A stretch of DNA of 48,519 bases, taken from Nemertoderma westbladi. Its lineage: Eukaryota > Animalia > Xenacoelomorpha. This document shows, piece by piece, positions 1 through 48,519 of this stretch; positions within the stretch are counted from its first letter, which is position 1; each line of letters begins with the position of its first letter. The notes under the pieces were generated by a model. It saw only the letters and a list, made by a program, of their open reading frames with translations. It did no database searches and was not told where the DNA came from. The stretch spans positions 1-48,519 of the forward strand of contig JAUCBJ010008923.1 of assembly GCA_032718475.1 (NCBI GenBank), written 5' to 3'. The position numbers and the translations under genes were made by a program.

Positions 1-372
1 ATCGATATCACTGAATCCGGAGTCCGTTCCGCCAAGGATCCGTCGATATCACTGAATCCGGAGTCCATTCCGCCAAGGATCCGTCGATATCACTGAATCC
101 GGAGTCCGTTCCACCAAGGATCCGTCGATATCACTGAATCCGGAGTCCGTTCCGCCAAGGATCCGTCGATATCACTGAATCCGGAGTCCGTTCCGCCAAG
201 GATCCGTCGATATCACTGAATCCGGAGTCCGTTCCGCCAAGGATCCGTCGATATCACTGAATCCGGAGTCCAGGAGTCCGTTCCGCCAAGGATCCGTCGA
301 TATCACTGAATCCGGAGTCCGTTCCGCCAAGGATCCGTCGATATCACTGAATCCGGAGTCCGTTCCGCCAAG
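1..372. repeat. 41-bp tandem repeat (~9 copies, truncated by window start)
   Basis: Unit TCGATATCACTGAATCCGGAGTCCGTTCCGCCAAGGATCCG repeated head-to-tail with no spacers; one copy has a small duplication near 271. Confidence 0.95.
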
Positions 373-1163
373 TCCTGCTGTCTGACAAGTCAGATAGTGG
401 AATGCTGACTAATGAAGTAATGACTGATTTCATGATACCAAAAAGATGAAAAGCAGTACTAAAAAAACCAAATTGCTTAATTAAATTACTGACTAGGAAA
501 ATAAATCCATGCTAAAATATGTTTTTTTATTGTAAATTTTCATATTATCAGATTATAGCTCGTTATAGGTGGTTATAGCTTGTTTATAGAAAATTATAGC
601 CCGTTATAGATCGTTATAGCCCGTTATAGATCGTTCTACCTTTTAGTACGTACCAGCCTTATCTCAGTCAAACACTACACTACAGCATCAAGCAAGACCA
701 TACTGCCATAGTCACAGACACCTACTGACTATATACCGGTACTACAGTACAGCTGTACAGTAGTAGGCGCTACTACCAGACTACTAGGTACATACTACAG
801 TACTAACTGTACTGTATTTGTAAATATTTGGAACGGATCCGGGAAGTCGAGCACGCCACGTTCACCCCGCTGATATTCTCAGCGTTGGGGGGAATATCTC
901 CCTCCACGACGCTGTTCGTGAAGCACCTTGCTTCAAAGCTGGCGGACCGGCGCGAGCTGCGCTATTCGGAGTGCGTGAGCTGGGTGCGGACCTATATGGA
1001 ATATTGACAAAAAGCGCGCCACACGGATTCTGGTTAAACGAAAAGCGCGCCAGCCATGACATTCAATGTGCGCCAACCATTGAAGATTGACCATTAAATT
1101 TTGCAATTATTGTAATCATTTATCAGTTTATACTGCAGTACCTACGCTACAGATATAGAGTTA

Positions 1164-2680
1164 CAGTCCCAATCCCAATAAACATTAACTTGGTCGTTTT
1201 GGCGGCCAAAATTACCAAAATGGCCAAGTAAAAACTGCGGTATTCATGAAAGGAACTGCTGAGGCACGTTGGCTTGTCAATCACAGCCAGTGAATACAGG
1301 CTGAGTGTAAGTAAAGCCCAGCATGTTGGCGCTGATGTAGAGTTCTCTATACCTTTAGGTAGAGAGAAAGGCTCCAGTGTAGTAATGGCTGGGCTCGCCA
1401 CTGTAGTAAACATGCCTGTAAGAGTGCAGTGTGAGGCGCCCTAACTTATTATTTTCTACATATTTTTTACTAATCTAATAATTAACACACCTTTACCTGT
1501 CACTTAGGTTATATGCAGTGTGCTAGCACTTGCAGCGTAATAATTAATTATTTACTTTAATTCTATTCGATTGGTAATAAAAATAACAAGTTCATATATT
1601 CAATTTGTAAAAATTCTTTAAAATATGAGAAAAGTACTTTACATAGATTTTTCTTTATTGAGCTGTTTAGTACGCTATAATAAATGCTCTCATAAATACA
1701 GTTAGGGGGGGGGGGGACTAGACGCAATAAAAATTCATCACTCTCCGGGGGAAATTTGACGCAAATAACAGATGATTACTCTCAAAAATAAAACTGTAAT
1801 GTTCATTTAAGTTTAATTTATTGTTTTGGTTAAAATAACGTGCCACTATAACCTGCTCCTTTCCCTAAATTGAGAATTTAACATTGAGGCTGGATATTAA
1901 TTCGCCAAGGCGAGTTTTGCGTCCAGTTCCCCCCCCCCCCCCCCCCCCCCCCCAAGTCTCGATAAATAATAATTACATCATCATAAATTCACCCAAATAT
2001 GCCGACTCTGTTGACTGTTAGCACAGAGCCAGAGCCTGATATTATAATGTTTTCAGTTACTATCGCCCTCGAATTCAGACCCAGCTACTAGAAATAGGCC
2101 GCGCCGTCTAATCTGAATTTCATCAGTATACCGAACTCGTTCGAGACTGAGTGTCGCTATTTAATAGCTACCCCTCGCCCTGTCACAGACCCAGCTTCTA
2201 ACTATAAAACTATAATTAGGACGCCTTCATACAGAACACGTTGCCATTTCATAATGACTCTAAACTGAAGCTACACAAAGGAAAAGGTGAGAAGTGATTA
2301 TCTAATACTAACACACAAAATCCGATTATTATACATACTCCTCCTTTTAACAAAGCCGCATTCAACTAACTCCCTTATTACGTATTAGCCTGTGCTGTAT
2401 CAATGCCTCAGTGGGTGGTCTTTACTACAACTGAAAGGCCCGACTCAGCTCCAGGTAAGTTAACAATCTGTCAATAATAAAAATGAAAGCGAGCCGACAT
2501 TTAGTCAGAGCAACCAAATGGATGTCCAAGGAGACGGGCTGTCTGGATTGAGCTGATTCGAGTTAAATCGCTTCGCCAAAACGACCAAGTAGCCCATAGG
2601 AATACACTACATTTTTTTGGCGATTTTGGTCATTTTGGCCGCCAAAACGACCAAGTTAATGTTTATTGGGATTGGGACTG
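1164..2680. mobile_element. Non-autonomous Tc1/mariner-type DNA transposon (CAGT...ACTG ends, TA TSD)
   Basis: ~64-bp TIRs CAGTCCCAATCCCAATAAACATTAACTTGGTCGTTTTGGCGGCCAAAAT at 1164-1227 and inverted at 2617-2680, flanked by TA at 1162-1163 and 2681-2682; no intact transposase ORF. Confidence 0.85.
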
Positions 2681-3493
2681 TAGAAAGTTAGACCCAACAG
2701 CCCAACCCTACAGTATTTTAACATGGAAATGCAAGCCCAGCGAGCAAGAAAATTTTGCAGAGATGTAAACATGAATATGAATAGGCGTACAGTACTGCAG
2801 TAATACTGTAATATTTAGATACAGAGATAGTAGGTCAGTAGGTCAACCAAAGGTTTTTAAATACAGATGTGATTAAATTGCGAGCGTAGCGAGAAAGAAA
2901 ATTTTAACATTTTTGGGTCAACCGACTATTTTTTACCTACAGATGTGATTATGAATTACATCGGAGTGTAGCGAGCACGGAAAATCTGCTGAATCGTGGT
3001 TTTAGGCTATATTGGTGTGAACAATTGAAAAACCTTTCAAACAACTCATATTTTGAAAGACATTAAAACTTTGGCCTGATTGGCCATGATGATTAATGTG
3101 GATTGGATACAGTACCTTCAATGCTCAATCCCTCTGTTTGTCCATAATGTGGGAGTGCAAAACAGTTCAAGGCACGGAACTACTTATATAGGTTAATAAA
3201 CAAATACTGTATAAAATATCACTGTATATGTAATCAAATATCCCTATTCTATTATAGTTTAGTTCTTAGAATGATGAATAAGAGTAGAACCTACAGCTGT
3301 ACAGCTGTACAGGCAGGTATAATCCACAAACGCGAGCGAAGCGAGCGAAAATTTTTAAGGCCTAGGCCTAACTCTTTTTAAAAATAGACTCTACTGGTAG
3401 ACCGATATAATTTGAAGTAGAGTCAGAGAGTGGCTGGATATGTTGCCATGCCAATGCATTTTGCTACTGTACTAGTGTACATGACATCTATTT

Positions 3494-3608
3494 CCGCGCC
3501 AGGATCCTCAATGCGCGCCACACGCCCCTGTTCCTTCGCGCCAGGAACCTAAATGCGCGCCACACGTCCCTGTTCCTTCGCGCCAGGATCCTAAATGCGC
3601 GCCACACA
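3494..3608. repeat. ~42-bp tandem repeat (~2.5 copies)
   Basis: CGCGCCAGGA(T/A)CCT(C/A)AATGCGCGCCACACG(C/T)CCCTGTTCCTT repeated; a related GCGCGCCACACG word occurs near 1015. Confidence 0.8.
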
Positions 3609-3930
3609 TGTTGAGCAAACTCTACATAAATTCCAACCTGGGGTGCGGAGGCAGTTCAGATTCGCGCTGCTGCGGGCCTCCCTGATATGCATAAGAGGGT
3701 CGAGATCGGCACGGAAACGCCCAGTCTTTGTTGGGGCAGAAGCATCGCCGTCGATCTTGCTGCGTTGCTGGCCAACGCAGACACAAGGGTGGGACAGTAG
3801 AGTCAGGAACTCATATCGTAAACAATTCCAAAATCAGTTTAATTAGTTTATATATTATTTAATTATCTTGTATGGTTTAAATTTCCCGCCCTTTGCTCAT
3901 TTGATAATATAATATACAGAGGTATTGTTT

Positions 3931-3967
<37 letters not shown>

Positions 3968-4141
3968 AACTGTACTGACTGTACTACCGGTAGCTAACTG
4001 TACTACAACTGTACTTAGTACTAACTGTACTACCTCTACCGCAGTACCGGTAGGCTTGTCTTCAAGTATGTACATTTCAGCTGACAGTGTAGTAGGCCTA
4101 CTAAAACTAAAACTTCGATTGCTGTACTTTATAATGCAGCA

Positions 4142-4332
4142 ATGGCGGCTTGTAGTTCCTTTTATGGCCGAATTAAAGGAAATAAACTTTCAGAAGCGAC
4201 GACGTTCATCACACTGCAAGAGGCATTAGACAATTGCTCAGAAGAATCAACTAATATTGTAATTTTGCCTCCAGAAGATGGTAATGATTCTGAAACCGAG
4301 CAGGGAGGTGGAGATGAGGACACGAACTTTAC
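4142..4332 (+). pseudogene. piggyBac (PGBD-like) transposase, N-terminal fragment
   Basis: ITLQEALD...NIVILPPEDGNDSETEQGGGDED resembles the acidic N-terminus of PGBD-type transposases; the reading appears to resume at ~27032 (VSGCVEL) after nested insertions. Confidence 0.6.
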
Positions 4333-5696
4333 ATATCCAGCGATTAGCACGCTAATAGCGGGATGTACCATCCTGCTAAGATCCCGCTATTTTTATAAGA
4401 TAATATCCGGATAATCGCCGTAAAAGTGGTCCCCGCTATAGCGGTGTTTTTAGCAGGATAATGATCTGGTTTTTAGCGGTTCCTTAGCGGCACTTTAGCG
4501 TGGATTTAGCGGCATTTGTAGCTGCCCAGGTTAAAAAAAATTCGCTTTGTCCAATCACATAGCGTTCCTTCAGTCCTTGTGCATACTCTGTGGATAAAGG
4601 AGGAGAGGGGGGGGGGGGGGGGGGTGGGCTGGAGTGGTTAGCCTACAATACCTACCCTATGCCTACACCTACGGCCCTACACCTACAATACTCTATACAA
4701 ACTGAGATGTAATCGTTTGAGTATAATAAGAGAATATATAATGCATTAAGACTTAGGAGTATCCTATATAACTTTAAGCGATCATCAAAAAATATTAATT
4801 AGATTATTCAAATCTATATATTTGATCTTATTTACAATCATATTAGATAATTCATAATTATGAATTTATTAAAAATAATAAATTGTAAACTGTTTCTAAT
4901 CGATTATTCGAAGACAAGAAACCATATATCTATCCAATAATTTCAGTTTTCTGCAAATTGAGGTAGTGTCGAGGGGTTGGGGTTGGTGGTTTATGTAAAT
5001 GCAGTTTAATTTTTGACAGTTTAATATTTTTTTTGTTCACTGCAAAAATGTACAAATGAAAATTTAAATACAGTACATATCTGCATATTGTCTGTACTAC
5101 TGTATAACAACTGTAGGTACTGTAACCTGAGATACTGTAGGTACTGTATAAATTTTTCCCTTTGATAATTACAAATTTTTTTCCTTTGATTGAGTTTAAA
5201 CTCCCCCCCCCCCCCCCCCCCCTCCCCCCACCACCACCAGGTATATCTCCTCCCATCATCATCTGAACAAACCGGTTCTTAGTGCATTATATTGAATGAG
5301 AGTTTATTAAATATAAATTAATATCGATTGTATCCATCCATGAATTTTTGTTTTGTTGTCATTAGAATATTTAAATTGTTGTTTTATCTTATTCTACTGT
5401 ATTATGTATCCGGGGCAATATCAAAAGTGTTATAATTGCGAAGTGCTTAATGTTGTTAGGATGTTGTGAATCATTTTAATTATCAAAAACGTCATTGGGA
5501 TGGCTTTAATTATGGTAAACTTGTGAAAGTTCATAAAAATTAAAACATCGTGCCATGATCGTTCATATTTTAGGTACTGTACTGTATTGTTGATATAAAT
5601 AAATGGACGTAAAACTGAATGAAAAGTGAACGATCATTATTGAATGTGTTGGTTCATATTTAATTACGTTCAACTAGTGATTAAAATTATTACATT
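4333..5696. mobile_element. Left part of a non-autonomous DNA element split by the BEL insertion
   Basis: Cluster of TTTAGCG/CACTTTAGCGT words at 4333-4530, inverted relative to ACGCTAAAGTG/GCTAAA words at 26730-27028; exact left terminus not clear. Confidence 0.5.
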
Positions 5697-5840
5697 TGAT
5701 GAATTATTTCACTATAAGATAGCATTTGTAGTTTAACTTTAACGTAAAAACTTTCGAAAATCCGACGCATTTTGATTAAGTTACAGTAATGTAATATTGC
5801 CTATTCATATTTGTACACATAAGGCCCCTAGTTACTCTCG

Positions 5841-5904
5841 TGGCGTAGTGGTCAGATGGTTAAGGCGTTGGTTACATTACAGATAGTTTACGTGTTCGAA
5901 TCCC
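5841..5904 (+). promoter_or_regulatory. tRNA-like Pol III internal promoter (A box + B box) in the LTR
   Basis: A box TGGCGTAGTGG (5841-5851) and B box GTTCGAATCC (5894-5903); both recognisable in all three LTRs. Confidence 0.6.
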
Positions 5905-5989
5905 GGTCGGGAAATTTGTATTTTGGGACCATTTATTTTCATTTGGTGCAAATTGGTGGACCAATGAGACGCGTACAACGTATCGAATT

Positions 5990-6250
5990 ATGAGCCAGGC
6001 CAATCATAGGGCATAGAATATCTTATTGCTCAAATGTGAGGCTATGGAAAATTCTGTTAGGATTCCGTGTCCCAGATTAGTGTAAGGGCCGGTTTGCATT
6101 GAACGATGAGCTGGGCCAATCATAGGGCATAGAGCATCTCATTGCTCAAATGTGAAGCTGTGGAAAATTCTGTTTGGTTTCCATGTACGATTTTAGTATA
6201 TAAGGATTGGTTTGCCTTCGGTTATCACCTTCACCTTCACCTTCACTTCT
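5990..6250 (+). promoter_or_regulatory. LTR U3 Pol II promoter: duplicated ~116-bp CCAAT-containing unit, TATA box, pyrimidine-rich initiator
   Basis: Two copies of ATGAGC.GGCCAATCATAGGGCATAG...GGAAAATTCTGTT (5990, 6106); TATATAAG at ~6197 followed ~30 nt later by TCACCTTCAC repeats. The TATA word is degenerate in copy 2. Confidence 0.6.
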
Positions 6251-6560
6251 ACTTGTTAACCTAGTACACCTTACTTATATTAGTTTATTTTGTTTCTTGT
6301 TGAAACTTTGGTAAATCTGCTTGATAATCTTTGCTCGAATCTAAACTGTAAATATACTGCAAACTCCTGAACATGTTTACTTTTGGTCCAACCTTGGGAC
6401 AGCCAAACATCGGGAAGATGGCAGCCTAGACAGTTAGGCCGTTAGCAACGCAGGAAAGGGATGTCCACAACACGCTAGCGCCCACATAAGTTTGACCGCA
6501 CACCCCCTTCGCCCTTCGAAATACTCCGACTTGCCATGCAGCGCCTGCTTTATGAGGAAG

Positions 6561-6740
6561 GTAAGACTTTGTTCGACGCCCTTGCCCGACGTAAGACCTA
6601 TAGATCAGGGTAAGCGTGATGCCGTCCTGGGACGCCGCAAAATTTAGGATCAAATAATTATATTCCAGGCAGAAACCCCCCCCCCCCCCCCCTTTTCTTG
6701 TCAGCCCTGCAAATCCCTGGGTTACCTGTGTACCTCACAG
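6561..6740 (+). other. Predicted small spliceosomal intron inside the LTR
   Basis: Donor AAG|GTAAGA at 6561 (alternatives at 6591 and 6610), poly-C/pyrimidine tract 6676-6700, acceptor TACCTCACAG|G at 6740; donor and acceptor conserved in all three LTRs. Confidence 0.5.
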
Positions 6741-8049
6741 GTGCGAGCAATTGCCGTTCGTCAGTATGCAAGTACATATTAGGTACGGACAGCATACGTT
6801 CCATAATTTAGTGATTTGTTAGTACTGACTGTTTGGTACCGGTTCGCTTTGTGAACATACATTAGTACCCCCCCCCCCCCCCCCCCCCTCCTACCTGGAG
6901 TTAGTTATTTGATCAGGCAAGGAGTATTTCTGCTACCGGCACACCGCTTGGCCTAGGGAGGTTTTATTAATATCCTACCGCGCCTTGCCACGTACTGATA
7001 GGTATTTGCTGCTAACTACCGCAGCAACAAAGTTCAAGAATCAAATTTGTATACCACATCAGCTAACGTACGGTAGCAATTAACCCCTATTTCTTATCTT
7101 ACAACCAGAATCTGGTATTTGTGCCGATCACGGGTGTAGTTACTAACGCCGTGGTTGCCCAGTTGAGTTGTGGATAGGAAGGAGAGAGCTTTGACGTCAT
7201 TTGTGAGTATAAAGTTCTACAAACGCGACGAGTTTATTTTAGTAGCTAGCGCACGGTATTATTTCAGTCACAGAAAATCACTAAAACCTAGTGAAATGAT
7301 ATACACCAAAATTGTTTTATTTGTAACACACCCACACACACGCGCCCTAAAACATATTTACCCTTAGAGAGAGTTCCTACTAGGTAGCGCACTTTAGATT
7401 TTAGGCAGAATTTATCTGTATTCGTAGAATTAGGATCTGATATTTAGTTACGGCAAGGGAGTATTTCATTATTTTGTTATTAAACTGTTGTTTTCAGCTC
7501 AGCAGTATTGTCACGTTAGGCACGACCCTTTTAGACTGATTTCGTACAGGGGGATCAGTTATTGTTACATTAGGCACGACCTTTTTTAGGCTGATTCAGA
7601 CAGGGAGATCAGTATTGTTACGCTAGGGCTGTAACCCACCTAGCTTGTATATAAACCATATAAATCACACCGCGGCAAGTTACGGTATTTTAGGGCTGTC
7701 AGCGATAGTTAGGATTCGCTGCGCGGGGATTGTTTTCCCGTGAGTTTGGTCTGTTACTGTAACTGTACATCTGCCATACCGGTTAGAGGACAGGTATCCT
7801 TTTGTCTAGTTTGTAGGCATTAGACCCGCTCACGTACATAGAATAGACACTATTGTATCTGTTTGTTTAGATATCCTGGACTGGGATTTGTTGTCAGATA
7901 CTGTACGAGCCCGTTTCATTACTAGAGTCTCATAGTAAGATACATCGTTACTAGGATCTGGTAAGCGGTATACTACTGGACATATTCTATAGCTTCTTAT
8001 TAGTAGATTTGTAGGCCGTAGGGTAGTCCCTACCGTAGGGGACACCACA

Positions 8050-8059
8050 GTGAGGTATA
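8050..8059 (+). promoter_or_regulatory. Non-tRNA primer-binding site candidate GTGAGGTATA
   Basis: Directly follows the LTR-terminal CA; lacks TGG; reverse complement of LTR-internal TATACCTCAC (24240-24249; 6729-6738 with one G.U pair). Confidence 0.6.
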
Positions 8060-8898
8060 TTTATTAAATATCTCGACCGGAAGTGCGTGCGCATTTTAAG
8101 GTATTAACTATTGTATTTAGCTATTGTAAGTAGGAGATATTTAAGATTTTAATAGTAGTAAAATTTGTAATTTGTAGAACGTCCCCTGCTTCAGTAGGCT
8201 TTTAGGGTAGCTAGTAGTTTCGTATTTAACATTTGACTAGCTAATAGTGAGTTTGTAGCAATTTGTTTTACACCGTGTGTGTGCGGTGTTACTTTTCGGT
8301 ACTTGAAAAGGTACATAGGGTTTAGAGACCAAATTGTATCGGTACCTAGGAAGAATTTTTGTAGAGTAGAAGTAAAACTCTCACCTTCGACTTTTCAGGA
8401 CTCAAGGACTCATTTCTGGACCGCTTTGAGGATTAGACCGCTTTTCGCAATGTTTGGGAGACACAAAATTCGTCCGCGCCGCCGAAAAACGGAATGACCC
8501 ACATCCGGTTTGTATTTGGGAATTTGTATGACTGGAAGATCAAAGGAGCGTAAGTTTTACGACTCGTGTCGTTTTAAACTTAGAAAGCACAGTAGTACTC
8601 AAAATTTGTGGGTTTCACTGTCTGATTAGTAGTGTTGTTGGTACATATTTTTCCCGTTAGACGTTGCTGTTTTGCCTATTATTTGTACTTGTTGATCTAC
8701 ATTTTGGTAACGTATACCGTTATCTCACTTATTCGTACAAATTTAGCCGGTAGGCTAGATTATTACTTATTTTATTATATATTTTGTTAGTTTATTTGTA
8801 CCGGTTAGGGTATATATATGATATATATATATCAAGGTAAGTTTGACATTTGGACATTTTGACATTTTATTACCCGTACTTGACGTATATAATAAGAC

Positions 8899-11800
8899 AT
8901 GAGTGACACACCACATTCGACGCGATACCCCCCTATCGACTATGACTCGTGCGACCCGGACAGATTGACAGTAGACGAACCGAGAAGGAGAACCCGAGAT
9001 TCCACCGATGTCACACCGTGTGCGTCGCCGGTACCCCGAACGGAAATACCGGAAGCCGCAGTGCGTGGCCACGGCAGAATCGAAGATTTCCTTACCGTCC
9101 CGCAGACTAGATCGTGGGAACCGGACATGGTAAGTTCGAATGGAAGCCAGGAGAACGTTATTAGAAGTATAGGAGGACACATGGCCCAGATTACTCAAAA
9201 CCTCGGAGAAGGTTTTTGCATTTTACGCGAGTTAACCACCGCGATGTTGAGATACGAGTTCTATACCTTACAGGTGAGGATAGAAAGTACGGTACATGCT
9301 TCCGTAGATGAACTTAAAGGTTTACACGAACTTGCAGAGTTGCGTGGCGACAACTTTACTCAGGTAAAGATAATAGATAAGTTAGTAAGTGCAAGAGAAA
9401 GTATTGTTCAGTTTAAGTCAGTAATAAGATTGGCTCAACAGGAGCAGTTTGACCAAATGCTAGGTGAGTCAGTTTCAGACGCGTTGTTACAACCCGAAGA
9501 GGAAGAAGAACTATACTGCCTGGACGGGAGGTTAGGGACGCTCACCAATTTTCTTCGTAGATGCGGCATACCGATCGAAGAACCGGAAGTCGAACCGCGA
9601 GGGACGACGGAAGTTCTCACTACGGAAGGCTTGCGAGCCTACCATATTCCACCCATGGATAGATCGTTCGTTAGCATGCGGAGTGACGCTGGCGACGTTA
9701 GTAGAACAGCATCTGTTATTACTCGACAACAACAGGAAGTTGCACGCCGACAACAAGTTGCCGAGGAAGAAGCGCAATGACAGATGGCACAGATCGCTAT
9801 CGAGGGAGAGAGACAACGTAGAGAAGACGAAGCAAGAATTGCGCAACTCAAAGCGCAAGCCGAATTTGAGGCTTCGGAGATGCGTAGATTGGAGGAAGAC
9901 TTAGCGCGAGAAGCAGCCGCGGCAGCAGCAACCGACGAGTTAGCACGACGGGTAGCAACTGACGAGTTAACACGAGTTGCAGCAGCTGACGAGTTAGCAC
10001 GGCAGAAGGCGGCCTCTGACGCACATGCTCAGTTGGAGGCACGGCAATTAAAATCATGTTTAGCCATACAGGAAGCAGAACTAGCGGCACAACAACAAGT
10101 AGCGGATCGACGCGAAAGGGAGATGCAGCTACAGTTCGAATTTAATTGTAGATCGCGTGAGGCAGCGAACGCGCAAGAGGACCTCAAACTCGACGCGAGA
10201 GATAGATCTATAAGATCCCGAGCCGGACATGACTTGTCTGCTCTGAATCGTTTCGAAGCTCGATATCGCGGAATTCAGAAGCGTATCGAGGAAGGAAGTG
10301 TGGGAGCGATAGATAGAGGAGAGGAGTTCGTCGAGGATTACTGTAAACGTTTTCCCCAAGTTATTCCTATGCTTAAACCCACGACTCCGATAAAACCGGT
10401 CTTTGTCACGAAACCTAAGGAAATAACGCCCGTGCGCTCGACGCAAGGTAACAGGTTTGTTGTGACAGAAATACCGCAACCTAGGGCAACTTCATCGCCA
10501 ATTTTAGCAGGTAACATAACTAGTCCACCTACAGTAAGTTGTAGTCTACTTGTAGGAAGGGAGGAACCTGCATTTATGTCAATTAAAAAGCAAAGTAAGC
10601 AGTTAAACCTGTGACGTGCTGTGCGAACCCAGTTATTTATAGACCGACTACGAAACCCGATTACTTTACTCAACCTTTGACACAATGTTAGACGCGACCT
10701 ACGACTTCGTGGAAGGCTTGCGAGCCTACCGAACAACGGAGGAGGACGGATGTGGGTAGTACCCACAGGATCGAACCATGTTTAACGAGACCTACGACTT
10801 TGTGGAAGGCTTGTGAGCCTACCGAACGACGGAGAACCGTAGATCCCAGAACGCAACGAATGCGACCAAGAATAATACACCGTACGCGAACCCGCCAACC
10901 ACCTTATCCGGACGACAGCGACTCATCTAGTGACTCGGAGTCGACAGAACGGGAAGTATTCCATACTGGAGCGGCAGCAGCGGCGACGGATTGCAAATGA
11001 GAGGAACGATCGACGAACCAATTCGTCAACAACCCACCACGAGAAACACCCATTCGGAAACCCACGTTGCGACCAGCGGAAACGATCCGCACCAAACAGT
11101 TCACCGAGATGACGGACCGACTAGCTCAACTCGAAGAACTACTTGAAGCGCAACCGTCGGACCGATCACGAACCAGCATGGAGTTGGAACAACCTAGACA
11201 ACATCAACCACCAAGGAGAGAACAGGAGACTAGACAGACTCCGACCCATCGAGAAGAAGATCCCGTTAATAATTCCTACCGACGAACAACGTGCGGAAGG
11301 GAACGACTAGACGACGCTACCGAACAGGGACGCGGACAGTTGGATTTGGTTAGCAAGATTGCGAAATTCGCGGCTAGACTCGGATTACCGGCACAGCAAC
11401 TGCCGAAGTTCTCTGGCAACGCGAAACACTGGCGTACACTGGTAGACTACATCGAGCCCCAGATCGCTAAGTGTGCTTTCACCTCGATGGAGAAGTTTAA
11501 TTACTTGCTCCAAGTCCTGTCTGGTGAGCCAAAACGATTAGCGGAAACCTTTATCGGTGTTCCAGATGCCTTTGAGTTGGCGTACGACCGTTTGTATTCG
11601 ATTTACGGCGGTGACGTGGCCATGGCTAAATCCATTATAGAAGACCTCTGCAGAGGAGGCAATATTTCGAAACCGATCGACCTTTTACGACTCGCGGACG
11701 AAATAAAGAACGCTATAGGGACTTTACGGTCCATAGGACAACTCGAATACGCTAACGCACCGACAGTTCTCATTAGGATAATCGGTCGACTTCACCATCG

Positions 11801-12341
11801 ACTCCGACGAGAATGGCGACGCATCGAGTACCGGCGTGAAGAAGCCGGCGGGCTTTTGAAACTCACCGACGTCTACCAACTGATTTCACGGGAGGCCGTG
11901 ATTGAGACTCGATCGAACTATACCGAACACCATATCGCGGCAGAAGGGATAGCTATTTCTGCACCGACTCGGACCAAACCATTTCTGACGAACGCAAAAG
12001 CCGTTACCTACGCCACCCCTACTGAGACTTCTAAAGTTCTGACGCCTATCGGCACCACACAGCCACAACAACAGTTGCCAGCGGACTTTGTGGGATGCTT
12101 GTACTGTAAGCAGAACGGCAGAAACTATAGCGGACATAAACTTTGTGGGTGTTGTGCTTTTAAGGAGTTAGGAATCGAAGAGCAGAGACTCCAGATTCGA
12201 TCGTTAGATTCCTGCTGGAGATGTATGAAGCCAGGACACGTCCGGAAGGATTGCCCGAGCGACGATACATGTCCTCAGTATGGACGTAACCACGACGCGT
12301 TACTCCACACAACGAGTCATACTCCGACCAAACGCTTTTGA
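8899..12341 (+). pseudogene. gag: BEL/Pao Gag region (coiled-coil N-terminus, DUF1759-like core, three Cys/His knuckles), disrupted
   Basis: LPKFSGNAKHW...EKFNYLLQVLSGEP...AYDRLYSIYG; CLYC..H..C, CWRCMKPGHVRKDC, CPQYGRNHDALLH; in-frame stops at 9778 and 10612 and a frameshift before 11067. Confidence 0.92.
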
Positions 12342-15300
12342 CGAGAGTATCCAGATAAAGCGGCTAGATGCGACGCGCTTTACAAGGAGCGTGCGCCGCG
12401 CGAGATTCATACTTTCTACGTGGATTGTATGGATCAATCGGGATCATCGGACGAGGACGAGGAGGAAGACGACACATTTTATGTGCATGCGGGTGAGGAA
12501 CAGCCATCGATAACGCTCCTCACACAGAACCAATTGAAAGGGTTTAGCGTGATTTCTATAAAGATTACCGGAACCCGAGGGAGCAAGCGTATATACGCTA
12601 TCTTAGACTCTGCGTCATCGCATAGTTATGTTGACGAACAAGTAGCCGACGTAGTTACGGACATGAGTCAAGGTAAGACTGCTCAGTATACTGTAAGCAG
12701 CATGCATGGTAAGAGAGTGATTCCTGTGACTAGAGTAAAACTAACCTTAGACACTCTTCTTTCCAAAGCGGAACACAGCAAGGACGAGCACTCATTACTT
12801 CCGGTAATAAATTTGACCTTTGCAGCTACGAAGGACTTTAGTAACTTGCTTGGCCCTGTGCCAGAGCAATCACCGGAAGATCGTAAGTATTTCCGACACC
12901 TTGGAATACCGGAATGTCCTGTCAATTATCGTTCAATTGCGATGTTAATTGGGACAGACCAGTTTAACTTACATCAGGTATGGGAGACACGCCCATCTGT
13001 TATTACAGCGGGCAACCCCTAAGCATGTAGAACTCCCATAGGTTGGTATACTAGAGCACCAATACGTTCACTAAAGGTAAGTGACCAGGAGGACGACGTT
13101 TTGAGTACGTGTAGTTTATTGACTAACACGATTGATAATTCTCCTTCACACTCCTGTGGTCCAATTGTACAGACGGCATTATGACAGACTTGCGTCGCTA
13201 ACGCAGACACCACCGATACTGACGTAACTGATCTGGACACGACCACACGGACCTCTATCTTACAACTACTTGCAGTAAACCAGGTTGTATTGACTACTGA
13301 AGACCAAAGGGTTGTTGCTGTGGATGACTCGATGCACGAGGGTTTTGGAAGGCTTGCGAGCCTACCGTAAAATCCGAAGGTCATTGACCCCACCCATCAG
13401 GCTTCGACACCGGTCGTTGATATTGGAAGGCTTGCGAGCCTACCGACAGATCAAGAGGTTGTCAAACCGCCGCACGACGATTCGACGCCGACTAGTGACA
13501 CTGGAAGGCTTGCGAGCCTACCAGACATATTGACACTAGCCACCGCAGTGGACGAAGACGTGGACGAGGACCATGGCGCAGTGCAAGCAGCGCTTGACTG
13601 ACTGCTGACTGAACGGACCATCAATGGTTGGACCGCTATGTCAGGACAGGAAAAACGGTCATTAAATATTATGAGAGATACCATTCACCAGACCGCGAAT
13701 GGCCACTACGAGGTTGGCATGTTGTGGCGCAATGGACAACCTAAGCTAGTTAACAATTACCCGCTTGCTTTGAGGCGACTCAAATCAATAAGGCAGCGAT
13801 TGTTGCGAGACGAGACGGCCCATATGCAATACAATGCACAACTTCAGACGTATCTCCAAAAGGGATACGCCATTAGGATGTTAAATCCCGAGGTAACCAC
13901 AGATTAGACATATTACCTGCCACATCATTTTGTTCGACACCCGGACAAACCTGGCAAGGTGCGTGTAGTCAACGACTGTGCCACGCTTTACCAAGGAATG
14001 TCTATGAACAGCGAACTGATGGACGGGCCGAATATTAATAACTACCTCATGGGAGTCCTAATGCGTTTTAGACAACGCAAAGTGGCTTTCACCTGTGACG
14101 TAGAGGCCATGTTTCACCAGGTTAAGGCTTTGGAGCGGGACAGGGACAGCTTGAGGTTTCTTTGGTATCTGGACGGAAATTTAGAACTTCCGCCAGAAAC
14201 TTACCAAATGCAGGTAAGAGTTTTCGGAGCCAGGGACAGCCCCAACTGCACCATGTACGCCTTAAAGCAGACCGCATTAGACAGACAAGACCAATTTGAC
14301 CCAGAAGTAGTTCGGACTGTGGAACGAGATTTCTACATGGATGATGGCCTCAAGAGTTGTGACGCCTTGGAGCGCGCTACAACTGTAGCCCACCAACTCC
14401 AGGATTGTCTCGCTGAGGGCGGATTTCACCTGACGAAGTTTGCTTCTAACGAACCCGAACTGGGGAACTCATTTGACCCGATGGATCGTAGTGGAGGTGA
14501 CCTAGACTTAGACCTAGAACCTCTACCGACGACCAAAGTATTAGGACTTAGTTGGGACCCTAACACCGACAATTTTAGGGTACGTGTAAGGTCCAACGAC
14601 CAGATTAGACATCTCACTAAGAGGACTTGCTTATCGACCATGAGTCGATTGTATGACCCATTGTGTTTCATTAGTCCAGTGATCCTACATGCTAGGATCA
14701 TACTCTGCAGCATTTGGCAAGCCGGTCTGGAATGGGACGATCCCATCCCAGAAAAGTTAGCTGAGCAATGGAAGGACTGAGAAGCCCAACTGACGTTCCT
14801 ACAAGACTATACCATACCAAGGGTATACTTTCCTTTGCAGACCACCTTTCCTGCCGATTTAGAGCTTCACAGCTTTAGTGACGCTAGCAAGGATGGATTG
14901 GGGGTTACATTATACCTTAGACGACAAGTGACATCGGACAGCTACGATGTATCTCTCGTTACTTCTAGGGCTAGAACAATGCCGTTGAAGTATATGACTG
15001 TACCTCGTGGAGAACTGCAAGCCGGGACGATATCCACCGATATTGTCAGTCTAGTTCAACGCGAGCTGTAGGCTAACTTGAAGGTCACATATTGGACGGA
15101 TGCGACGTTGGTACTTTGGTACATAAACAACGAAGCGTTTGAGTTCAAGACTTTCGTAGCCAACAGATGGGCTGAAATCTTGCTCAAACAAGATTGGCGT
15201 CACTGTCCAGGGAAGCTGAACCCAGCTGACATCGCGTCACGGGGAATACAACCGCTTGACTTTTGTAAACCGGACAATAAATCCTTTTGGTTTAGAGGAT

Positions 15301-17755
15301 CCGATTTCCTACAGCGACCATCAGACAAAGGCCACTGTTATTCGACGTGACAACCAATACCATACCAGAGGGTGCCGAGATAAAAATCGACAAGGTTGTC
15401 AAATCAAAAGCGAAAGCCAACGCCAAGGTCAAGAGGAAACAAGGACGGACGAAATCTGATGACCTGGACGCTAGACCTGACATTACGCCAGACGTCTCAC
15501 CAGAATCTCGACCAGACGCTTGTACGAATCTTTCACCGGATGTTCCGCGGGAGATTTCACCAGACGTTTCTCCTGATTGTTCACCAGATTACTCGCCAGA
15601 TTCACCAGAAGCGACACCAGATTGTTCTCCGGATTGTTTGCCAGATTGTTTTATGGAACTCTCGACAGATTGTCTACTGGACGTCTCACCAGACTTTCCA
15701 CCAGACATCTCGACAGACTGTCCACCAGATTTTAGACCAGACTTTAGACCAGACTTTCTGACAGAAATTACGCTAGACACCTTTTGGGACCGACGACAGG
15801 ACATTTCGCCGGATGTTCCGCGCTATGTCTCACTAGACGTCTCACCAGACTGTTCACCAGACGTTTCACCAGACTGTCTACTAGACACTCCATTAGAAGA
15901 CCCATTGGAGCGGACTTTTAGAAATTTACCAAATTTGACTTCTTTGGACGACAAAGGTGTGGCCACAGCGATCACACTTCGCTCAAAGAAAGTACTTGAC
16001 TTACCACATACAGGTAAATGTTTGACTAAGGTTAGGAAAATTACAGGCTCACAGGAACACACTAACACTGTAGAGTTGACACCGTTACTGCCAGTCGACT
16101 CACTAGGAGCAGACGGTAAAGGTAAGACCGTGGAGATTGACATACTTGGGGACTCAGACAACCCTACCGGAAGGCCCGTGGGCCTACCAAGTCCAGACAA
16201 GTATCCACACTACGACTATACCTTACCTGATGACGTCACTAACACTTACGTTGACCGGATAGTAAACCTAACTAGATCATGGACTGACGCGTGCCGCAAG
16301 TTAGCATGGCTCAAACGTTTGAGACAATATGCCAGAGGCAAACGCGACTTTCCTAGAAGACTTACCTTAGAGGAAGTTGACCATTGTGAAGTTGATATCA
16401 TTCTCCATTATCAATTGCGATATTTCGCACGAGAATTCACAGCGATCAAACAAGGTAAACAGATCAAGTCTTCACCGATTTTGAGTTGGAGTCCGATTAT
16501 TTATCGGGGCTTACTTTGTCACAAGTCCAGACTCCAGAACATCAACTTTGCACTTGACTTCAGGTATCCTATCATCATACCGCAACACCATGAGTTACAG
16601 CGCGCTATGATACTGGACGCACATGTACAACTCAAACACGTGGGTAGACATCACTGTTTGTCACATTTACGATCGAGGTTTGTACTGATTAGGCCTAGCA
16701 AGGCACTGAGTTTGGTAACACGGAACTGTATGATTTGTAAGAAGGTGCATGCGAGGATAGGACACCAAGAAATGAGTGAACTACCACTAGCAAGATTACA
16801 GGCATTTAGACCCCCTTTCACTGAGACAGGGATAGACTGTTTTGGACCTATAATCGCGAAACGCGGAAGGGTACAGGTAAAACGTTGGGGATTGATCTTC
16901 ACTTGCATGGCCTGCAGAGCTGTCCATATAGAGCGTGTGACAGATTTGACCACCAATGCCTTTATCCTAGCCTTACGGCAATTTATCGCTAGACGTGGAT
17001 TGGTCAAATCCATTTATTGCGACCAAGGGACAAACTTTGTGGGTGCACGGAACGAAATAACCAGAGCTTTAAAGAAATTGGACCAAAACCAGATTTCCGA
17101 GGAACTACGTCCTCACCGTATTGTTTGTAATTTTAATACTCCAGACAGTCCGTGGAGAGGCGGAGTTTGGGAAAGGCTGATTGGCTCAATCAAGACAGCC
17201 ATGGCAAAAGTAATCCCAACGCAACACATATTGACAGACGACCAACTGTCGACGTTACTAATAGAAATCGAAGCGACTTTGAACACTAGACCAATCGCTT
17301 TGAACCCAGACAATAACGACGTACAGTTTGCCTTGACACCAGCGCACCTGCTTATGCAGGCGCCAATGACATTGTTGCCCATTTCGGTACCCGTTAATAG
17401 CGACGGATACGGCAACAAGGCTTGGAAAATCACTCAACTATTAGCAAATAAATTCTGGGAAATATGGCAGAAATATTATTTGCCCTCTATTTCATCCAGA
17501 ACAAATTGGTATCATAATACCCGATGTTTGAGACGTGGTGACCACGTTTTATTGGCTGAAGACAATCTGAAAAGACGGTTTTGGCTGACCGGAGTCATTT
17601 TGACCACACACCCTACATCTGGTGTAATAAGGACAGTTACTGTACGGACTATCGACGGACGTACCGTAGATAGGCCTGTACAACGTCTCGTACTCCTAGA
17701 GGAGACTAGAAACGAGACAGGAGACTACAAATCTCCACCCAATATTAGTAAATAA
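12342..17755 (+). pseudogene. pol: BEL/Pao Pol region: aspartic protease, RT, RNase H, integrase, DUF5641-like C-terminus, disrupted
   Basis: AILDSAS protease; YLPHH, DVEAMFHQV, FYMDD (RT); FSDAS, PRGEL, WTDA, NPADIASRG (RNase H); HHCC, GIDCFGP, DQGT, GVWE (integrase); FWEIWQKYYL. Same frame as late Gag until a frameshift near 15340; several stops. Confidence 0.95.
15475..15885 (+). repeat. In-frame 12-bp minisatellite encoding (S/R)PD(C/V/F) repeats between RNase H and integrase
   Basis: Degenerate TCACCAGACTGT units; protein PDVSPDCSPDYSPD... Confidence 0.85.
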
Positions 17756-18477
17756 GATGTGGTACCCTTGATGGCCACCACATAGACTTACCATATTTTA
17801 GTCATTTTGTATTACTGTATGTGCATTTGTAATCCTCTTCACTGTAGATAGAGACAGCGGTGGAATTCCATGTCTTTATATGTGAACATGGAGGGTAGTA
17901 CCCTTATGTATCACATAGGAGCGGGATTGTGTGTGTACAGTAGGAATGGAATTCTACTTAGAACCCACAATTGAGACAATTTTTCAAAAATTATTAGACA
18001 AATCCATTCAGTTGGATTTAAATTTAAGAAAAATGATTCTCCAGTGAATACGAATTCTAGAATACAGCTAGATAAAAATTAAAATTGGGGAGGACAAGAG
18101 CGGATGGAAGGCTTGCAAGCCTACCGATAAATTTTTTTTGGAAAACAAAATCGGCCTTGTTCTACGTAGTCGTGTCTACTATTATTTAGACCAAATTAAT
18201 TCTCGACTGCATTATTTTCTTAGGAATGTAGTTTGGGAAATTAAAAGGTGAGTATTTTAGACTCGCGGCTAGTTTACCCGGAATTCGTTTTTTATCGGCA
18301 CAATTTTTTGGATTAGGAGCCAGTGCGAAATCACACAAACCCGAAGTCATTAGGCAAATGGGTTGGGGTTTTAGAGCAAAGTTGAGCCAAAAGCTGACAA
18401 ACTCTAAGTCACCTCACATCTAACCTCTATTTTGTGCTTCATCTAGTAGCAACGTAACGATATGTAACCATATATAT

Positions 18478-19167
18478 GTGTATACGATGGCGGAGAAGAT
18501 GAATAAGGAGTTACGTCAAGAGTTTACGCAGGAACAAGAGGCGCCATTCAATCGTTATGGAGCTAAAAACTTTAGTGTGTTTGGAGTGGAGAGTATGGCC
18601 AGAAGTACGGCCAAGCTCGCTAAATCCAAGGCGGACCCGAATGTTACGCGACAGCGGTTGGACGTGTATAACAAAAGAACGGAGGAGATACGCGCAGAGT
18701 TTAATGCGTTATATCCCTACGATGCATTATGCGATGCTAGTGACATTTGCGAGGATCCAGACACCGAGATGCGCCGATTGTATCATACGCTGCAATACTT
18801 GACGGTAGATGAACCCTTACCTGCAGCCAGGGATGAATTCGAAGGAATGTATCTTTATAGACACGCTCGTGGAGTGGATCCAGAGACAAAGGACGCGTTT
18901 TCCATATACATACTGTTTTACAAATGTGGAGCATGTATGCGTGAGCAAGATAACGCGATTCCTATGAGATTGAACTCGGAGAACCCCGAGCCAATATTAG
19001 CGCGATGCTCATACCACCAAAGTCTGCGTTACCAAGAAGGCGGATACCCTTTGACGAATCCGTACCATTTGTTTAAAATGAGTGGACCGAACGCGGGTGA
19101 GATCGTTATTAACGAACCCAGATTAGTCGAAACCAGACGTCTACAGCATGGTAGTGGACGAGTCTAA
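18478..19167 (+). CDS. BEL 3' accessory ORF A, unknown function (CxxC...CxxH possible Zn site)
   Basis: 229-aa open frame downstream of integrase; YKCGAC...RCSYH; overlaps the next ORF. Confidence 0.6.
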   Translation: MYTMAEKMNKELRQEFTQEQEAPFNRYGAKNFSVFGVESMARSTAKLAKSKADPNVTRQRLDVYNKRTEEIRAEFNALYPYDALCDASDICEDPDTEMRRLYHTLQYLTVDEPLPAARDEFEGMYLYRHARGVDPETKDAFSIYILFYKCGACMREQDNAIPMRLNSENPEPILARCSYHQSLRYQEGGYPLTNPYHLFKMSGPNAGEIVINEPRLVETRRLQHGSGRV

Positions 19168-20710
19168 TAAGTCGACACGAGAGAAACGGGAAGCTCTGAG
19201 CCTCTACAGGGCGTACAAGGCGTACGAGAAAGGCGAGATCGAGGAGTTTGGCGGAAGGCTCGCGAGCCTACCATTCTATTGGATATCCCACGATCAAACC
19301 AAACCTAAGGAGATGACACCCGAGCTCCTCGATAGTATCACCTTTGCTCAGCGTTTGTTGCAGAGACTACAGATACCTCATGTCGAGATGACGCGAGAAC
19401 CTCAGCCCCATTCTGCTGGAGCGATAGTACCGGTTGCGAGACCAACTAACTTTCCTATTAGTATACCGACCCGGAAGGAGACAACTTACGAGATTCCTAT
19501 AGTTGAACACCCGGAGATCATTTCGAACCTGGATTTCCTCCCATCGGTTACCTTCGGTGATGTGTTAGAGTCAGCCGAGTTACGTAAAACAATAGTTCAA
19601 AAAATCGTACGCAACGTGCCTCCACACATTACGGACTTTAAGGAAGTGGATCGAGTGGGGACGGATATCGCACCTTGCATCTTACGAGGATATCTGACTA
19701 GAACGATTCGATTATGGATCGGAGTTGGAACGTTTGAGACCGACACCAATATCGCGACCAATTGGACTGGTAAACCTATTAGTTTTGATGATGAAAAGTC
19801 AATTGGGAGAATTTGGAACCCTACCGACGATTTACTCGACGATTGGGATGTGACTAGCCGATCTCTAAAGGAGAATTGTTATATGTTTTACGACAATGAA
19901 GGAGGAAGCCATGAGCAAAGCCTCACTTCGAAAACTATACAGATTAGAGCACCAGACGGCGTGTTACATGTCTTCAGCCGACATAGGAGTGATAGAAAGA
20001 TGCCTATGCCGGAAGGAACGACGCAAAGACACGCGATGATAAAACGGATAGTTAAATCCATGGACCTGGCTTGTAGCATAGAAGCTAGGATGTTGCCAAA
20101 GGCCGTGCGAGACGTTGTGTTAGACAAGAGCATCGTCAAGATCGGATCCGGTGTACGGGATGACCTTATTAGCGATTTTGCGGGAATTGTCACGGAAGAG
20201 GATCAATTGCCTACGCCATACGTGGATACTAGACCATTGTTGCTTTGAGCTATTGAGCAAGGATATTTTAGGGAGTATAACACGCTAAAAACTGGGATGG
20301 GTTATATCTCATATCTAATGTTTAGTTGGGATTATAAGGAGAGTAAGAGGAGCAAGTACACGGACGTATACGGAGAGGGAGATACCCCCGGCGTAAACGA
20401 GTTCGAGTCACAGTTGAAGTGGCGAGGTTGCGTGTATTGGGCGATTAATTCACCTCCACGAATAATCTTGCAATACTATTTAGCGATAGAATCTTCGGTC
20501 AACGTTTGTTTCATCGCCGACGTAGTATCTAGAACCCTAAAGCGACATCCGTTATGTCTCGGTGAAGAACACACCTTTTACGATGGAGGAAGGACGCATA
20601 CTGATGTATTCCGACGATTTCTCCAACCCTTTTATAACACCGATGCGCACTGCAAAGTTTTCACGCGAGCGTTTTCAGGGACGTCTATCTCACTCACGCG
20701 GGAATCCTAG
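19148..20710 (+). pseudogene. BEL 3' accessory ORF B: WRN/EXD-like DEDDy 3'-5' exonuclease (one in-frame TGA at 20246)
   Basis: ExoI MFYDNEG...TIQI; ExoII LPKAVRDVVLDKSIVKIGSGVRDD; YVDTRPL...KTGMGYIS; ExoIII-like W...QYYLAIE. ORFs 19148 and 20297 are in the same frame. Confidence 0.75.
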
Positions 20711-20724
20711 TCGACAGACCATCG

Positions 20725-21441
20725 ATGTTAACGTTAGTACCGTATGACGGGGAACGCCACGCGGAATTCAAAGGCCCGGAAGGATCCTGGAAGGCTCGCG
20801 AGCCTACCGCCCATCACTACGATGTGGATCCGGCCGAGTTTGCGATGATAGACGAACCGTTGCAGCAACTCATAGAGATAGAGGAGAACCTTCCGAGGAA
20901 GACGCGAACTGAGATACGCGAGTTGGAGAAAAGCGATGCCATGGTTTGTGTACAACCTACGGAGACGAACATACCGACTGACCCGGATGATGAGAATTAT
21001 CACGTGGACGGTAGCGCTCGCCCCATCGGAGATCTCATCTATGAGCGAGTTTGGTACCCTGCCAACACTATTTGTGGCAGATGCGGGGCAACTGGCCACC
21101 ACGCAAAGAAATGCGGAGCGAAGCACATATCTCTACTGGACTTGGTATGTAACTGGTGCGGGGATCAACGTTCACACACTTTCTACACTTGCTGGCGTTT
21201 TGTGGCGCAGTGCACGTATTGTAATATTAAGGGCCATAGGGCATCCGAATGTCAACTTAAAGACGTCCTCTATGAGCACATGTCAGTTAAAATCGTTCGA
21301 CAGCTATTGGGAGGATCTAGCAGACGAGCATGTATCTACGCAGCGACGCCGTTTCCCTATGAGAGCACATTTGGGATTTTGGGCCGTAAACCCTCTCATA
21401 ATGTCGAAGGAAGGATACGTATCGGCTATGCCTCAGTATGA
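20725..21441 (+). CDS. BEL 3' accessory ORF C: triple CCHC zinc-knuckle protein
   Basis: CGRCGATGHHAKKC, CNWCGDQRSHTFYTC, CTYCNIKGHRASEC at 21073-21252. Confidence 0.8.
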   Translation: MLTLVPYDGERHAEFKGPEGSWKAREPTAHHYDVDPAEFAMIDEPLQQLIEIEENLPRKTRTEIRELEKSDAMVCVQPTETNIPTDPDDENYHVDGSARPIGDLIYERVWYPANTICGRCGATGHHAKKCGAKHISLLDLVCNWCGDQRSHTFYTCWRFVAQCTYCNIKGHRASECQLKDVLYEHMSVKIVRQLLGGSSRRACIYAATPFPYESTFGILGRKPSHNVEGRIRIGYASV

Positions 21442-22220
21442 TGAATTGTTGGAGGTGCTGGATATATTGCCTTTGGATAGCGGATTTATGGTTGTGCGGG
21501 ACTACTTTCTACAGGTACACCCCGACAACAAGAATACTTGGAACTTTCAAACTGTTGTGAACAAGATTACCGCCGGGGAATTCGACAAATTGCGAGTTGA
21601 ACAGCGCAATCGAGGAGCCTGGCATTCGATAGCTTGGGCATACCGGAGCGCATTTTATCACAAACGTGTAACCTCGTATATTCTAGACGAGACTGACGTT
21701 TTGTGTGAGACTGGCTTCAAGGCCACACCGTTAGCAGAAAGGACGCGTCACCCACAGGATGATTAGCAATTTCGTATACTCAAAGCCCAACAGGCCGGAC
21801 AAGAGATAAAGAAGGTAGTAAATGTTGCCGAGAGGATGACATCAAAGTCGCAAATCCGGATGACTCGGGGCACAGTTTCCCTTGCCAGAGAACCACGCGG
21901 AGGGACAGGATACGCTTTGCCGGAACCCTTTAGGATTCAAACAACGTCAGAGAGCGAGGTGTCAGCGGACGGAATAGTCCCACCATTTTGACTTCCTCCC
22001 AGCATTGTAGAGACTCGATCCGATGTTAAGTCGACGATTGGAATCGGACGAGGATTTAGAGGATTGAGCGCACGACGGATGTGCGAAACTCCCGTCGTCC
22101 CATTTCCTAGCGTTTTGGAACCACCGACAACTCGACGCCGAAGTCCAAGCCCAGTTCGACCTCGACCACCACCCAATCGCACTAGAGGATGTGGACGAGC
22201 CCGCTCATCGAAGGAATAGA
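21428..22220 (+). pseudogene. BEL 3' accessory ORF D (or frameshifted continuation of C), with Pro/Arg-rich tail
   Basis: MPQYDELLEVLD... frame reads on past stops at 21764 and ~21989 with coding-like composition. Confidence 0.4.
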
Positions 22221-22253
22221 AGCGAGAGGAAGGAAGGCTTGCGAGCCTACCGA

Positions 22254-22352
22254 TTTGGATATTTATATTCGGATATTTTATTTGGATATTATATTGGATA
22301 TTTATATTCGGATATTTTTATTTGGATATTATATTTGGATATTTATATTGGA
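22254..22352. repeat. TTGGATATTTATATT-type tandem repeat in the 3' UTR
   Basis: About seven GGATATT-cored units between two copies of the 20-nt hairpin motif. Confidence 0.8.
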
Positions 22353-22861
22353 CATTACGTTTGGACGTTGGGTTTGGAGGAGCGAGATAGAGAAGGAAGG
22401 CTTGCGAGCCTACCGTTAGCGATTAGTGCTCAGGAGAAGATATCCAGACCAGCAGGACGAACTTTTAAGATCGTCAGGAGGACACTTTAAGACTCATTTA
22501 AAGTTATTAGCGCCTTATGTTTATTTTATATTTGAACTGATTTAATTTGGTGGAAGTTTATTATGTATATTTACAATATAAAGATTTATTGCAAGAGATT
22601 GAAATTATTTGTTTGATTTGTTCTAATTTGTTTGATCTAATTTGTTTAATTTGCTTACCTTGATAACCGAAAGCCCATTTTGTATTTTATGCACTAAAGT
22701 TAATTAGTAAATTTGTATTTTGTATGTACGATGGATTGTATTTACGCCGTACCTGCGTACCTGCAATATTAAGTATGCAATAATTAGATAGTGATTATTT
22801 TATATTTTAGGCCCTACCAGTAGATTTAGAAATATTTGTAAATAGTTCGTATTTCGATTGG

Positions 22862-22896
22862 TGAAAACAGTCTTACTTACTGTTTTCATGGAGCGG
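22862..22896 (+). promoter_or_regulatory. Stem-loop plus short purine-rich PPT-like tract before the 3' LTR
   Basis: TGAAAACAGT-7nt-ACTGTTTTCA perfect 10-bp stem, then TGGAGCGG abutting TGAT. Confidence 0.55.
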
Positions 22897-23022
22897 TGAT
22901 GAATTATTTCACTATAAGATAGCATTTGTAGTGTAACTTTAATGTAAAAACTTTCGAAAATCCGACGCATTTTGATTAAGTTACAGTAATGTAATATTGC
23001 CTATTCATATTTGTACACATAA

Positions 23023-23329
23023 AGTAAAGTAAAGTAAAGTAAAGTAAAAGTAAATTTTCTTCGGCCGCTAGGCCAGGGATTATGCACAAAGTCTGACGAC
23101 TTATTTCCAGTGCGGTCCCCCCAGAACTTTACTCCCCAGAGGAAACTCCAGTACTCATTTAGCTACCACTTAAGGATGCAAGGCAGAGATGCGCCCTGGC
23201 TGGTCCCTTTAAAGCATTCGTGCCGAAACGAAAACTGCCCTGGCCCATGTGAGGATCGAACCCACGACCTATGGGAGATGTGAATTCAATGCGACCACTA
23301 CACCAAGGTGGAACCTTAGTTACGCTCCC
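23023..23329 (-). mobile_element. tRNA-derived SINE with (TTTAC)n tail
   Basis: Absent from the other two LTRs; minus strand has A box TGGTGTAGTGG and B box GGTTCGATCC; (AAAGT)n on plus strand at 23021-23054; TAA duplicated at the flanks. Confidence 0.85.
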
Positions 23330-25006
23330 TAAGGCCCCTAGTTATTCTCGTGGCAGAGTGGTCAGATGGTTAAGGCGTTGGTTACATTACAGATAGGTTA
23401 CGTGTTCGAATCCCGGTCGGGAAATTTGTATTTTGGGGCCATTTATTTTCATTTGGTGCAGATTGGTGGACCAATGAGACGCGTACAATGTATCGAACGA
23501 TGAGCCAGGCCAATCATAGGGCATAGAATATCTTATTGCTCAAATGTGAGGCTATGGAAAATTCTGTTAGGATTCCGTGTCCCAGATTAGTGTAAGGGCC
23601 GGTTTGCATTGAACGATGAGCTGGGCCAATCATAGGGCATAGAGCATCTCATTGCTCAAATGTGAAGCTGTGGAAAATTCTGTTTGGTTTCCATGTACGA
23701 TTTTAGTATATAAGGGCTGGTTTGCCTTCGGTTATCACCTTCAACTTCACCTTCACTTCTACTTGTTAACCTAGTACACCTTACTTATATTAGTTTATTT
23801 TGTTTCTTGTTGAAACTTTGGTAAATCTGCTTGATAATCTTTGCTCGAATCTAAACTGTAAATATACTGCAAACTCCTGAACATGTTTACTTTTGGTCCA
23901 ACCTTGGGACAGCCAAACATCGGGAAGATGGCAGCCTAGACAGTTAGGCCGTCAGCAACGCAGAGAAGGGATGTCCACAACATGCTAGCGCCCACATAAG
24001 TTTGACTGCACACCCCCTTCGCCCTTTGAAATACTCCAACTTGCCATGCAGCGCCCGCTTTATGAGGAAGGTAAGACTTTGTTCGACGCCCTTGCCCGAC
24101 GTAAGACCTATAGATCAGGGTAAGCGTGATGCCGTCCTGGGACGCCGCAAAATTTAGGATCAAATAATTATATTCCAGGCAGAAACCCCCCCCCCCCCCC
24201 CCCTTTTCTTGTCAGCCCTGCAAATCCCTGGGTTACCTGTATACCTCACAGGTGCGAGCTATTGCCGTTCGTCAGTACGCAAGTACATATTAGGTACGGA
24301 CAGCATACGTTCCATAATTTAGTGATTTGTTAGTACTGACTGTTTGGTACCGGTTCGCTTTGTGAACATACATTAGTACCCCCCCCCCCCCCCCCCCCCT
24401 CCTACCTGGAGTTAGTTATTTGATCAGGCAAGGAGTATTTCTGCTACCGGCACACCGCTTGGCCTAGGGAGGTTTTATTAATATCCTACCGCGCCTTGCC
24501 ATGTACTGATAGGTATTTGCTGCTAACTACCGCAGCAACAAAGTTCTAGAATCAAATTTGTATACCAGATCAGCTAACGTACGGTAGCAATTAACCCCTA
24601 TTTCTTATCTTACAACCAGAATCTGGTATTTGTGCCGATCACGGGTGTAGTTACTAACACTGTGGTTGCCCGGTTGAGTTGTGGATAGGAAGGAGAGAGC
24701 TTTGACGTCATTTGTAAGTATAAAGTTCTACAAACGCGACTAGTTTATTTTAGTAGCTAGCGCACGGTATTATTTCAGTCAGAAAATCACTAAAACCTAG
24801 TAAAATGATATACACCAAAATTGTTTTATTTGTAACACACCCACACACACACGCCCTAAAACATATTTACCCTTAGAGTTCCTACTAGATAGCGCACTTT
24901 AGATTTTAGGCAGAATTTATCTGTATTCGTAGAATTAGGATCTGATATTTAGTTACGGCAACGGCAAGGGAGTATTTCATTATTTTGTTATTAAACTGTT
25001 GTTTTC

Positions 25007-25879
25007 TACCGTGGCTCATTGCGGCCACATTTGAATTTTTCTTTTTTTTTTTAAAAAAAAAAGTACACCTAATTATTCAGACAAATATTTAGCTGTACTT
25101 TTTTTTTCTTCAAAAAAAAAAAAAATACACCTAATTATTCAGACAAATATTTAGCTGTACTTTTTTTTTCTTCAAAAAAAAAAAAATACACCTAATTATT
25201 CTGACAAATAATTTGGAGTATTTCTTTTTTTCTTTCTAAAAAAAAATACTCCTAATTAATTAATATATGTTATTGGAGGGAATTTTAAACAGGTACCTGT
25301 GGATAGCATGACCGGTACCCGGTACGAACGGTAGGGTACTCTGCTCTGCTGCTACTACTGTACTACTGCTACTACAGTACTACACTTCAGCACTTAGGCA
25401 GCTTAGCCTAAGCACGTCAGAACTGCGAAATGGCGTCAGATTCTGACGATTTTGATACTGTTGGACCTAATCCTAGTAGAAAGAGGAAACTACTCGCTGA
25501 TGTAAGACGTGATTGTTATCTTCAAATAAACAAGCTATATCAAATCTGAAATCTGCCAGGTTGAACAGCCTGATGATGATGCTGATATGCATACCGCTAC
25601 CGGTAGGCCTAACCTTATTGGCATTCCGACGCGACCGACTTCTGCCGGGAATCGATGCCGGGATACTCCAAATTATTTGTCAGAATAATTAGATGTATTT
25701 TTTTTTAGATAAAAAAAAAAGAAATATATACTCCAAATTATTTGTCAGAATAATTAGGTGTATTTTATTTTTTTTGAAGAAAAAAAAAGTACAGCTAAAT
25801 ATTTGTCTGAATAATTAGGTGTACTTTTTTTTTTAGAAAAAAAAGAAAAATTCAAATGTGGCCGCAATCAGCCACGGTA
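25007..25879. mobile_element. MITE / internally deleted DNA transposon with long structured TIRs
   Basis: TACCGTGGCT(C/G)ATTGCGGCCACATTTGAATTTTTC TIRs, mirrored ~59-bp subterminal repeats, duplication GTTTTC (25001-25006, 25880-25885); empty site in the 5' LTR near 7490. Confidence 0.92.
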
Positions 25880-26502
25880 GTTTTCTGCTCAGCAGTATTG
25901 TTGCGTTAGGCACGACCCTTTTAGACTGATTTCGTACAGGGGGATCAGTTATTGTTACATTAGGCACGACCTTTTTTAGGCTGATTCAGATAGGGAGATC
26001 AGTATTGTTACGCTAGGGCTGTAACCCACCTAGCTCGTATATAATATAAACCATATAAATCACACCGCGGCAAGTTACGGTATTTTAGGACTGTCAGCGA
26101 TAGTTAGGATTCGCTGCGCGGGGATTGTTTTCCCGTGAGTTTGGTCTGTTACTGTAAATACTGTTACTGTTACTGCCATACCGGTTAGAGGACAGGTATC
26201 CTTTTGTCTAGTTCGTAGGCATTAGACCCGCTCACGTTCATAGAATAGACACCAGGCTCTGCTCCTCGCCAGTAGTAGTTTTGTGTATTGTATCTGTTTG
26301 TTTAGATATCCTGGACTGGGATTTGTTGTCAGATACTGTACGAGCCCGTTTCATTACTAGAGTCTCATAGTAAGATACATCGTTACTAGGATCTGGTAAG
26401 CGGTATACTACTGGACCCTACGGTTAGAGATATTCTATTGCTTCTTATTAGTAGATTTGTAGGCCGTAGGGTAGTCCCTACCGTAGGGGACACCACAACA
26501 TT

Positions 26503-27028
26503 ATTTTACAATTTAAAATTGGCTAATTGGGGTATTTTACTGGTAATGTCGGCATGTTGTACCTACTGTAATCTAAACATTGTCTCATATTTAGTCCTAT
26601 CCATAATAATTTAACAATGAGACGAGATATTTATTCGCCGAGATGGGATTTGTGTAAGTACAACTCTCCCCCCCCCCCCCCCCCCCCCCCCACGTCTCCA
26701 CCCACCATCCCTTAGTTGCTAGAACACCGCTATTTACTTCTATATTTAGCGACTAAATTGGTGCTAAAATCCTGCTACTCTCAGCTAGTTTTAGCTCCTC
26801 TATACGCTAAAGTGGCGCTAAAACCCCGTGATTTATTAGGTCGATTTATTAATACGCTAAAGTGACGCTAAATCAATGTTTTTTTCCAGATATTTAGTGG
26901 ATATTTTCTCCAGCGAATTGCCGGATACTATTATCCAGCTATTAGCTGGATATTAAAACGCTAAAAACCAAGCTAGCGGGGTTTAGCTGGATATTATCCG
27001 GATATTAGCCGGTTGTGTCTTTGCTGGG
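26503..27028. mobile_element. Right part of the non-autonomous DNA element (ends ...TTTGCTGGG)
   Basis: GCTAAA/ACGCTAAAGTG subterminal words inverted relative to 4333-4530; piggyBac-like coding resumes right after. Confidence 0.5.
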
Positions 27029-28189
27029 CAGTATCTGGTTGCGTTGAACTATTCAACCTCGTTGATGATGACATTGATGTTGAGTCCTGGTCCACTGATA
27101 AGGCTGCCGACAATAAGAGCAGACAATGGACAATAACACAGTAACAGCCTGGAACCCAGCAAGGTTGCTAAGCTTTTAACGTATTATAAGATACTCATAA
27201 AAAACTGTAAACAGTTTGGAGTCTGGCACCAATTGTTATTGATAGACGAGTCCATGGTTCCTTCAGTTCTTATTTTGCTCGCCACTCATGCAAGATGTTT
27301 ATTCGTGGTAAGCCAATCCAGATTTGGATGTTATGTGGTGAGGATGGCTACCCCTATAACATGGAGATATATACCGGTAAAGATGAATCACGAGCATTGG
27401 GAAGTGCTGTTGTTAACAATATGATAAGTTGGATTTCAAACTTTGCAAATAATCATATTCTTTTTGATAATTTCTTCACATCTTACGACCTCTTGCAGTC
27501 AATGATAGAGAGGGGTATTCATGCCACACAGCCACAGGGACAATCAGAGAAGTGTGGAATGGGAAATGCCCTCTAATCGATTCACGATCACGGGAAATGA
27601 AACGAAAAGATCGCGGTTTATATGACTACAGGTTTGTTTCTAGTGCATAAATAAATCTGAATAATAACTGGCTATCTACCGGTATATGCCTACAGTTGTA
27701 TATAATAATTTATGTAATTATTACCCTACTGCTACCGTATAAATATAATAAATATATATATAGGCCTAACTAATAAATATAGGCCTAATTCTGTAATATG
27801 TATAATAATTGTCTAACAATATGAAAATGAATGCAAAAAATCCGTATACATATACATTAAATAATGTAAGAAATATAAATAAAGTGTATATAATATAGTA
27901 GGCCTAATAAATTAAATATATATATCCTACTGATCCTATCCTAATAATTATGTATAACCAGTAGCAGTTCTATATTCAATTTATTGTAGAAGTGCTGGTA
28001 ACATTGTAATGTGCAAGTGGAATGACAATGCAATAGTCACTGTTGGTAGCAGCTGCGTTGGTGTTACATCCACTGAGAAGGCTAAGAGGCAGGTGAAGAA
28101 GCAGTGTGGAGTTTATGTTGACCAACCGAAGTTGATCAAGGTTTACAACCAGGGAATGGGTGGTGTAGATCTATTTGATCGGTTAGTCT

Positions 28190-31100
28190 ATGATATCGAT
28201 CTGGACCCAAAATGCCTTGAGCGTTTTCTCCTTAAGAAGCTGAATTTAACGGAAGGATTAACAGTCGAGATGCTGAAGACTCGTTACGATACGTATAGTT
28301 CGGTCAAGGTTGAGTTGCTGAGTTCGGAGCCTCAGGTTCTCATGAATCCTGAGATCTGGCCGAGCGGAGCTCTGGTTAAGGAGTTCGTCGGAGGAAACCG
28401 ACGTCGCCCCGCTGCTGTAGATCCTGAAGTTCTCAAGGTCTGAAACTGAAAGTCTCGGTGATAAGCCTATAAGTTGAGTTTTTGAAGGTTTTTTTAGTAT
28501 GGAAGTCACCTCATTCAATTGTAATGGATTGTTTGATAGTAGGAATCGGGGCTACCTTAAACCAACTGTAGTTGATCTATTTGATCGTTATGATATTGTG
28601 TGTCTACAGGAGACTTGGTTTAGCAAACAGGACTTATCTCGATTAAATACTTTGCATCCTGGGCTGCACGGGACTGGGGTTGCAGTTACAGATTACGGTA
28701 GTGGTGTTCATCATGGGAGGAACAAAGGCGGAGTAGCGATTTTTTGGAAATCACAGTACGATAATTACATACAACCTTTATCATTCGATTACGATTGGCT
28801 ATGTGCAATAGAAATCAATATTGATAATCATAAATTTGTTTTCATAAATGTGTATCTGCCATTTGAACACCGCGATAATGAGGCGGATTTTCTGTTTAAG
28901 TTGGGTACAATACATAATCTTATTGATGAATTGGGAACTAGCACGACTTTTATTATAGGAGATTTTAACTCTGATATATCTGATGATAAATCATTGTTTG
29001 GTAAACACCTTATTGAGTTTTGTAGTGACACGGACTTAATTTTGTCGAGTAAACAGTTTATTAACTCAGGATTTACATATGTTGATAGTTACTGGGGCTC
29101 AGTATCGTGGCTTGACCACTGCCTGTGCACAGCTGATGCTCACAGTGCTATTACACGCCTAAACATTTTGTATGATGATTCACGTGGTGTGGATCATATT
29201 CCGTTTGACCTTGGTTTAAATGTATCTGCGGTGCCTTCTGTAAATTTTTTTAACAGTGATGACTCTGTATGCAGCACCGGACGTAAATTTAATTGGAGTA
29301 GAGCTAATAAAAAAGATATAGATAATTTTTGTGAGCAAACGGCGCTTAAATTAGATAAGCTCTCCTCGTGTACTGGCGATTATATTCTATGTAAAGACAT
29401 TAACTGTACAGATAGTGATCATATATCTAATTTAGAAAATTTTTATGAATCGGTTATTTCTGCCTTACATGAATCCGAACACACTAATGGTTCTAGAACA
29501 AATAGTAAAAATATCATTCCTGGGTGGAATGATCTGATTAGGCAACATTATGATGCATCTCGCGATACATTCTCTCTGTGGCGTGAGGCGGGACGACCCC
29601 GATCTGGCCCAATTTTCGATCTGAAAAGGCGAGCGGACTTGCGTTTTAAATACGCTGTCCGTGCAGCCAAAAATAACGAAAACAAAATTCGTTGCGAAAT
29701 GTTAGCTAAAAAACTGTCTGGTAAAAATACTCGTGACTTTTGGAAAGAAATTAAAAAAATTAACAATTGTAATACTCCATTACCAACTTCGATTGATGGT
29801 ACTACAGGTACTGCAGAGATTGCTGAGATGTGGCGTAAACATTATTATGATCTTTTTAATTGTTTAAAGCGCACAACCAATAATTTACACTGTTCCGATA
29901 ATATTAATTACGAAGATATGTGTGTTAGTGCTGAGGAGGTTCGTAGTAATATTGAGTCTTTATCAAATAATAAATCTTGTGGTTTAGACGGCATATTTGC
30001 AGAACATTTAAAGTACAGTAGCAGTATACTATATGAAATTTTAGCAACTTTATTTACGAGTTTCTTTGTTCATGGTTATCTTCCTAATAACTTAATATCT
30101 GTTATATTGGTGCCGATAATTAAAGATAAAACAGCTAAAATTAACAGTAAAGATAATTACAGACCGATAGCGTTAGCAAGCATCATTTCAAAGGTAATGG
30201 AAAAAATAATACTGCATAGGATAGAACCTAATCTAAAAACAACGCATAATCAATTTGGTTTTAAAAGTAAATTAGGTACCGATATGTGCATATTTTCCCT
30301 GAAAGAAATGATATACAAATACAGACAGTTACAATCTACTATGTTTGTCACTTTCTTGGACGCCTCTAAGGCATTTGATAGAATAAACCATGATGTGCTT
30401 TTTGGTACTCTAATTAAACGGGGGGTTCCCCAATATATAGTGCGATTAATAATTTTCTGGTATGTTCATCAAACATTCTGTGTTAGGTGGGGCCCAAATG
30501 TTTCAGCTTCTTTCACCGTTTCTAACGGAGTAAGACAGGGTGGAATACTGAGCCCTTTCCTATTTAACATTTATATGAATATATTATCTACTAAATTAAA
30601 TAGCTGCAATATAGGGTGTCTTATGTATCATACATTATGCAATAATATTTTGTATGCTGATGATTTAGTTTTATTGTCTCCGTCTGTAAAAGGTATGCAA
30701 AAACTGCTGAAATTGTGCTCTGAGTTTGGAGACGAATATGATGTAATTTTCAACGCAACAAAAAGTGCTACTTTATATATTCGATCAAAATCTCAAATAT
30801 CGTGGAATTTTCCTTCATTTAAAATAGGCAATATTACTCTTCCAATCAAAAAAGAATATAAATATTTAGGACATTATATTACCAATACACTATCTGATGA
30901 TAGAGATATTTTACGACAACGTAGGAAACTATATATGCAGGCAAATAGTTTGAAACGCAGATTTTTTATGTGTTCAAATGATATTAAGCAACGTTTATTT
31001 CAATCCTATTGTACGCCGATGTATACAGCTCACTTATGGTGCAATTATACTAAAACTGTATATAATAAATTTACAACATCATATAATAATACATTTCGAA

Positions 31101-31470
31101 TTCTTATGGGATATCCCAAAAATTGTAGTGCCTCAGAAATGTTTTTATTTAATCGTTTGCCTAGTTGTGCTGCTGTGATTCGTAATCTCATTTATAATTT
31201 CATTGTTAGGATCGATAAATCATTTAATACTATTATCTCCAGCTGTTCTACATCTGATTGTATATATTTTTCCCCATTGCGACGGTTTTGGATGACTGAA
31301 TTACATATTAATTTTAAATTGCCGAAGCTGTTATATATTAATTCCGTAAATATTAATTCTGGTAAATAACGCTTATATTTATTGGTTGTTTGGTGATGGT
31401 GGTGTAGTAATGTTATGGTGCAAAGTGGACTTCGTGTTCAGAATATACACAATATATATATATATACAAT
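28190..31470 (+). mobile_element. 5'-truncated non-LTR retrotransposon (APE-RT LINE, RTE-X-like) in the piggyBac intron
   Basis: ORF1 C-terminal remnant (..MNPEIWPSGALVKEF, stop at 28443) followed by ORF2 and an AT-rich simple-repeat tail; boundaries and clade approximate. Confidence 0.85.
28499..31369 (+). CDS. LINE ORF2: AP endonuclease + reverse transcriptase (956 aa, uninterrupted)
   Basis: SFNCNG, CLQETW, IIGDFN, WLDH, DHIP; NYRPIAL, QFGF, FLDASKAFD, GVRQGGILSP, YADD, YKYLG. Confidence 0.96.
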   Translation: MEVTSFNCNGLFDSRNRGYLKPTVVDLFDRYDIVCLQETWFSKQDLSRLNTLHPGLHGTGVAVTDYGSGVHHGRNKGGVAIFWKSQYDNYIQPLSFDYDWLCAIEINIDNHKFVFINVYLPFEHRDNEADFLFKLGTIHNLIDELGTSTTFIIGDFNSDISDDKSLFGKHLIEFCSDTDLILSSKQFINSGFTYVDSYWGSVSWLDHCLCTADAHSAITRLNILYDDSRGVDHIPFDLGLNVSAVPSVNFFNSDDSVCSTGRKFNWSRANKKDIDNFCEQTALKLDKLSSCTGDYILCKDINCTDSDHISNLENFYESVISALHESEHTNGSRTNSKNIIPGWNDLIRQHYDASRDTFSLWREAGRPRSGPIFDLKRRADLRFKYAVRAAKNNENKIRCEMLAKKLSGKNTRDFWKEIKKINNCNTPLPTSIDGTTGTAEIAEMWRKHYYDLFNCLKRTTNNLHCSDNINYEDMCVSAEEVRSNIESLSNNKSCGLDGIFAEHLKYSSSILYEILATLFTSFFVHGYLPNNLISVILVPIIKDKTAKINSKDNYRPIALASIISKVMEKIILHRIEPNLKTTHNQFGFKSKLGTDMCIFSLKEMIYKYRQLQSTMFVTFLDASKAFDRINHDVLFGTLIKRGVPQYIVRLIIFWYVHQTFCVRWGPNVSASFTVSNGVRQGGILSPFLFNIYMNILSTKLNSCNIGCLMYHTLCNNILYADDLVLLSPSVKGMQKLLKLCSEFGDEYDVIFNATKSATLYIRSKSQISWNFPSFKIGNITLPIKKEYKYLGHYITNTLSDDRDILRQRRKLYMQANSLKRRFFMCSNDIKQRLFQSYCTPMYTAHLWCNYTKTVYNKFTTSYNNTFRILMGYPKNCSASEMFLFNRLPSCAAVIRNLIYNFIVRIDKSFNTIISSCSTSDCIYFSPLRRFWMTELHINFKLPKLLYINSVNINSGK

Positions 31471-33634
31471 AATAATTAATAATATAATAAATTAACAATA
31501 TTTATATAAAAAGAGAATATCCTACTACGGGGTTTTTGTTTTTTAATGTATCTTTGTTGTGTTAATTTTAGATTGTGTGGCAGTTACCGACCTGCTATTC
31601 GAGCCAAGAAGTGGTGGTGGCCATTATTTATAAATGGCCTCAATGCATCAGTTGTAGCTTCATGGAGGGTACATTGTAAGGTGCATGGCCGTGATGCAAT
31701 GACTCACTACGATTTCCTTTGGGAAATTGTAATATCCCTGATGGCATTCAAGCAGACACCCAGGTCTACGTGAGATTGTCTCCCGCGCTTTGTCCCTTGC
31801 TCTATTCGATATGATGGTAAGGCTCATGACAGGACTGAGGCCACCCAAGAACACTAATATGATCCACTAGGGGGCTCTAATTAACAAGTAGTGAGGTATG
31901 GCCCTTCCAGAACTTTTTCCCTTCTAAAATATATTTTGAAATAGCAATAAATACCACGATGTTCCACGCAGTGGTGGAAGAGAATAATTGACACAATGGC
32001 CCTAATTATAGAGTTTTCTTTAAAAAATAATAATATAGGTAGAATATAGACGCCGAAACAAGGAAAAGTAGCGAGAAACAGAAGTGCAAAAATGCAGAAT
32101 CTGATAATTACATATGTTTCTACTCAACGAATTTCCCTGAAATAAATTGAACAGCAATAATTATTGATTCATGAATAATTATTATAACTTTTGTTGGGCA
32201 CAGCTTAGCAAAGTCGAGAATGACGTCCAGATGGGATCGAAATGGTGACCGCCAGTTTGGCGCTCTTACCATTCCGCTAGCGGCTCAGGCAAAAAAAAAA
32301 GTTAGACCTTGAAATACTACCTAATATACCTAGCTCCCATCTGTCAAACCATATCTACAGCCACTATATTCGATTCTTTGTTATTATGTGCTTCGTCGTC
32401 TCTTGTACTTCACTAAGCTGGAAGGTATGATAATTTGCACAAATACAACATGAATACACATGAATAATTATGGAAACTTGATTCATTTAGCGGCCACTAC
32501 AGTTTACCAAAACATAGTTTGAAACCTAAAAAAGAAGGAAATATTCTTTAGGATTACAATGTTGCATGCTATTTAAGGTATGTATGGTATGGTATATAAC
32601 TATGCTTGGCATGTTATCGTCCGACCCTTAGTCTTAGGGCATGCTACAGTTTATGTTTGGTTTGCTGATATAAGATGTATGCTATGCATGCTATGATAAC
32701 TAACTGTAGATGTTATGTTAGGTATGTATCCTAACATTTCACGACTACTAGAAACGATATTCTAGCGACAGGAATATAATCCATTAGCAGTTAGTATTGA
32801 AAACACTTCAGCCTTACAAATTCAGTATGTGCTACATTATTATAGCCATTATTTATGTGCCTCTATAAATTTCATTATTATTCTATATCTATAATATTGT
32901 TATAGGGCCTATTCTATATTTGTCATTGTCTCGACCAGCTGAATTATTATATAGTTATCCATTATGTTATGTTATGTATGTATGCTATGGTATTATACTA
33001 TGCTATGCTATGCTATGCTATGATATGACATTTCCTTCATTGCGTGTATCCAATGGGAGATTTGTCTTGAAGGACCCAGACCAATTTAAATGGCCCTTAG
33101 GAACAGTGTCTACTGAGGGCCATTTAAGTGGCTCCAATGAATGTCCAATGAATTGTCTTGAATGGGCCACTTTAAATTTTACCCTTTTTACACCTTTAAC
33201 CAACCCTATTCATACCGGAAATAATAATATAAAATTTACTATTATTAGCGTGCTTAAAATCACATTTTTAGGTTTTCTGGGGCGCTGATTATAAATATTC
33301 CAATTTCGTGGGAAGTTTTTTTTATTAAAATTTTGTTATTAGTTTTGTTTAGGGGTCATCCATAAAAGACGTCCGAGAAAATCCCGAATTTTTGGACCCT
33401 CCCCCCTGTCCGCGAATGTCCGGTTTTTGAGCCCCCCCCCTCCCCTTTATTAATTATTAATTAAATTAATAATTAAATTATTAATTTGGCACACACCTCC
33501 GAAAAATACAATTTGAAATGTCTAAAGCCGTTTTTATTTATTCCAATGAATTCAGAACCAACGTAAAACACATGTAATGCGAGAAACAAGATGTAGAAAT
33601 CAAATCGTATCTATTGCCATCCAAGGCATTTTAG

Positions 33635-33998
33635 ATTTAAGTGGCTCAAATGAGACATTGTCTTAAATGGGCCACTTCCTTTTAAATGGCCCTTACAAAC
33701 ATTGTTTACTGAGGGCCATTTTACATTTAAGAGGCTCAAATGAGACATTGTCTTAAATGGGCCACTTCCTTTTAAATGGCCCTTAGAAACATTGTTTACT
33801 GAGGGTCATTTTACATTTAAGTGGCTCAAATGAGACATTGCTGTCTTAAATGGGCCACTTCCTTTTAAATGACCCTTGCGAACATTGTCTACTCACTACT
33901 GAGGGCTATTTTTTATTTAAGTGGCTCAAATTGGACATTGTCATGAATGGGCCACTTCCTTTTAAATGGCCCTTAGGAACATTGTCTAATGAGGGCCA
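33635..33998. repeat. 90-bp tandem repeat (4 copies) with internal inverted repeats; related copy at ~33085-33175
   Basis: Units start at 33635, 33725, 33815 and 33915 (third unit is 100 bp); contain GTGGCTCA...TGGGCCAC and TGGCCCTT...GAGGGCCA. Confidence 0.9.
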
Positions 33999-34826
33999 CA
34001 ATCATTAATATAGGAATTGAATTGCCGTAATACAATAGGTTACTTTAGGTAGTAACTAGGGATGTCCCGGAATCGATATTTTGATTCCGGCCGGAACCGG
34101 AACCGGAATTTAACATGATTAGTGAAATACATTAAATGACCCTTAGTGAAATACATTAAATGACCCAGGAAATTTTATAATTTTTTATGAAACAAATGAA
34201 TTTTTTTAATTTATACAGTAAGTTTGTTAATGAGATGAATCAGAACCTTGGGGGAATTAAGGTGGGTGGAGTGGAGAATGACCTGAGCTGTTTGTTACGG
34301 CCTATCGCGTCATTAGGTCCTTTGGTGCAATATCCTGGTGTTTTTAAGGAAAAGGAGCATGTTACAGTGACATGTTATTCGAACCAAAACAATAAACGAG
34401 GCCAATAGTACATGTTACAGTTTAGTTATTGCTGGGAATAAATAGATTTATGGTATGAAATGGATTTGCTGTAAATAGAAACAAAACTACTTTATTATGC
34501 AGTACCTACGGCGCAGAACTGAACTAACTTCAACTCGCAGGACCTGTGCGTATTGTAATAACGTTTTATATTTATATTAGTTTTAGGTTAAAGTAGTAAT
34601 TGTAATTGTGTTAATCGAGTTTCATTGCTAACTTTAGAAGGTTAGCAATTTATTTAGCCTCCTGTAATTATCATATTATTTAATAATTAATTCATAGTAA
34701 AATAATATAAAATCAATGTAAAATAATTTAAATTCAATGTAAAATATTGTAAGATCAATGTAAATTAATGTAAGATCAATCTAAAAAACGTCATTTTATA
34801 AGCAAATTGGATAAACCACCCGCTAA

Positions 34827-35162
34827 GGCCCGTGCTCCACTGGTAAGTCTATGTAGTCTTAGTCAGAATAAATTATGGAACGCCTTGGTTTCAATGTTAG
34901 CGTCTCCAATGGTAAATCGTAAGTTATGACTGTGATTATGTCCCATGTTCCATCTTTTGACATATGAATCATGTGTTATATCCGGCAAGAGGCCTCTGAT
35001 TGGTTTCTTTGGGTATAATAAATATGCAGTAAATGTGAGACGCATCTTATATTTTAAATCAAATGACTTATGACTTGTGTTACCAATGGAGCAAGGAGGC
35101 ATTCATTTTGACATTGTGACTAAGACAATATCTGAAAACGACTTACCAGTGGAGCACGGGCC
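34827..35162. mobile_element. PIF/Harbinger-type MITE (336 bp)
   Basis: Perfect 23-bp TIR GGCCCGTGCTCCACTGGTAAGTC and TAA TSD (34824-34826, 35163-35165). Confidence 0.9.
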
Positions 35163-36187
35163 TAATGATAGTAGTATAAGAAACTAGTACACGGCATCAA
35201 GATCACCCGTAGCCCATCATTACCATCCATTTCTGGTACACCATCCAATCAGAAGCCACCATTCCAACCTTTTGCTGTGGTCGTTATTATTTCAACCAAT
35301 CAGATGTCAGCATTTCATTCGAAACCATGGTAACTTCTCAAGTTCCCGCTTATTCCGCTAGAGGCGTTATTAGTCACCCATCGCTAGTACTCCGTCCAAT
35401 CACCAACCTTTATTTTACAGACGCTAGGGGTGTCTACACTTAGCATCAGGTAACGTCTACTATTTTTCAAATCGCAATTTATCACCAACCTTTATTTTAC
35501 AGACGCTAGAGGTGTCTACAGGTAACTTCTACTATTTTTCATTTCGTTATTTTTCAGCAACCAGTATTTTCATATTCACCAACCTTTATTTTACAGACGC
35601 TAGGGGTGTCTACAGGTAACTTCTACTATTTTTCACCAGTAACTAAATTTAATTTTGCAATTTTTTTAGATAACAAAATATTCAACAGGGTTCGAACTCG
35701 GGACTGTTATAACTCCTTACAACTCGCCACTCACTCCCCCATCCAGCCTCGAGAGAAAAAGGCAATAAATATCCGAGTTATGCCGTAGCTATTGAATTCT
35801 TCATCTTCAACTCTGGTGGTAGATGTTTATAAATAGCATCTAGTTCCTTAACATAATTACTATAGCATAGAATACATTAATTCGACTATTAATAATAATC
35901 GATTTCTTTTATCGATGTAACTGGTCGGTCAACTAAGTTGAATATAAGTTAGAATGACAGGGCTAGCATTGATCACGTTGCATCTGTTACTCGTTACTGC
36001 TATTTCACTCTCTAACTCACGCTAATGTAATAAATATAGCTGTACACGTTGCATCTGTTACACGAAGCTACTATATTCCTCACTGTAAGTCACTCTGCTG
36101 TATTAAAGCAACCATATAAACAGAAGTTTTACAATCTAATAATCATTTATTTAGTTTTTATTTTTCAAAATAGTTTTCATTCTAATT

Positions 36188-37231
36188 ATGGATTTATTTA
36201 AAAAAACTTCAAGCAATACTTGGAAATTTACATGTAATAAATATACCTGCAGTATTGTTTATGGCAAGTACTTTATATTACTCTCAAGCGATAGCAATGT
36301 AACAACGTGCTTCTCTTACCAGGATACACTCTACCTTCTAGACGTCTTAGAAATATTAATCAACCGACAAAAGGAATCACCAGTTTCAAGAGGTAATATT
36401 TATCCTAATATAGAATTTACAAGAGGAAAGTTAAATATTTCCACCTGCGTTATTACTGAAAACGTATATATTCAGAAGCAAGGCAAATGTCAAATTCTAA
36501 ACAAATCACTCATTAATTTATTGCTTCAGAGTAAGACAGAAATATTAGAATTGTTATCACCACCACTCGAAATAATAAATCAGTGTTCTGTTGTTAATTT
36601 AACCAACCCATCTTTTGTTGGTTTTGTAAGCAAATATAAAGGAACGACTTATATGGGACTATGGGAGATTTCAGCTAGATATTCTGATGCTATTGGTCTT
36701 AGGTATTATAATGGGTTTAACTTAACAGCATCGGAAGTAAATTCATTGTGGTATGAATGGAATTATGAAATTAGTAACGAAGGTGTCTTTTCAGAGCTAG
36801 ATACGGGCGATAAAGCTTTATCTGACCGACTTAAAGTAAAAATAAATGTACAAGAAAAAAAAGTAATTATTACAGACAAGGAAAGCAAATATTTACAGTT
36901 ACATTACGATAAAGACATACCTCATATAGAGTTTCTCTATGATATGATGTTAAAGGTTTCATCAACTGATATAGCAGACGGTTTCGCGATTCTATATCAA
37001 CCAACTTGGAAGTTTAAGGTTAATAAGTCATTTCCAGAAGTAGTTTCATCCACATTTAATCCAAAGACATACATCGAAGAGACATCGAGTGATAGAAAGC
37101 GCAGATCTACATCTCAAACATCTTCCATTCCCAACAATGATTCTATACCTACAAAGAAAATAAAAGTTACAAAAGCAAATGAAGAGGTAGCAGATTACAA
37201 TAAGGAACATATAAAAACAGTATCAGATTGA
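36188..37231 (+). CDS. Polinton-associated hypothetical protein, possible PC4-like ssDNA-binding segment
   Basis: 347-aa ORF in AT-rich DNA; VSKYKGTTYMGLWE...NGFNLTASEVNSL resembles the PC4 core; basic C-terminal NLS-like stretch. Confidence 0.55.
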   Translation: MDLFKKTSSNTWKFTCNKYTCSIVYGKYFILLSSDSNVTTCFSYQDTLYLLDVLEILINRQKESPVSRGNIYPNIEFTRGKLNISTCVITENVYIQKQGKCQILNKSLINLLLQSKTEILELLSPPLEIINQCSVVNLTNPSFVGFVSKYKGTTYMGLWEISARYSDAIGLRYYNGFNLTASEVNSLWYEWNYEISNEGVFSELDTGDKALSDRLKVKINVQEKKVIITDKESKYLQLHYDKDIPHIEFLYDMMLKVSSTDIADGFAILYQPTWKFKVNKSFPEVVSSTFNPKTYIEETSSDRKRRSTSQTSSIPNNDSIPTKKIKVTKANEEVADYNKEHIKTVSD

Positions 37232-37786
37232 TTTATTATTAACTAGAGACTTTTCTTTTTCAGTTTCACACTGACTTGTAAAGGTAACTTTTTAACACAA
37301 AGCGTGATTATTATAAAGTATTTGCATGTAAAGGTGACTTTATTGAGTAAATATTGGTGATAGTTTATATTTAATGTGAGCATGGGATTAGGTATAAAAC
37401 ATTCACATGTAAATGCATGAGTTTACACCACCATAATAAAACATTAGCCTGTAAAACCTACTTTATCAATGAAAATTAAAAACGTATTATGCACATCTTG
37501 GTTTAGACTTGATTTTATTATAAAGAATTCAGTTGTAAAAGCAACTTTATTTATGATATTAGTTTCCAATGTAACTGTTATTTATGATTGGTTGGTCTAA
37601 GTAGAAACTTGAAATATATATAAAGAGCTCAACTGATTCAATCGAGCTCATTCTGAAAATATTAAATTAATTAAAGTTTAGATATTATATTTTATTTGTG
37701 TTGAGTAGCTTATGAATTTTTTTTGATTATATATATATATAACAATATTCATATTAATTTTAAATTGTTTTTAGGATAATAAAGAG

Positions 37787-40700
37787 ATGGATAAACAATT
37801 GAAATGTCCATTTTGTCCTCTTCAAATTTCTAAACATAACTATTTACGCCACCTAAGGTTGCATTTTGAAGGTTATTCTTGTTTTAAGTGTCACGTTTTC
37901 ACACCTACAGAAGAAATATGTAAACGACATGAATCAACTACGGGATGTAAAGAAATGAAGTTTTACGTGTATGAAAAAACATGCCCTACTTGTAATAAAG
38001 AGTATTTATATGAGAATTACTTACGTCACGACTGTCACCAACGTTATTATCATGTTAGACCACCACAACGGAACCAAAACAATACTGTCGCATCTAGAAA
38101 AAGACTGAAATCTGGTCAAGGTTCATCAATTTTTAACATTGAACGAGCCGCACACGATAACCGATTAGAAATCTATGTTTACAATCTTCCAGATGATGAA
38201 GATTTTCCTGATATTCATTCATCATTAATTAAAATTCAACCTCACATCCAAACTTTATTATTAGGAAAACTTAGCGAAATGAATGTACTTAGACCCTGGC
38301 TAGGTGTGAATATACTCATGTATCGATCACATTTTTCAGAGGGTGATCAAGAAGAAGCTTTCTATTTTAGTTCTTCAGGTGGTGCAGTTAATACTGTAGA
38401 TTCACATGAAAGTTTTGACACATGGTTTGAGTATGTATTAGAAAAATTAATGCAAAAAATAGCCATGTTTAACACTCGTGGCTCAGGGTGGCGTGTTAAA
38501 TCTTTATTAAGGGTTGAAATTAAAGTAGCTGAATCCAAGTGTAGGTCACTGGAATATAAGGGACACGGTTATATGGAGTTACCTAAGGCTCTAGCGTGTA
38601 AACAATGTGTTATAAATATACAAACGGCTGATAATGATTGTTTTAAATGGGCAATTATAGCTACAAAATTTAGTAGCAAAGTGAAGATAAACAAAAACCG
38701 CACTTCACAGTACAAAAATTATATGAGTCATTTCATTTTTGACAACGGCAACAAAGATTATCCAACAGAATGGCCGCTTGCAATTAAACTTTTTGAAAAA
38801 CAGAATTCAGCATATATAATTAATTTATTACTCTACGACAACAATCGAGTATCTATATTAAGACAGGCACCATTTAGTAAAATCACTCCAGATAAAGAGT
38901 TATTGAATATATTACTTGTAAAAAATAAGAATACGAGTAAACAATCACATTATGTTTGCATAACTAACTTGAATCGTTTGTTGAATACAAGAGGTAAGCA
39001 TATTAGAGGTAGGAAATATTGTGAACGGTGTTTGGCACCTTTCTACACCAATGATGTTCTAGAACGTCACCGTCTTGCTTGTTATCGAGGAAAAAGTCAA
39101 GTTGAGAAGCTACCATCTGAAAAAAGAACTCACATTAGCTTTAGAAATTTAGACAGAACATTACCAGCATTGTTTGTAATATATTTTGACATAGAATCTA
39201 TTTTGGAGCCAGCTAGCAACAGTAAATTTATTCAGAATCATATTCCATGCGCTGTAAGTTATTTAATTGTTCCTAGTAGTGAATTAATCCATCCACCAAA
39301 ATTTTATTTGAAGACCTTTACAAAAACAATCGACAACAACTGTATTCAAGACTTTTTAGACTCTGTATATAATGACATCACCCAATTATATAAGTGGGCA
39401 GAAACCCACACCAGACAAAAGATAATACTTAACGATGTAGATAAGTTAAGTTTTTGGAAAGCTAAAACTTGCTTTTATTGCAATGTTTTATTTAAGGATA
39501 AGTCTGAGAAAAACAAACATCACTCACATATTACTGGTAACTATATAGCAGCCGCTTGTAACGCATGTAACCGCTCTTTATCGTTGAAACGACACATGTA
39601 TATACTCGCTGTACACAACTGCAATCACTACGATTTGCATTTTCTTTTACAAGTTGGTTTTACCAACAACCGATATTCCGATTGGGATATAAAGGTGATC
39701 CCTAAAAATTCTGAAAGGTATATTTCACTAAGCATGCATATACCAGTGAAAGATGAAAAAACTAAGATCGAGCTACGTGTCTTAGACACATATCAATTTT
39801 TATCCTTTTCCCTAAGTACTTTAGTTGATTGTTCAACAAAGGATATAGACAGCGAGGATATAACATCAGTTCTACCAATTACTGAACAGCAAATGAAATA
39901 TTTTTATCCAAATTTAAATAATGCAACAATTAAACGAAAAGGTATATTTCCCTACGAGTACCTGACAGATTTAAATAAATTCAATGATTCGAAATTACCA
40001 TCAATAGACAAATTTTATAGTAAATTAACACAAAATACCTGTACTCCCGAGGAATATAGTTTTGCCAACGCATCATGGAGTCAGTTTGACTGCTCGAATC
40101 TCAAAGATTATCTTTTAGCATACTTAAAACTCGATGTTTGTCTCCTCGCTGATATATTTGAGAACTTTAGGAGAGTGTGTAGACAAAACTACGAATTAGA
40201 AGTAGTTTATTATTGCAGTATCGCAGCTTTCACTTATGATTGCGCTCTGAAATACAATAAATGTAAGTTAGCATTAATAAAATATTACTAAACATATAGA
40301 GATTTTGAAGCATCTATTAGAGGAGGGGTTTCATTCTGTCGAAAGCATTACATAGAATCAAATATACCAGATACTGATAATTATGATCTAAGCAAGGAAG
40401 AGTGTCATATTTTCAATATAGATTTTAATTCCTTGTATTCTGGTAATTTAAGTAAAAAGCTACCTGTTTCAGGTTTTGAACAAGTCAACGTTACATATTT
40501 AGAGAATGCTGCTCCAGAAGAACTGATAAAATATTTAACAAATCTTGATACTGAAGGAGATATTGGGTTTTTCTTAATTTGCGATTTGAAATATCCCAAA
40601 GATATTCACGATCGTACATTAGAACTACCCTTAGCTCTAGAACATTTAAGTATAAATGAGACAATGCTTTCACCATATATGAGGGAACAATTTAACAATG

Positions 40701-41806
40701 TTTGTAAACAAAGAGGCACTAATAGCAAGTATAAGATGTGTGCACCGAAACTTATGTTGACACAATTCGATAAAGAATTCTATCATGTAAATTTAAAACT
40801 GTTAAAATTTTATATAAAACAAGGTTTAATTGTTACTAAGCTCCATAAATTATATTCTTTCCATCAAGACTTTGTATTTAAACCCTATATAGATTTTAAT
40901 ATTAATCAAAGGCGATTAGCAAAAAGTTATATTGAAACAGCTGTCGCGAAATTGCTGAACAATTCGTTATTTGGTAAAACAATAGAGAGGATACGAGATC
41001 GATGCAACTTTCGTATCGCAAATAGTAAAGAAAAATGTGACCAATTAGTCAAACGAATAAATCATGAAAATTTCATGATTTATAACGATTCCTTATTGGG
41101 ACATTTATTAGTGAAAGACTCTGTAACTCTCGATAAACCAGTCTATGTAGGTAGTACTGTCTTGGACTTGGCTAAATTGGATATGTATCAGCTGTATTAC
41201 GATAAATTGCTACCTATTGAGAAAGAATTAAACTGTCGAATTGAAATTGTAGCATCAGATACCGACTCTTTAATAGGTTGTTACTATAATACATCGCAGA
41301 GTAATTTCTTAAAAGCCTTAATTAAAAATAATATTTTAGATACATCCAATTACCCCAAGGATCACCCTCTCTACAGCGATAAAAATAAATCCAGACTCTA
41401 TTACTGTAAAGACGAACTAGCCTCACGTGAAATTAAACAAGCAGTATTTTTAAGACCAAAATTATATTCAATTTTGGAATTCAATGAATCCAATATACGA
41501 CGGGCGAAAGGAATAACAAGAGCTGTCGTGGATAAAAATATTTGCCATGAAGATTATTTGAGGGCATATTACAATAACGAAGAAATTTCAAAAGAAACAC
41601 ATCAATTTCAGAGTAAATTACACAAAGTGTATACTATAGCACGAGATAAGTTTGCTCTCAGCGCATTTGATGATAAACTTTATTGGGTTAATAATAATCA
41701 TTCGCTTCCCTGGGGTCACTATCAAACAAAGGTTGAAAAACCCATGAAAAAAAACAATATACCAATTTATCGGGAACCAAACAATGAACTATCAGATAGT
41801 CAATAA
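37787..41806 (+). pseudogene. Protein-primed family B DNA polymerase (one in-frame TAA at 40289)
   Basis: N-terminal C2H2 fingers; GSGW; YFDIES (ExoI); CxxC..HxHxTG..CxxCN endonuclease-VII-like insert; KGIFPYEY; IRGG; DFNSLY; KLLNNSLFGK; SDTDS. Both ORFs are in the same frame. Confidence 0.93.
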
Positions 41807-42329
41807 GAATGTAAGTTGCCAGCAAGTGTCAGCAATTAATTTGAAAGAATTAAAAAATCAATTATCTGGTAAACACATACTCAAACCAAATCAGTTTATA
41901 TCTAAGATATTTGGTGCCACATTATTAATATTTAAAAATGGTCGTATTACATAATTAGGTAGTAAGTATAATTTCCAAAAAGTAAAAAAGCATATATTTG
42001 ATAAAACTAGTATTAATTTGATTTTAAAATCTGTTAATTTATGTACTTATATTTTTAGTATTAAGTCTGTAGTCTATAGGTTATTGATAAACAATACCGG
42101 GTTTTATGTTGTCTTTGATAATGTGCAACTTCAAGTTATATATGAACCTGAAATTTTTAATAATTGCAAAATAAGAATAAATAATACCGTAGTCATTTGC
42201 TGCTTTCATACCGGTAAATGTACTTTAATGTGTTCACCTAGCAAATTTCACATTTATTACCCTATATTTAGTAAACTTGTTAATTATTTATTAATGTTTG
42301 GTGTTGTGACTTTAGGTGTTGGTGATTAG
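41784..42329 (+). pseudogene. TATA-binding-protein-like ORF (one in-frame TAA at 41952)
   Basis: ATG at 41784: MNYQIVNKNVSC...INLKEL...ATLLIFKNGRIT*LGS and YEPEIF...VICCFHTGKCTLM match the two TBP repeats. Confidence 0.7.
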
Positions 42330-42417
42330 AAGGTTAAAATTAAACATTATTATTTTTTCAATCAATCAATCGGTAGTTAGGGAAAACTAACCTCGTTTGA
42401 ATAAGCATGACTCTCAC

Positions 42418-42625
42418 GGGCTGACTGCGTGCCTAGCTGTGTGGCTGGCTGCGTGCCGCGAGGCTGACTGCGTGCTGCGAGGCTGACCGAGCGCGAGGCT
42501 GACTGCATGCCGCGAGGCTGGCTACGAGGCTGACTGCGTGCCGCGAGGCTGACTGCGTGCCGCGAGGCTGACTGGCTAGACGGCTGCGAGGTGGACCGTT
42601 TCCCGACAGCGTGGCTGACTGCGCG
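42418..42625. repeat. ~19-bp GC-rich tandem repeat
   Basis: CGAGGCTGACTGCGTGCCG units, ~9 degenerate copies. Confidence 0.85.
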
Positions 42626-43345
42626 CACATCCGATTGTAACTGGCTCACAATATTGTATACATTGACTTAGTTTGTTACTGCGGGTGCTGTTACATTAAT
42701 ACTGTGGTACCGGTACCGTACTGCAGTACAATGCTAATCAAAAGAAATCAGCATGCTCTATCTGACAACGCTGTTACATCAAGAACAGCGACAGTATTGC
42801 AGTACTGTATTGTTTGGGTAGGTGATCTAATCCCTATATGTGAGAGCCACACGTCCCTTCTAGGTTATGACAGCAGTATGCTAATCAAGGTTCGGGTAGA
42901 CAGCAGTATCCTTATAGGTGAAAAAAAAACAAATGCTATTACATCAGATTACTGCTGTACTGATAAAGTGGATGACAGTTGTGGATAGGAGCTGCGAGGT
43001 TGACCGCATCCCCCGCAGTGTGGCTGACTGCGTACACATCTGATTGTAACTGGCTCACAATATTGTATACATTGGCCTAGTTTGTTACTGCAGGTACTGT
43101 CGTACCGGTACTGCAGTACGGTACAATGCTAATCAAAGGAAATCAGTATGCTGTATCTAACTATGCTGTTACAAGAACAGCGACAGTACAGCAGTACTGT
43201 ATTGTTTGGATAGGTGATCTAATCCCTGTATGTGAGACCCCTGCATGCATCAGATTACTGCTGTACCGATACCAGTAGACAGCGACTACAGTGTTGGAAG
43301 AGTAAAACACTACTGGTACTGATAAAGCGGATGACAGTTGTAGAT
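42585..43345. repeat. ~400-bp diverged tandem duplication
   Basis: 42585-42990 vs 42992-43345 share GATTGTAACTGGCTCACAATATTGTATACATTG and downstream blocks. Confidence 0.85.
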
Positions 43346-43702
43346 AGGCCTATAATTTATCAGTACCGGTACCAACAGGTTATCATTACATTCTATACAG
43401 ATTATGTTGCATTTTCTGACTAATATTACTAGTCAACTACTGTATGTGTTATTAGTTTGCGATGTATAGGATGTTTCGCAATACCAGTACATCTATATTA
43501 GAATGATATCGAGAATACTTACTGTACATGTTACGTCTACATCATATTGTTAAATGTGTATGGTTAACCTAGCGCAATTGACTCTTTTTTAGAGAACTTG
43601 TTGTAAAAAAATTATATTTTATTATATTTTTATATTAACATCAAGATCATCACCAAAATAAAATTATATTATATCCCATCACATTACATGCTTAGAGTAA
43701 AC

Positions 43703-44251
43703 CTACAGTACATCTTCCACCGCAGTTATTTCTTTCTGTTTATCATCATCAGTCGCAGTTAAACGCTTTCTCATGAAAAAGTGTAGCATCGCATACCCCC
43801 CAACGCGTTTTGCAGAGCAGTACCGCAGACAGTTATCCTTTGTGTTTAAGTGGAACGCACATTTATTTTCTACTGTAGTAAATTGATCGTGGAAGCGACA
43901 AGGGGTTAAATATTCGTGATATTGCTTATATATTCCCAATTTCTCCACCGAATTTGGCGCGAGAACATCGAGTTGGGAAACTAATATTGCCTGCTTCATC
44001 AACCCAAATACATGAATATTTTTTTTATATTTTAAATGTCTCTTCATATATTTTTTAAAGTCGTCTTGCGAAATGTCTCCATAGTTCCAGGGCAAATGAG
44101 AAGTCATATCACGTAAATTGTTTACGTGGGCTGCATCTAATGCCGATAATTTAATATTAGGCGGGCCTTTAATTAAAAATGTCTTTATATTAGTTTTGGT
44201 GTAATTAGAATCGAATATAGCAAATTCTTTAAATACTACCGGATACTCCTT
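43703..44251 (-). pseudogene. Polinton-associated protein (DEDD/RNase H-fold-like), 5' end cut off by BEL copy 2
   Basis: Frame is open from the LTR junction: KEYPVVFKEFAIF...FLIKGPP...HLPWNYGD...VFGLMK...C..H...C. Confidence 0.55.
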
Positions 44252-46532
44252 TGATGAATTATTTCACTATAAGGTAGCATTTGTAGTTTAACTTTAACGT
44301 AAAAACTTTTGAAAATCCGACGTATTTTGATTAAGTTACAGTAATGTAATATGCCTATTCATATTTGTACACATAAAACCCTTAGGTACTCTCGTGGCGT
44401 AGTGGTCAGATGGTTAAGGCGTTGGTTACATTACGTAGGTTACGAGTTCGAATCCCAGTTGGGAAATTTGTATTTTGGGGCCATTTATTTTCGTGTGGTG
44501 CTAATTGGTAGGCCAATGAGAAGCGTACAGCGTAGCGAATGATGAGCCAGGCCAATCATAGGGCATAAATTATCTTATTGCTCAAATGTGAGGCAGTGGA
44601 AAATTCTGTTAGGATTCCATGTCCCAGATTAGTGTAAGGGCCGGACTGCGTTGAACGATGAGCTGGGCCAATCATAGAGCACGAAGCACTTCATTGCTCA
44701 ATGGTGAAGCTGTGGAAAATTCTGTTTAGTTTCCATGTGCAATTTCTAGTAAAAAAAGGCCGGTTTGCCTTCGGTTATCACCTCAGTACCAAACCTTATA
44801 CTTCGTTACCCCTTTTCTCCACCTTATAGTTTATTCTTGTAAAATTAGTTAATTCGGTTTCTTGTTGAAACTTTATTTGATAAATCCTTTTGTAAAACTG
44901 TAAATATACTGCAATTTCCTGACATGTTTTCTTTTGGTCCGACTTCGGGACAGCCGAACACCAGGGAGATGGCAGCCTAGATCGTTAGGCCGTAAGCAAC
45001 GCAGGGAAGGGATGTCCACAACACGCTAGCGCCCACATCGGATTGACCGCGCACCCCCTTTGCCCTTCGAAATACTCCACTTGCTATGCAGCGCCCGCTT
45101 TGTGAGAAGGTAAGACTTTGTTCGACGCCCTTGCCCGCCGTAAGACCTATAGATCAGGGTAAGCGTGACATCGTACTGGACGCCGCAAATTTAGGATCAA
45201 ATAATTATATCCAGACAAACCCCCCCCTTTGTCAAGTCCTACGAACCCCTGGGTTAACCTGTACTTCCTACAGGTGCGAACTATTGCCATTCGTCAGTAC
45301 GCGAGTACACATTAGGTACGGACAGCATACGTTCCATAATTTAGTGATTCATAGCACTGACTGTTTGGTACCGGCTCGCTTTGTAGAACGTACATTAGTA
45401 CCCCCCCCCCCCCCCCTGTCTGGAGTTAGCTATTTGATCAGGCAAGGAGCATTTCTGCTACCGGCACACTGCTTGGCCTAGGGAGGTTTATTAATATCCT
45501 ACCGCGCCTTGCCACGTACTGATAGGTATTGCTGCTAACTACCGCAGCAACAAAGTTCTAGAATTAAATTAGTATACCAGATCAGCTAACGTACGGTAGC
45601 GATTAACCCCTATTCTTATCTTACAACCAGAATCTGGTATTAGTGCCGATCACGGGTGTAGTTACTAACACTGTGGTTGCCCATTGGGTTGTGGATAGGA
45701 AGGAGAGAGCTTTGACGTCATTCGTGAGTATAAAGTTCTACAAACGCGACTAGTTTATTTTAGTAGCTAGCGCACGGTATCATTTAGTCAGAAAATCACT
45801 AAAACCTAGTAAAAGGAATTACACGAAATTGTTTTATTTGTAACACACCCACACACACACGCCCTAAAACATATTGCCCTTAAAGTTCTACTAGCTATAG
45901 CGTACTATACATTACTTTAGGTGGAAATTATCTGTATTTGTAAAATTAGGATCTGATTTAGTTGCGGCGATAAGGAGTATTTCACTTTCGTTATTAAACT
46001 GTTGTTTGTCTGGACAACGGTATTGTTACATTTAGGCCTGACCCTTTAGACTGATTTCGTACAGGGGGATCAGTTATTGTTACATTTAGGTACGACCCCT
46101 TTTCGACTGATTTAGGACTGTCAGTGTTGTTACGCTAGGTCTGTTAACCCACTAGCTCGTATATAAACCATATAAATCACACCGCGGCAAGTTACTGTAT
46201 TTAGGACTGTCAGTGATAGTTAGGATTCGCTGCGCGGGGATTGTTTTCCCGTGAGTTTGGTCTGTTACTGTAACTGTACATCTGCCTCACCGGTTAGAGG
46301 ACAGGTATCCTTCTGTCTAGTACGTAGGCATTCGACCCGCTCACGTACATAGAATAGATACAAGGCTCTGTTCCTCGCCAGTAGTCGTTTGTGTACTATA
46401 TCTGTTTGTTTAGATATCCTGGACTGGGATTTGTTGTCAGATACTGTACAAGCCCGTATACATTACTAGAGTCTCATAGTAAGATACATCGTTACTAGGA
46501 CCTGGTAAGCGGTATACTACTGGACCCTTACA
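44252..46532 (+). repeat. 5' LTR of copy 2 (3' end inferred at ...CCTTACA)
   Basis: Homology to the copy 1 LTR stops here at a CA; the partner LTR is outside the window, so the end is not confirmed. Confidence 0.7.
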
Positions 46533-47430
46533 GTAGGAAGTATTATTTCCTTTAGTTTAGAATTGTTAGCTATTGAAAGTAGGAGATATTTAAAAACTAA
46601 GGTTAGTAAATTTAGTAATTTAGAACGTCCCCTGCTTCAGTAGGCTTTTAGGGTAGCTAGTACTTTCGTATTTAATCTTTGACTAGCTAACAGTTAGTTT
46701 GTAGCACTTTGTTTTACGCCGTGTGTGTGCGATGTTACTTTTCGGTACTTGAAAAGGTACATAGGGTTTAAAGACCAATTTGTATCGGTACCTAGGAAGA
46801 TTTTTCGTAAGCGTAGAAGTAAAACTCTCACCTTTGACCTTTTCAGGACTCAAGGACTCATTTCTGGACCGCTTCGAGGATTAGACCGCTTTTCGCAAAG
46901 TTTGGGAGACAATAAATTCGTCCGCGCCGCCGAAAAACGGAAAGACCCACGTCCGGTTTGTATTTGGGAATTTGTACGACTGGAAGATCAAAGGAACGTA
47001 AGTTTTACGACTCGCGTCGTTCAAACTTAAGAAAGCACAGTAGTACTCAAAATTTGTGGGTTTCACTGTCTATTAGTAGTGTTGTTGGTACATATTTTCC
47101 CTTTAGACGTTGCTGTTTGGCCTATTGTTTATACTTGTTGATCTACATTTTGTTAACGTATACCGTTATCTCACTTATTCGTACAAATTTAGCCGGTAGG
47201 CTAGATTACTACTTATTTTATTATATACCTTGTTAGTTTATTTGTACCGGTTAGGGTATATATATGATATATATATATATCAAGGTAAGTTTGACATTTG
47301 TACATTTCGACATTTTGACATTTCGACATTCTGACTTGTTGATTTATTTGTACCGGTTAGGTAAGTTTGACACTTCAACATTCAGACACTTTGACATTTT
47401 ATTACCCGTACTTGACGTATATAATAAGAC

Positions 47431-48519
47431 ATGAGTGACACACCCTATTCGACGAGATACCCACCTACCGACTATGACTCGTGCGACCCGGACAGATCGA
47501 CAGTAGACGAACCGAGAAGGAGAACCCGAGATTCCACCGATGTCACACCGCTTGCGTCGCCGGTACCCCGAACGGAAATACCGGAAGCCGCAACGCGTGG
47601 CGACGGCAGAATCGAAGATTTCCTTACCGTCCCGCAGACTAGATCACGGGAACCGGACATGGTAAGTTCGACTGGAAGCCAGGAGAACGTTATTAGAAGT
47701 ATAGGAGGACACATGGCCCAGATTACTCGGAACCTCGGAGAAGGTTTTCACGTTTTACGCGAGTTAACCACCCCGATGTCGAGATACGAGTTCTACACCT
47801 TACAGGTAAGGATAGAAAGTAGGGTACATGCCTCCGTAGATAAACTTAAAGGTTTGCACGAACTTGCAGAGTTGCGTGGCGACAACTTTACTCAGGTAAA
47901 GATAGTAGATAAATTGGTAAGTGCGAGAGAAAGCCTTATCCAGTTTAAGTCGGTGATAAGATTGGCTCAACAGGAGCAGTTCGACCAACTGCTAGGTGAG
48001 TCAGTTTCGGACGCGTTGTTACAACCCGAAGAGGAAGAAGAACTCTACTGCCTGGACGGAAGGTTGGAAACGCTGACCAATTTTCTTCGTAGATGCGGCG
48101 TACCGATCGACGAACCGGAAGTCGAACCGCGAGGGACGACGGAAGTTCTCACTACGGAAGGCTCGCGAGCCTACCAACATCCACCACTGGATAGATCGTT
48201 CGTTAGCGTACGGAGCGACGTTGGCAACGTTGGCAACGTTAGTAGAACAGCGTCTGGAATTACTCGACAACAACAGGAGGTTGCACGCCGACAACAAGTC
48301 GCCGAGGAAGAAGCGCGACACCAGATGGCACAGATCGCCATCGAAGGAGAGAAACAACGTAGAGAAGACGAGGCAAGAATTGCACAACTCAAGGCGCAAG
48401 CTGAATTCGAAGCATCAGAAATGCGCAGACTGGAGGAGGACTTAGCGCGAGAAGCGGCAGCCGACGAGTTAGCACGGCAGAAAGCAGCATCCGACGTTCG
48501 TGCCAAGTTGGAGGCGCGG
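47431..48519 (+). CDS. gag: Gag N-terminus of BEL copy 2 (partial, open to window end)
   Basis: MSDTPYSTRYPPTDYDSC..., orthologous to 8899; reads through the position of copy 1's stop at 9778. Confidence 0.9.
   Translation, partial: MSDTPYSTRYPPTDYDSCDPDRSTVDEPRRRTRDSTDVTPLASPVPRTEIPEAATRGDGRIEDFLTVPQTRSREPDMVSSTGSQENVIRSIGGHMAQITRNLGEGFHVLRELTTPMSRYEFYTLQVRIESRVHASVDKLKGLHELAELRGDNFTQVKIVDKLVSARESLIQFKSVIRLAQQEQFDQLLGESVSDALLQPEEEEELYCLDGRLETLTNFLRRCGVPIDEPEVEPRGTTEVLTTEGSRAYQHPPLDRSFVSVRSDVGNVGNVSRTASGITRQQQEVARRQQVAEEEARHQMAQIAIEGEKQRREDEARIAQLKAQAEFEASEMRRLEEDLAREAAADELARQKAASDVRAKLEAR

Follow-up and report, generated by a model that had tools for sequence, protein, structure and literature searches.

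A giant BEL/Pao-type retrotransposon of Nemertoderma westbladi with a candidate self-primer in its LTR

Several groups of LTR retrotransposons, among them Tf1 and Tf2 of S. pombe, Tj1, the Tf1/sushi and Tcn1 groups and the plant TAR Copia elements, have no tRNA site, and their primer-binding site (PBS), which follows the LTR, forms 10-11 nt of pairing with the element's own LTR (PMC4600332, PMC5341516, PMC6317226). A working criterion for such self-primers asks for at least 10 bp of complementarity, located 0-5 bp after the LTR (PMC6317226), and the Tf2 reverse transcriptase (RT) cuts its self-primer out of RNA (PMC5341516). In the bdelloid rotifer LTR elements Juno and Vesta and in Terminons, an exonuclease-like (3'-5') gene, the DEDDy ORF3, lies downstream of pol (PMC5408684). 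In Cer1, a spliced RNA encodes the accessory protein CERV, which exports the unspliced genomic RNA (PMC10309623).

The ICTV profile of Belpaoviridae gives a genome of 4.2-10 kb with LTRs of 0.2-1.2 kb, and describes BEL/Pao replication as host-tRNA-primed and poorly understood (PMC8742986). A survey of 7,861 elements reports maxima of 22,762 nt for the element and 2,427 nt for the LTR, with medians of 7,382 and 383 (PMC3118150). In the literature searched (subscription papers and Repbase notes lay outside its scope), we found no report of a self-primed or intron-primed BEL/Pao element, and passages of four further papers add nothing on BEL priming (PMC6934838, PMC3286476, PMC554778, PMC6431247).

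The element described here lies in a window of 48,519 nt, the whole stretch analysed, from Nemertoderma westbladi (GCA_032718475.1, contig JAUCBJ010008923.1). It shares with Belpaoviridae a DUF1759 gag, a PR-RT-RH-IN order with Peptidase_A17 and DUF5641, and TG...CA LTRs (PMC8742986, PMC3118150). Unlike them, it has no 18-nt tRNA-Arg/Gly PBS, is twice the upper ICTV size (PMC8742986), and carries four accessory ORFs where env would be, plus a repeated hairpin. In contrast to the Tf1-type and TAR systems as described, it has a BEL/Pao rather than a Ty3/gypsy or Copia pol, and its LTR end appears to have moved between subfamilies. Whereas Tf1 and Tj1 are described with the primer at the transcript 5' end (PMC4600332), the candidate site here belongs to a hairpin some 1 kb from the start of a 2.3-kb LTR and falls within an intron of the RNA started upstream. 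Its domains are BEL-type with no chromodomain listed, unlike the Ty3/gypsy chromovirus pol of Tf1/sushi, and by analogy it may work like Tf1 without being a Tf1/sushi member.

A giant element and its coding capacity

The body of the element (copy 1) comprises the following features.

5697-26497, + strand: giant LTR element (copy 1), 20,801 nt
5692..5696: left target-site duplication, ACATT
26498..26502: right target-site duplication, ACATT
5697..8049, + strand: 5' LTR, TG...CA, 2,353 nt
22897..26497, + strand: 3' LTR carrying two later insertions
23023..23329, - strand: SINE-like secondary insertion in the 3' LTR, judged by eye from box A/B words and a tail of short repeats
25006..25880, no strand assigned: secondary insertion in the 3' LTR with long terminal inverted repeats
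22888..22896, + strand: weak polypurine tract candidate preceding the 3' LTR
8899..12341, + strand: gag region (DUF1759, CCHC), interrupted by stops and one frame change
12342..17755, + strand: pol, interrupted ahead of integrase by stops and a frame change
12603, + strand: protease word in pol
14334, + strand: RT YMDD in pol
within pol, + strand: RNase H/Peptidase_A17, then integrase (open from 15296) with H2C2, and DUF5641
18487..19167, + strand: accessory ORF A, 226 aa, open, no family
19148..20710, + strand: accessory ORF B, DEDDy-like exonuclease on the strength of a weak profile match, in-frame stop at 20246
20638..21441, + strand: accessory ORF C, open, three zinc knuckles (21073-21252)
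21428..21991, + strand: accessory ORF D, no family, stop at 21764
9624, 10711, 10804, 13347, 13425, 13503, 16169, 18106, 19253, 20789, 22232 and 22395 (span 9624..22414), + strand: 20-nt hairpin, 12 copies
48156..48175, + strand: hairpin copy in the gag of copy 2

Copy 1 is a giant BEL/Pao-type retrotransposon, now dead. Its integration footprint is of the BEL/Pao kind, with an identical 5-nt ACATT on either side of LTRs that end in TG...CA, and an alignment of the two LTRs over 2,359 positions shows 50 differences (2.1%). A polypurine tract of about 10 nt was sought before the 3' LTR, where a short purine-rich word is all that is present. The first-pass annotation had put the element at about 19.6 kb without insertions with 2.35-kb LTRs and called this very large for BEL/Pao. 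The sizes hold at about 19,619 nt and 2,353 nt; both lie outside the ICTV ranges, but they fall below the survey maxima.

The BEL-type assignment is carried by gag and by the PR-RT-RH-IN order of pol, with Pfam matches to PF03564 (E 2.7e-9), PF05380 (E 2.8e-14) and PF18701 (E 3e-19). An integrase homology search returned 851 BEL-type relatives, the top matches being BEL/Pao proteins at 33-42% identity; those with named sources are mostly from fish and marine invertebrates. Viral contigs searched for relatives with DNA context gave nine pattern matches and no confirmed case, and an LTR word sought in metagenomes had no match. An RT search for relatives yielded two matches of 16-17 residues each, which were set aside.

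Among the accessory ORFs, ORF A had nothing in Pfam, NCBIfam or a homologue search, nor in the Atlas, where the best value was 0.76. The three knuckles of ORF C match Pfam zf-CCHC at E 1.6e-4, which falls under the curated cut-off for the stop-to-stop ORF and over it for a shorter piece; the extra triple zinc knuckle noted earlier is confirmed.

For ORF B, the exonuclease reading proposed earlier is weakly upheld. In a home-made profile search it was the best of 486 pieces (hmmsearch E 0.057), and its Exo II block outscored all 300 shuffles with each of three gap settings, in a test that dropped two of 13 stand-alone seeds (L167 and L168, which resembled another exonuclease type) and used gap settings chosen by the analyst. 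Pairwise hhalign gave the same block E 1.7e-4 and a probability of 50%, above 100 of 100 shuffles. Exo I aligns solely in a second alignment (E 0.95), and Exo III was placed by eye. On the other side, there were no matches in solved structures, in longer proteins (N-terminal part), among 1.84 billion representatives or in Pfam to E 10, and NCBIfam returned a single weak, unrelated match; the single-sequence structure model was unusable (pLDDT 31). The ORF has long insertions, and its position downstream of pol is that of retroelement DEDDy ORFs. We consider it likely, on this profile evidence, that ORF B encodes, or once encoded, a 3'-5' exonuclease. Among the Cer elements of C. elegans, some bring a primer or an exonuclease of their own. 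Juno, Vesta and Terminons are not BEL/Pao as described (PMC5408684), and ORF B differs from their gene in being one of four overlapping accessory ORFs, in its insertions and in having no sequence relative found.

The 12 sense-strand hairpins reported in the first-pass annotation are confirmed, with 12 on the + strand of copy 1, none on the - strand and none elsewhere in the window outside both elements. All seven pairs are kept in 13 of 13 hairpins, one of them by a double-sided change. A peptide-repeat reading was rejected, as the hairpins occupy three reading frames of the coding regions. They are likely to be RNA binding sites for an element protein, serving export or packaging. A CERV-like export role for ORF A, C or D together with the hairpins is possible, as a functional analogy (PMC10309623).

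A primer-binding site that matches the element's own LTR

A second copy of the family begins in the same window, and the two can be compared at the following sites.

8050..8059, + strand: non-tRNA primer-binding site of copy 1, adjoining the LTR's CA
6729..6738, + strand: primer-like site in the 5' LTR, complementary to the PBS at 9 of 10 positions plus one G-U pair
24240..24249, + strand: primer-like site in the 3' LTR, exact PBS complement
44252..46532, + strand: 5' LTR of copy 2, with an inferred right end; the matching 3' LTR falls beyond the window
45262..45271, + strand: primer-like site of copy 2, within hairpin 45256-45275
46533..46542, + strand: PBS of copy 2, exact complement of 45262-45271
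7965..8049, + strand: LTR tail of about 85 nt, as in the 3' LTR version; not LTR sequence in copy 2
26423..26432, + strand: PBS-like relic inside U5, at the place of copy 2's PBS
6723..6742, + strand: conserved hairpin around the primer-like site, 7-8 bp stem, 5-7 nt loop

No TGG occurs in the 11 bases following the LTR in either copy, and because this mark of a tRNA-type PBS is missing after both LTRs, the element is filed as a departing BEL/Pao variant and not as a typical member. Instead, in each copy the LTR is followed without a gap by an exact 10-nt complement of an LTR site, which falls within the working criterion for self-primers, and an 11th pair (G-U) extends each duplex. Five of the ten letters differ between the copies, on the PBS and LTR-site sides alike. 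The own pairings are worth -21.7 and -17.4 kcal/mol and the cross pairings less (-5.3 and -14.2). Of control 10-mers drawn from the same leaders, 2 of 810 and 1 of 840 had an exact complement at any place in the LTR. The non-tRNA, covarying PBS proposed earlier is thereby upheld. Its description as rapidly varying draws on two copies and one relic. Read depth against copy 1 dips at the bins of the site and the PBS, and against copy 2 there is no dip at the site; the dips therefore indicate that copy 1 is the minority type there, which is not proof of family hypervariability, and read depth here is no measure of copy number.

The two LTR ends do not coincide. That of copy 1 is set by the 3' LTR together with the target duplication, and for copy 2 contigs of three runs stop at 46520-46525 and depth drops after 46557. 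The relic is a third PBS-like word and shares a GT-N6-TA frame with the two PBSs. Judged from these alignments, the copy 1 LTR end has moved by about 85 nt, leaving the relic behind. In its host the family is apparently present in many copies.

The conserved flanks of the site form the hairpin stem, with one compensated pair between the copy 1 5' LTR and copy 2, and its 3' arm contains a conserved CAG/GT. The copy 1 PBS in turn folds with an anti-PBS downstream (to 8074). Taken alone, the site and PBS hairpins are not above shuffles in stability (z -1.1 to -1.7). An AG directly follows the matched site in all three LTRs, and the variable core on the primer side has pyrimidines at 16 of 18 positions (P 7e-4, one word being inferred from the relic). 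When the RNA ends at the AG, the masking hairpin weakens by about 6 kcal/mol (-10.6, -6.9 and -8.3 becoming -4.7, -1.0 and -2.5). Past the AG, a bulge is followed by bases able to pair with the end of U5 (4 and 3 bp in the two copies), a pairing that requires RNA continuous through the AG.

Two other primer sources were rejected. The PBS match is contiguous in the DNA and no GT/AG exon joint within the three LTRs yields a PBS complement of at least 10 nt, which argues against a splice-junction primer. For a tRNA-like stretch in U3 the longest PBS complements are 4 and 6 nt; no tRNA was called there, no relevant Rfam match was found and its folding is no better than that of shuffles.

Transcripts and candidate routes to the primer

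The signals that bear on how a primer could arise from the LTR are these.

6197..6203, + strand: TATA-like word, altered in copy 2
6561..6615, + strand: GTAAG donor words at 6561, 6591 and 6610, all present in both copies; use of 6561 observed
7080..7108, + strand: acceptor with branch-like word, pyrimidine tract and CAG
7203..7208, + strand: donor GTGAGT, where a skip in run X4 starts
7479..7484, + strand: predicted poly(A) signal ATTAAA, which would put R at about 1.3 kb
8375..8398, + strand: acceptor joined to donor 6561 (GT..AG intron, 1,838 nt)
8837..8842, + strand: donor GTAAGT upstream of the gag ATG, predicted from sequence, no use observed
18420..18446, + strand: acceptor ahead of the accessory ORFs, likewise predicted from sequence with no use observed

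None of the seven sequencing runs is recorded as RNA; X4 and X6 are filed as 'DNA?', and we read them as RNA from their depth and joints. Transcription is predicted to start upstream, at about 6228, and a spliced X4 contig shows RNA starting upstream of 6560. Polyadenylation at 7479 would fit the X6 depth profile. The 6561-8398 intron removes both the primer-like site and the PBS; its joint is seen in one X4 contig (shorter side 25 nt), is absent from X1, X3 and X5 and, against copy 2, is not among the joints listed. The X4 skip from the 7203 donor ends, as aligned, 7 nt before the 8398 AG. In two X4 contigs, loose ends before 7107/45629 resemble the exon-1 end, judged by eye, and acceptor 7108 is probably joined to exon end 6560. 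The LTR intron predicted earlier to end at the AG after the site was not confirmed: with each copy as reference, no joint into 6741/45274 is found among the joints listed (15 of 16), where contig joints show presence rather than absence and 438 and 179 loose ends lie outside that listing.

We believe, with a probability of about 0.85, that the element makes its own RT primer, a reading well supported because site and PBS covary in two copies. Of the first-pass proposal the element-made primer is kept, whereas its short-intron route is a possibility, with the observed 6561 splices passing beyond the site.

How such a primer is made is less settled, and we give an even chance to a self-primer taken from the LTR hairpin site and released by the element's RNase H at the edge of the duplex, by analogy with Tf1. 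In unspliced RNA the hairpin would be opened, likely by zinc-knuckle chaperones, and the site would then anneal to the PBS. A cut after the site's last paired C would leave a 3'-OH, and minus-strand DNA would start flush with the LTR's CA. The primer might lie about 500 nt inside the upstream-started RNA or constitute the 5' end of another, shorter transcript. The long predicted R would include the site, so that the 3' LTR could restore the sacrificed 5' piece. During plus-strand synthesis the primer would be copied and become the next PBS, accounting for the covariation as well as for an LTR end that can move. Spliced RNAs from the upstream start, free of site and PBS, would serve as mRNA only, and the ORF B exonuclease would not be required for primer making. 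Several points weigh against the RNase H cut. The site is away from the 5' end of the upstream-started RNA, unlike in Tf1 and Tj1 (PMC4600332), and an internal primer leaves the 10-nt match limit unexplained; the site and PBS hairpins by themselves do not surpass shuffles; with the hairpin intact, the 11-bp duplex minus the opening of both hairpins nets +1.4 to -2.3 kcal/mol, against -4.5 to -8.2 for RNA ending at the AG; and the pyrimidine bias of the core is what an acceptor would need.

In a tentative second route, about half as credible, a short intron (from 6561, 6591 or 6610 to AG 6740) is excised, its 3' tail pairs with the PBS on an unspliced genomic RNA, and ORF B trims two unpaired bases. 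The invariable AG after the match, the pyrimidine-rich core, the weakened hairpin, the three conserved donors upstream, a branch-like word about 17 nt upstream of AG 6740 (clear in copy 2) and the DEDDy-like ORF itself all fit, as do the 10 pyrimidines among the 15 bases before this AG (other acceptors have 11-12 of 15). However, donor 6561 is observed joined to 8398 and probably to 7108, and the conserved CAG/GT is alternatively explained as a stem arm. The extra trimming step rests on an exonuclease with weak support, whereas a Tf1-type cut needs neither intron end nor trimming, and the primer would presumably have to come from another RNA, or progeny would lose the intron. In its fullest and equally tentative form, splicing at the AG would unmask the 10-nt tail, the exonuclease would trim it flush and a knuckle protein attached to the 12-fold hairpins would assemble the parts, with a primer loop that drifts and can reset the LTR end. 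The functional link that the first-pass annotation drew among its four oddities, and the escape from tRNA-fragment silencing, are conjectural.

It is improbable that the PBS pairing is instead a regulatory long-range RNA structure, with priming by other means such as an internal tRNA fragment. Several alternative pairings do exist around the PBS, and half-tRNA primers are known from plant Copia lineages (PMC6317226), but the match begins exactly at the first post-LTR base in both copies and follows the moved LTR end, and two PBS words would demand two host RNAs plus the match to the element's own LTR. Slightly less probable still is a larger LTR intron (6561-7108) that holds the site and anneals to the PBS, with a 3'-5' exonuclease trimming about 370 nt back to the duplex. 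This would give ORF B a job, and the X4 loose ends suggest that the intron is used; trimming would nevertheless have to cross the branch point and the intact hairpin, with no intermediate seen, and the literature search found no precedent. A chance match or assembly artefact is very improbable: local divergence alone is not rare, because 146 of 2,279 ten-base LTR windows differ at four or more places between what are two copies only, but the odds that two given places share an exact 10-mer match are, by arithmetic, near 1e-6 per copy, and public runs cover both LTR types.

If the reading of the element as self-primed is correct, an animal BEL/Pao element primed from a hairpin far within a long LTR would carry self-priming into this group and show that a primer can be something other than the first bases of the transcript. 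If the intron model holds, this would be a kind of priming for which we found no report in the literature searched. The 12-fold hairpin is a clean candidate RNA element for a BEL/Pao accessory protein. With many copies in the host, the covariation, the end shifts and the role of the AG become testable from a genome assembly together with RNA data. Finally, the moved LTR end and the relic PBS would stand as a natural record of primer switching in this family.

Structure and size of the element

One LTR element (copy 1) occupies positions 5697-26497 and is flanked at both ends by an ACATT target duplication. Its 5' LTR is 2,353 nt long, its 3' LTR carries two insertions (one SINE-like, the other an inverted-repeat element), and the two LTRs have diverged by 2.1%. 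Pfam detects DUF1759 and a knuckle in gag and, in order along pol, RT (weak), Peptidase_A17, integrase H2C2 and DUF5641; judged from these matches, the domain set and order are those of BEL/Pao. Within the size class of 896-2,555 residues, the best 120 protein matches to the integrase are only 33-42% identical. Because ten stops and two frame changes interrupt gag and pol, copy 1 is dead. A second copy of the element (copy 2) begins at 44252 and continues past the window edge; between the LTRs of the two copies, 8.3% of aligned bases differ. Copy 2's gag (47431-48519) has 363 codons within the window, no stop and 84% identity to copy 1, and a duplicated donor word lies upstream of it.

Minus both insertions, copy 1 measures ~19.6 kb. 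The first-pass annotation called this very large for BEL/Pao, which is true relative to the ICTV range for Belpaoviridae (4.2-10 kb, LTRs of 0.2-1.2 kb; PMC8742986) but not relative to genome-survey maxima (22,762 nt, LTR 2,427 nt; PMC3118150). Those survey maxima may include nested insertions, which the figure for copy 1 excludes.

Several smaller features accompany this architecture. A 12-nt tandem repeat at 15463-15909 encodes a long Ser/Pro/Asp-rich linker from RNase H to integrase. Just 3' of pol, a purine-rich word followed by TGTG (17918-17932) resembles by eye the word preceding the 3' LTR, and is possibly an internal or older PPT. All three LTRs carry in U3 a 106-116 nt repeat, present twice with CCAAT words (5979-6200 in the 5' LTR). 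The window also holds other elements:

1-419, tandem array of a 41-nt unit
27211-28443, piggyBac-type transposase remnant (DDE_Tnp_1_7)
28478-31369, ORF of a non-LTR element (endonuclease and RT)
36155-41806, three long AT-rich ORFs

The 838-aa ORF of the last interval resembles, at an Atlas score of 0.97, clusters in which protein-primed DNA polymerase B and endonuclease VII occur and 36% of members carry PF03175; the interval is likely a Polinton/adintovirus-like element.

Accessory ORFs and repeated hairpins

A predicted acceptor at 18446 precedes four overlapping ORFs (A-D, 18487-21991) that lie 3' of pol. For ORF A, Pfam, NCBIfam, Atlas and a homologue search yield no relative; ORF C contains three zinc knuckles, in agreement with the triple knuckle proposed earlier. 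The accessory exonuclease proposed with it fares less evenly: an Exo II block in ORF B is picked out by a profile, but ORF B has no match in solved structures, longer proteins, 1.84 billion representatives or Pfam, and single-sequence structure prediction returned an unusable model. When 486 pieces of the window were scored with a profile built from stand-alone PF01612 exonucleases of bacteria, ORF B came first, at E 0.057 (13 seeds) or 0.65 (all 19 seeds). With 11 seeds it scores above 300 of 300 shuffles under three gap settings, and hhalign gives E 1.7e-4 at a probability of 50%. It is the Exo II block that carries this signal; candidate Exo I and Exo III motifs were placed by eye. In rotifer LTR elements, DEDDy ORFs lie 3' of pol (PMC5408684). 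ORF B may equally well trim overhanging DNA ends or interfere with silencing by small RNAs. Nothing links ORF B to priming, and the earlier proposal that four traits form one integrated machine is not established.

The twelve hairpin copies reported between the LTRs of copy 1 are indeed there, all on the sense strand, and elsewhere in the window only copy 2 has one. In all 13, the seven pairs remain intact and the A bases still face each other; one carries a two-sided change. The hairpins fall in three reading frames, which means that selection works on the nucleic acid. Local duplication produced some of the copies (spacings 93 and 78), so part of the shared orientation is inherited. The hairpin's likely role is as a binding site in the RNA that serves export or packaging; CERV of Cer1 offers a functional precedent (PMC10309623).

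A primer-binding site matched to the LTR

Neither copy has TGG after its LTR. In copy 1, the PBS, taken as the ten bases 3' of the LTR (from 8050), is exactly complementary to 24240-24249 in the 3' LTR; against the 5' LTR site, 6729-6738, one of its pairs is G-U. Copy 2 shows exact complementarity of the same kind between the ten bases starting at 46533 and its homologous site, 45262-45271. The two PBS words differ at 5 of 10 positions, and the claim of a covarying, non-tRNA PBS is upheld in these two copies. Both copies gain an 11th pair, G-U. Of the control 10-mers, 2/810 and 1/840 have a match at any place in the LTR. A splice-junction primer was rejected, as no GT/AG joint in the LTRs matches the PBS. 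A tRNA-like stretch in U3 (5836-5915; also ~23346-23425 and 44390-44470), with box A and box B words and then a T run, is kept in all three LTRs; it drew no tRNA or Rfam call and, not being complementary to the PBS, was rejected as primer.

For copy 2, whose 3' LTR lies beyond the window, the LTR end is a prediction; contigs of three public sequencing runs (X2, X4 and X6) stop at 46520-46525, and depth drops after 46557. Several contigs end at 7981-7985 of copy 1, and much of the family therefore seems to have the short LTR end. At the position that corresponds to the PBS of copy 2, the longer U5 of copy 1 contains a third word sharing this frame (26423-26432), with 3 and 4 differences. We infer that this is an abandoned PBS, the LTR end having shifted by ~85 nt and its role having passed to a new PBS that matches the site now present. 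Contigs of two DNA runs skip 7986-8128, so copies without the LTR tail and PBS exist.

In 3/3 LTRs the site lies inside a hairpin, which the first-pass annotation overlooked; the conserved flanks form its stem, in which one pair is compensated. Across the three PBS words, the fixed letters are the stem-tied ones and the variable letters belong to the loop; the PBS itself folds onto a covarying neighbour. Each alone, the site and PBS hairpins are no more stable than shuffles, and the energy needed to open both about equals the gain from the 11-bp duplex. Folds inspected by eye also offer the anti-PBS an alternative pairing (8066-8074 with 8136-8144; 46545-46551 with ~46581-46587), whose downstream partner word is kept in both copies and which would free the PBS; a conserved U5 word, 7967-7978, could likewise pair with the PBS.

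Transcripts and the source of the primer

None of the runs is annotated as RNA; X4 was read as such from its depth (6-17 across 8104-8387, 327 from 8388) and from one contig joining 6560 to 8399 across GT..AG, and it behaves like RNA. This joint is absent in X1, X3 and X5, and is not among the joints listed against copy 2. A second skip leaves donor 7203 and lands, as aligned, 7 nt short of an AG. In two X4 contigs, loose letters before 7107/45629 look by eye like the end of exon 1, a hint that an intron 6561-7108 is used. One X6 contig halts at the homologous donor and continues unlike, and X6 depth peaks over 45486-45954, directly 5' of the ATTAAA at 45993. There is a TATA-like word at 6197, and an R region of ~6228-7500 is predicted. 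From joints and depth, the RNA begins upstream of 6560, and the spliced forms observed lose the site.

We place the probability of self-priming, over three models together, at about 0.85. Roughly even odds go to a Tf1-like cut, whether the primer is internal or comes from a second start located at the hairpin. Retroviruses recopy the PBS from the primer in every cycle; here, such recopying would give both the covariation and the LTR end shifts. A cut after the last paired C of the site would set the DNA start flush with the CA of the LTR, so that no trimming is needed, and the long R region would restore the 5' piece lost. A hypothetical second transcript start at the hairpin would explain the sharp 10-nt limit of the match.

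The first-pass annotation instead had an LTR intron ending at AG 6740 supply the primer. This is doubtful, but it stays alive because an AG directly follows the match, 16 of 18 core positions on the primer side are pyrimidines (one word coming from the relic), and RNA ending at that AG would anneal clearly favourably to the PBS. Against it, the CAG|GT taken as acceptor is also the 3' arm of the site-hairpin stem, and no joint into 6741 is among those listed, a weak objection given that contigs lose rare forms. A role of the pairing other than priming is improbable, and a long LTR intron that is then trimmed slightly more so.

In the openly accessible literature searched, we found no report of a self- or intron-primed BEL/Pao element. 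Tf1, Tf2 and Tj1 use as primer a 5' piece of the element RNA freed by an RT cut (PMC4600332, PMC5341516). Copy 1 would work like Tf1, with a primer from its own LTR, although it lies outside the Tf1 group: it is a variant of the BEL/Pao lineage that fails the tRNA-PBS feature listed by ICTV.

Follow-up and report, generated by a model that had tools for sequence, protein, structure and literature searches.

Candidate self-priming by an LTR segment in a BEL/Pao retrotransposon family of Nemertoderma westbladi

How does an LTR retrotransposon start its minus-strand DNA if its 5′ LTR is not followed by a TGG-type binding site for a host tRNA? This question is raised by 48,519 nt of the forward strand of Nemertoderma westbladi contig JAUCBJ010008923.1 (assembly GCA_032718475.1), hereafter the window, which contains a complete BEL/Pao element, copy 1 (5697-26497), as well as the 5′ portion of another, copy 2 (from 44252). 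BEL/Pao is, to our knowledge, the least studied LTR superfamily. A preliminary description of the window had proposed tRNA-independent priming by a variable segment encoded by the element. This proposal appears well supported by anatomy, covariation and relatives, as a variant of known self-priming and not as a new kind. The main parts of the two elements are as follows.

5692..5696, + strand, 5′ target-site duplication ACATT of copy 1 (5 bp)
5697..8049, + strand, copy 1 5′ LTR (2353 bp, TG...CA)
8896..17755, + strand, gag-pol of BEL/Pao type with Pfam domains, interrupted by in-frame stops
18424..21766, + strand, extra ORFs 3′ of the integrase, with a zinc knuckle as the sole assigned part
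22890..22896, + strand, purine tract GGAGCGG adjoining the copy 1 3′ LTR
22897..26497, + strand, copy 1 3′ LTR (TG...CA), with two insertions inside (~23023-23329 and ~25006-25880)
26498..26502, + strand, 3′ target-site duplication ACATT of copy 1
44252..46532, + strand, copy 2 5′ LTR (85.9% identity to copy 1), with a putative end

Copy 1 has the TG...CA termini, short target duplication and purine tract of BEL/Pao LTRs, and its two LTRs share 97.2% identity over 1683 nt. Its Pfam domains (DUF1759, zinc knuckle, RT, Peptidase_A17, integrase H2C2, and DUF5641) follow the BEL/Pao order, and the nearest proteins are BEL/Pao polyproteins of 39-49% identity with the same Pfam families, those named coming mostly from marine invertebrates. 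Acidic motifs which we take to be RNase H-like are visible at 14781-15347, and 12-nt tandem repeats at 15463-15909 encode an SPD-rich linker ahead of the integrase. Since the gag and pol frames carry two and eight in-frame stops, respectively, copy 1 is dead. The first insertion in its 3′ LTR (23023-23329) is an element of 307 nt whose repeat end is of the GTAAA type, and the second (25006-25880) is MITE-like, with inverted arms of 220 nt.

With regard to the ORFs at 18424-21766, no homologue was found, including among the 101 related loci described below. Their motifs presumably recall a DEDDy 3′-5′ exonuclease; this reading of 19127-20707 gained no support: neither Pfam nor PDB sequences gave a match, no longer homologues were found, the structural model had a pLDDT of 28, and the Atlas returned RdRP-like matches only (0.87-0.91, with low shared counts).

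Slots, sites and signals in the LTRs

The preliminary description had stated that copy 1 lacks a TGG-type site, and indeed no TGG occurs within 30 nt of the LTR end in either copy. Thus, the TGG site for a mature tRNA 3′ end that marks tRNA-primed elements is absent from the window, and what follows the 5′ LTR is a TGG-free stretch that can pair over 10 bp or more with the element's own LTR, as in elements of the Tf1/sushi type. The segments concerned are listed here.

6729..6738, + strand, slot A of the 5′ LTR, candidate primer, with a private G at 6730
24240..24249, + strand, slot A of the 3′ LTR, exact complement of 8050-8059
8050..8059, + strand, candidate primer-binding site A, immediately 3′ of the LTR-terminal CA
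45262..45271, + strand, slot B of copy 2, the majority type in public runs X1 and X3
46533..46542, + strand, candidate primer-binding site B, fully complementary to slot B

The coordinates proposed earlier hold: the reverse complement of 8050-8059 is identical to 24240-24249, pairing of this site with the 5′ LTR slot includes one G.U, and the slot and site of copy 2 (45262-45271 and 46533-46542) are likewise exact reverse complements. When G.U is allowed, all three pairings extend to 11 bp. The 3′ C of the primer would pair with the first base past the LTR, which upholds the claim that the polarity is the one required for priming. Outside slot and site, the window contains neither 10-mer and neither complement.

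The two copies represent two subfamilies. Their slots A and B are homologous; compared without gaps, they disagree at 5 of 10 positions, with every difference compensated in the sites. The compensation had been recognized correctly, but by eye the five differences can be explained by one insertion, one substitution and one deletion instead of five independent events. In dinucleotide shuffles of the LTR, a 10-mer complement at offset 0 arose in 7/2000 and 8/2000 cases (0.35-0.4% per copy), and at any offset from 0 to 5 in 37/2000 and 33/2000. Duplex energies are -14.8 and -14.6 kcal/mol for the cognate pairs and -2.8 and -6.9 kcal/mol for swapped slots and sites.

Several other elements of the LTR bear on how the slot could be used.

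6197..6203, + strand, candidate TATA box TATATAA downstream of three CCAAT boxes (5961, 6000, and 6116), putative promoter
6561..6704, + strand, candidate intron upstream of the slot, with GTAAG motifs resembling donors in both copies (6561 and 6610) and an acceptor-like polyC-TTGTCAG ending at 6704
6724..6742, + strand, hairpin around slot A, with a 7-bp stem and a 5-nt loop
7479..7484, + strand, ATTAAA, the sole canonical poly(A) signal in the copy 1 LTR, downstream of the slot and kept in copy 2 (45993)

The slot had been assigned to an LTR hairpin. The hairpin is present, but the slot is not a plain loop, as its ends sit in a stem of 6-8 bp that closes a loop of 5-7 nt, and the primer 3′ end is paired with a probability of 0.99-1.0. 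Slot and site each sit in a local hairpin. The minimum-energy fold of the leader does not include their duplex, and forcing it costs 18 and 26 kcal/mol, so that chaperoning by Gag must be assumed. Small hairpins also precede both LTR ends, with no conserved pairing to the primer flank, and inspection of relatives by eye found no conserved stem between the primer 3′ flank and the LTR end. A placement of the slot ~500 nt past the transcription start agrees with the TATATAA at 6197; however, this box is not kept in copy 2, and a second TATATAA common to both copies (7648/46160) lies downstream of the slot. Neither TATA candidate adjoins the slot, and the transcript start is a predicted position.

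No spliced form of the candidate intron at 6561-6704 was seen, nor any GT-AG joint indicative of intron loss in DNA contigs over 45075-45330, a type of record that cannot show absence. A primer formed at a splice junction within the window was also considered but gained no support: the best spliced matches, of 8 and 10 nt, were equalled by 56/60 and 11/60 shuffles, which leaves the contiguous match as the signal. Rfam gave two sub-threshold matches and no ribozyme on 5500-9000.

Other copies and the end of the LTR

Further copies of the family were examined as assembled contigs of four out of seven public runs (X1, X3, X4, and X5), none of them confirmed as RNA. Contig depth is a rough guide here, and differences near contig ends seem to be omitted, which may conceal rarer types. 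X1 and X3 contain the family in abundance. Position 6730 is A in 1852/1852 (X1), 5233/5262 (X3), and 68.4/68.4 (X4) depth units, and since A prevails in nearly all contigs, the G.U of the 5′ LTR is a private change. On the copy 2 slot, type B at 45267 reaches 29438 (X1) and 82436 (X3) depth units, and type A appears as a loose end in four (X1) and three (X3) contigs; the recurrence of both types in X1 and X3 supports self-priming. In X4, a contig of 68.4 units that spans the copy 1 slot, and not that of copy 2, exceeds the type B contig of 39.3 units. Slot and site are linked on one molecule in the two window copies only, as no contig contains both. In addition, a single X5 contig (depth 2.2) has a slot that is one insertion, one substitution and one deletion away from type B, possibly a third primer type, and shows no site.

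The copy 2 site had been placed after the CA at which LTR homology ends. The LTR concerned is the 5′ one, its partner lies beyond the window, and its end is thus deduced, but the contigs lend this placement indirect support. In three X1 contigs, site B, in register with the copy 1 leader, follows the CA of a third type of LTR end; one X5 contig ends 7 letters past 7981, which equals the remaining LTR tail of copy 2; and depth over the extra tail of copy 1 drops ~12-fold, 3.5-fold and 4-fold, and in X4 the loose ends at 7981 are mixed.

Two further segments resemble the sites.

8130..8139, + strand, GTAGGAGATA, a site-like leader motif that recurs at 46579, a possible relic or cryptic priming site
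26423..26432, + strand, degenerate site-like unit in the extra U5 tail of copy 1, aligning with the copy 2 site and leader, a possible former priming site

Units made of an LTR end and a site-like motif thus recur at 26423, 8050, 8130, 46533 and 46579, with a spacing of 46-80 nt, and the third LTR-end type of X1 resembles the unit ahead of 46579. The alignment of the extra U5 tail of copy 1 with the copy 2 site and leader suggests that the LTR end has moved.

Spliced and contiguous self-matches in relatives

An alignment of RT sequences yielded 101 relative loci, 79 from metagenomes and 22 from genome bins, and a direct repeat was found around the RT in 39 of them. Fifteen loci were first taken to have a defined LTR end; after removal of L064 (ambiguous pair) and L035 (assembly overlap without an LTR end), 13 remained. 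Four of the 13 have TGG sites and self-matches of only 4-6 nt, none reaching 10. Among the nine without TGG, six have a self-match of 10-12 nt to their own LTR by a strict test, a length reached by 0/206 swapped site/LTR pairs. The match is contiguous in L036 and requires removal of a GT-AG intron within the LTR in L002, L025, L027, L038 and L046. L008 (10 nt with a looser acceptor filter) and L082 (11 nt with one mismatch) fail the strict test, and L037 has neither TGG nor self-match. With the requirement relaxed to GT and AG alone, the best junctions in L008, L025, L027, L038, L046 and L082 all had textbook donors (GTAAGG, GTAAGG, GTACGT, GTAAGC, GTAAGT, and GTGAGT, respectively). The relatives therewith provide an independent, controlled test of the spliced primer.

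An open scan of 80 loci, in which ends were not fixed beforehand, adds spliced matches in L004, L012, L016, L021, L029, L035, L045, L056 and L080 and contiguous ones in L053 and L055. Its dinucleotide control (spliced matches: CA 25, AC 23, GA 19, TG 10, and CT 11) is uninformative because the offsets overlap the true site, and contiguous matches are at background; the counts therefore rest on the 13 pair-defined loci.

It appears from these comparisons that the primer of distant relatives is split by an intron and that the window family is likely an intron-less derivative. L036 has one LTR with the intron and another, 88% alike, that is intron-less and has a contiguous 11-nt match. This pair may be an assembly mix of subfamilies; read from its sequence, it is a case in which intron loss yields a contiguous slot like that of the window. 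Of 14 intron-type loci, 12 have a canonical poly(A) signal 10-93 nt beyond the primer, so the overlap needed for strand transfer remains. The gap between LTR and site is 3-4 nt where GAA or TTAA precedes the TG of the 3′ LTR (5/5 loci) and 0 nt where GG or CCA does (6/6 loci and the window). In these 11 relatives and the window, the gap hence tracks the kind of purine tract/LTR junction, a pattern that would follow if the cDNA end were set by the site. The 14 intron-type sites comprise 11 distinct 10-mers; 12 of the 14 sites begin with GT, and none fits the donor patterns (GTRAG or GTA.GT). The primer end is paired at 0.27-0.95 in 13 spliced loci and at 0.99, 0.80 and 0.55 in the three contiguous relatives; no conserved closing stem around the primer was found in the spliced relatives.

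In a quick RT tree of 95/102 rows, which includes no named BEL/Pao reference elements, the window RT falls together with all 19 self-matching loci and away from the six tRNA-type loci (SH-aLRT 82-92, on a long branch), in no starred clade. A degenerate pattern of the slot flanks gave 0 stretches in metagenome contigs, and the viral contigs scanned contained no relative. In L053 (~208-242), the end of the contiguous primer sits in a stem of the two arms of the window hairpin in mirror order. The loci L080-L101 are animal BEL/Pao elements in 22 contigs of prokaryotic genome bins, a case of host contamination of the bins.

Priming by the element's own RNA and its alternatives

That the element primes minus-strand DNA with its own RNA in some form is very probable, whether as in the model preferred here or as in the first two alternatives weighed below. 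The best model resembles Tf1, and we consider it likely on the sequence evidence that the primer is the LTR slot, cut from the element's own RNA, and not a tRNA. Briefly, transcription would start upstream of the slot, and the Gag nucleocapsid would open the slot hairpin and anneal the slot to the site ~1.3 kb downstream. RNase H would cut at the end of the duplex, right after the AC of the slot, as in Tf1, with loss of the upstream leader. RT would then copy U5 and R back to the cut and jump to the 3′ R, the transfer falling in the stretch of R between the slot and the ATTAAA at 7479. Plus-strand synthesis would copy the attached primer, and each new site would be rewritten from the slot; with such rewriting in every cycle, slot and site would drift together without mismatched intermediates.

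An internal primer poses a problem in this scheme, as the copy in the 3′ R could also anneal and be cut. An intron within the primer would solve it, since only the spliced 5′ copy could prime, and in the distant relatives the primer is predicted to be an exon-exon junction from a spliced LTR intron. The window family would likely be an intron-less descendant, in which the hairpin at the primer 3′ end hides the primer and may do the same job as the intron. A wider reading, which we offer tentatively and hold to be somewhat less probable than its opposite, is that a large marine branch of BEL/Pao makes its primer by intron splicing within the LTR, which restricts priming to the spliced 5′ copy, and that the window family swapped the lost intron for a hairpin gate. 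Recopied into the site every cycle, the primer would drift freely; with drift, priming would hop to look-alikes in the leader and the LTR end would move, leaving relics at 26423, 8130 and 46579.

The alternatives differ in where the primer comes from. It is unlikely that the element self-primes with a slot located in U3, under a promoter at the TATATAA at 7648, or with a second RNA, such that the primer is taken from the 3′ LTR copy or acts in trans. The TATATAA at 7648/46160 is indeed the one present in both copies, in contrast to that at 6197, and it is the 3′ LTR slot of copy 1 that matches perfectly. However, the mismatch of the 5′ slot is a private change, neither LTR has AATAAA or ATTAAA past 7648, so that no R region is evident there, the CCAAT boxes and donor sites suit an upstream promoter, and the primer of relatives lies upstream of the poly(A) signal. 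Somewhat less probable again is a primer 3′ end made without any RNase H cut by the spliceosome, acting at a CAG|GT two bases past the slot and leaving a free exon end or lariat tail that is trimmed by 2 bases, perhaps by an exonuclease of the element. CAG|GT does follow the slot in all three LTRs, donor-like sites lie upstream, and the motifs of the ORFs past the integrase are those that we assume to recall a 3′-5′ exonuclease, but the exonuclease idea gained no support, the hairpin stem accounts for the AGGT, the bases past the primer are not AG in relatives, and DNA contigs of 45075-45330 contain no GT-AG joint.

The pairing might also be a structural or regulatory long-range helix, for example one masking a donor-like site past the LTR, with priming left to some host RNA. 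Both window sites begin with a donor-like GT(A/G) after CA and form local hairpins, and a hairpin of unexplained role is described at the same place in fungal GalEa (PMC5445492). We regard this as very unlikely, given that none of the 14 intron-type sites matches the donor patterns, that no single host RNA could fit 11 distinct 10-mers, that the pairing starts where DNA synthesis must start, and that its offset tracks the purine-tract side. Priming by a host tRNA fragment, with the self-complement arising by chance or as a by-product of LTR-end rearrangement, is the least credible account. Copia lineages primed by half-tRNAs, with no TGG, are known (PMC6317226, PMC10886601), and the copy 2 site resembles part of the copy 1 U5 tail; yet shuffles produce such a match at 0.35-0.4% per copy, both matches fall in one homologous slot, and none of the 206 swapped controls in relatives reached 10 nt. 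As a separate observation, a tRNA/SINE-like stretch with what we take to be A- and B-box-like motifs occurs in U3 of all three LTRs (~5838-5915, 23348-23425, and 44395-44465). ARAGORN called no tRNA (0 genes), including in this stretch, which is reminiscent of Helenus elements (PMC10886601).

Self-priming by the LTR slot, the preferred reading, has well-described counterparts. Self-priming has been described for Tf1/sushi elements (PMC4600332, PMC6317226): Tf1 RNA anneals to the site by its first 11 bases and is cut by RNase H behind them (PMC7175516), and about half of the cDNA retains a DNA copy of the site (PMC11042837). Tf1/Tf2 of Schizosaccharomyces pombe, Tj1 and other Tf1/sushi members of Ty3/gypsy resemble the window element in having no tRNA site and a site of 10-11 nt complementary to their own LTR RNA, and Tf1 resembles the proposed model in the RNase H cut after the duplex and the copying of the primer into the cDNA end (PMC7175516, PMC4600332, PMC11042837). 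In contrast to these Ty3/gypsy chromoviruses, the window element has BEL/Pao domains and no Ty3/gypsy ancestry; judged by its sequence, it is Tf1-like in anatomy but stands outside the Tf1/sushi group. The same criterion, 10 or more complementary bp that begin within 0-5 nt of the LTR, has served to predict self-priming in the plant lineages Tcn1 (gypsy) and TAR/Houba/Osr-1 (copia), for 83% and 89% of elements, respectively (PMC6317226). These belong to other superfamilies, and the available text of that study mentions neither where in the LTR the primer lies nor an intron-split primer (PMC6317226). Fungal GalEa, with a conserved hairpin site, and Dictyostelium Skipper are also LTR elements without a tRNA site whose priming route is unexplained, but unlike the window element, they are reported, in the text available, to have no complement in the LTR (PMC5445492, PMC5006619).

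Within BEL/Pao, the tRNA-primed L022, L030, L090, L094, L096 and L098 share the domain set, TG...CA ends and purine tract of the window element but have TGG, lack the self-match, and fall outside its RT group. L002, L025, L027, L038 and L046 belong to the same superfamily and, in the quick tree, fall in the same RT group, with a primer mostly ending in AC, a site beginning with GT and a poly(A) signal past the primer, whereas the window primer is contiguous without an intron and the window LTR is 3-6 times longer. The feature is real, and self-priming as such is known from Tf1/sushi, Tcn1 and TAR; no report of it for BEL/Pao was found. More precisely, no mention of self-priming or intron-split primers in BEL/Pao was found in the accessible parts of the full-text literature (including PMC3118150, PMC554778, PMC6238403, PMC8220671, and PMC13524379), from which most subscription papers, Repbase reports and bioRxiv supplements are absent, and the accessible parts of the BEL/Pao surveys PMC3118150, PMC554778 and PMC6238403 do not discuss priming. 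The contribution of the window is a high-copy family with long, intron-less LTRs, which has two exchangeable primer/site pairs and shows signs of LTR-end movement.

If the preferred reading is true, self-priming arose in a third superfamily with a primer that is internal and not 5′-terminal, and the primer of the relatives exists only after host splicing. Such elements would presumably escape silencing directed at tRNA-binding sites. The two natural primer/site pairs are a ready specificity control, and the self-match rule lets annotators find LTR ends in BEL/Pao elements listed without a primer site.

The window also holds, at 27958-31369 and 36155-41806, a DDE transposase fragment, a LINE ORF2 of 963 aa, and three ORFs (358, 838, and 504 aa) without a Pfam match, the 838-aa one of which presumably recalls a fragment of a Maverick/Polinton-type DNA polymerase B.

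Follow-up and report, generated by a model that had tools for sequence, protein, structure and literature searches.

A BEL/Pao retrotransposon of Nemertoderma westbladi with a predicted self-primer in an LTR hairpin

The window, which is the whole 48,519-nucleotide stretch of Nemertoderma westbladi DNA analysed here, contains one defective BEL/Pao LTR retrotransposon (element 1, 5697-26497, with a 5-bp target duplication) and the beginning of a second copy. We propose that this element probably primes reverse transcription with a hairpin-loop segment of its own LTR RNA, freed by a nuclease cut after AC, the nuclease probably being the element's own RNase H. A sequence-only reading had already taken the segment to be primer-like and element-encoded. 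Co-variation between the copies in the window and the same arrangement in 25 distinct relatives uphold that part of the reading, and the identification of the segment as an element-encoded primer is well supported as a prediction.

Results

Elements in the window

Element 1 is bounded by a 5' LTR (LTR1, 5697-8049, 2353 bp, TG...CA) and a 3' LTR (LTR2, 22897-26497) that carries two later insertions. ACATT stands before the 5' LTR and is repeated past the 3' LTR. The second copy (element 2) begins at 44252; only its 5' end is in the window, its 3' LTR lying beyond, and the 3' end of its 5' LTR (LTR3, 44252-46532) is an inferred one. The LTRs, coding regions, motifs and primer-related features of the two elements given below are on the plus strand. 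With the two later insertions set aside, LTR1 and LTR2 are 98% identical, and LTR3 is 91.6% identical to the element 1 LTRs over aligned positions. The insertions occupy 23023-23329 and 25006-25880; the latter is MITE-like, with long inverted repeats at its ends. Where the LTRs end and the leaders begin, the two copies are non-homologous (7982-8049 against 46526-46532), element 1 having about 65 additional bases with G/C hairpins. A contig from run X1 that carries 24 of the 31 listed LTR3 variant letters extends 7 letters beyond the divergence point of the LTRs and stops at the position of the LTR3 CA.

The gag-pol region of element 1 (8896-17755) is of BEL/Pao type and is fragmented by stop codons and shifts of frame. 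Its domains follow the BEL/Pao order, with Pfam matches to DUF1759 (E 2.7e-9), Peptidase_A17 (E 2.8e-14) and DUF5641 (E 3e-19), and the assignment to BEL/Pao also takes in the TG...CA LTRs, the short target duplication, the Pao-type Gag, the RT-RNase H and an integrase placed after the RT. The RT reaches no more than 49% identity to Pao proteins, and in the RT tree it forms a long branch that could not be placed. No relatives were found among viral contigs. Within pol, 15463-15909 is a degenerate 12-bp tandem array that gives PD-rich repeats when translated.

After pol lies an extra, broken ORF region (18424-21766, about 1000 codons) with a weak zinc-knuckle match. By eye it contains motifs that we take to be exonuclease-like (DEDDy). 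Searches among longer proteins, PDB sequences, 1.84 billion representatives and Pfam returned no homologues; the Atlas gave weak RdRP-like features (0.91, 131 of 256 shared), which serve as a lead only, and the predicted structure model has a pLDDT of 29.5. Outside the elements, 28478-31369 is an ORF of a non-LTR retrotransposon with endonuclease and RT domains, and 36155-41806 holds AT-rich ORFs. The stretch 37775-41806 presumably resembles, in two pieces and as judged by eye, a Polinton-type family B DNA polymerase; neither Pfam nor PDB returned a significant match to it.

Primer-binding sites and the matching LTR segment

The primer-binding site of element 1 (8050-8059, GTGAGGTATA) directly follows the terminal CA of LTR1 and is not of tRNA type, and that of element 2 (46533-46542, GTAGGAAGTA) directly follows the terminal CA of LTR3. 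Both open with GT and not with the TGG of tRNA-type sites. ARAGORN found no tRNA genes in the window, and Rfam gave two chance-level matches only. The complement of each site is a 10-nt slot within the LTR, at 6729-6738 in LTR1 (the predicted self-primer of element 1, ending in AC), at 24240-24249 in LTR2 and at 45262-45271 in LTR3 (the predicted primer of element 2). Complementarity had been claimed for all three LTRs; it is complete, 10/10, between the LTR2 slot and site 1 and between the LTR3 slot and site 2, but the LTR1 slot forms only nine Watson-Crick pairs and one G:U with site 1.

Shuffling the two sites produced a 10-nt complement at any position of the LTR in 29 and 14 of 1000 trials, respectively. 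Both real complements fall on the same slot with offset 0, and such a double hit is far less likely. Slot and site also co-vary between the copies, in a comparison of two copies only, one of them with an inferred LTR end: the cognate duplexes have energies of -13.4 and -13.2 kcal/mol, and the swapped ones -5.4 and -2.7 kcal/mol. Separately, a conserved segment (6349-6358 and 44901-44910) can pair over 9 nt with the distal portion of either primer site; 67 of 1000 shuffles reached this as well, and the match is possibly chance.

The slot is made up of the 7-nt loop and three stem bases of a hairpin, ACCTGT-N7-ACAGGT (6724-6742), whose stem includes the AG of 6739-6740. This hairpin starts at 6724, 24235 and 45257 in the three LTRs, and LTR1 has no other perfect 6-bp stem with a 7-nt loop. 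The hairpin of element 2 (45257-45275) has the same stem and a different loop. Compared with LTR3, the loop differs at 5 of 7 positions in LTR2 and at 6 of 7 in LTR1, against an LTR identity of 91.6%. In folds of 310-320 nt the AG of 6739-6740 is paired with a probability of 0.97-1.0, so that the hairpin alone can account for its conservation. Display of the primer in a loop is not a general pattern among the relatives described below. The arm past the hairpin can pair with U5 (6741-6756 with 7984-8000; 24252-24267 with 26432-26448); one position is mismatched within each LTR and matched across the two, which is probably a coincidence.

Predicted transcript

The predicted promoter (5961-6230) contains three CCAAT boxes (5961, 6000 and 6116), kept in all three LTRs, and a TATA-like TATATAAG at 6197-6204 that is altered in LTR3. 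Transcription is predicted to start near 6225-6230. A candidate poly(A) signal, ATTAAA (7479-7484), is found in all three LTRs, and the poly(A) site is predicted near 7500. With a start at about 6227 and a poly(A) site at about 7500, the primer would lie in R, roughly 500 nt from the cap. The U3 of all three LTRs also has a tRNA-like A-box and B-box (5836-5915 in LTR1), seen by eye and called neither by ARAGORN nor by Rfam.

Primers of related elements

Relatives were collected by RT alignment in a scan of metagenome contigs, and the best 80 of 520 related loci listed there, with RTs 41-48% identical to that of the window, were analysed. At this identity, and with the element on a long, unplaced branch, carrying the mechanism over from the relatives is an extrapolation. 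At 13 of the 80 loci both LTR copies diverge at CA, which fixes the primer site without recourse to its complement; 54 others were scanned blind, and 11 loci with too little upstream sequence and two more were left aside. A TGG/tRNA-type site was seen in none of the 13 relatives with readable LTR ends. At 11 of these loci, which represent 10 distinct elements, 10-15 nt of the site can pair with the junction left when a GT-AG intron is taken out of the LTR (0-3 of 300 shuffles), and at the remaining two there is an unbroken 10-mer complement (0 and 2 of 300 shuffles). In the blind scan, 14 of the 54 loci had a junction match of at least 11 nt, against 0 under the null, three had an unbroken match of 12 nt or longer, against 0.3 under the null, and 29 had no match of any kind. 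The primer ends in AC in ten, and in AT in two, of the 12 distinct elements whose ends were fixed independently; the blind scan demanded a site starting with GT or AT, so that its primer ends are fixed by design.

After duplicate loci (L010, L011, L014, L031, L047, L060, L072 and L078) and unbroken matches judged to be chance (L005, L006, L016, L045 and L055) were omitted, 25 distinct relatives were counted. Nineteen are of the junction type (L002, L009, L019, L021, L022, L030, L036, L038, L039, L042, L044, L046, L059, L063, L065, L071, L073, L076 and L080), and six have an unbroken self-primer of 10-12 nt (L034, L051, L056, L061, L068 and L069). In the 19 junction-type elements, whose GT-AG introns measure 75-351 nt, the site matches only the exon-exon junction and the primer end lies 3-7 nt into exon 2. 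Splicing thus builds the sequence of these primers but cannot make their 3' end, and a cut is required. Judged by its own slot and sites, the present element is of the unbroken type. In the RT tree the unbroken types fall into two supported groups and are intermixed with junction types, which suggests repeated loss or gain of the intron. The spacer between terminal CA and site is 0-4 nt in the relatives. In six of the nine that have no spacer, the base after the primer is mismatched and the one beyond it is a G pairing with the C of CA, as in the AC-A-G of this element; the G of the AG at 6740 is therefore a feature of the group, and only the A is particular to this element.

Splice motifs in the LTR

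A cluster of three splice-donor motifs (6561-6615, at 6561, 6591 and 6610) is kept in all three LTRs. AAG/GTAAGA occurs at 6561, 24071 and 45110, AGG/GTAAGC at 6610, 24120 and 45159, and GAC/GTAAGA at 6591; the consensus donors reported earlier at 6561, 45110 and 6610 are thus present and conserved. Three GTAAG within 50 nt were found in 5 of 2000 dinucleotide shuffles, and a GTRAG at a distance of 60-200 nt before a given point in 481 of 2000, which is chance level. Since the cluster is rare and conserved, an intron probably begins there, and a start at 6561-6610 is plausible. The upstream donors are likely the sign of an LTR intron shared with the relatives, by which the primer here is no longer split.

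The sequence-only reading went further and identified the 3'-OH of the primer with the 3' end of this intron: splicing from 6561, 6591 or 6610 to 6740 would free the intron, and its tail minus AG would prime reverse transcription. Much of what it described was found. Besides the rare and conserved donors, CAG/GT closes the segment in all three LTRs (6738-6742 in LTR1), pyrimidines fill 5-6 of the 7 positions in both loop variants, the predicted introns of 180, 150 and 131 nt match the length of 130-180 nt that had been given, and the A of the AG does form an A:A mismatch with the A of the LTR-terminal CA. LTR introns are moreover linked to the primer in the 19 junction-type relatives. The extra ORF is exonuclease-like by eye, and DEDDy ORF3s are described in rotifer LTR elements, Juno and Vesta (PMC5408684), to which the extra ORF after pol was likened by eye only; the description consulted here mentions no part of that ORF3 in priming.

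The acceptor argues against this reading. The segment does lie downstream of a poly-C/T tract (about 6677-6700), as had been noted, but the tract is closed by an AG of its own at 6704 (AAG at 45236 in LTR3), 36-37 nt before the 6740 acceptor, and is thus not the tract of AG 6740. The competing acceptor candidates (6650-6704) are this terminal CAG at 6704 and a CAG at 6668 that is present in all three LTRs. An acceptor model, which is T-rich and derives from other hosts, was built from the 19 LTR introns of the relatives. With it, AG 6740 and its homologues scored -0.1, -0.8 and 1.8 (ranks 41/152, 71/222 and 18/141), and 17 of the 19 acceptors of the relatives, each left out in turn, scored at least 9.0. 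The AGs at 6704 and 6668 also scored low (-0.9 and 1.2), leaving no clear acceptor in the vicinity. Of the 149 AC dinucleotides in LTR1, 10 have AG next and 4 have AGG, both at chance level. In the low-depth contigs of run X1 (RNA is a guess, share 0.07), 6120-6542, the slot and the site lack usable cover; these contigs contain no splice joint, which speaks neither for nor against the reading.

The relatives and the handling of the intron tell against an intron tail as well. No relative among the 25 has AG directly after the primer (the commonest next two bases are CG, in 10 of 25), and in 19 of them the primer stops within exon 2; two of the six unbroken types have an AG no more than 6 nt away, about as expected by chance. 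The weak acceptor is also base-paired and stands behind competing AGs. Two bases would have to be trimmed from the tail, for which the exonuclease is only putative, and the lariat would have to survive, although lariats are described as generally debranched and degraded (PMC12238851). Splicing would also deprive the 5' R of the primer segment, whose inheritance would then need early strand transfer or priming in trans. We consider it unlikely that splicing to 6740 makes the primer. The fuller scenario, in which the lineage would have moved its primer into the intron tail, with the spliceosome giving the 3'-OH, an element exonuclease trimming two bases and the loop acting as a family-specific key, is likewise unlikely. 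An enzyme cut is the more likely source of the primer end than a spliced-out intron, and the stem-loop cut by a nuclease, which had been offered as the alternative, fits better.

A primer assembled across a splice junction was also considered for this element and was rejected, as no splice junction fits both sites. For site 1, the best Watson-Crick junction covering its start is 8 nt long and has poor donors, and site 2 gives a junction match of 11 nt only with a GC donor and an AAG acceptor. A 15-nt junction via 7267 that contains G:U pairs was discarded because it rests on a GC donor and on a 2-nt duplication unique to LTR1. In element 2, TCCTAC at 45237-45242, after the AAG of the tract, matches the first six positions of site 2, as exon-2 heads do in the relatives. 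No good donor completing this junction was found; the segment is possibly a relic of a junction primer.

Discussion

We favour a cut within the LTR RNA, by which a transcript starting near 6227 would carry its primer internally in R, about 500 nt from the cap. The loop would nucleate pairing with the site 1.3 kb downstream and the stem would open. The resulting duplex would close at AC; beyond a single mismatched base, the C of the terminal CA would pair with a G. A cut at 6738/6739 would release the 3'-OH, making trimming unnecessary. By analogy with Tf1, whose self-primer is freed by RNase H, the cutting nuclease here is likely an RNase H. Strong-stop DNA would stop at the cut and transfer to the 3' R, so that the primer segment would be copied from the 3' LTR and inherited. 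Were the primer copied in plus-strand synthesis, the site would be rewritten to match it, and the co-variation of slot and site would be accounted for. Counter to this proposal, relatives show no rule of loop display, and the local co-folds of LTR1 and LTR3, two of the three made, favour the hairpin over the primer duplex; only the LTR2 slot gave a Tf1-like multi-duplex fold with U5, and the three-duplex pretzel fold was seen in one of three cognate co-folds.

With the classical geometry of Tf1, transcription would start at about 6729, the RNA would begin with the primer, and the donors would lie in U3 and be irrelevant. This would agree with the arrangement in Tf1, Tj1 and Tosmo and with the multi-duplex fold of the LTR2 slot and U5. 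No TATA or initiator motif was found around 6700-6729, however, and the CCAAT and TATA motifs indicate a start at about 6227. The junction-type relatives, in addition, require an exon 1 upstream of the primer end. Such a geometry is improbable here.

The pairing might instead be structural, serving dimerisation, packaging or translation control, with a host RNA as the primer. Kissing-loop signals have a variable loop on a fixed stem, and the loop here likewise varies on a constant stem. The partner, however, directly follows the terminal CA, which is the obligatory place of the primer site, and the relatives are alike in this, with a spacer of 0-4 nt and a constant AC/AT end. We judge a purely structural role to be quite improbable.

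Least probable of all, and by our estimate very much so, is that CAG/GTGCGA acts as a donor, cleaved by a first-step-only spliceosomal reaction, or as a trans-splicing acceptor, giving an RNA end at 6740 from which two bases would be trimmed: AG/GT suits both types of site, spliceosomal cleavage is described as forming the 3' end of fission-yeast telomerase RNA (PMC4299874) and the donor version is free of the inheritance problem, but as a donor the site scores 0.9 (rank 53/163), it lies in a stem, and trimming would be required as well.

The favoured mechanism, a cut that frees an LTR-encoded primer, works like Tf1 self-priming, yet outside the Tf1/sushi group. Self-priming of the Tf1 type through cleavage of the 5' LTR RNA is treated as established in the accounts cited here (PMC4600332, PMC6317226), which place the primer at the RNA 5' end within a three-duplex fold (PMC4600332; bioRxiv 10.1101/2022.12.06.519325). 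Three primer types are distinguished, with self-priming in Tf1/sushi and Tcn1 and its prediction in TAR (PMC6317226), and self-priming has been put forward as a hypothetical ancestral state (PMC3601003). As far as these accounts describe them, Tf1 and Tf2 of Schizosaccharomyces pombe, Tj1, Tosmo1-3 and the Tf1/sushi and Tcn1 groups resemble the present element in having no tRNA site. By the same descriptions, their own LTR RNA can pair with the site that follows the terminal CA, as in the present element, and a cut is needed to free the primer, as is predicted here. They are, however, Ty3/gypsy chromoviruses, whereas the present element is BEL/Pao by its Pao-specific Pfam families. The Tf1 primer is at the 5' end, while here it is predicted to be internal, in a hairpin loop, and the pretzel is not clearly conserved. 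The BEL/Pao relatives differ further from the Tf1 group in assembling the primer across a splice junction.

Self-priming outside Tf1/sushi, as here, is described as predicted for the TAR lineage (Houba, Osr-1) of plant Ty1/copia elements (PMC6317226), which belongs to another superfamily and another kingdom, and for which the description consulted here mentions no intron. Achilles, a tRNA-primed BEL/Pao element, shares with the present one the superfamily, TG...CA LTRs and ATTAAA in place of AATAAA, according to its description (PMC4580426). The 18-nt tRNA-Tyr site reported there (PMC4580426) is absent from the present element and from the 13 relatives with readable ends. The 19 junction-primer BEL/Pao loci are like the present element in their self-complementary site, a primer ending in AC, LTR donors upstream of the primer end and a poly(A) hexamer downstream; their LTRs measure 0.2-0.65 kb, whereas the LTR here is 2.3 kb and the primer is unbroken. 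A survey of titles and abstract openings, mostly of papers outside the subscription journals, turned up no literature on BEL/Pao self-priming or on primers made by splicing.

The contribution of the present element is a fast-changing primer shown on a hairpin, with its partner site changing along with it. If the proposal is true, self-priming would gain a third superfamily, through a large BEL/Pao group with an internal primer segment. The primer would be made by splicing in some lineages and be unbroken in others, tying retrotransposition to host splicing, and the group would offer a natural series for studying the loss or gain of tRNA priming.

Follow-up and report, generated by a model that had tools for sequence, protein, structure and literature searches.

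Organization of the host element

The window analysed here, a stretch of 48,519 nt from Nemertoderma westbladi, contains a BEL/Pao LTR retrotransposon of ~20 kb with extra 3' ORFs, which is the host of a short repeated motif. All of its features lie on the + strand. The 5' LTR (5697..8049, 2353 bp, TG...CA) is followed by an N-terminal gag-side ORF (8899..10614), which by eye includes a coiled-coil-like stretch; it has a single in-frame stop and no Pfam match. The next segment (10692..15350, 9 internal stops) runs from the gag core with DUF1759 and a CCHC knuckle, whose region lies within 11001-12341, through a protease region, assigned from position and by eye, and RT to the Peptidase_A17 region. 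In the integrase frame (15296..17755) a lineage-specific linker with 12-bp repeats precedes Integrase_H2C2, the integrase core and DUF5641. The 3' LTR (22897..26497) carries two later insertions (~23023-23329 and ~25007-25873) and differs from the 5' LTR by ~2% substitutions. Both the Pfam domain order (DUF1759/CCHC Gag, RT, Peptidase_A17, integrase with DUF5641) and the TG...CA LTR ends with a 5-bp target-site duplication (ACATT, 5692-5696 and 26498-26502) are those of BEL/Pao elements. In agreement with this, 559 BEL-type polyproteins were matched at E<=0.001; even the closest integrase relatives share only 32-41% identity. Stops and frame changes interrupt this copy of the element. A second copy (44252..48519, +) is more diverged, with 86-93% identity, and is cut by the end of the window.

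Downstream of pol lie the accessory ORFs A (18487..19167, 226 aa, no family match), B (19127..20710, one internal stop) and C (20638..21441), which contains CCHC zinc knuckles within 20725-21441, so that such knuckles are encoded in both Gag and ORF C. The C-terminal half of ORF B is exonuclease-like by eye, and we take it to resemble a DEDDy 3'-5' exonuclease of the WRN/EXD2/RNase D type, with candidate ExoI D-x-E, ExoII D and ExoIII Y-x3-D motifs. Searches of Pfam, PHROGs, NCBIfam, PDB sequences and 1.84 billion proteins (phmmer) gave no support for this identity; the sole match of the 1.84-billion-protein search, a repeat protein, was judged spurious. No close relatives of ORF B were found among 2459 candidates, and a protein atlas search with its first part gave no usable match. 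Single-sequence predicted folds scored too low to be of use (pLDDT 32 for ORF B, 36 for ORF A), and no DNA-binding family other than zinc knuckles was found in the accessory ORFs.

Copies, placement and constraint of the motif

The exact 20-nt motif occurs 13 times in the window, always on the + strand; 100 dinucleotide shuffles of the window gave a mean of 0.00 matches. Twelve copies are located within the inner region (14.8 kb) of the first element, and the 13th in the second element (48156..48175, +, loop CGCG), at the place equivalent to 9624. A sequence-only reading of this DNA had listed 12 sense copies plus the one at 48156, and all 13 coordinates proved exact. If three mismatches are allowed, nothing is added but the same 13 sites reread on the minus strand, as expected of a near-palindrome. 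Therefore, "always sense" means that its asymmetric letters (A3, A18 and the centre) point one way throughout. With these rereadings set apart, the claim that the LTRs and the minus strand are free of the motif was borne out; the window scan also found none in the 5' UTR, in any of the three LTRs or in the ~23 kb that belong to neither element copy.

The 7-nt arms GGAAGGC and GCCTACC are invariant in 13/13 copies, A3 and A18 included, and in the 48.5 kb they are found solely inside the 13 motifs; the centre varies at a fixed length. Since the window holds no further 20-mer within 6 mismatches on either strand, no decayed copies are left uncounted. A second dispersed motif family was not found among the 8-10-mers of the inner region.

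Motif copy 1 (9624..9643, loop UGCG) reads EGLRAY, and its counterpart at 48156 reads EGSRAY. Copies 2 (10711..10730, UGCG) and 3 (10804..10823, UGUG) both read WKACEPT, the former within the unit of a 93-bp duplication. Copy 4 (13347..13366) lies in a lineage-specific linker between the protease region and RT, and copies 5 (13425..13444) and 6 (13503..13522) follow with a 78-bp period; all three have loop UGCG and read GRLASLP. In copy 7 (16169..16188, GRPVGLP), just 5' of the integrase homology, the closing U-A is replaced by C-G and the loop is CGUG. The non-coding copy 8 (18106..18125, UGCA) occupies the gap between pol and the accessory ORFs, while copies 9 (19253..19272, CGCG, GRLASLP) and 10 (20789..20808, CGCG, WKAREPT) fall in the N-terminal parts of ORF B and ORF C, respectively. 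Copies 11 (22232..22251) and 12 (22395..22414), both with loop UGCG, lie beyond the last accessory frame as read from the sequence, in a probable 3' untranslated region, the latter ~480 bp 5' of the 3' LTR. All 12 are on the + strand. Translation confirmed the EGLRAY, GRLASLP and WKA(C/R)EPT peptides and the non-coding copies reported earlier: 9 of the 12 copies are within reading frames, and all three frames are used. As stops and frame changes interrupt this element copy, the reading frame is assigned with less certainty at 10711, 10804 and 20789. All scorable gag-pol copies fall in lineage-specific linkers, where only 0-7 of 120 BEL homologues align, and the motif peptides were found in 0/120 of these homologues from other hosts.

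The earlier count of 12 repeats stands, but the independent placements are only 8 clusters, three of which arose by local duplication (periods 93, 78/78 and 163 nt). In the duplicated units 13347/13425/13503 and 22232/22395 the flanks are identical at 5-15 of 25 positions (20-60%) and the motif at 20/20. Since the flanks decayed and the motif did not, the constraint is supported to act on nucleotides. The sequence-only reading had reached the same view, and the use of three frames, the invariant arms and the matching site in the second element agree with it. Motif sites follow each other at intervals of roughly 1-2.7 kb; cluster spacing (CV 0.40) is more even than chance, with P 0.006 against a uniform null for clusters drawn post hoc and P 0.0007 once conserved blocks are excluded.

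Variation across the family was assessed in public contigs. The stretch 13300-13570 has 17 variable places, of which one lies within the 60 bases of motif (P 0.076 over the whole stretch); none of the 11 high-share places does (P 0.060 over the whole stretch). A 216-bp interior window gives P 0.025, a post hoc value not relied on. The depletion of variants in the motif is borderline and comes from one 271-bp stretch, to which run X4 contributes no contigs; two loose ends in run X3 begin exactly at motif edges. None of the 40 listed of 1681 variable places is in the motif, which is uninformative as the motif makes up 1.6% of the bases, and 0 changes in 168 arm bases since insertion are not unusual alone at the LTR-LTR rate (P 0.17). 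The stretch is partly present in 5 of 7 listed sequencing runs (4 studies), with no RNA run among those listed.

These data bear on whether the motif is a functionless, selfish 20-mer, spread by template switching, kept identical by gene conversion and surviving only in tolerant linkers. Every copy is indeed a direct repeat, linkers are where any tolerated insertion would be expected, and the depletion across the family is only borderline. However, the boundaries are sharp and identical in 8 unrelated contexts with no target duplication pattern, no degenerate copy exists within 6 mismatches, and the motif stays 20/20 identical where the duplications around it have decayed. Together with the even spacing and the lack of copies in the 2.35-kb LTRs and in ~23 kb of surrounding DNA, this makes the account highly improbable. 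A mini-insertion with target duplication was ruled out, as the flanks show no consistent duplication.

Outside the window, an exact-pattern scan returned 4 viral and 73 metagenome loci with one match apiece. None of these 77 loci has a second copy (<=1 mismatch), none is BEL-like by blastn/tblastn, and 2 carry the element's two commonest motif centres; we read them as chance matches. Viral contigs held no related locus, and a protein search with the linker region gave 1 distant BEL match among 7995 scored.

Predicted hairpin and copy-to-copy pairing

The motif is predicted to fold into 2 bp, an A.A mismatch, 5 bp and a tetraloop. The sequence-only reading had proposed a stem with an invariant A.A mismatch, which is retained here, and a 2-nt loop, which is not. 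On the + strand the tetraloops are of the YNMG/YNUG type (loop classes as defined in PMC5633025) in 12/13 copies, compared to 4/13 on the minus strand, and their second letter is G in every copy, the other loop letters being variable. Every loop variant amounts to a transition at a CpG site, for which plain mutation may be explanation enough. Earlier it was also held that the variants keep the stem; this is true of the invariant arms, but a compensatory change, with the closing pair altered on both sides, occurs in one copy only (16169), and covariation is no higher than in shuffles (145/500 reach the observed level). Predicted hairpin energy is equal on both strands for 4 of 5 variants, the fifth being slightly more stable on the minus strand. 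For five isolated copies the local hairpin probability is 0.5-1.0, calculated from spans of 150-300 nt with the erratic span-40 folding left out. The inner region contains just 3 other, unrelated hairpins of this shape on the + strand. Rfam gave 0 matches at gathering score in the window and 5 weak ones (E 2.6-6.3) in 5697-22900, none covering a motif copy. A likeness to the histone stem-loop was dismissed due to the shorter stem, the different loop and the lack of an Rfam match.

An invariant stem around a variable centre resembles a dimeric DNA-binding site and is the opposite of the usual loop-read packaging signal, which counts against an RNA reading. The motif could consist of two inverted half-sites GGWAGGC around a 6-bp spacer of fixed length, bound by ORF A, B or C or by a host protein for anti-silencing, as in VANC/VANDAL. 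The element has accessory ORFs of unassigned role, an even spacing would help a chromatin state to spread, and arrays in one orientation are typical of VANC anti-silencing as well (PMC5735166). We consider a DNA site unlikely, though it is the strongest of the alternatives. With a homodimer, both W alternatives should be tolerated in each half, whereas A3 and A18 are fixed in 13/13 copies; the only change seen in the innermost pair next to the arms affects both sides together. The LTRs and leader, where a promoter-protecting site would be expected, hold no copy; VANC motifs are 8-9 bp long and mainly non-coding, unlike the 9/12 copies in reading frames here; and beyond zinc knuckles the accessory ORFs match no DNA-binding family.

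The whole 20-mer is also self-complementary on the + strand if G.U pairs are included. A duplex of two copies is predicted at -30.7 kcal/mol versus -15.2 for two hairpins (2 x -7.6), and all 15 variant pairings range from -19.8 to -34.9 kcal/mol. For the commonest variant the duplex is stronger on the + strand (-30.7 versus -22.9 kcal/mol on the minus strand). In the three clusters with local duplications the equilibrium fold favours copy-to-copy pairing over the all-hairpin state by 4.5-9.8 kcal/mol. The predictions thus give a hairpin with a YNMG/YNUG-type tetraloop and, as an alternative, a longer duplex between any two copies.

Such interchangeable sticky ends might need no protein reader and could zip or condense the RNA within and between two packaged genomes, holding the templates in register for reverse transcription. 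The energies of the commonest variant, its preference for the + strand and the predicted pairing of adjacent copies agree with this, and the Ty1 PAL1-PAL2 extended duplex (PMC6844567) and MLV DIS-1/DIS-2 (PMC7599994) are precedents; the stems would be invariant if all copies had to be compatible with one another. However, the 16169 change strengthens the copy's own hairpin (-9.6 kcal/mol) and weakens its duplex with the majority form (-24.6 versus -30.7), and the fixed A.A mismatch, which weakens pairing, is more easily explained by recognition. Any hairpin-forming sequence can give such a duplex in silico, and pairing without a reader appears quite improbable.

A putative RNA docking signal and its parallels

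The earlier proposal of a multivalent RNA signal holds for its nucleotide-level constraint; an RNA-level signal is tentatively favoured by the loop types on the + strand, but the single compensatory pair is not significant. Our preferred explanation, which we hold tentatively at somewhat below an even chance, is that the motif is an RNA docking signal for a zinc-knuckle protein of the element itself, by which the RNA is compacted and packaged. The conserved, apparently family-specific 20-mer would act in the genomic RNA, folded into a small hairpin at each of eight roughly evenly placed sites. Gag or the zinc-knuckle protein of ORF C would bind these hairpins at many points, and multipoint binding may compact the unusually long RNA and package it selectively. 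A switch from hairpin to duplex could add dimer contacts, as in Ty1 PAL1/PAL2 and MLV DIS-1/DIS-2. We infer that RNA rather than DNA is read, which protein binds it and that packaging is the purpose. An MLV knuckle binds an exposed G (PMC7599994), and RNA viruses are known to use dispersed signals whose spacing matters (PMC6281560). The lack of a copy in the 5' leader, the site of the Ty1 and MLV signals, counts against this explanation.

A further variant, possible but doubtful, is that a giant BEL/Pao lineage evolved a repeated cis-signal of its own across all three frames, each copy switching between two states: as a hairpin it would be recognised by a cognate accessory protein, and as a sticky end it could pair with any other copy. 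Together the copies would form a multivalent compaction and self-recognition code for the whole genomic RNA.

The same structural evidence would fit an RNA signal serving a host machine (nuclear export, motor localisation or protection from RNA silencing), or ORF B as an RNA-binding adaptor, with no role in packaging. DEDDy ORFs are present in rotifer LTR elements (PMC5408684), and a coding-region stem-loop of I-factor RNA is bound by Egl-BicD, in which an exonuclease-homology domain contacts RNA without catalysis (PMC13186709). However, Egl signals are bent stem-loops with 3' bulges, a shape not predicted for the short symmetric hairpin, and the exonuclease identity of ORF B was assigned by eye only, the searches having found nothing. 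As far as the 120 homologues show (0/120), the motif is family-specific, so that a cognate element-encoded reader fits better than a host machine, and we regard this reading without packaging as rather improbable.

To our knowledge, little is known of how LTR retrotransposons outside yeast select and fold their RNA. Here an invariant, apparently family-specific motif is kept despite the burden of fitting it into three reading frames. An RNA signal would extend dispersed packaging to retrotransposons and suggest how giant elements handle long RNAs; a two-state code would make a ~17-kb retroelement RNA packageable, in contrast to retroviruses and Ty1 with their one packaging/dimer site at the 5' end; a DNA site would be a counterpart of plant VANC anti-silencing in an animal-type retroelement. 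Either outcome, RNA or DNA, is of interest to mobile-element specialists, and the motif offers a small handle of one RNA oligo and two candidate zinc-knuckle proteins. Among the titles and abstract beginnings listed in our searches of openly accessible literature, we found no description of such a motif or of any BEL/Pao cis-signal, and no report of dispersed packaging signals for BEL/Pao or other LTR retrotransposons.

The element shares domain set and order, the 5-bp duplication and extra 3' ORFs with BEL/Pao elements (Belpaoviridae) and the rotifer elements Juno and Vesta with their DEDDy ORF3 (PMC5408684), but stands apart by its size of ~20 kb, LTRs of 2.35 kb, long insertions in the linkers and three or more accessory ORFs. 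VANC motifs of VANDAL (PMC5735166) are family-specific, of the same orientation and partly tandem-duplicated, in an element with accessory genes. As far as the window itself and the 120 homologous proteins go, the present motif is compatible with this pattern. However, VANDAL is a plant DNA transposon with 8-9-bp motifs, whereas the present 20-bp near-palindrome lies mostly in the reading frames of a retroelement. The dispersed packaging signals of MS2 and HBV (RGAG; PMC6281560, see also PMC7612645) are many small stem-loops across the genome with a proposed particle-protein reader and a dependence on spacing; here 12 copies in 8 clusters, with a predicted fold, are likewise placed along the element. 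Those signals vary around a short shared loop motif on variable stems, whereas here the 14 stem/arm bases never change and the loop does, apart from its fixed second G. Like MLV DIS-1/DIS-2 (PMC7599994) and Ty1 PAL1/PAL2 SL1 (PMC6844567), the motif is a short self-complementary hairpin convertible, by predicted energies, to an extended intermolecular duplex. While those lie in the 5' leader in one to three copies, the present motif starts at 9624, outside LTR and 5' UTR, and provides 12 mutually compatible, near-identical copies over 13 kb.

Occurrence of the motif and its host element

The 20-nt hairpin motif GGAAGGCYYGYRRGCCTACC matched 13 times in the window, twelve times within 9624-22414 and once at 48156, exactly where the sequence-only reading had placed it and on the forward strand in 13/13 cases, and 100 dinucleotide shuffles of the window gave no match. 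Since the motif is a near-palindrome, allowing 3 mismatches returned no new sites, only the 13 in reverse reading. Neither 7-nt arm was found anywhere else in the 48.5 kb, nor was any further 20-mer within six mismatches. Among the 13 copies 15 of 20 columns are invariant, the centres being TTGCGA (seven copies), TCGCGA (three), TTGTGA, TTGCAA and CCGTGG (one each). A purine directly 3' is present in 13/13, and the flanks compared share nothing else. The array is real and unusual.

All twelve motif copies of the main element, a BEL/Pao LTR retrotransposon of ∼20 kb (5697-26497), lie in its inner region. It encodes DUF1759, a CCHC knuckle, RT, Peptidase_A17, Integrase_H2C2 and DUF5641, with accessory frames 3' of pol, and its LTRs (5697-8049 and 22897-26497; ∼2% substitutions between them) have TG...CA ends and a target duplication ACATT. 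This copy is dead; the gag-RT frame has nine internal stops, and the frame changes ahead of the integrase. A second family copy (copy 2) begins at 44252, is 86-93% identical to the main element and carries its motif at the position equivalent to 9624. Contigs from public sequencing runs reach 30/30 bins of the element in two runs (17573 and 8270 contigs), which suggests a much repeated family, contig depth not being copy number. Contigs of two runs also bridge 19043-22089 (depth 1685 in the run X3), and these joins represent a common family derivative without ORFs B and C and without two motif copies.

Of the accessory frames, ORF A (18487-19167) matches no known family and ORF C (20638-21441) carries CCHC knuckles. 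In ORF B (19127-20710) the stretch 19850-20560 shows, by eye, candidate ExoI, ExoII and ExoIII motifs like those of DEDDy exonucleases of the WRN/EXD2/RNase D type. No sequence or profile search made supported this assignment, and the predicted fold of ORF B was unusable. A DEDDy ORF3 is described for rotifer LTR elements (PMC5408684). A consensus splice donor at 8835-8843, just 5' of the first ATG, is doubled in copy 2 (47283 and 47359), and within 18210-18252 a donor at 18246 lies downstream of what looks by eye like an acceptor end near 18222. Spliced RNAs may serve to express the accessory ORFs; if made, such RNAs would contain only the last 4 motif copies.

Directly 3' of the 5' LTR, 8050-8075 is without an ordinary TGG-type primer-binding site, copy 2 is without an equivalent U5/leader junction, and a short hairpin lies in the 5' LTR end (∼8028-8043). 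A tRNA-like stretch is present in 3/3 LTRs (stretches at 5835-5915, ∼23345-23425 and ∼44390-44465); words resembling an A box and a B box can be seen in it by eye, and neither ARAGORN nor Rfam makes a call there. It may be a Pol III promoter of tRNA origin that the LTR has captured. The 3' LTR has two later insertions (23023-23329 and 25007-25873), one SINE-like, its minus strand carrying what by eye is a B-box-like word, the other MITE-like with long inverted ends built of 62-bp repeats. Between the Peptidase_A17 region and the integrase, a 12-bp repeat array (15460-15910; S/P/D-rich peptide) aligned to 0/120 BEL homologues. Outside the element, an unbroken LINE endonuclease-RT frame of 963 codons (28478-31369) is inserted next to a DDE_Tnp_1_7 (piggyBac-like) fragment (27211-28443). 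An AT-rich block (36155-44263; no Pfam match at E 0.05 in three frames scanned) contains an ORF with one stop (37775-41806) that by eye resembles a Polinton-type, protein-primed DNA polymerase of family B, together with neighbouring ORFs. The LINE, DNA-transposon and Polinton-like sequences near the element, and the animal names among its protein matches, suggest an animal host.

Constraint at the nucleotide level

The copies are translated in three different frames (EGLRAY, WKAC/REPT, GRLASLP/GRPVGLP), and some stand outside ORFs; together with decayed flanks around intact copies, this supports well the earlier claim of constraint on nucleotides. In gag-pol, compared over 10692-17752 and thus not in the frame with copy 9624 (which gave no Pfam match), 6/6 copies sit where only 0-7 of 120 BEL homologues align. 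The 12 copies group into 8 clusters. Within the 78-bp triplet, identity is 20/20 for the motif and 5-15/25 for the 25-nt flanks on either side; for the 22232/22395 pair the values are 8 (flank), 20/20 (motif) and 8 (flank), and for the 93-bp pair, a younger duplication, 21, 19/20 and 14. Among family contigs at 13300-13570, one of 17 variable places falls within the 60 bases of the motif (in one copy its final C, at 1-2% share, where a G.U pair can still form) and none of the 11 with a share ≥10%, a depletion that is only suggestive (P 0.076 and 0.060). At least two loose ends of run X3 (among 12 of 35) start exactly at a motif edge, and diverged family contigs thus retain the motif while the adjoining sequence loses likeness. 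Against constraint, finding 0 changes in 168 arm bases is unremarkable if only the post-insertion rate is applied (P 0.17), though unusual given this copy's divergence from the family majority over that stretch (7/211; P 0.003). Neutral spread of the motif with conversion would be a very improbable explanation.

Exact matches elsewhere (4 viral and 73 metagenome contigs, each single) have a different centre spectrum and no BEL context, and the motif peptides occur in 0/120 BEL polyproteins (integrase identity 32-41%). On this sequence evidence the motif looks family-specific.

Predicted fold and spacing

In the predicted fold (-7.6 kcal/mol) an A.A mismatch separates 2 bp from 5 bp, and the stem is capped by a tetraloop, not by the 2-nt loop proposed before; Rfam holds no family matching the motif. 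The forward-strand loops are UGCG (seven), CGCG (three), UGUG, CGUG and UGCA (one each), with G as second base in all copies. YNMG or YNUG consensus loops (classes as in PMC5633025) number 12/13 on the forward versus 4/13 on the reverse strand. Same-orientation arrays are also compatible with a VANC-like DNA site (VANC motifs: PMC5735166), which we consider unlikely. The closing pair changes from U-A to C-G in one copy, the sole double change, and this covariation is not above shuffles (145/500 reach it).

Because the entire 20-mer is self-complementary, two copies can pair with each other, with a predicted -30.7 kcal/mol for the duplex versus -15.2 as two hairpins, and -19.8 to -34.9 kcal/mol for self- and cross-pairing of the five variants. 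Isolated copies have a predicted local folding probability of 0.5-1.0, and for clustered copies the predictions favour mutual pairing, at 4.5-9.8 kcal/mol below a fold made of hairpins only. An RNA zipper without protein would make use of such pairing, though we hold it to be quite improbable.

The clusters are ∼1.1-2.7 kb apart (coefficient of variation 0.40 over nine gaps), more evenly than under uniform placement (P 0.006; 0.0007 with conserved domains excluded), P values that are only indicative since clusters were drawn after looking. The spacing suggests a function needing whole-length coverage, not a local site.

Possible role and known systems

We infer that the motif probably acts in RNA; the inner region and a single LTR length together would give a transcript of ∼17 kb. 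Tentatively, and with slightly less than even confidence, we propose a dispersed docking signal: the element's own zinc-knuckle protein would read the motif RNA at dispersed places, this docking would compact and package the transcript, and hairpins might convert to inter-copy duplexes. That the RNA motif instead serves export, localisation or protection seems less probable, somewhat behind even the DNA site.

The literature searched contained no earlier description of the motif. Related systems are dispersed packaging signals (PMC6281560), the Ty1 PAL1/PAL2 extended duplex (PMC6844567), MLV DIS-1/DIS-2 with an exposed G bound by the knuckle (PMC7599994), the Egl-BicD and I-factor signal (PMC13186709), and giant elements (PMC6431247). 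The motif has neither the loop-read, variable-stem character of dispersed packaging signals nor the leader location of a DIS, and is therefore not classed as a member of either, but in how it would work it most resembles such a signal or a DIS present in many copies.

Follow-up and report, generated by a model that had tools for sequence, protein, structure and literature searches.

A decayed BEL/Pao retrotransposon in the genome of Nemertoderma westbladi carries, in the env position, a third open reading frame (ORF3) whose middle domain probably has a DEDDy-type (RNase D/WRN/EXD) fold. ORF3 is under purifying selection. The LTRs of the same element contain a 10-mer that is likely to be the minus-strand primer and that is followed by a splice-site-like AG. 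As a tentative reading of these features, the ORF3 of this BEL/Pao family would be a diverged DEDDy 3'-5' exonuclease, joined to zinc knuckles, that trims two unpaired bases from the primer. The link between primer and enzyme appears as co-occurrence within one family.

Host element and its family

The 48,519-nt stretch of DNA that was analysed (the window) contains an element which, judged by its coding domains, is a BEL/Pao retrotransposon of an animal (Table 1). A Pfam search found PF03564, PF05380 and PF18701 in that order, corresponding to a Pao-type gag, RT/RNase H and integrase. Together with the TG...CA termini of the LTRs and the relatives of the RT, this order bears out the BEL assignment made in the first-pass annotation. 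Among the matches listed, the relatives of the RT are proteins of the Pao type, none of them above 49% identity. A Pao-type family, PF05380 or PF03564, is present in 119 of 120 and absent from the remaining one; the named relatives belong to cnidarians, molluscs, nemerteans, an echinoderm, a hemichordate, a tunicate, a trematode and a fish. The two LTRs differ by 48 mismatches in 2,347 aligned columns. The element family is a many-copy one, with 5,749 contig pieces aligned in run X1, and a second, diverged member begins within the window. The LTR of this second member is about 86% identical to that of the first element, and we infer where it ends, since its 3' LTR falls outside the window.

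The element shares with the ICTV profile of the Belpaoviridae (PMC8742986) the gag zinc knuckles, the order PR-RT-RH-IN, the Pao-specific Pfam families, the TG...CA LTRs and a third gene downstream of pol. The profile describes elements of 4.2–10 kb with LTRs of 0.2–1.2 kb, an 18-nt primer site for tRNA-Arg or tRNA-Gly and an env-like third gene, whereas the present element has an internal region of 14.8 kb and LTRs of 2.35 kb, lacks a tRNA-type site and has a third gene that is not env. A TGG tRNA-type site is absent within 20 nt after either LTR end, and in place of the 18-nt tRNA-complementary site of the profile there is a complement to a segment inside the LTR. This is a departure from the profile; the assignment to BEL/Pao stands because it is based on the enzymes. 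No tRNA gene was found in the window, and Rfam gave no credible match within 5000–27000.

Table 1. Features of the element, its third open reading frame and its candidate priming signals (positions in the window)
Feature	Position	Strand	Remarks
LTR retrotransposon, BEL/Pao	5697-26497	+	decayed, 20.8 kb, 5-bp target duplication
Target duplication ACATT	5692-5696 and 26498-26502		flanks both LTRs
5' LTR	5697..8049	+	2,353 bp, TG...CA termini
Candidate TATA box	6197..6203	+	consensus match only; start site inferred ~25-30 nt downstream
Two splice-donor-like GTAAG sites	6561, 6610 (6561..6615)	+	identical in three LTR copies; consensus match only
Candidate self-primer 10-mer + AG	6729..6740	+	complementary to 8050-8059, one G:U in 5' LTR
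Candidate primer-binding site	8050..8059	+	directly after the terminal CA of the LTR
gag-pol	8917..17755	+	several stops and frameshifts; DUF1759, zinc knuckles, RT, Peptidase_A17, integrase, DUF5641
20-nt hairpin, eleven dispersed copies	9624..22414	+	all three frames; starts 9624, 10711, 10804, 13347, 13425, 13503, 18106, 19253, 20789, 22232, 22395
Likely splice acceptor of ORF3 mRNA	18420..18446	+	branch-point-like CTAAC, pyrimidine tract, AG; consensus match
ORF3 piece 1	18487..19167	+	226 aa; CxxC...CxxH motif at 18925; no known family
ORF3 piece 2	19148..20710	+	DEDDy-like domain ~19870-20540; in-frame stop 20246-20248
ORF3 piece 3	20638..21441	+	three CCHC-type knuckles (21073, 21148, 21211)
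Open frame with likely ORF3 tail	20882..21766	+	tail ~21380-21766; no known family
3' LTR	22897..26497	+	TG...CA; carries two later insertions
Later insertions in 3' LTR	~23020-23329; ~25006-25880		terminal-inverted-repeat element (second)
Second, diverged family member	44252..48519	+	start only; gag cut by window end
Second member, 10-mer	45262-45271		followed by AG; aligned to candidate self-primer of first element
Second member, LTR end	46532		inferred
Second member, complementary site	46533-46542		directly after CA

Third open reading frame

The extra coding region lies between the end of the integrase (17755) and the start of the 3' LTR (22897), where the first-pass annotation had placed its motif-bearing ORF. 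The span of that ORF, 19148..20710, contains an in-frame stop at 20246–20248, which had been missed and which divides it between ExoII and ExoIII; the span probably covers the central part of a longer ORF in the family. Contigs of all four public runs (at most three samples) evenly cover 18355–22365, and many of them are 80–95% identical to the present copy, pieces below 90% identity included. At the stop codon the depth of differing contigs equals all or nearly all of the depth in each run (28, 24, 22 and 1 contigs), as it also did in a separate look at this codon with 32 contigs, and the stop is therefore damage private to the present copy. The region is family-wide, and other copies are without this stop.

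Four pieces of ORF3 are recognizable in the present copy, and in the family they quite probably constitute a single frame of about 1,090 aa expressed from an env-style spliced mRNA. One contig over 20452–20857 contains a length difference that puts the next piece in frame, and one over 20926–21405 likewise brings the following piece in frame, these frame-restoring differences resting on single contigs of one run. The 12 best-supported of 51 indels in the contigs all lie outside the ORFs, and no indel with a share of at least 10% occurs within 19871–20500. Contigs of two runs diverge from the present copy near 19130, a further sign that the pieces belong to a single frame. Translation from a spliced mRNA, in the manner of env, is likely, as an acceptor-like arrangement of CTAAC, pyrimidine tract and AG stands 40 nt upstream of the ATG at 18487. 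In the resulting polyprotein the zinc knuckles would probably lie behind the nuclease-like part.

The properties of ORF3 support a non-env third gene in the env position. The highest 19-residue Kyte-Doolittle means in the four pieces are 1.48, 0.51, 1.02 and 1.16; with no window above 1.48 a transmembrane segment is not evident, in agreement with the earlier impression that neither such a segment nor a signal peptide is obvious. No env family of Pfam matched the pieces, and by hydropathy and Pfam the signal peptide, fusion peptide and transmembrane anchor that define env were not found in them. A search of the Atlas with piece 1 gave no usable lead (best 0.76).

Selection on the third open reading frame

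Variation among the contigs was classified in 19871–20500, where 29 places differ, 28 when the stop codon is excluded. Eighteen of the 28 are polymorphic (share below 95%), and 16 of these 18 fall on third codon positions (p 1.7e-6). Transitions are synonymous in 15 of the 16 polymorphic cases against 33% expected (p ~5e-7), a p-value that overstates independence because the variant sites share ancestry and come from a single run. The remaining ten, near-fixed differences comprise six non-synonymous, three synonymous and one unresolved, and probably represent the present copy's own decay. ORF3 is thus under purifying selection and does not evolve neutrally. Of the three refuting conditions set at first pass, two, absence from other copies and neutral evolution, are therefore contradicted by the contigs.

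Exonuclease-like domain

The middle piece contains the motifs reported at first pass, namely FYDNEG as ExoI (D249 at 19892, E251 at 19898), the ExoII block LP..V..V.LD.SIVKIGSGVRDD with the candidate catalytic D339 at 20162, and the YVDT and TGMG segments. Five catalytic residues are expected for the DEDDy family (excerpts of PMC6648332). Bacterial members of PF01612, comprising 28 RNase D proteins, 36 NrnC-like ones and 50 WRN-like ones, served to build targeted profiles, and the window was scanned with these as 966 tiles in six frames. The tile with the ExoII block of the ORF ranked first with the RNase D profile (E 0.087), the WRN-like profile (E 2.4) and the pooled one (E 0.76), while the NrnC profile missed this tile among the 966. 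The hhalign probability was at best 48%. An ordered score over eight blocks reached 14.6, compared with a maximum of 10.1 in 2,000 shuffles (0/2,000 reach it), a best of 6.9 in 327 tiles of BEL polyproteins and a next best of 3.9 among 372 window tiles; the block borders were chosen after the query had been seen, and the block search sited ExoI and ExoIII away from their first-pass positions. ExoII plus the DT motif scored 31.9, whereas none of 5,000 shuffles went beyond 17.4. ExoI with the two following strands is not significant alone, its score being reached by 1,651 of 5,000 shuffles. When the protein was placed onto the family alignment by MAFFT, all six invariant residues from ExoI to DT (the ExoI D and E, the strand-2 Q, the ExoII K and D, and the DT aspartate) were recovered, as in none of 77 shuffles; the trio of D, E and D alone was recovered in 4 of 77.

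These results argue for the DEDDy-type fold, and the first-pass proposal of such a fold held in the targeted profile test but found no unbiased match. The domain resembles RNase D, NrnC, WRN-exo, EXD2 and Mut-7 (PF01612) in the strand and helix of ExoII, the DT motif and, with modest support, the ExoI DxE and Q strand at family spacing; it differs from them in an identity of only 14–21%, some 30 extra residues ahead of ExoII and a non-canonical or displaced ExoIII, and it scores below every library threshold. By sequence the exonuclease-like protein had no real match in Pfam, NCBIfam or PDB. Word-indexed protein searches yielded 0 of 5,163 candidates and, in another round, 0 of 107, and neither phages (tblastn) nor viral and metagenome contigs gave anything. 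A single HMMER match among 1.84 billion representatives (E 9e-4) was rejected as a chance 40-residue match to a repeat protein. Ten distant BEL loci from metagenomes (36–51% integrase identity) showed no ORF3 match and no DEDDy ORF in the stretches available, which says little because most of these stretches stop soon after the integrase.

The single-sequence AlphaFold2 model had a pLDDT of 32 and no usable fold match. A family-guided model reached a pLDDT of 62 overall, with 70–87 over the strands and ExoII and below 50 over the YLAIE helix; it matches EXD2, WRN, NrnC and RNase D with Z up to 9.0 and an rmsd of about 4 Å over about 150 residues, matches that are circular and are not counted as evidence because the guiding alignment held 36 DEDDy proteins. 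The silence of Pfam, NCBIfam, PDB and the 1.84 billion representatives, the poor single-sequence model and the outer motifs that are non-significant singly would all fit a novel protein that is not a DEDDy nuclease and in which the ExoII-like block is a local look-alike. This is improbable in view of the ExoII and DT score, which none of 5,000 shuffles and neither set of real negative tiles comes near, and of the recovery of the invariant D, E, Q, K, D and D in order.

The designation as WRN/EXD-like, given at first pass, is not specifically supported, because the RNase D profile gave a better window-level E-value than the WRN-like one. With HMMs of the bacterial members the domain scores 8.2 bits for RNase D against 4.0 for WRN-like, but for the ExoII block alone the order is reversed, with 12.8 for RNase D and 16.3 for WRN-like. 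WRN-type exonuclease domains act on DNA, and an active DNA exonuclease that proofreads cDNA or processes its ends could aid faithful copying of a 17-kb RNA. Such a role would suit an element about twice the size range of its family (PMC8742986), yet we consider it very unlikely, since the best-fitting profile is that of an RNase, the exonuclease-like domain is not fused to the RT, and larger Gypsy elements are described without such an enzyme in excerpts of PMC6431247.

The ExoIII motif is less clear than the others, its score being reached by 3,423 of 5,000 shuffles and so not above chance. The first-pass candidate YLAIE is present by its letters, while its identity as ExoIII is unsupported by the shuffles and faces a second candidate. 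In the former (Y444 at 20477, E448 at 20489; Y444-x3-E448) the segment is helical and has a W 13 residues upstream, compared with 12 in the family, and E stands for D. The latter, Y408-x3-D412, has the canonical letters and is preferred by MAFFT, but needs a 10-residue deletion.

Catalytic activity of the domain is, by a small margin, the better expectation. D249, E251 and D339 align with invariant catalytic columns and show no variant at a 10% share, weak evidence as only 29 of 630 sites vary. The irregular ExoIII, non-canonical or misplaced, would suit a weak or dead DEDDy-fold domain comparable to EXD1, Egalitarian and Maelstrom, and dead DEDD derivatives are noted in excerpts of PMC5408684. 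Together with the three CCHC knuckles that follow it, such a domain might bind hairpins and thereby transport, protect or package the long RNA; the internal region indeed contains 11 copies of one 20-nt hairpin, spread over all frames, where none is expected by chance. Against this stand the alignment and constancy of the three residues, and Gag's own knuckles could read the hairpins; we regard the RNA-binding role without catalysis as rather unlikely.

Candidate self-primer

The segment 8050–8059 is the exact complement of 24240–24249 in the 3' LTR, after which the splice-site-like AG follows. In the second family member, 46533–46542 is likewise the exact complement of 45262–45271, with the same AG next. 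Five of the ten positions differ between the two members, and all five are compensated. By comparison, the LTR contains exact complements for 40 of the 14,700 10-mers of the internal region, and 2 of these 40 precede an AG. The cognate duplexes have energies of -21.7 and -17.4 kcal/mol and the crossed ones of -5.6 and -14.2 kcal/mol, one crossed duplex being only 3 kcal/mol weaker than a cognate duplex. The complementarity and its co-variation substantiate the self-primer ending in AG that was suspected at first pass, and make the LTR-internal 10-mer the probable minus-strand primer.

Self-priming is known for the Tf1/sushi, Tcn1 and TAR elements (excerpts of PMC6317226), and Tf1 uses as its primer the initial 11 nt of its own transcript, freed by RNase H (excerpts of PMC7175516). 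As in Tf1/sushi, the site after the 5' LTR complements 10–11 nt in the LTR and not a tRNA, and the LTR-internal complement of at least 10 nt begins 0–5 nt after the LTR end, as expected of the Tf1 type in the excerpted text of these two sources. The present element differs from Tf1 as there described in that its 10-mer is found some 500 nt downstream of the likely start site (the sole TATA match upstream of it is about 530 nt away) and 1.3 kb upstream of the primer site, with a splice-site-like AG at its end. Furthermore, it is a BEL element and not a Ty3/gypsy or copia one.

The AG resembles a splice acceptor, and two conserved donor-like sites stand 130–180 nt upstream. It could also be a splice donor or no splice site; under either splice-site reading, the spliceosome could leave an RNA ending there. 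A primer formed by an exon-exon joint was considered and rejected, as copy 1 has no joint of at least 9 nt and the second member only joints with non-consensus donors.

By the accepted rules for retroviruses and for the spliceosome, integration requires an LTR ending in CA and splicing requires AG, and a primer ending in AG therefore faces an A-A mismatch. In the proposed sequence of events, splicing at the LTR-internal AG would leave an RNA ending ...AG-OH, whose ten bases upstream of the AG would pair with the site directly after the LTR. Without trimming, the primer would have A opposite A, and the terminal CA would be hidden beneath it. A 3' exonuclease inside the particle would take off the two bases, and the RT would then start exactly at the LTR end. 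Removal of two bases from a 3' end is the kind of job that RNase D-type enzymes do. That the splicing-made 3' end primes the RT and that the element needs its own exonuclease since AG and CA cannot pair is a doubtful proposal. The pairing extends beyond the AG, and RNase H could thus cut the primer out in the manner of Tf1 without trimming.

An active exonuclease could alternatively oppose host silencing by degrading or over-trimming the 3' ends of piRNAs or siRNAs, which would lead to a high copy number. The 3' ends of piRNAs are usually 2'-O-methylated and resistant to such exonucleases, and the AG-ended primer site would be left unexplained. These points make an anti-silencing role unlikely, in spite of the abundance of the family in run X1 and of the Mut-7/Nibbler and EXD1 folds that work in small-RNA pathways (excerpts of PMC5408684). 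Trimming of the primer is retained as the tentative reading.

Relation to known elements

Exonuclease-like third genes have precedents, which the first-pass annotation did not take into account. DEDDy ORF3s were described by Rodriguez, Kenefick and Arkhipova in 2017 in the Juno and Vesta LTR retrotransposons and the Athena/Terminon elements of bdelloid rotifers, and a role in 3'-end processing was proposed for them (excerpts of PMC5408684); the rotifer ORF3s are mentioned again in excerpts of PMC5718144, PMC6431247 and PMC6338049. As far as excerpts of PMC5408684 describe them, they are RNase D-like ORFs, likewise placed downstream of pol and without transmembrane segments. A catalytic D is replaced by E in them, as it may be here too; in the rotifers this gives DEED, whereas here the replacement would concern ExoIII (D-E-D-E). 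The hosts in rotifers are Gypsy-type elements according to the same excerpts, while the present host is BEL/Pao. Compared by these descriptions, the present domain also differs from the rotifer ORF3 in probably being part of a polyprotein, about 1,090 aa long, that includes zinc knuckles. The selection found here is purifying, whereas the rotifer test, made on env- and GDSL-type ORF3s, found near-neutral variation (excerpts of PMC5408684). The full-text literature searched, including excerpts of PMC3118150 and with most subscription journals and Repbase outside its scope, yielded neither a BEL element that carries an exonuclease nor an LTR element that uses a splicing product as its primer; a BEL exonuclease ORF may have been annotated before.

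Exonuclease ORF3s have thus been on record since 2017 from Gypsy-type elements of rotifers and are now extended to BEL/Pao, with purifying selection on the exonuclease-like cargo. Backed by co-variation, the RNA duplex of 10 bp, whose two-base 3' end is defined, is a concrete candidate substrate, through which the role of such genes for retroelements becomes testable. It also adds a candidate non-tRNA priming signal to BEL/Pao, for which the ICTV profile lists tRNA priming only. If true, splice-and-trim priming would be a primer-maturation step new for LTR elements within the literature searched.

Mobile elements and repeats around the full element

The features located within and around the full-length BEL/Pao retrotransposon (hereafter the full element) are listed in the table. 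By eye, the 838- and 504-aa ORFs of the AT-rich block carry motifs resembling a split protein-primed DNA polymerase B, presumably that of a Polinton-type element; a Pfam search at E 0.1 returned no match backing this reading of the two ORFs.

Additional features of the window
Feature	Position	Remark
41-bp tandem repeat	1-419	start of window
12-bp repeat array	15463-15909	in-frame, S-P-D-x type; inside pol, RNase H-integrase interval
310-bp insertion	23020-23329	3' LTR only; unrelated to terminal-inverted-repeat element
Terminal-inverted-repeat element, ~0.9 kb	25006-25880	3' LTR only
DDE_Tnp_1_7 transposase remnant	27958-28443	upstream of 963-aa non-LTR ORF
Non-LTR retrotransposon endonuclease-RT ORF	28478-31369	963 aa, uninterrupted; Pfam search
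AT-rich block	36155-44263	four ORFs (358, 838, 504 and 186 aa)

Gag, dispersed hairpin and LTR end

The gag front end of the full element (8917-10990) is unusually long and contains an alanine/glutamate-rich, coiled-coil-like stretch, which is retained in the second member, a diverged copy of the same family truncated by the window end. Among codons of the gag front end differing at a single position between the two copies, 26 differences are synonymous and 21 non-synonymous.

A 20-nt hairpin, built of a 5-bp stem with a 4-nt loop, an A-A mismatch and two further pairs, occurs in 11 copies across the internal region of the full element (9624-22414), both within and outside ORFs and with all three frames represented, and once in the second member (at 48156). 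No match was obtained in 100 shuffles. The hairpin is likely a signal for packaging or protein binding; since it is nearly palindromic, it may instead act as a DNA site.

Approximately 70 nt upstream of its end, the full element's 3' LTR (26412-26445) contains a degenerate sequence resembling the putative junction between LTR end and primer-binding site in the second member (46520-46550). It appears as if the LTR end had been shifted via a short duplication, with the candidate primer (a 10-mer inside the LTR) and its complementary site afterwards changing together.
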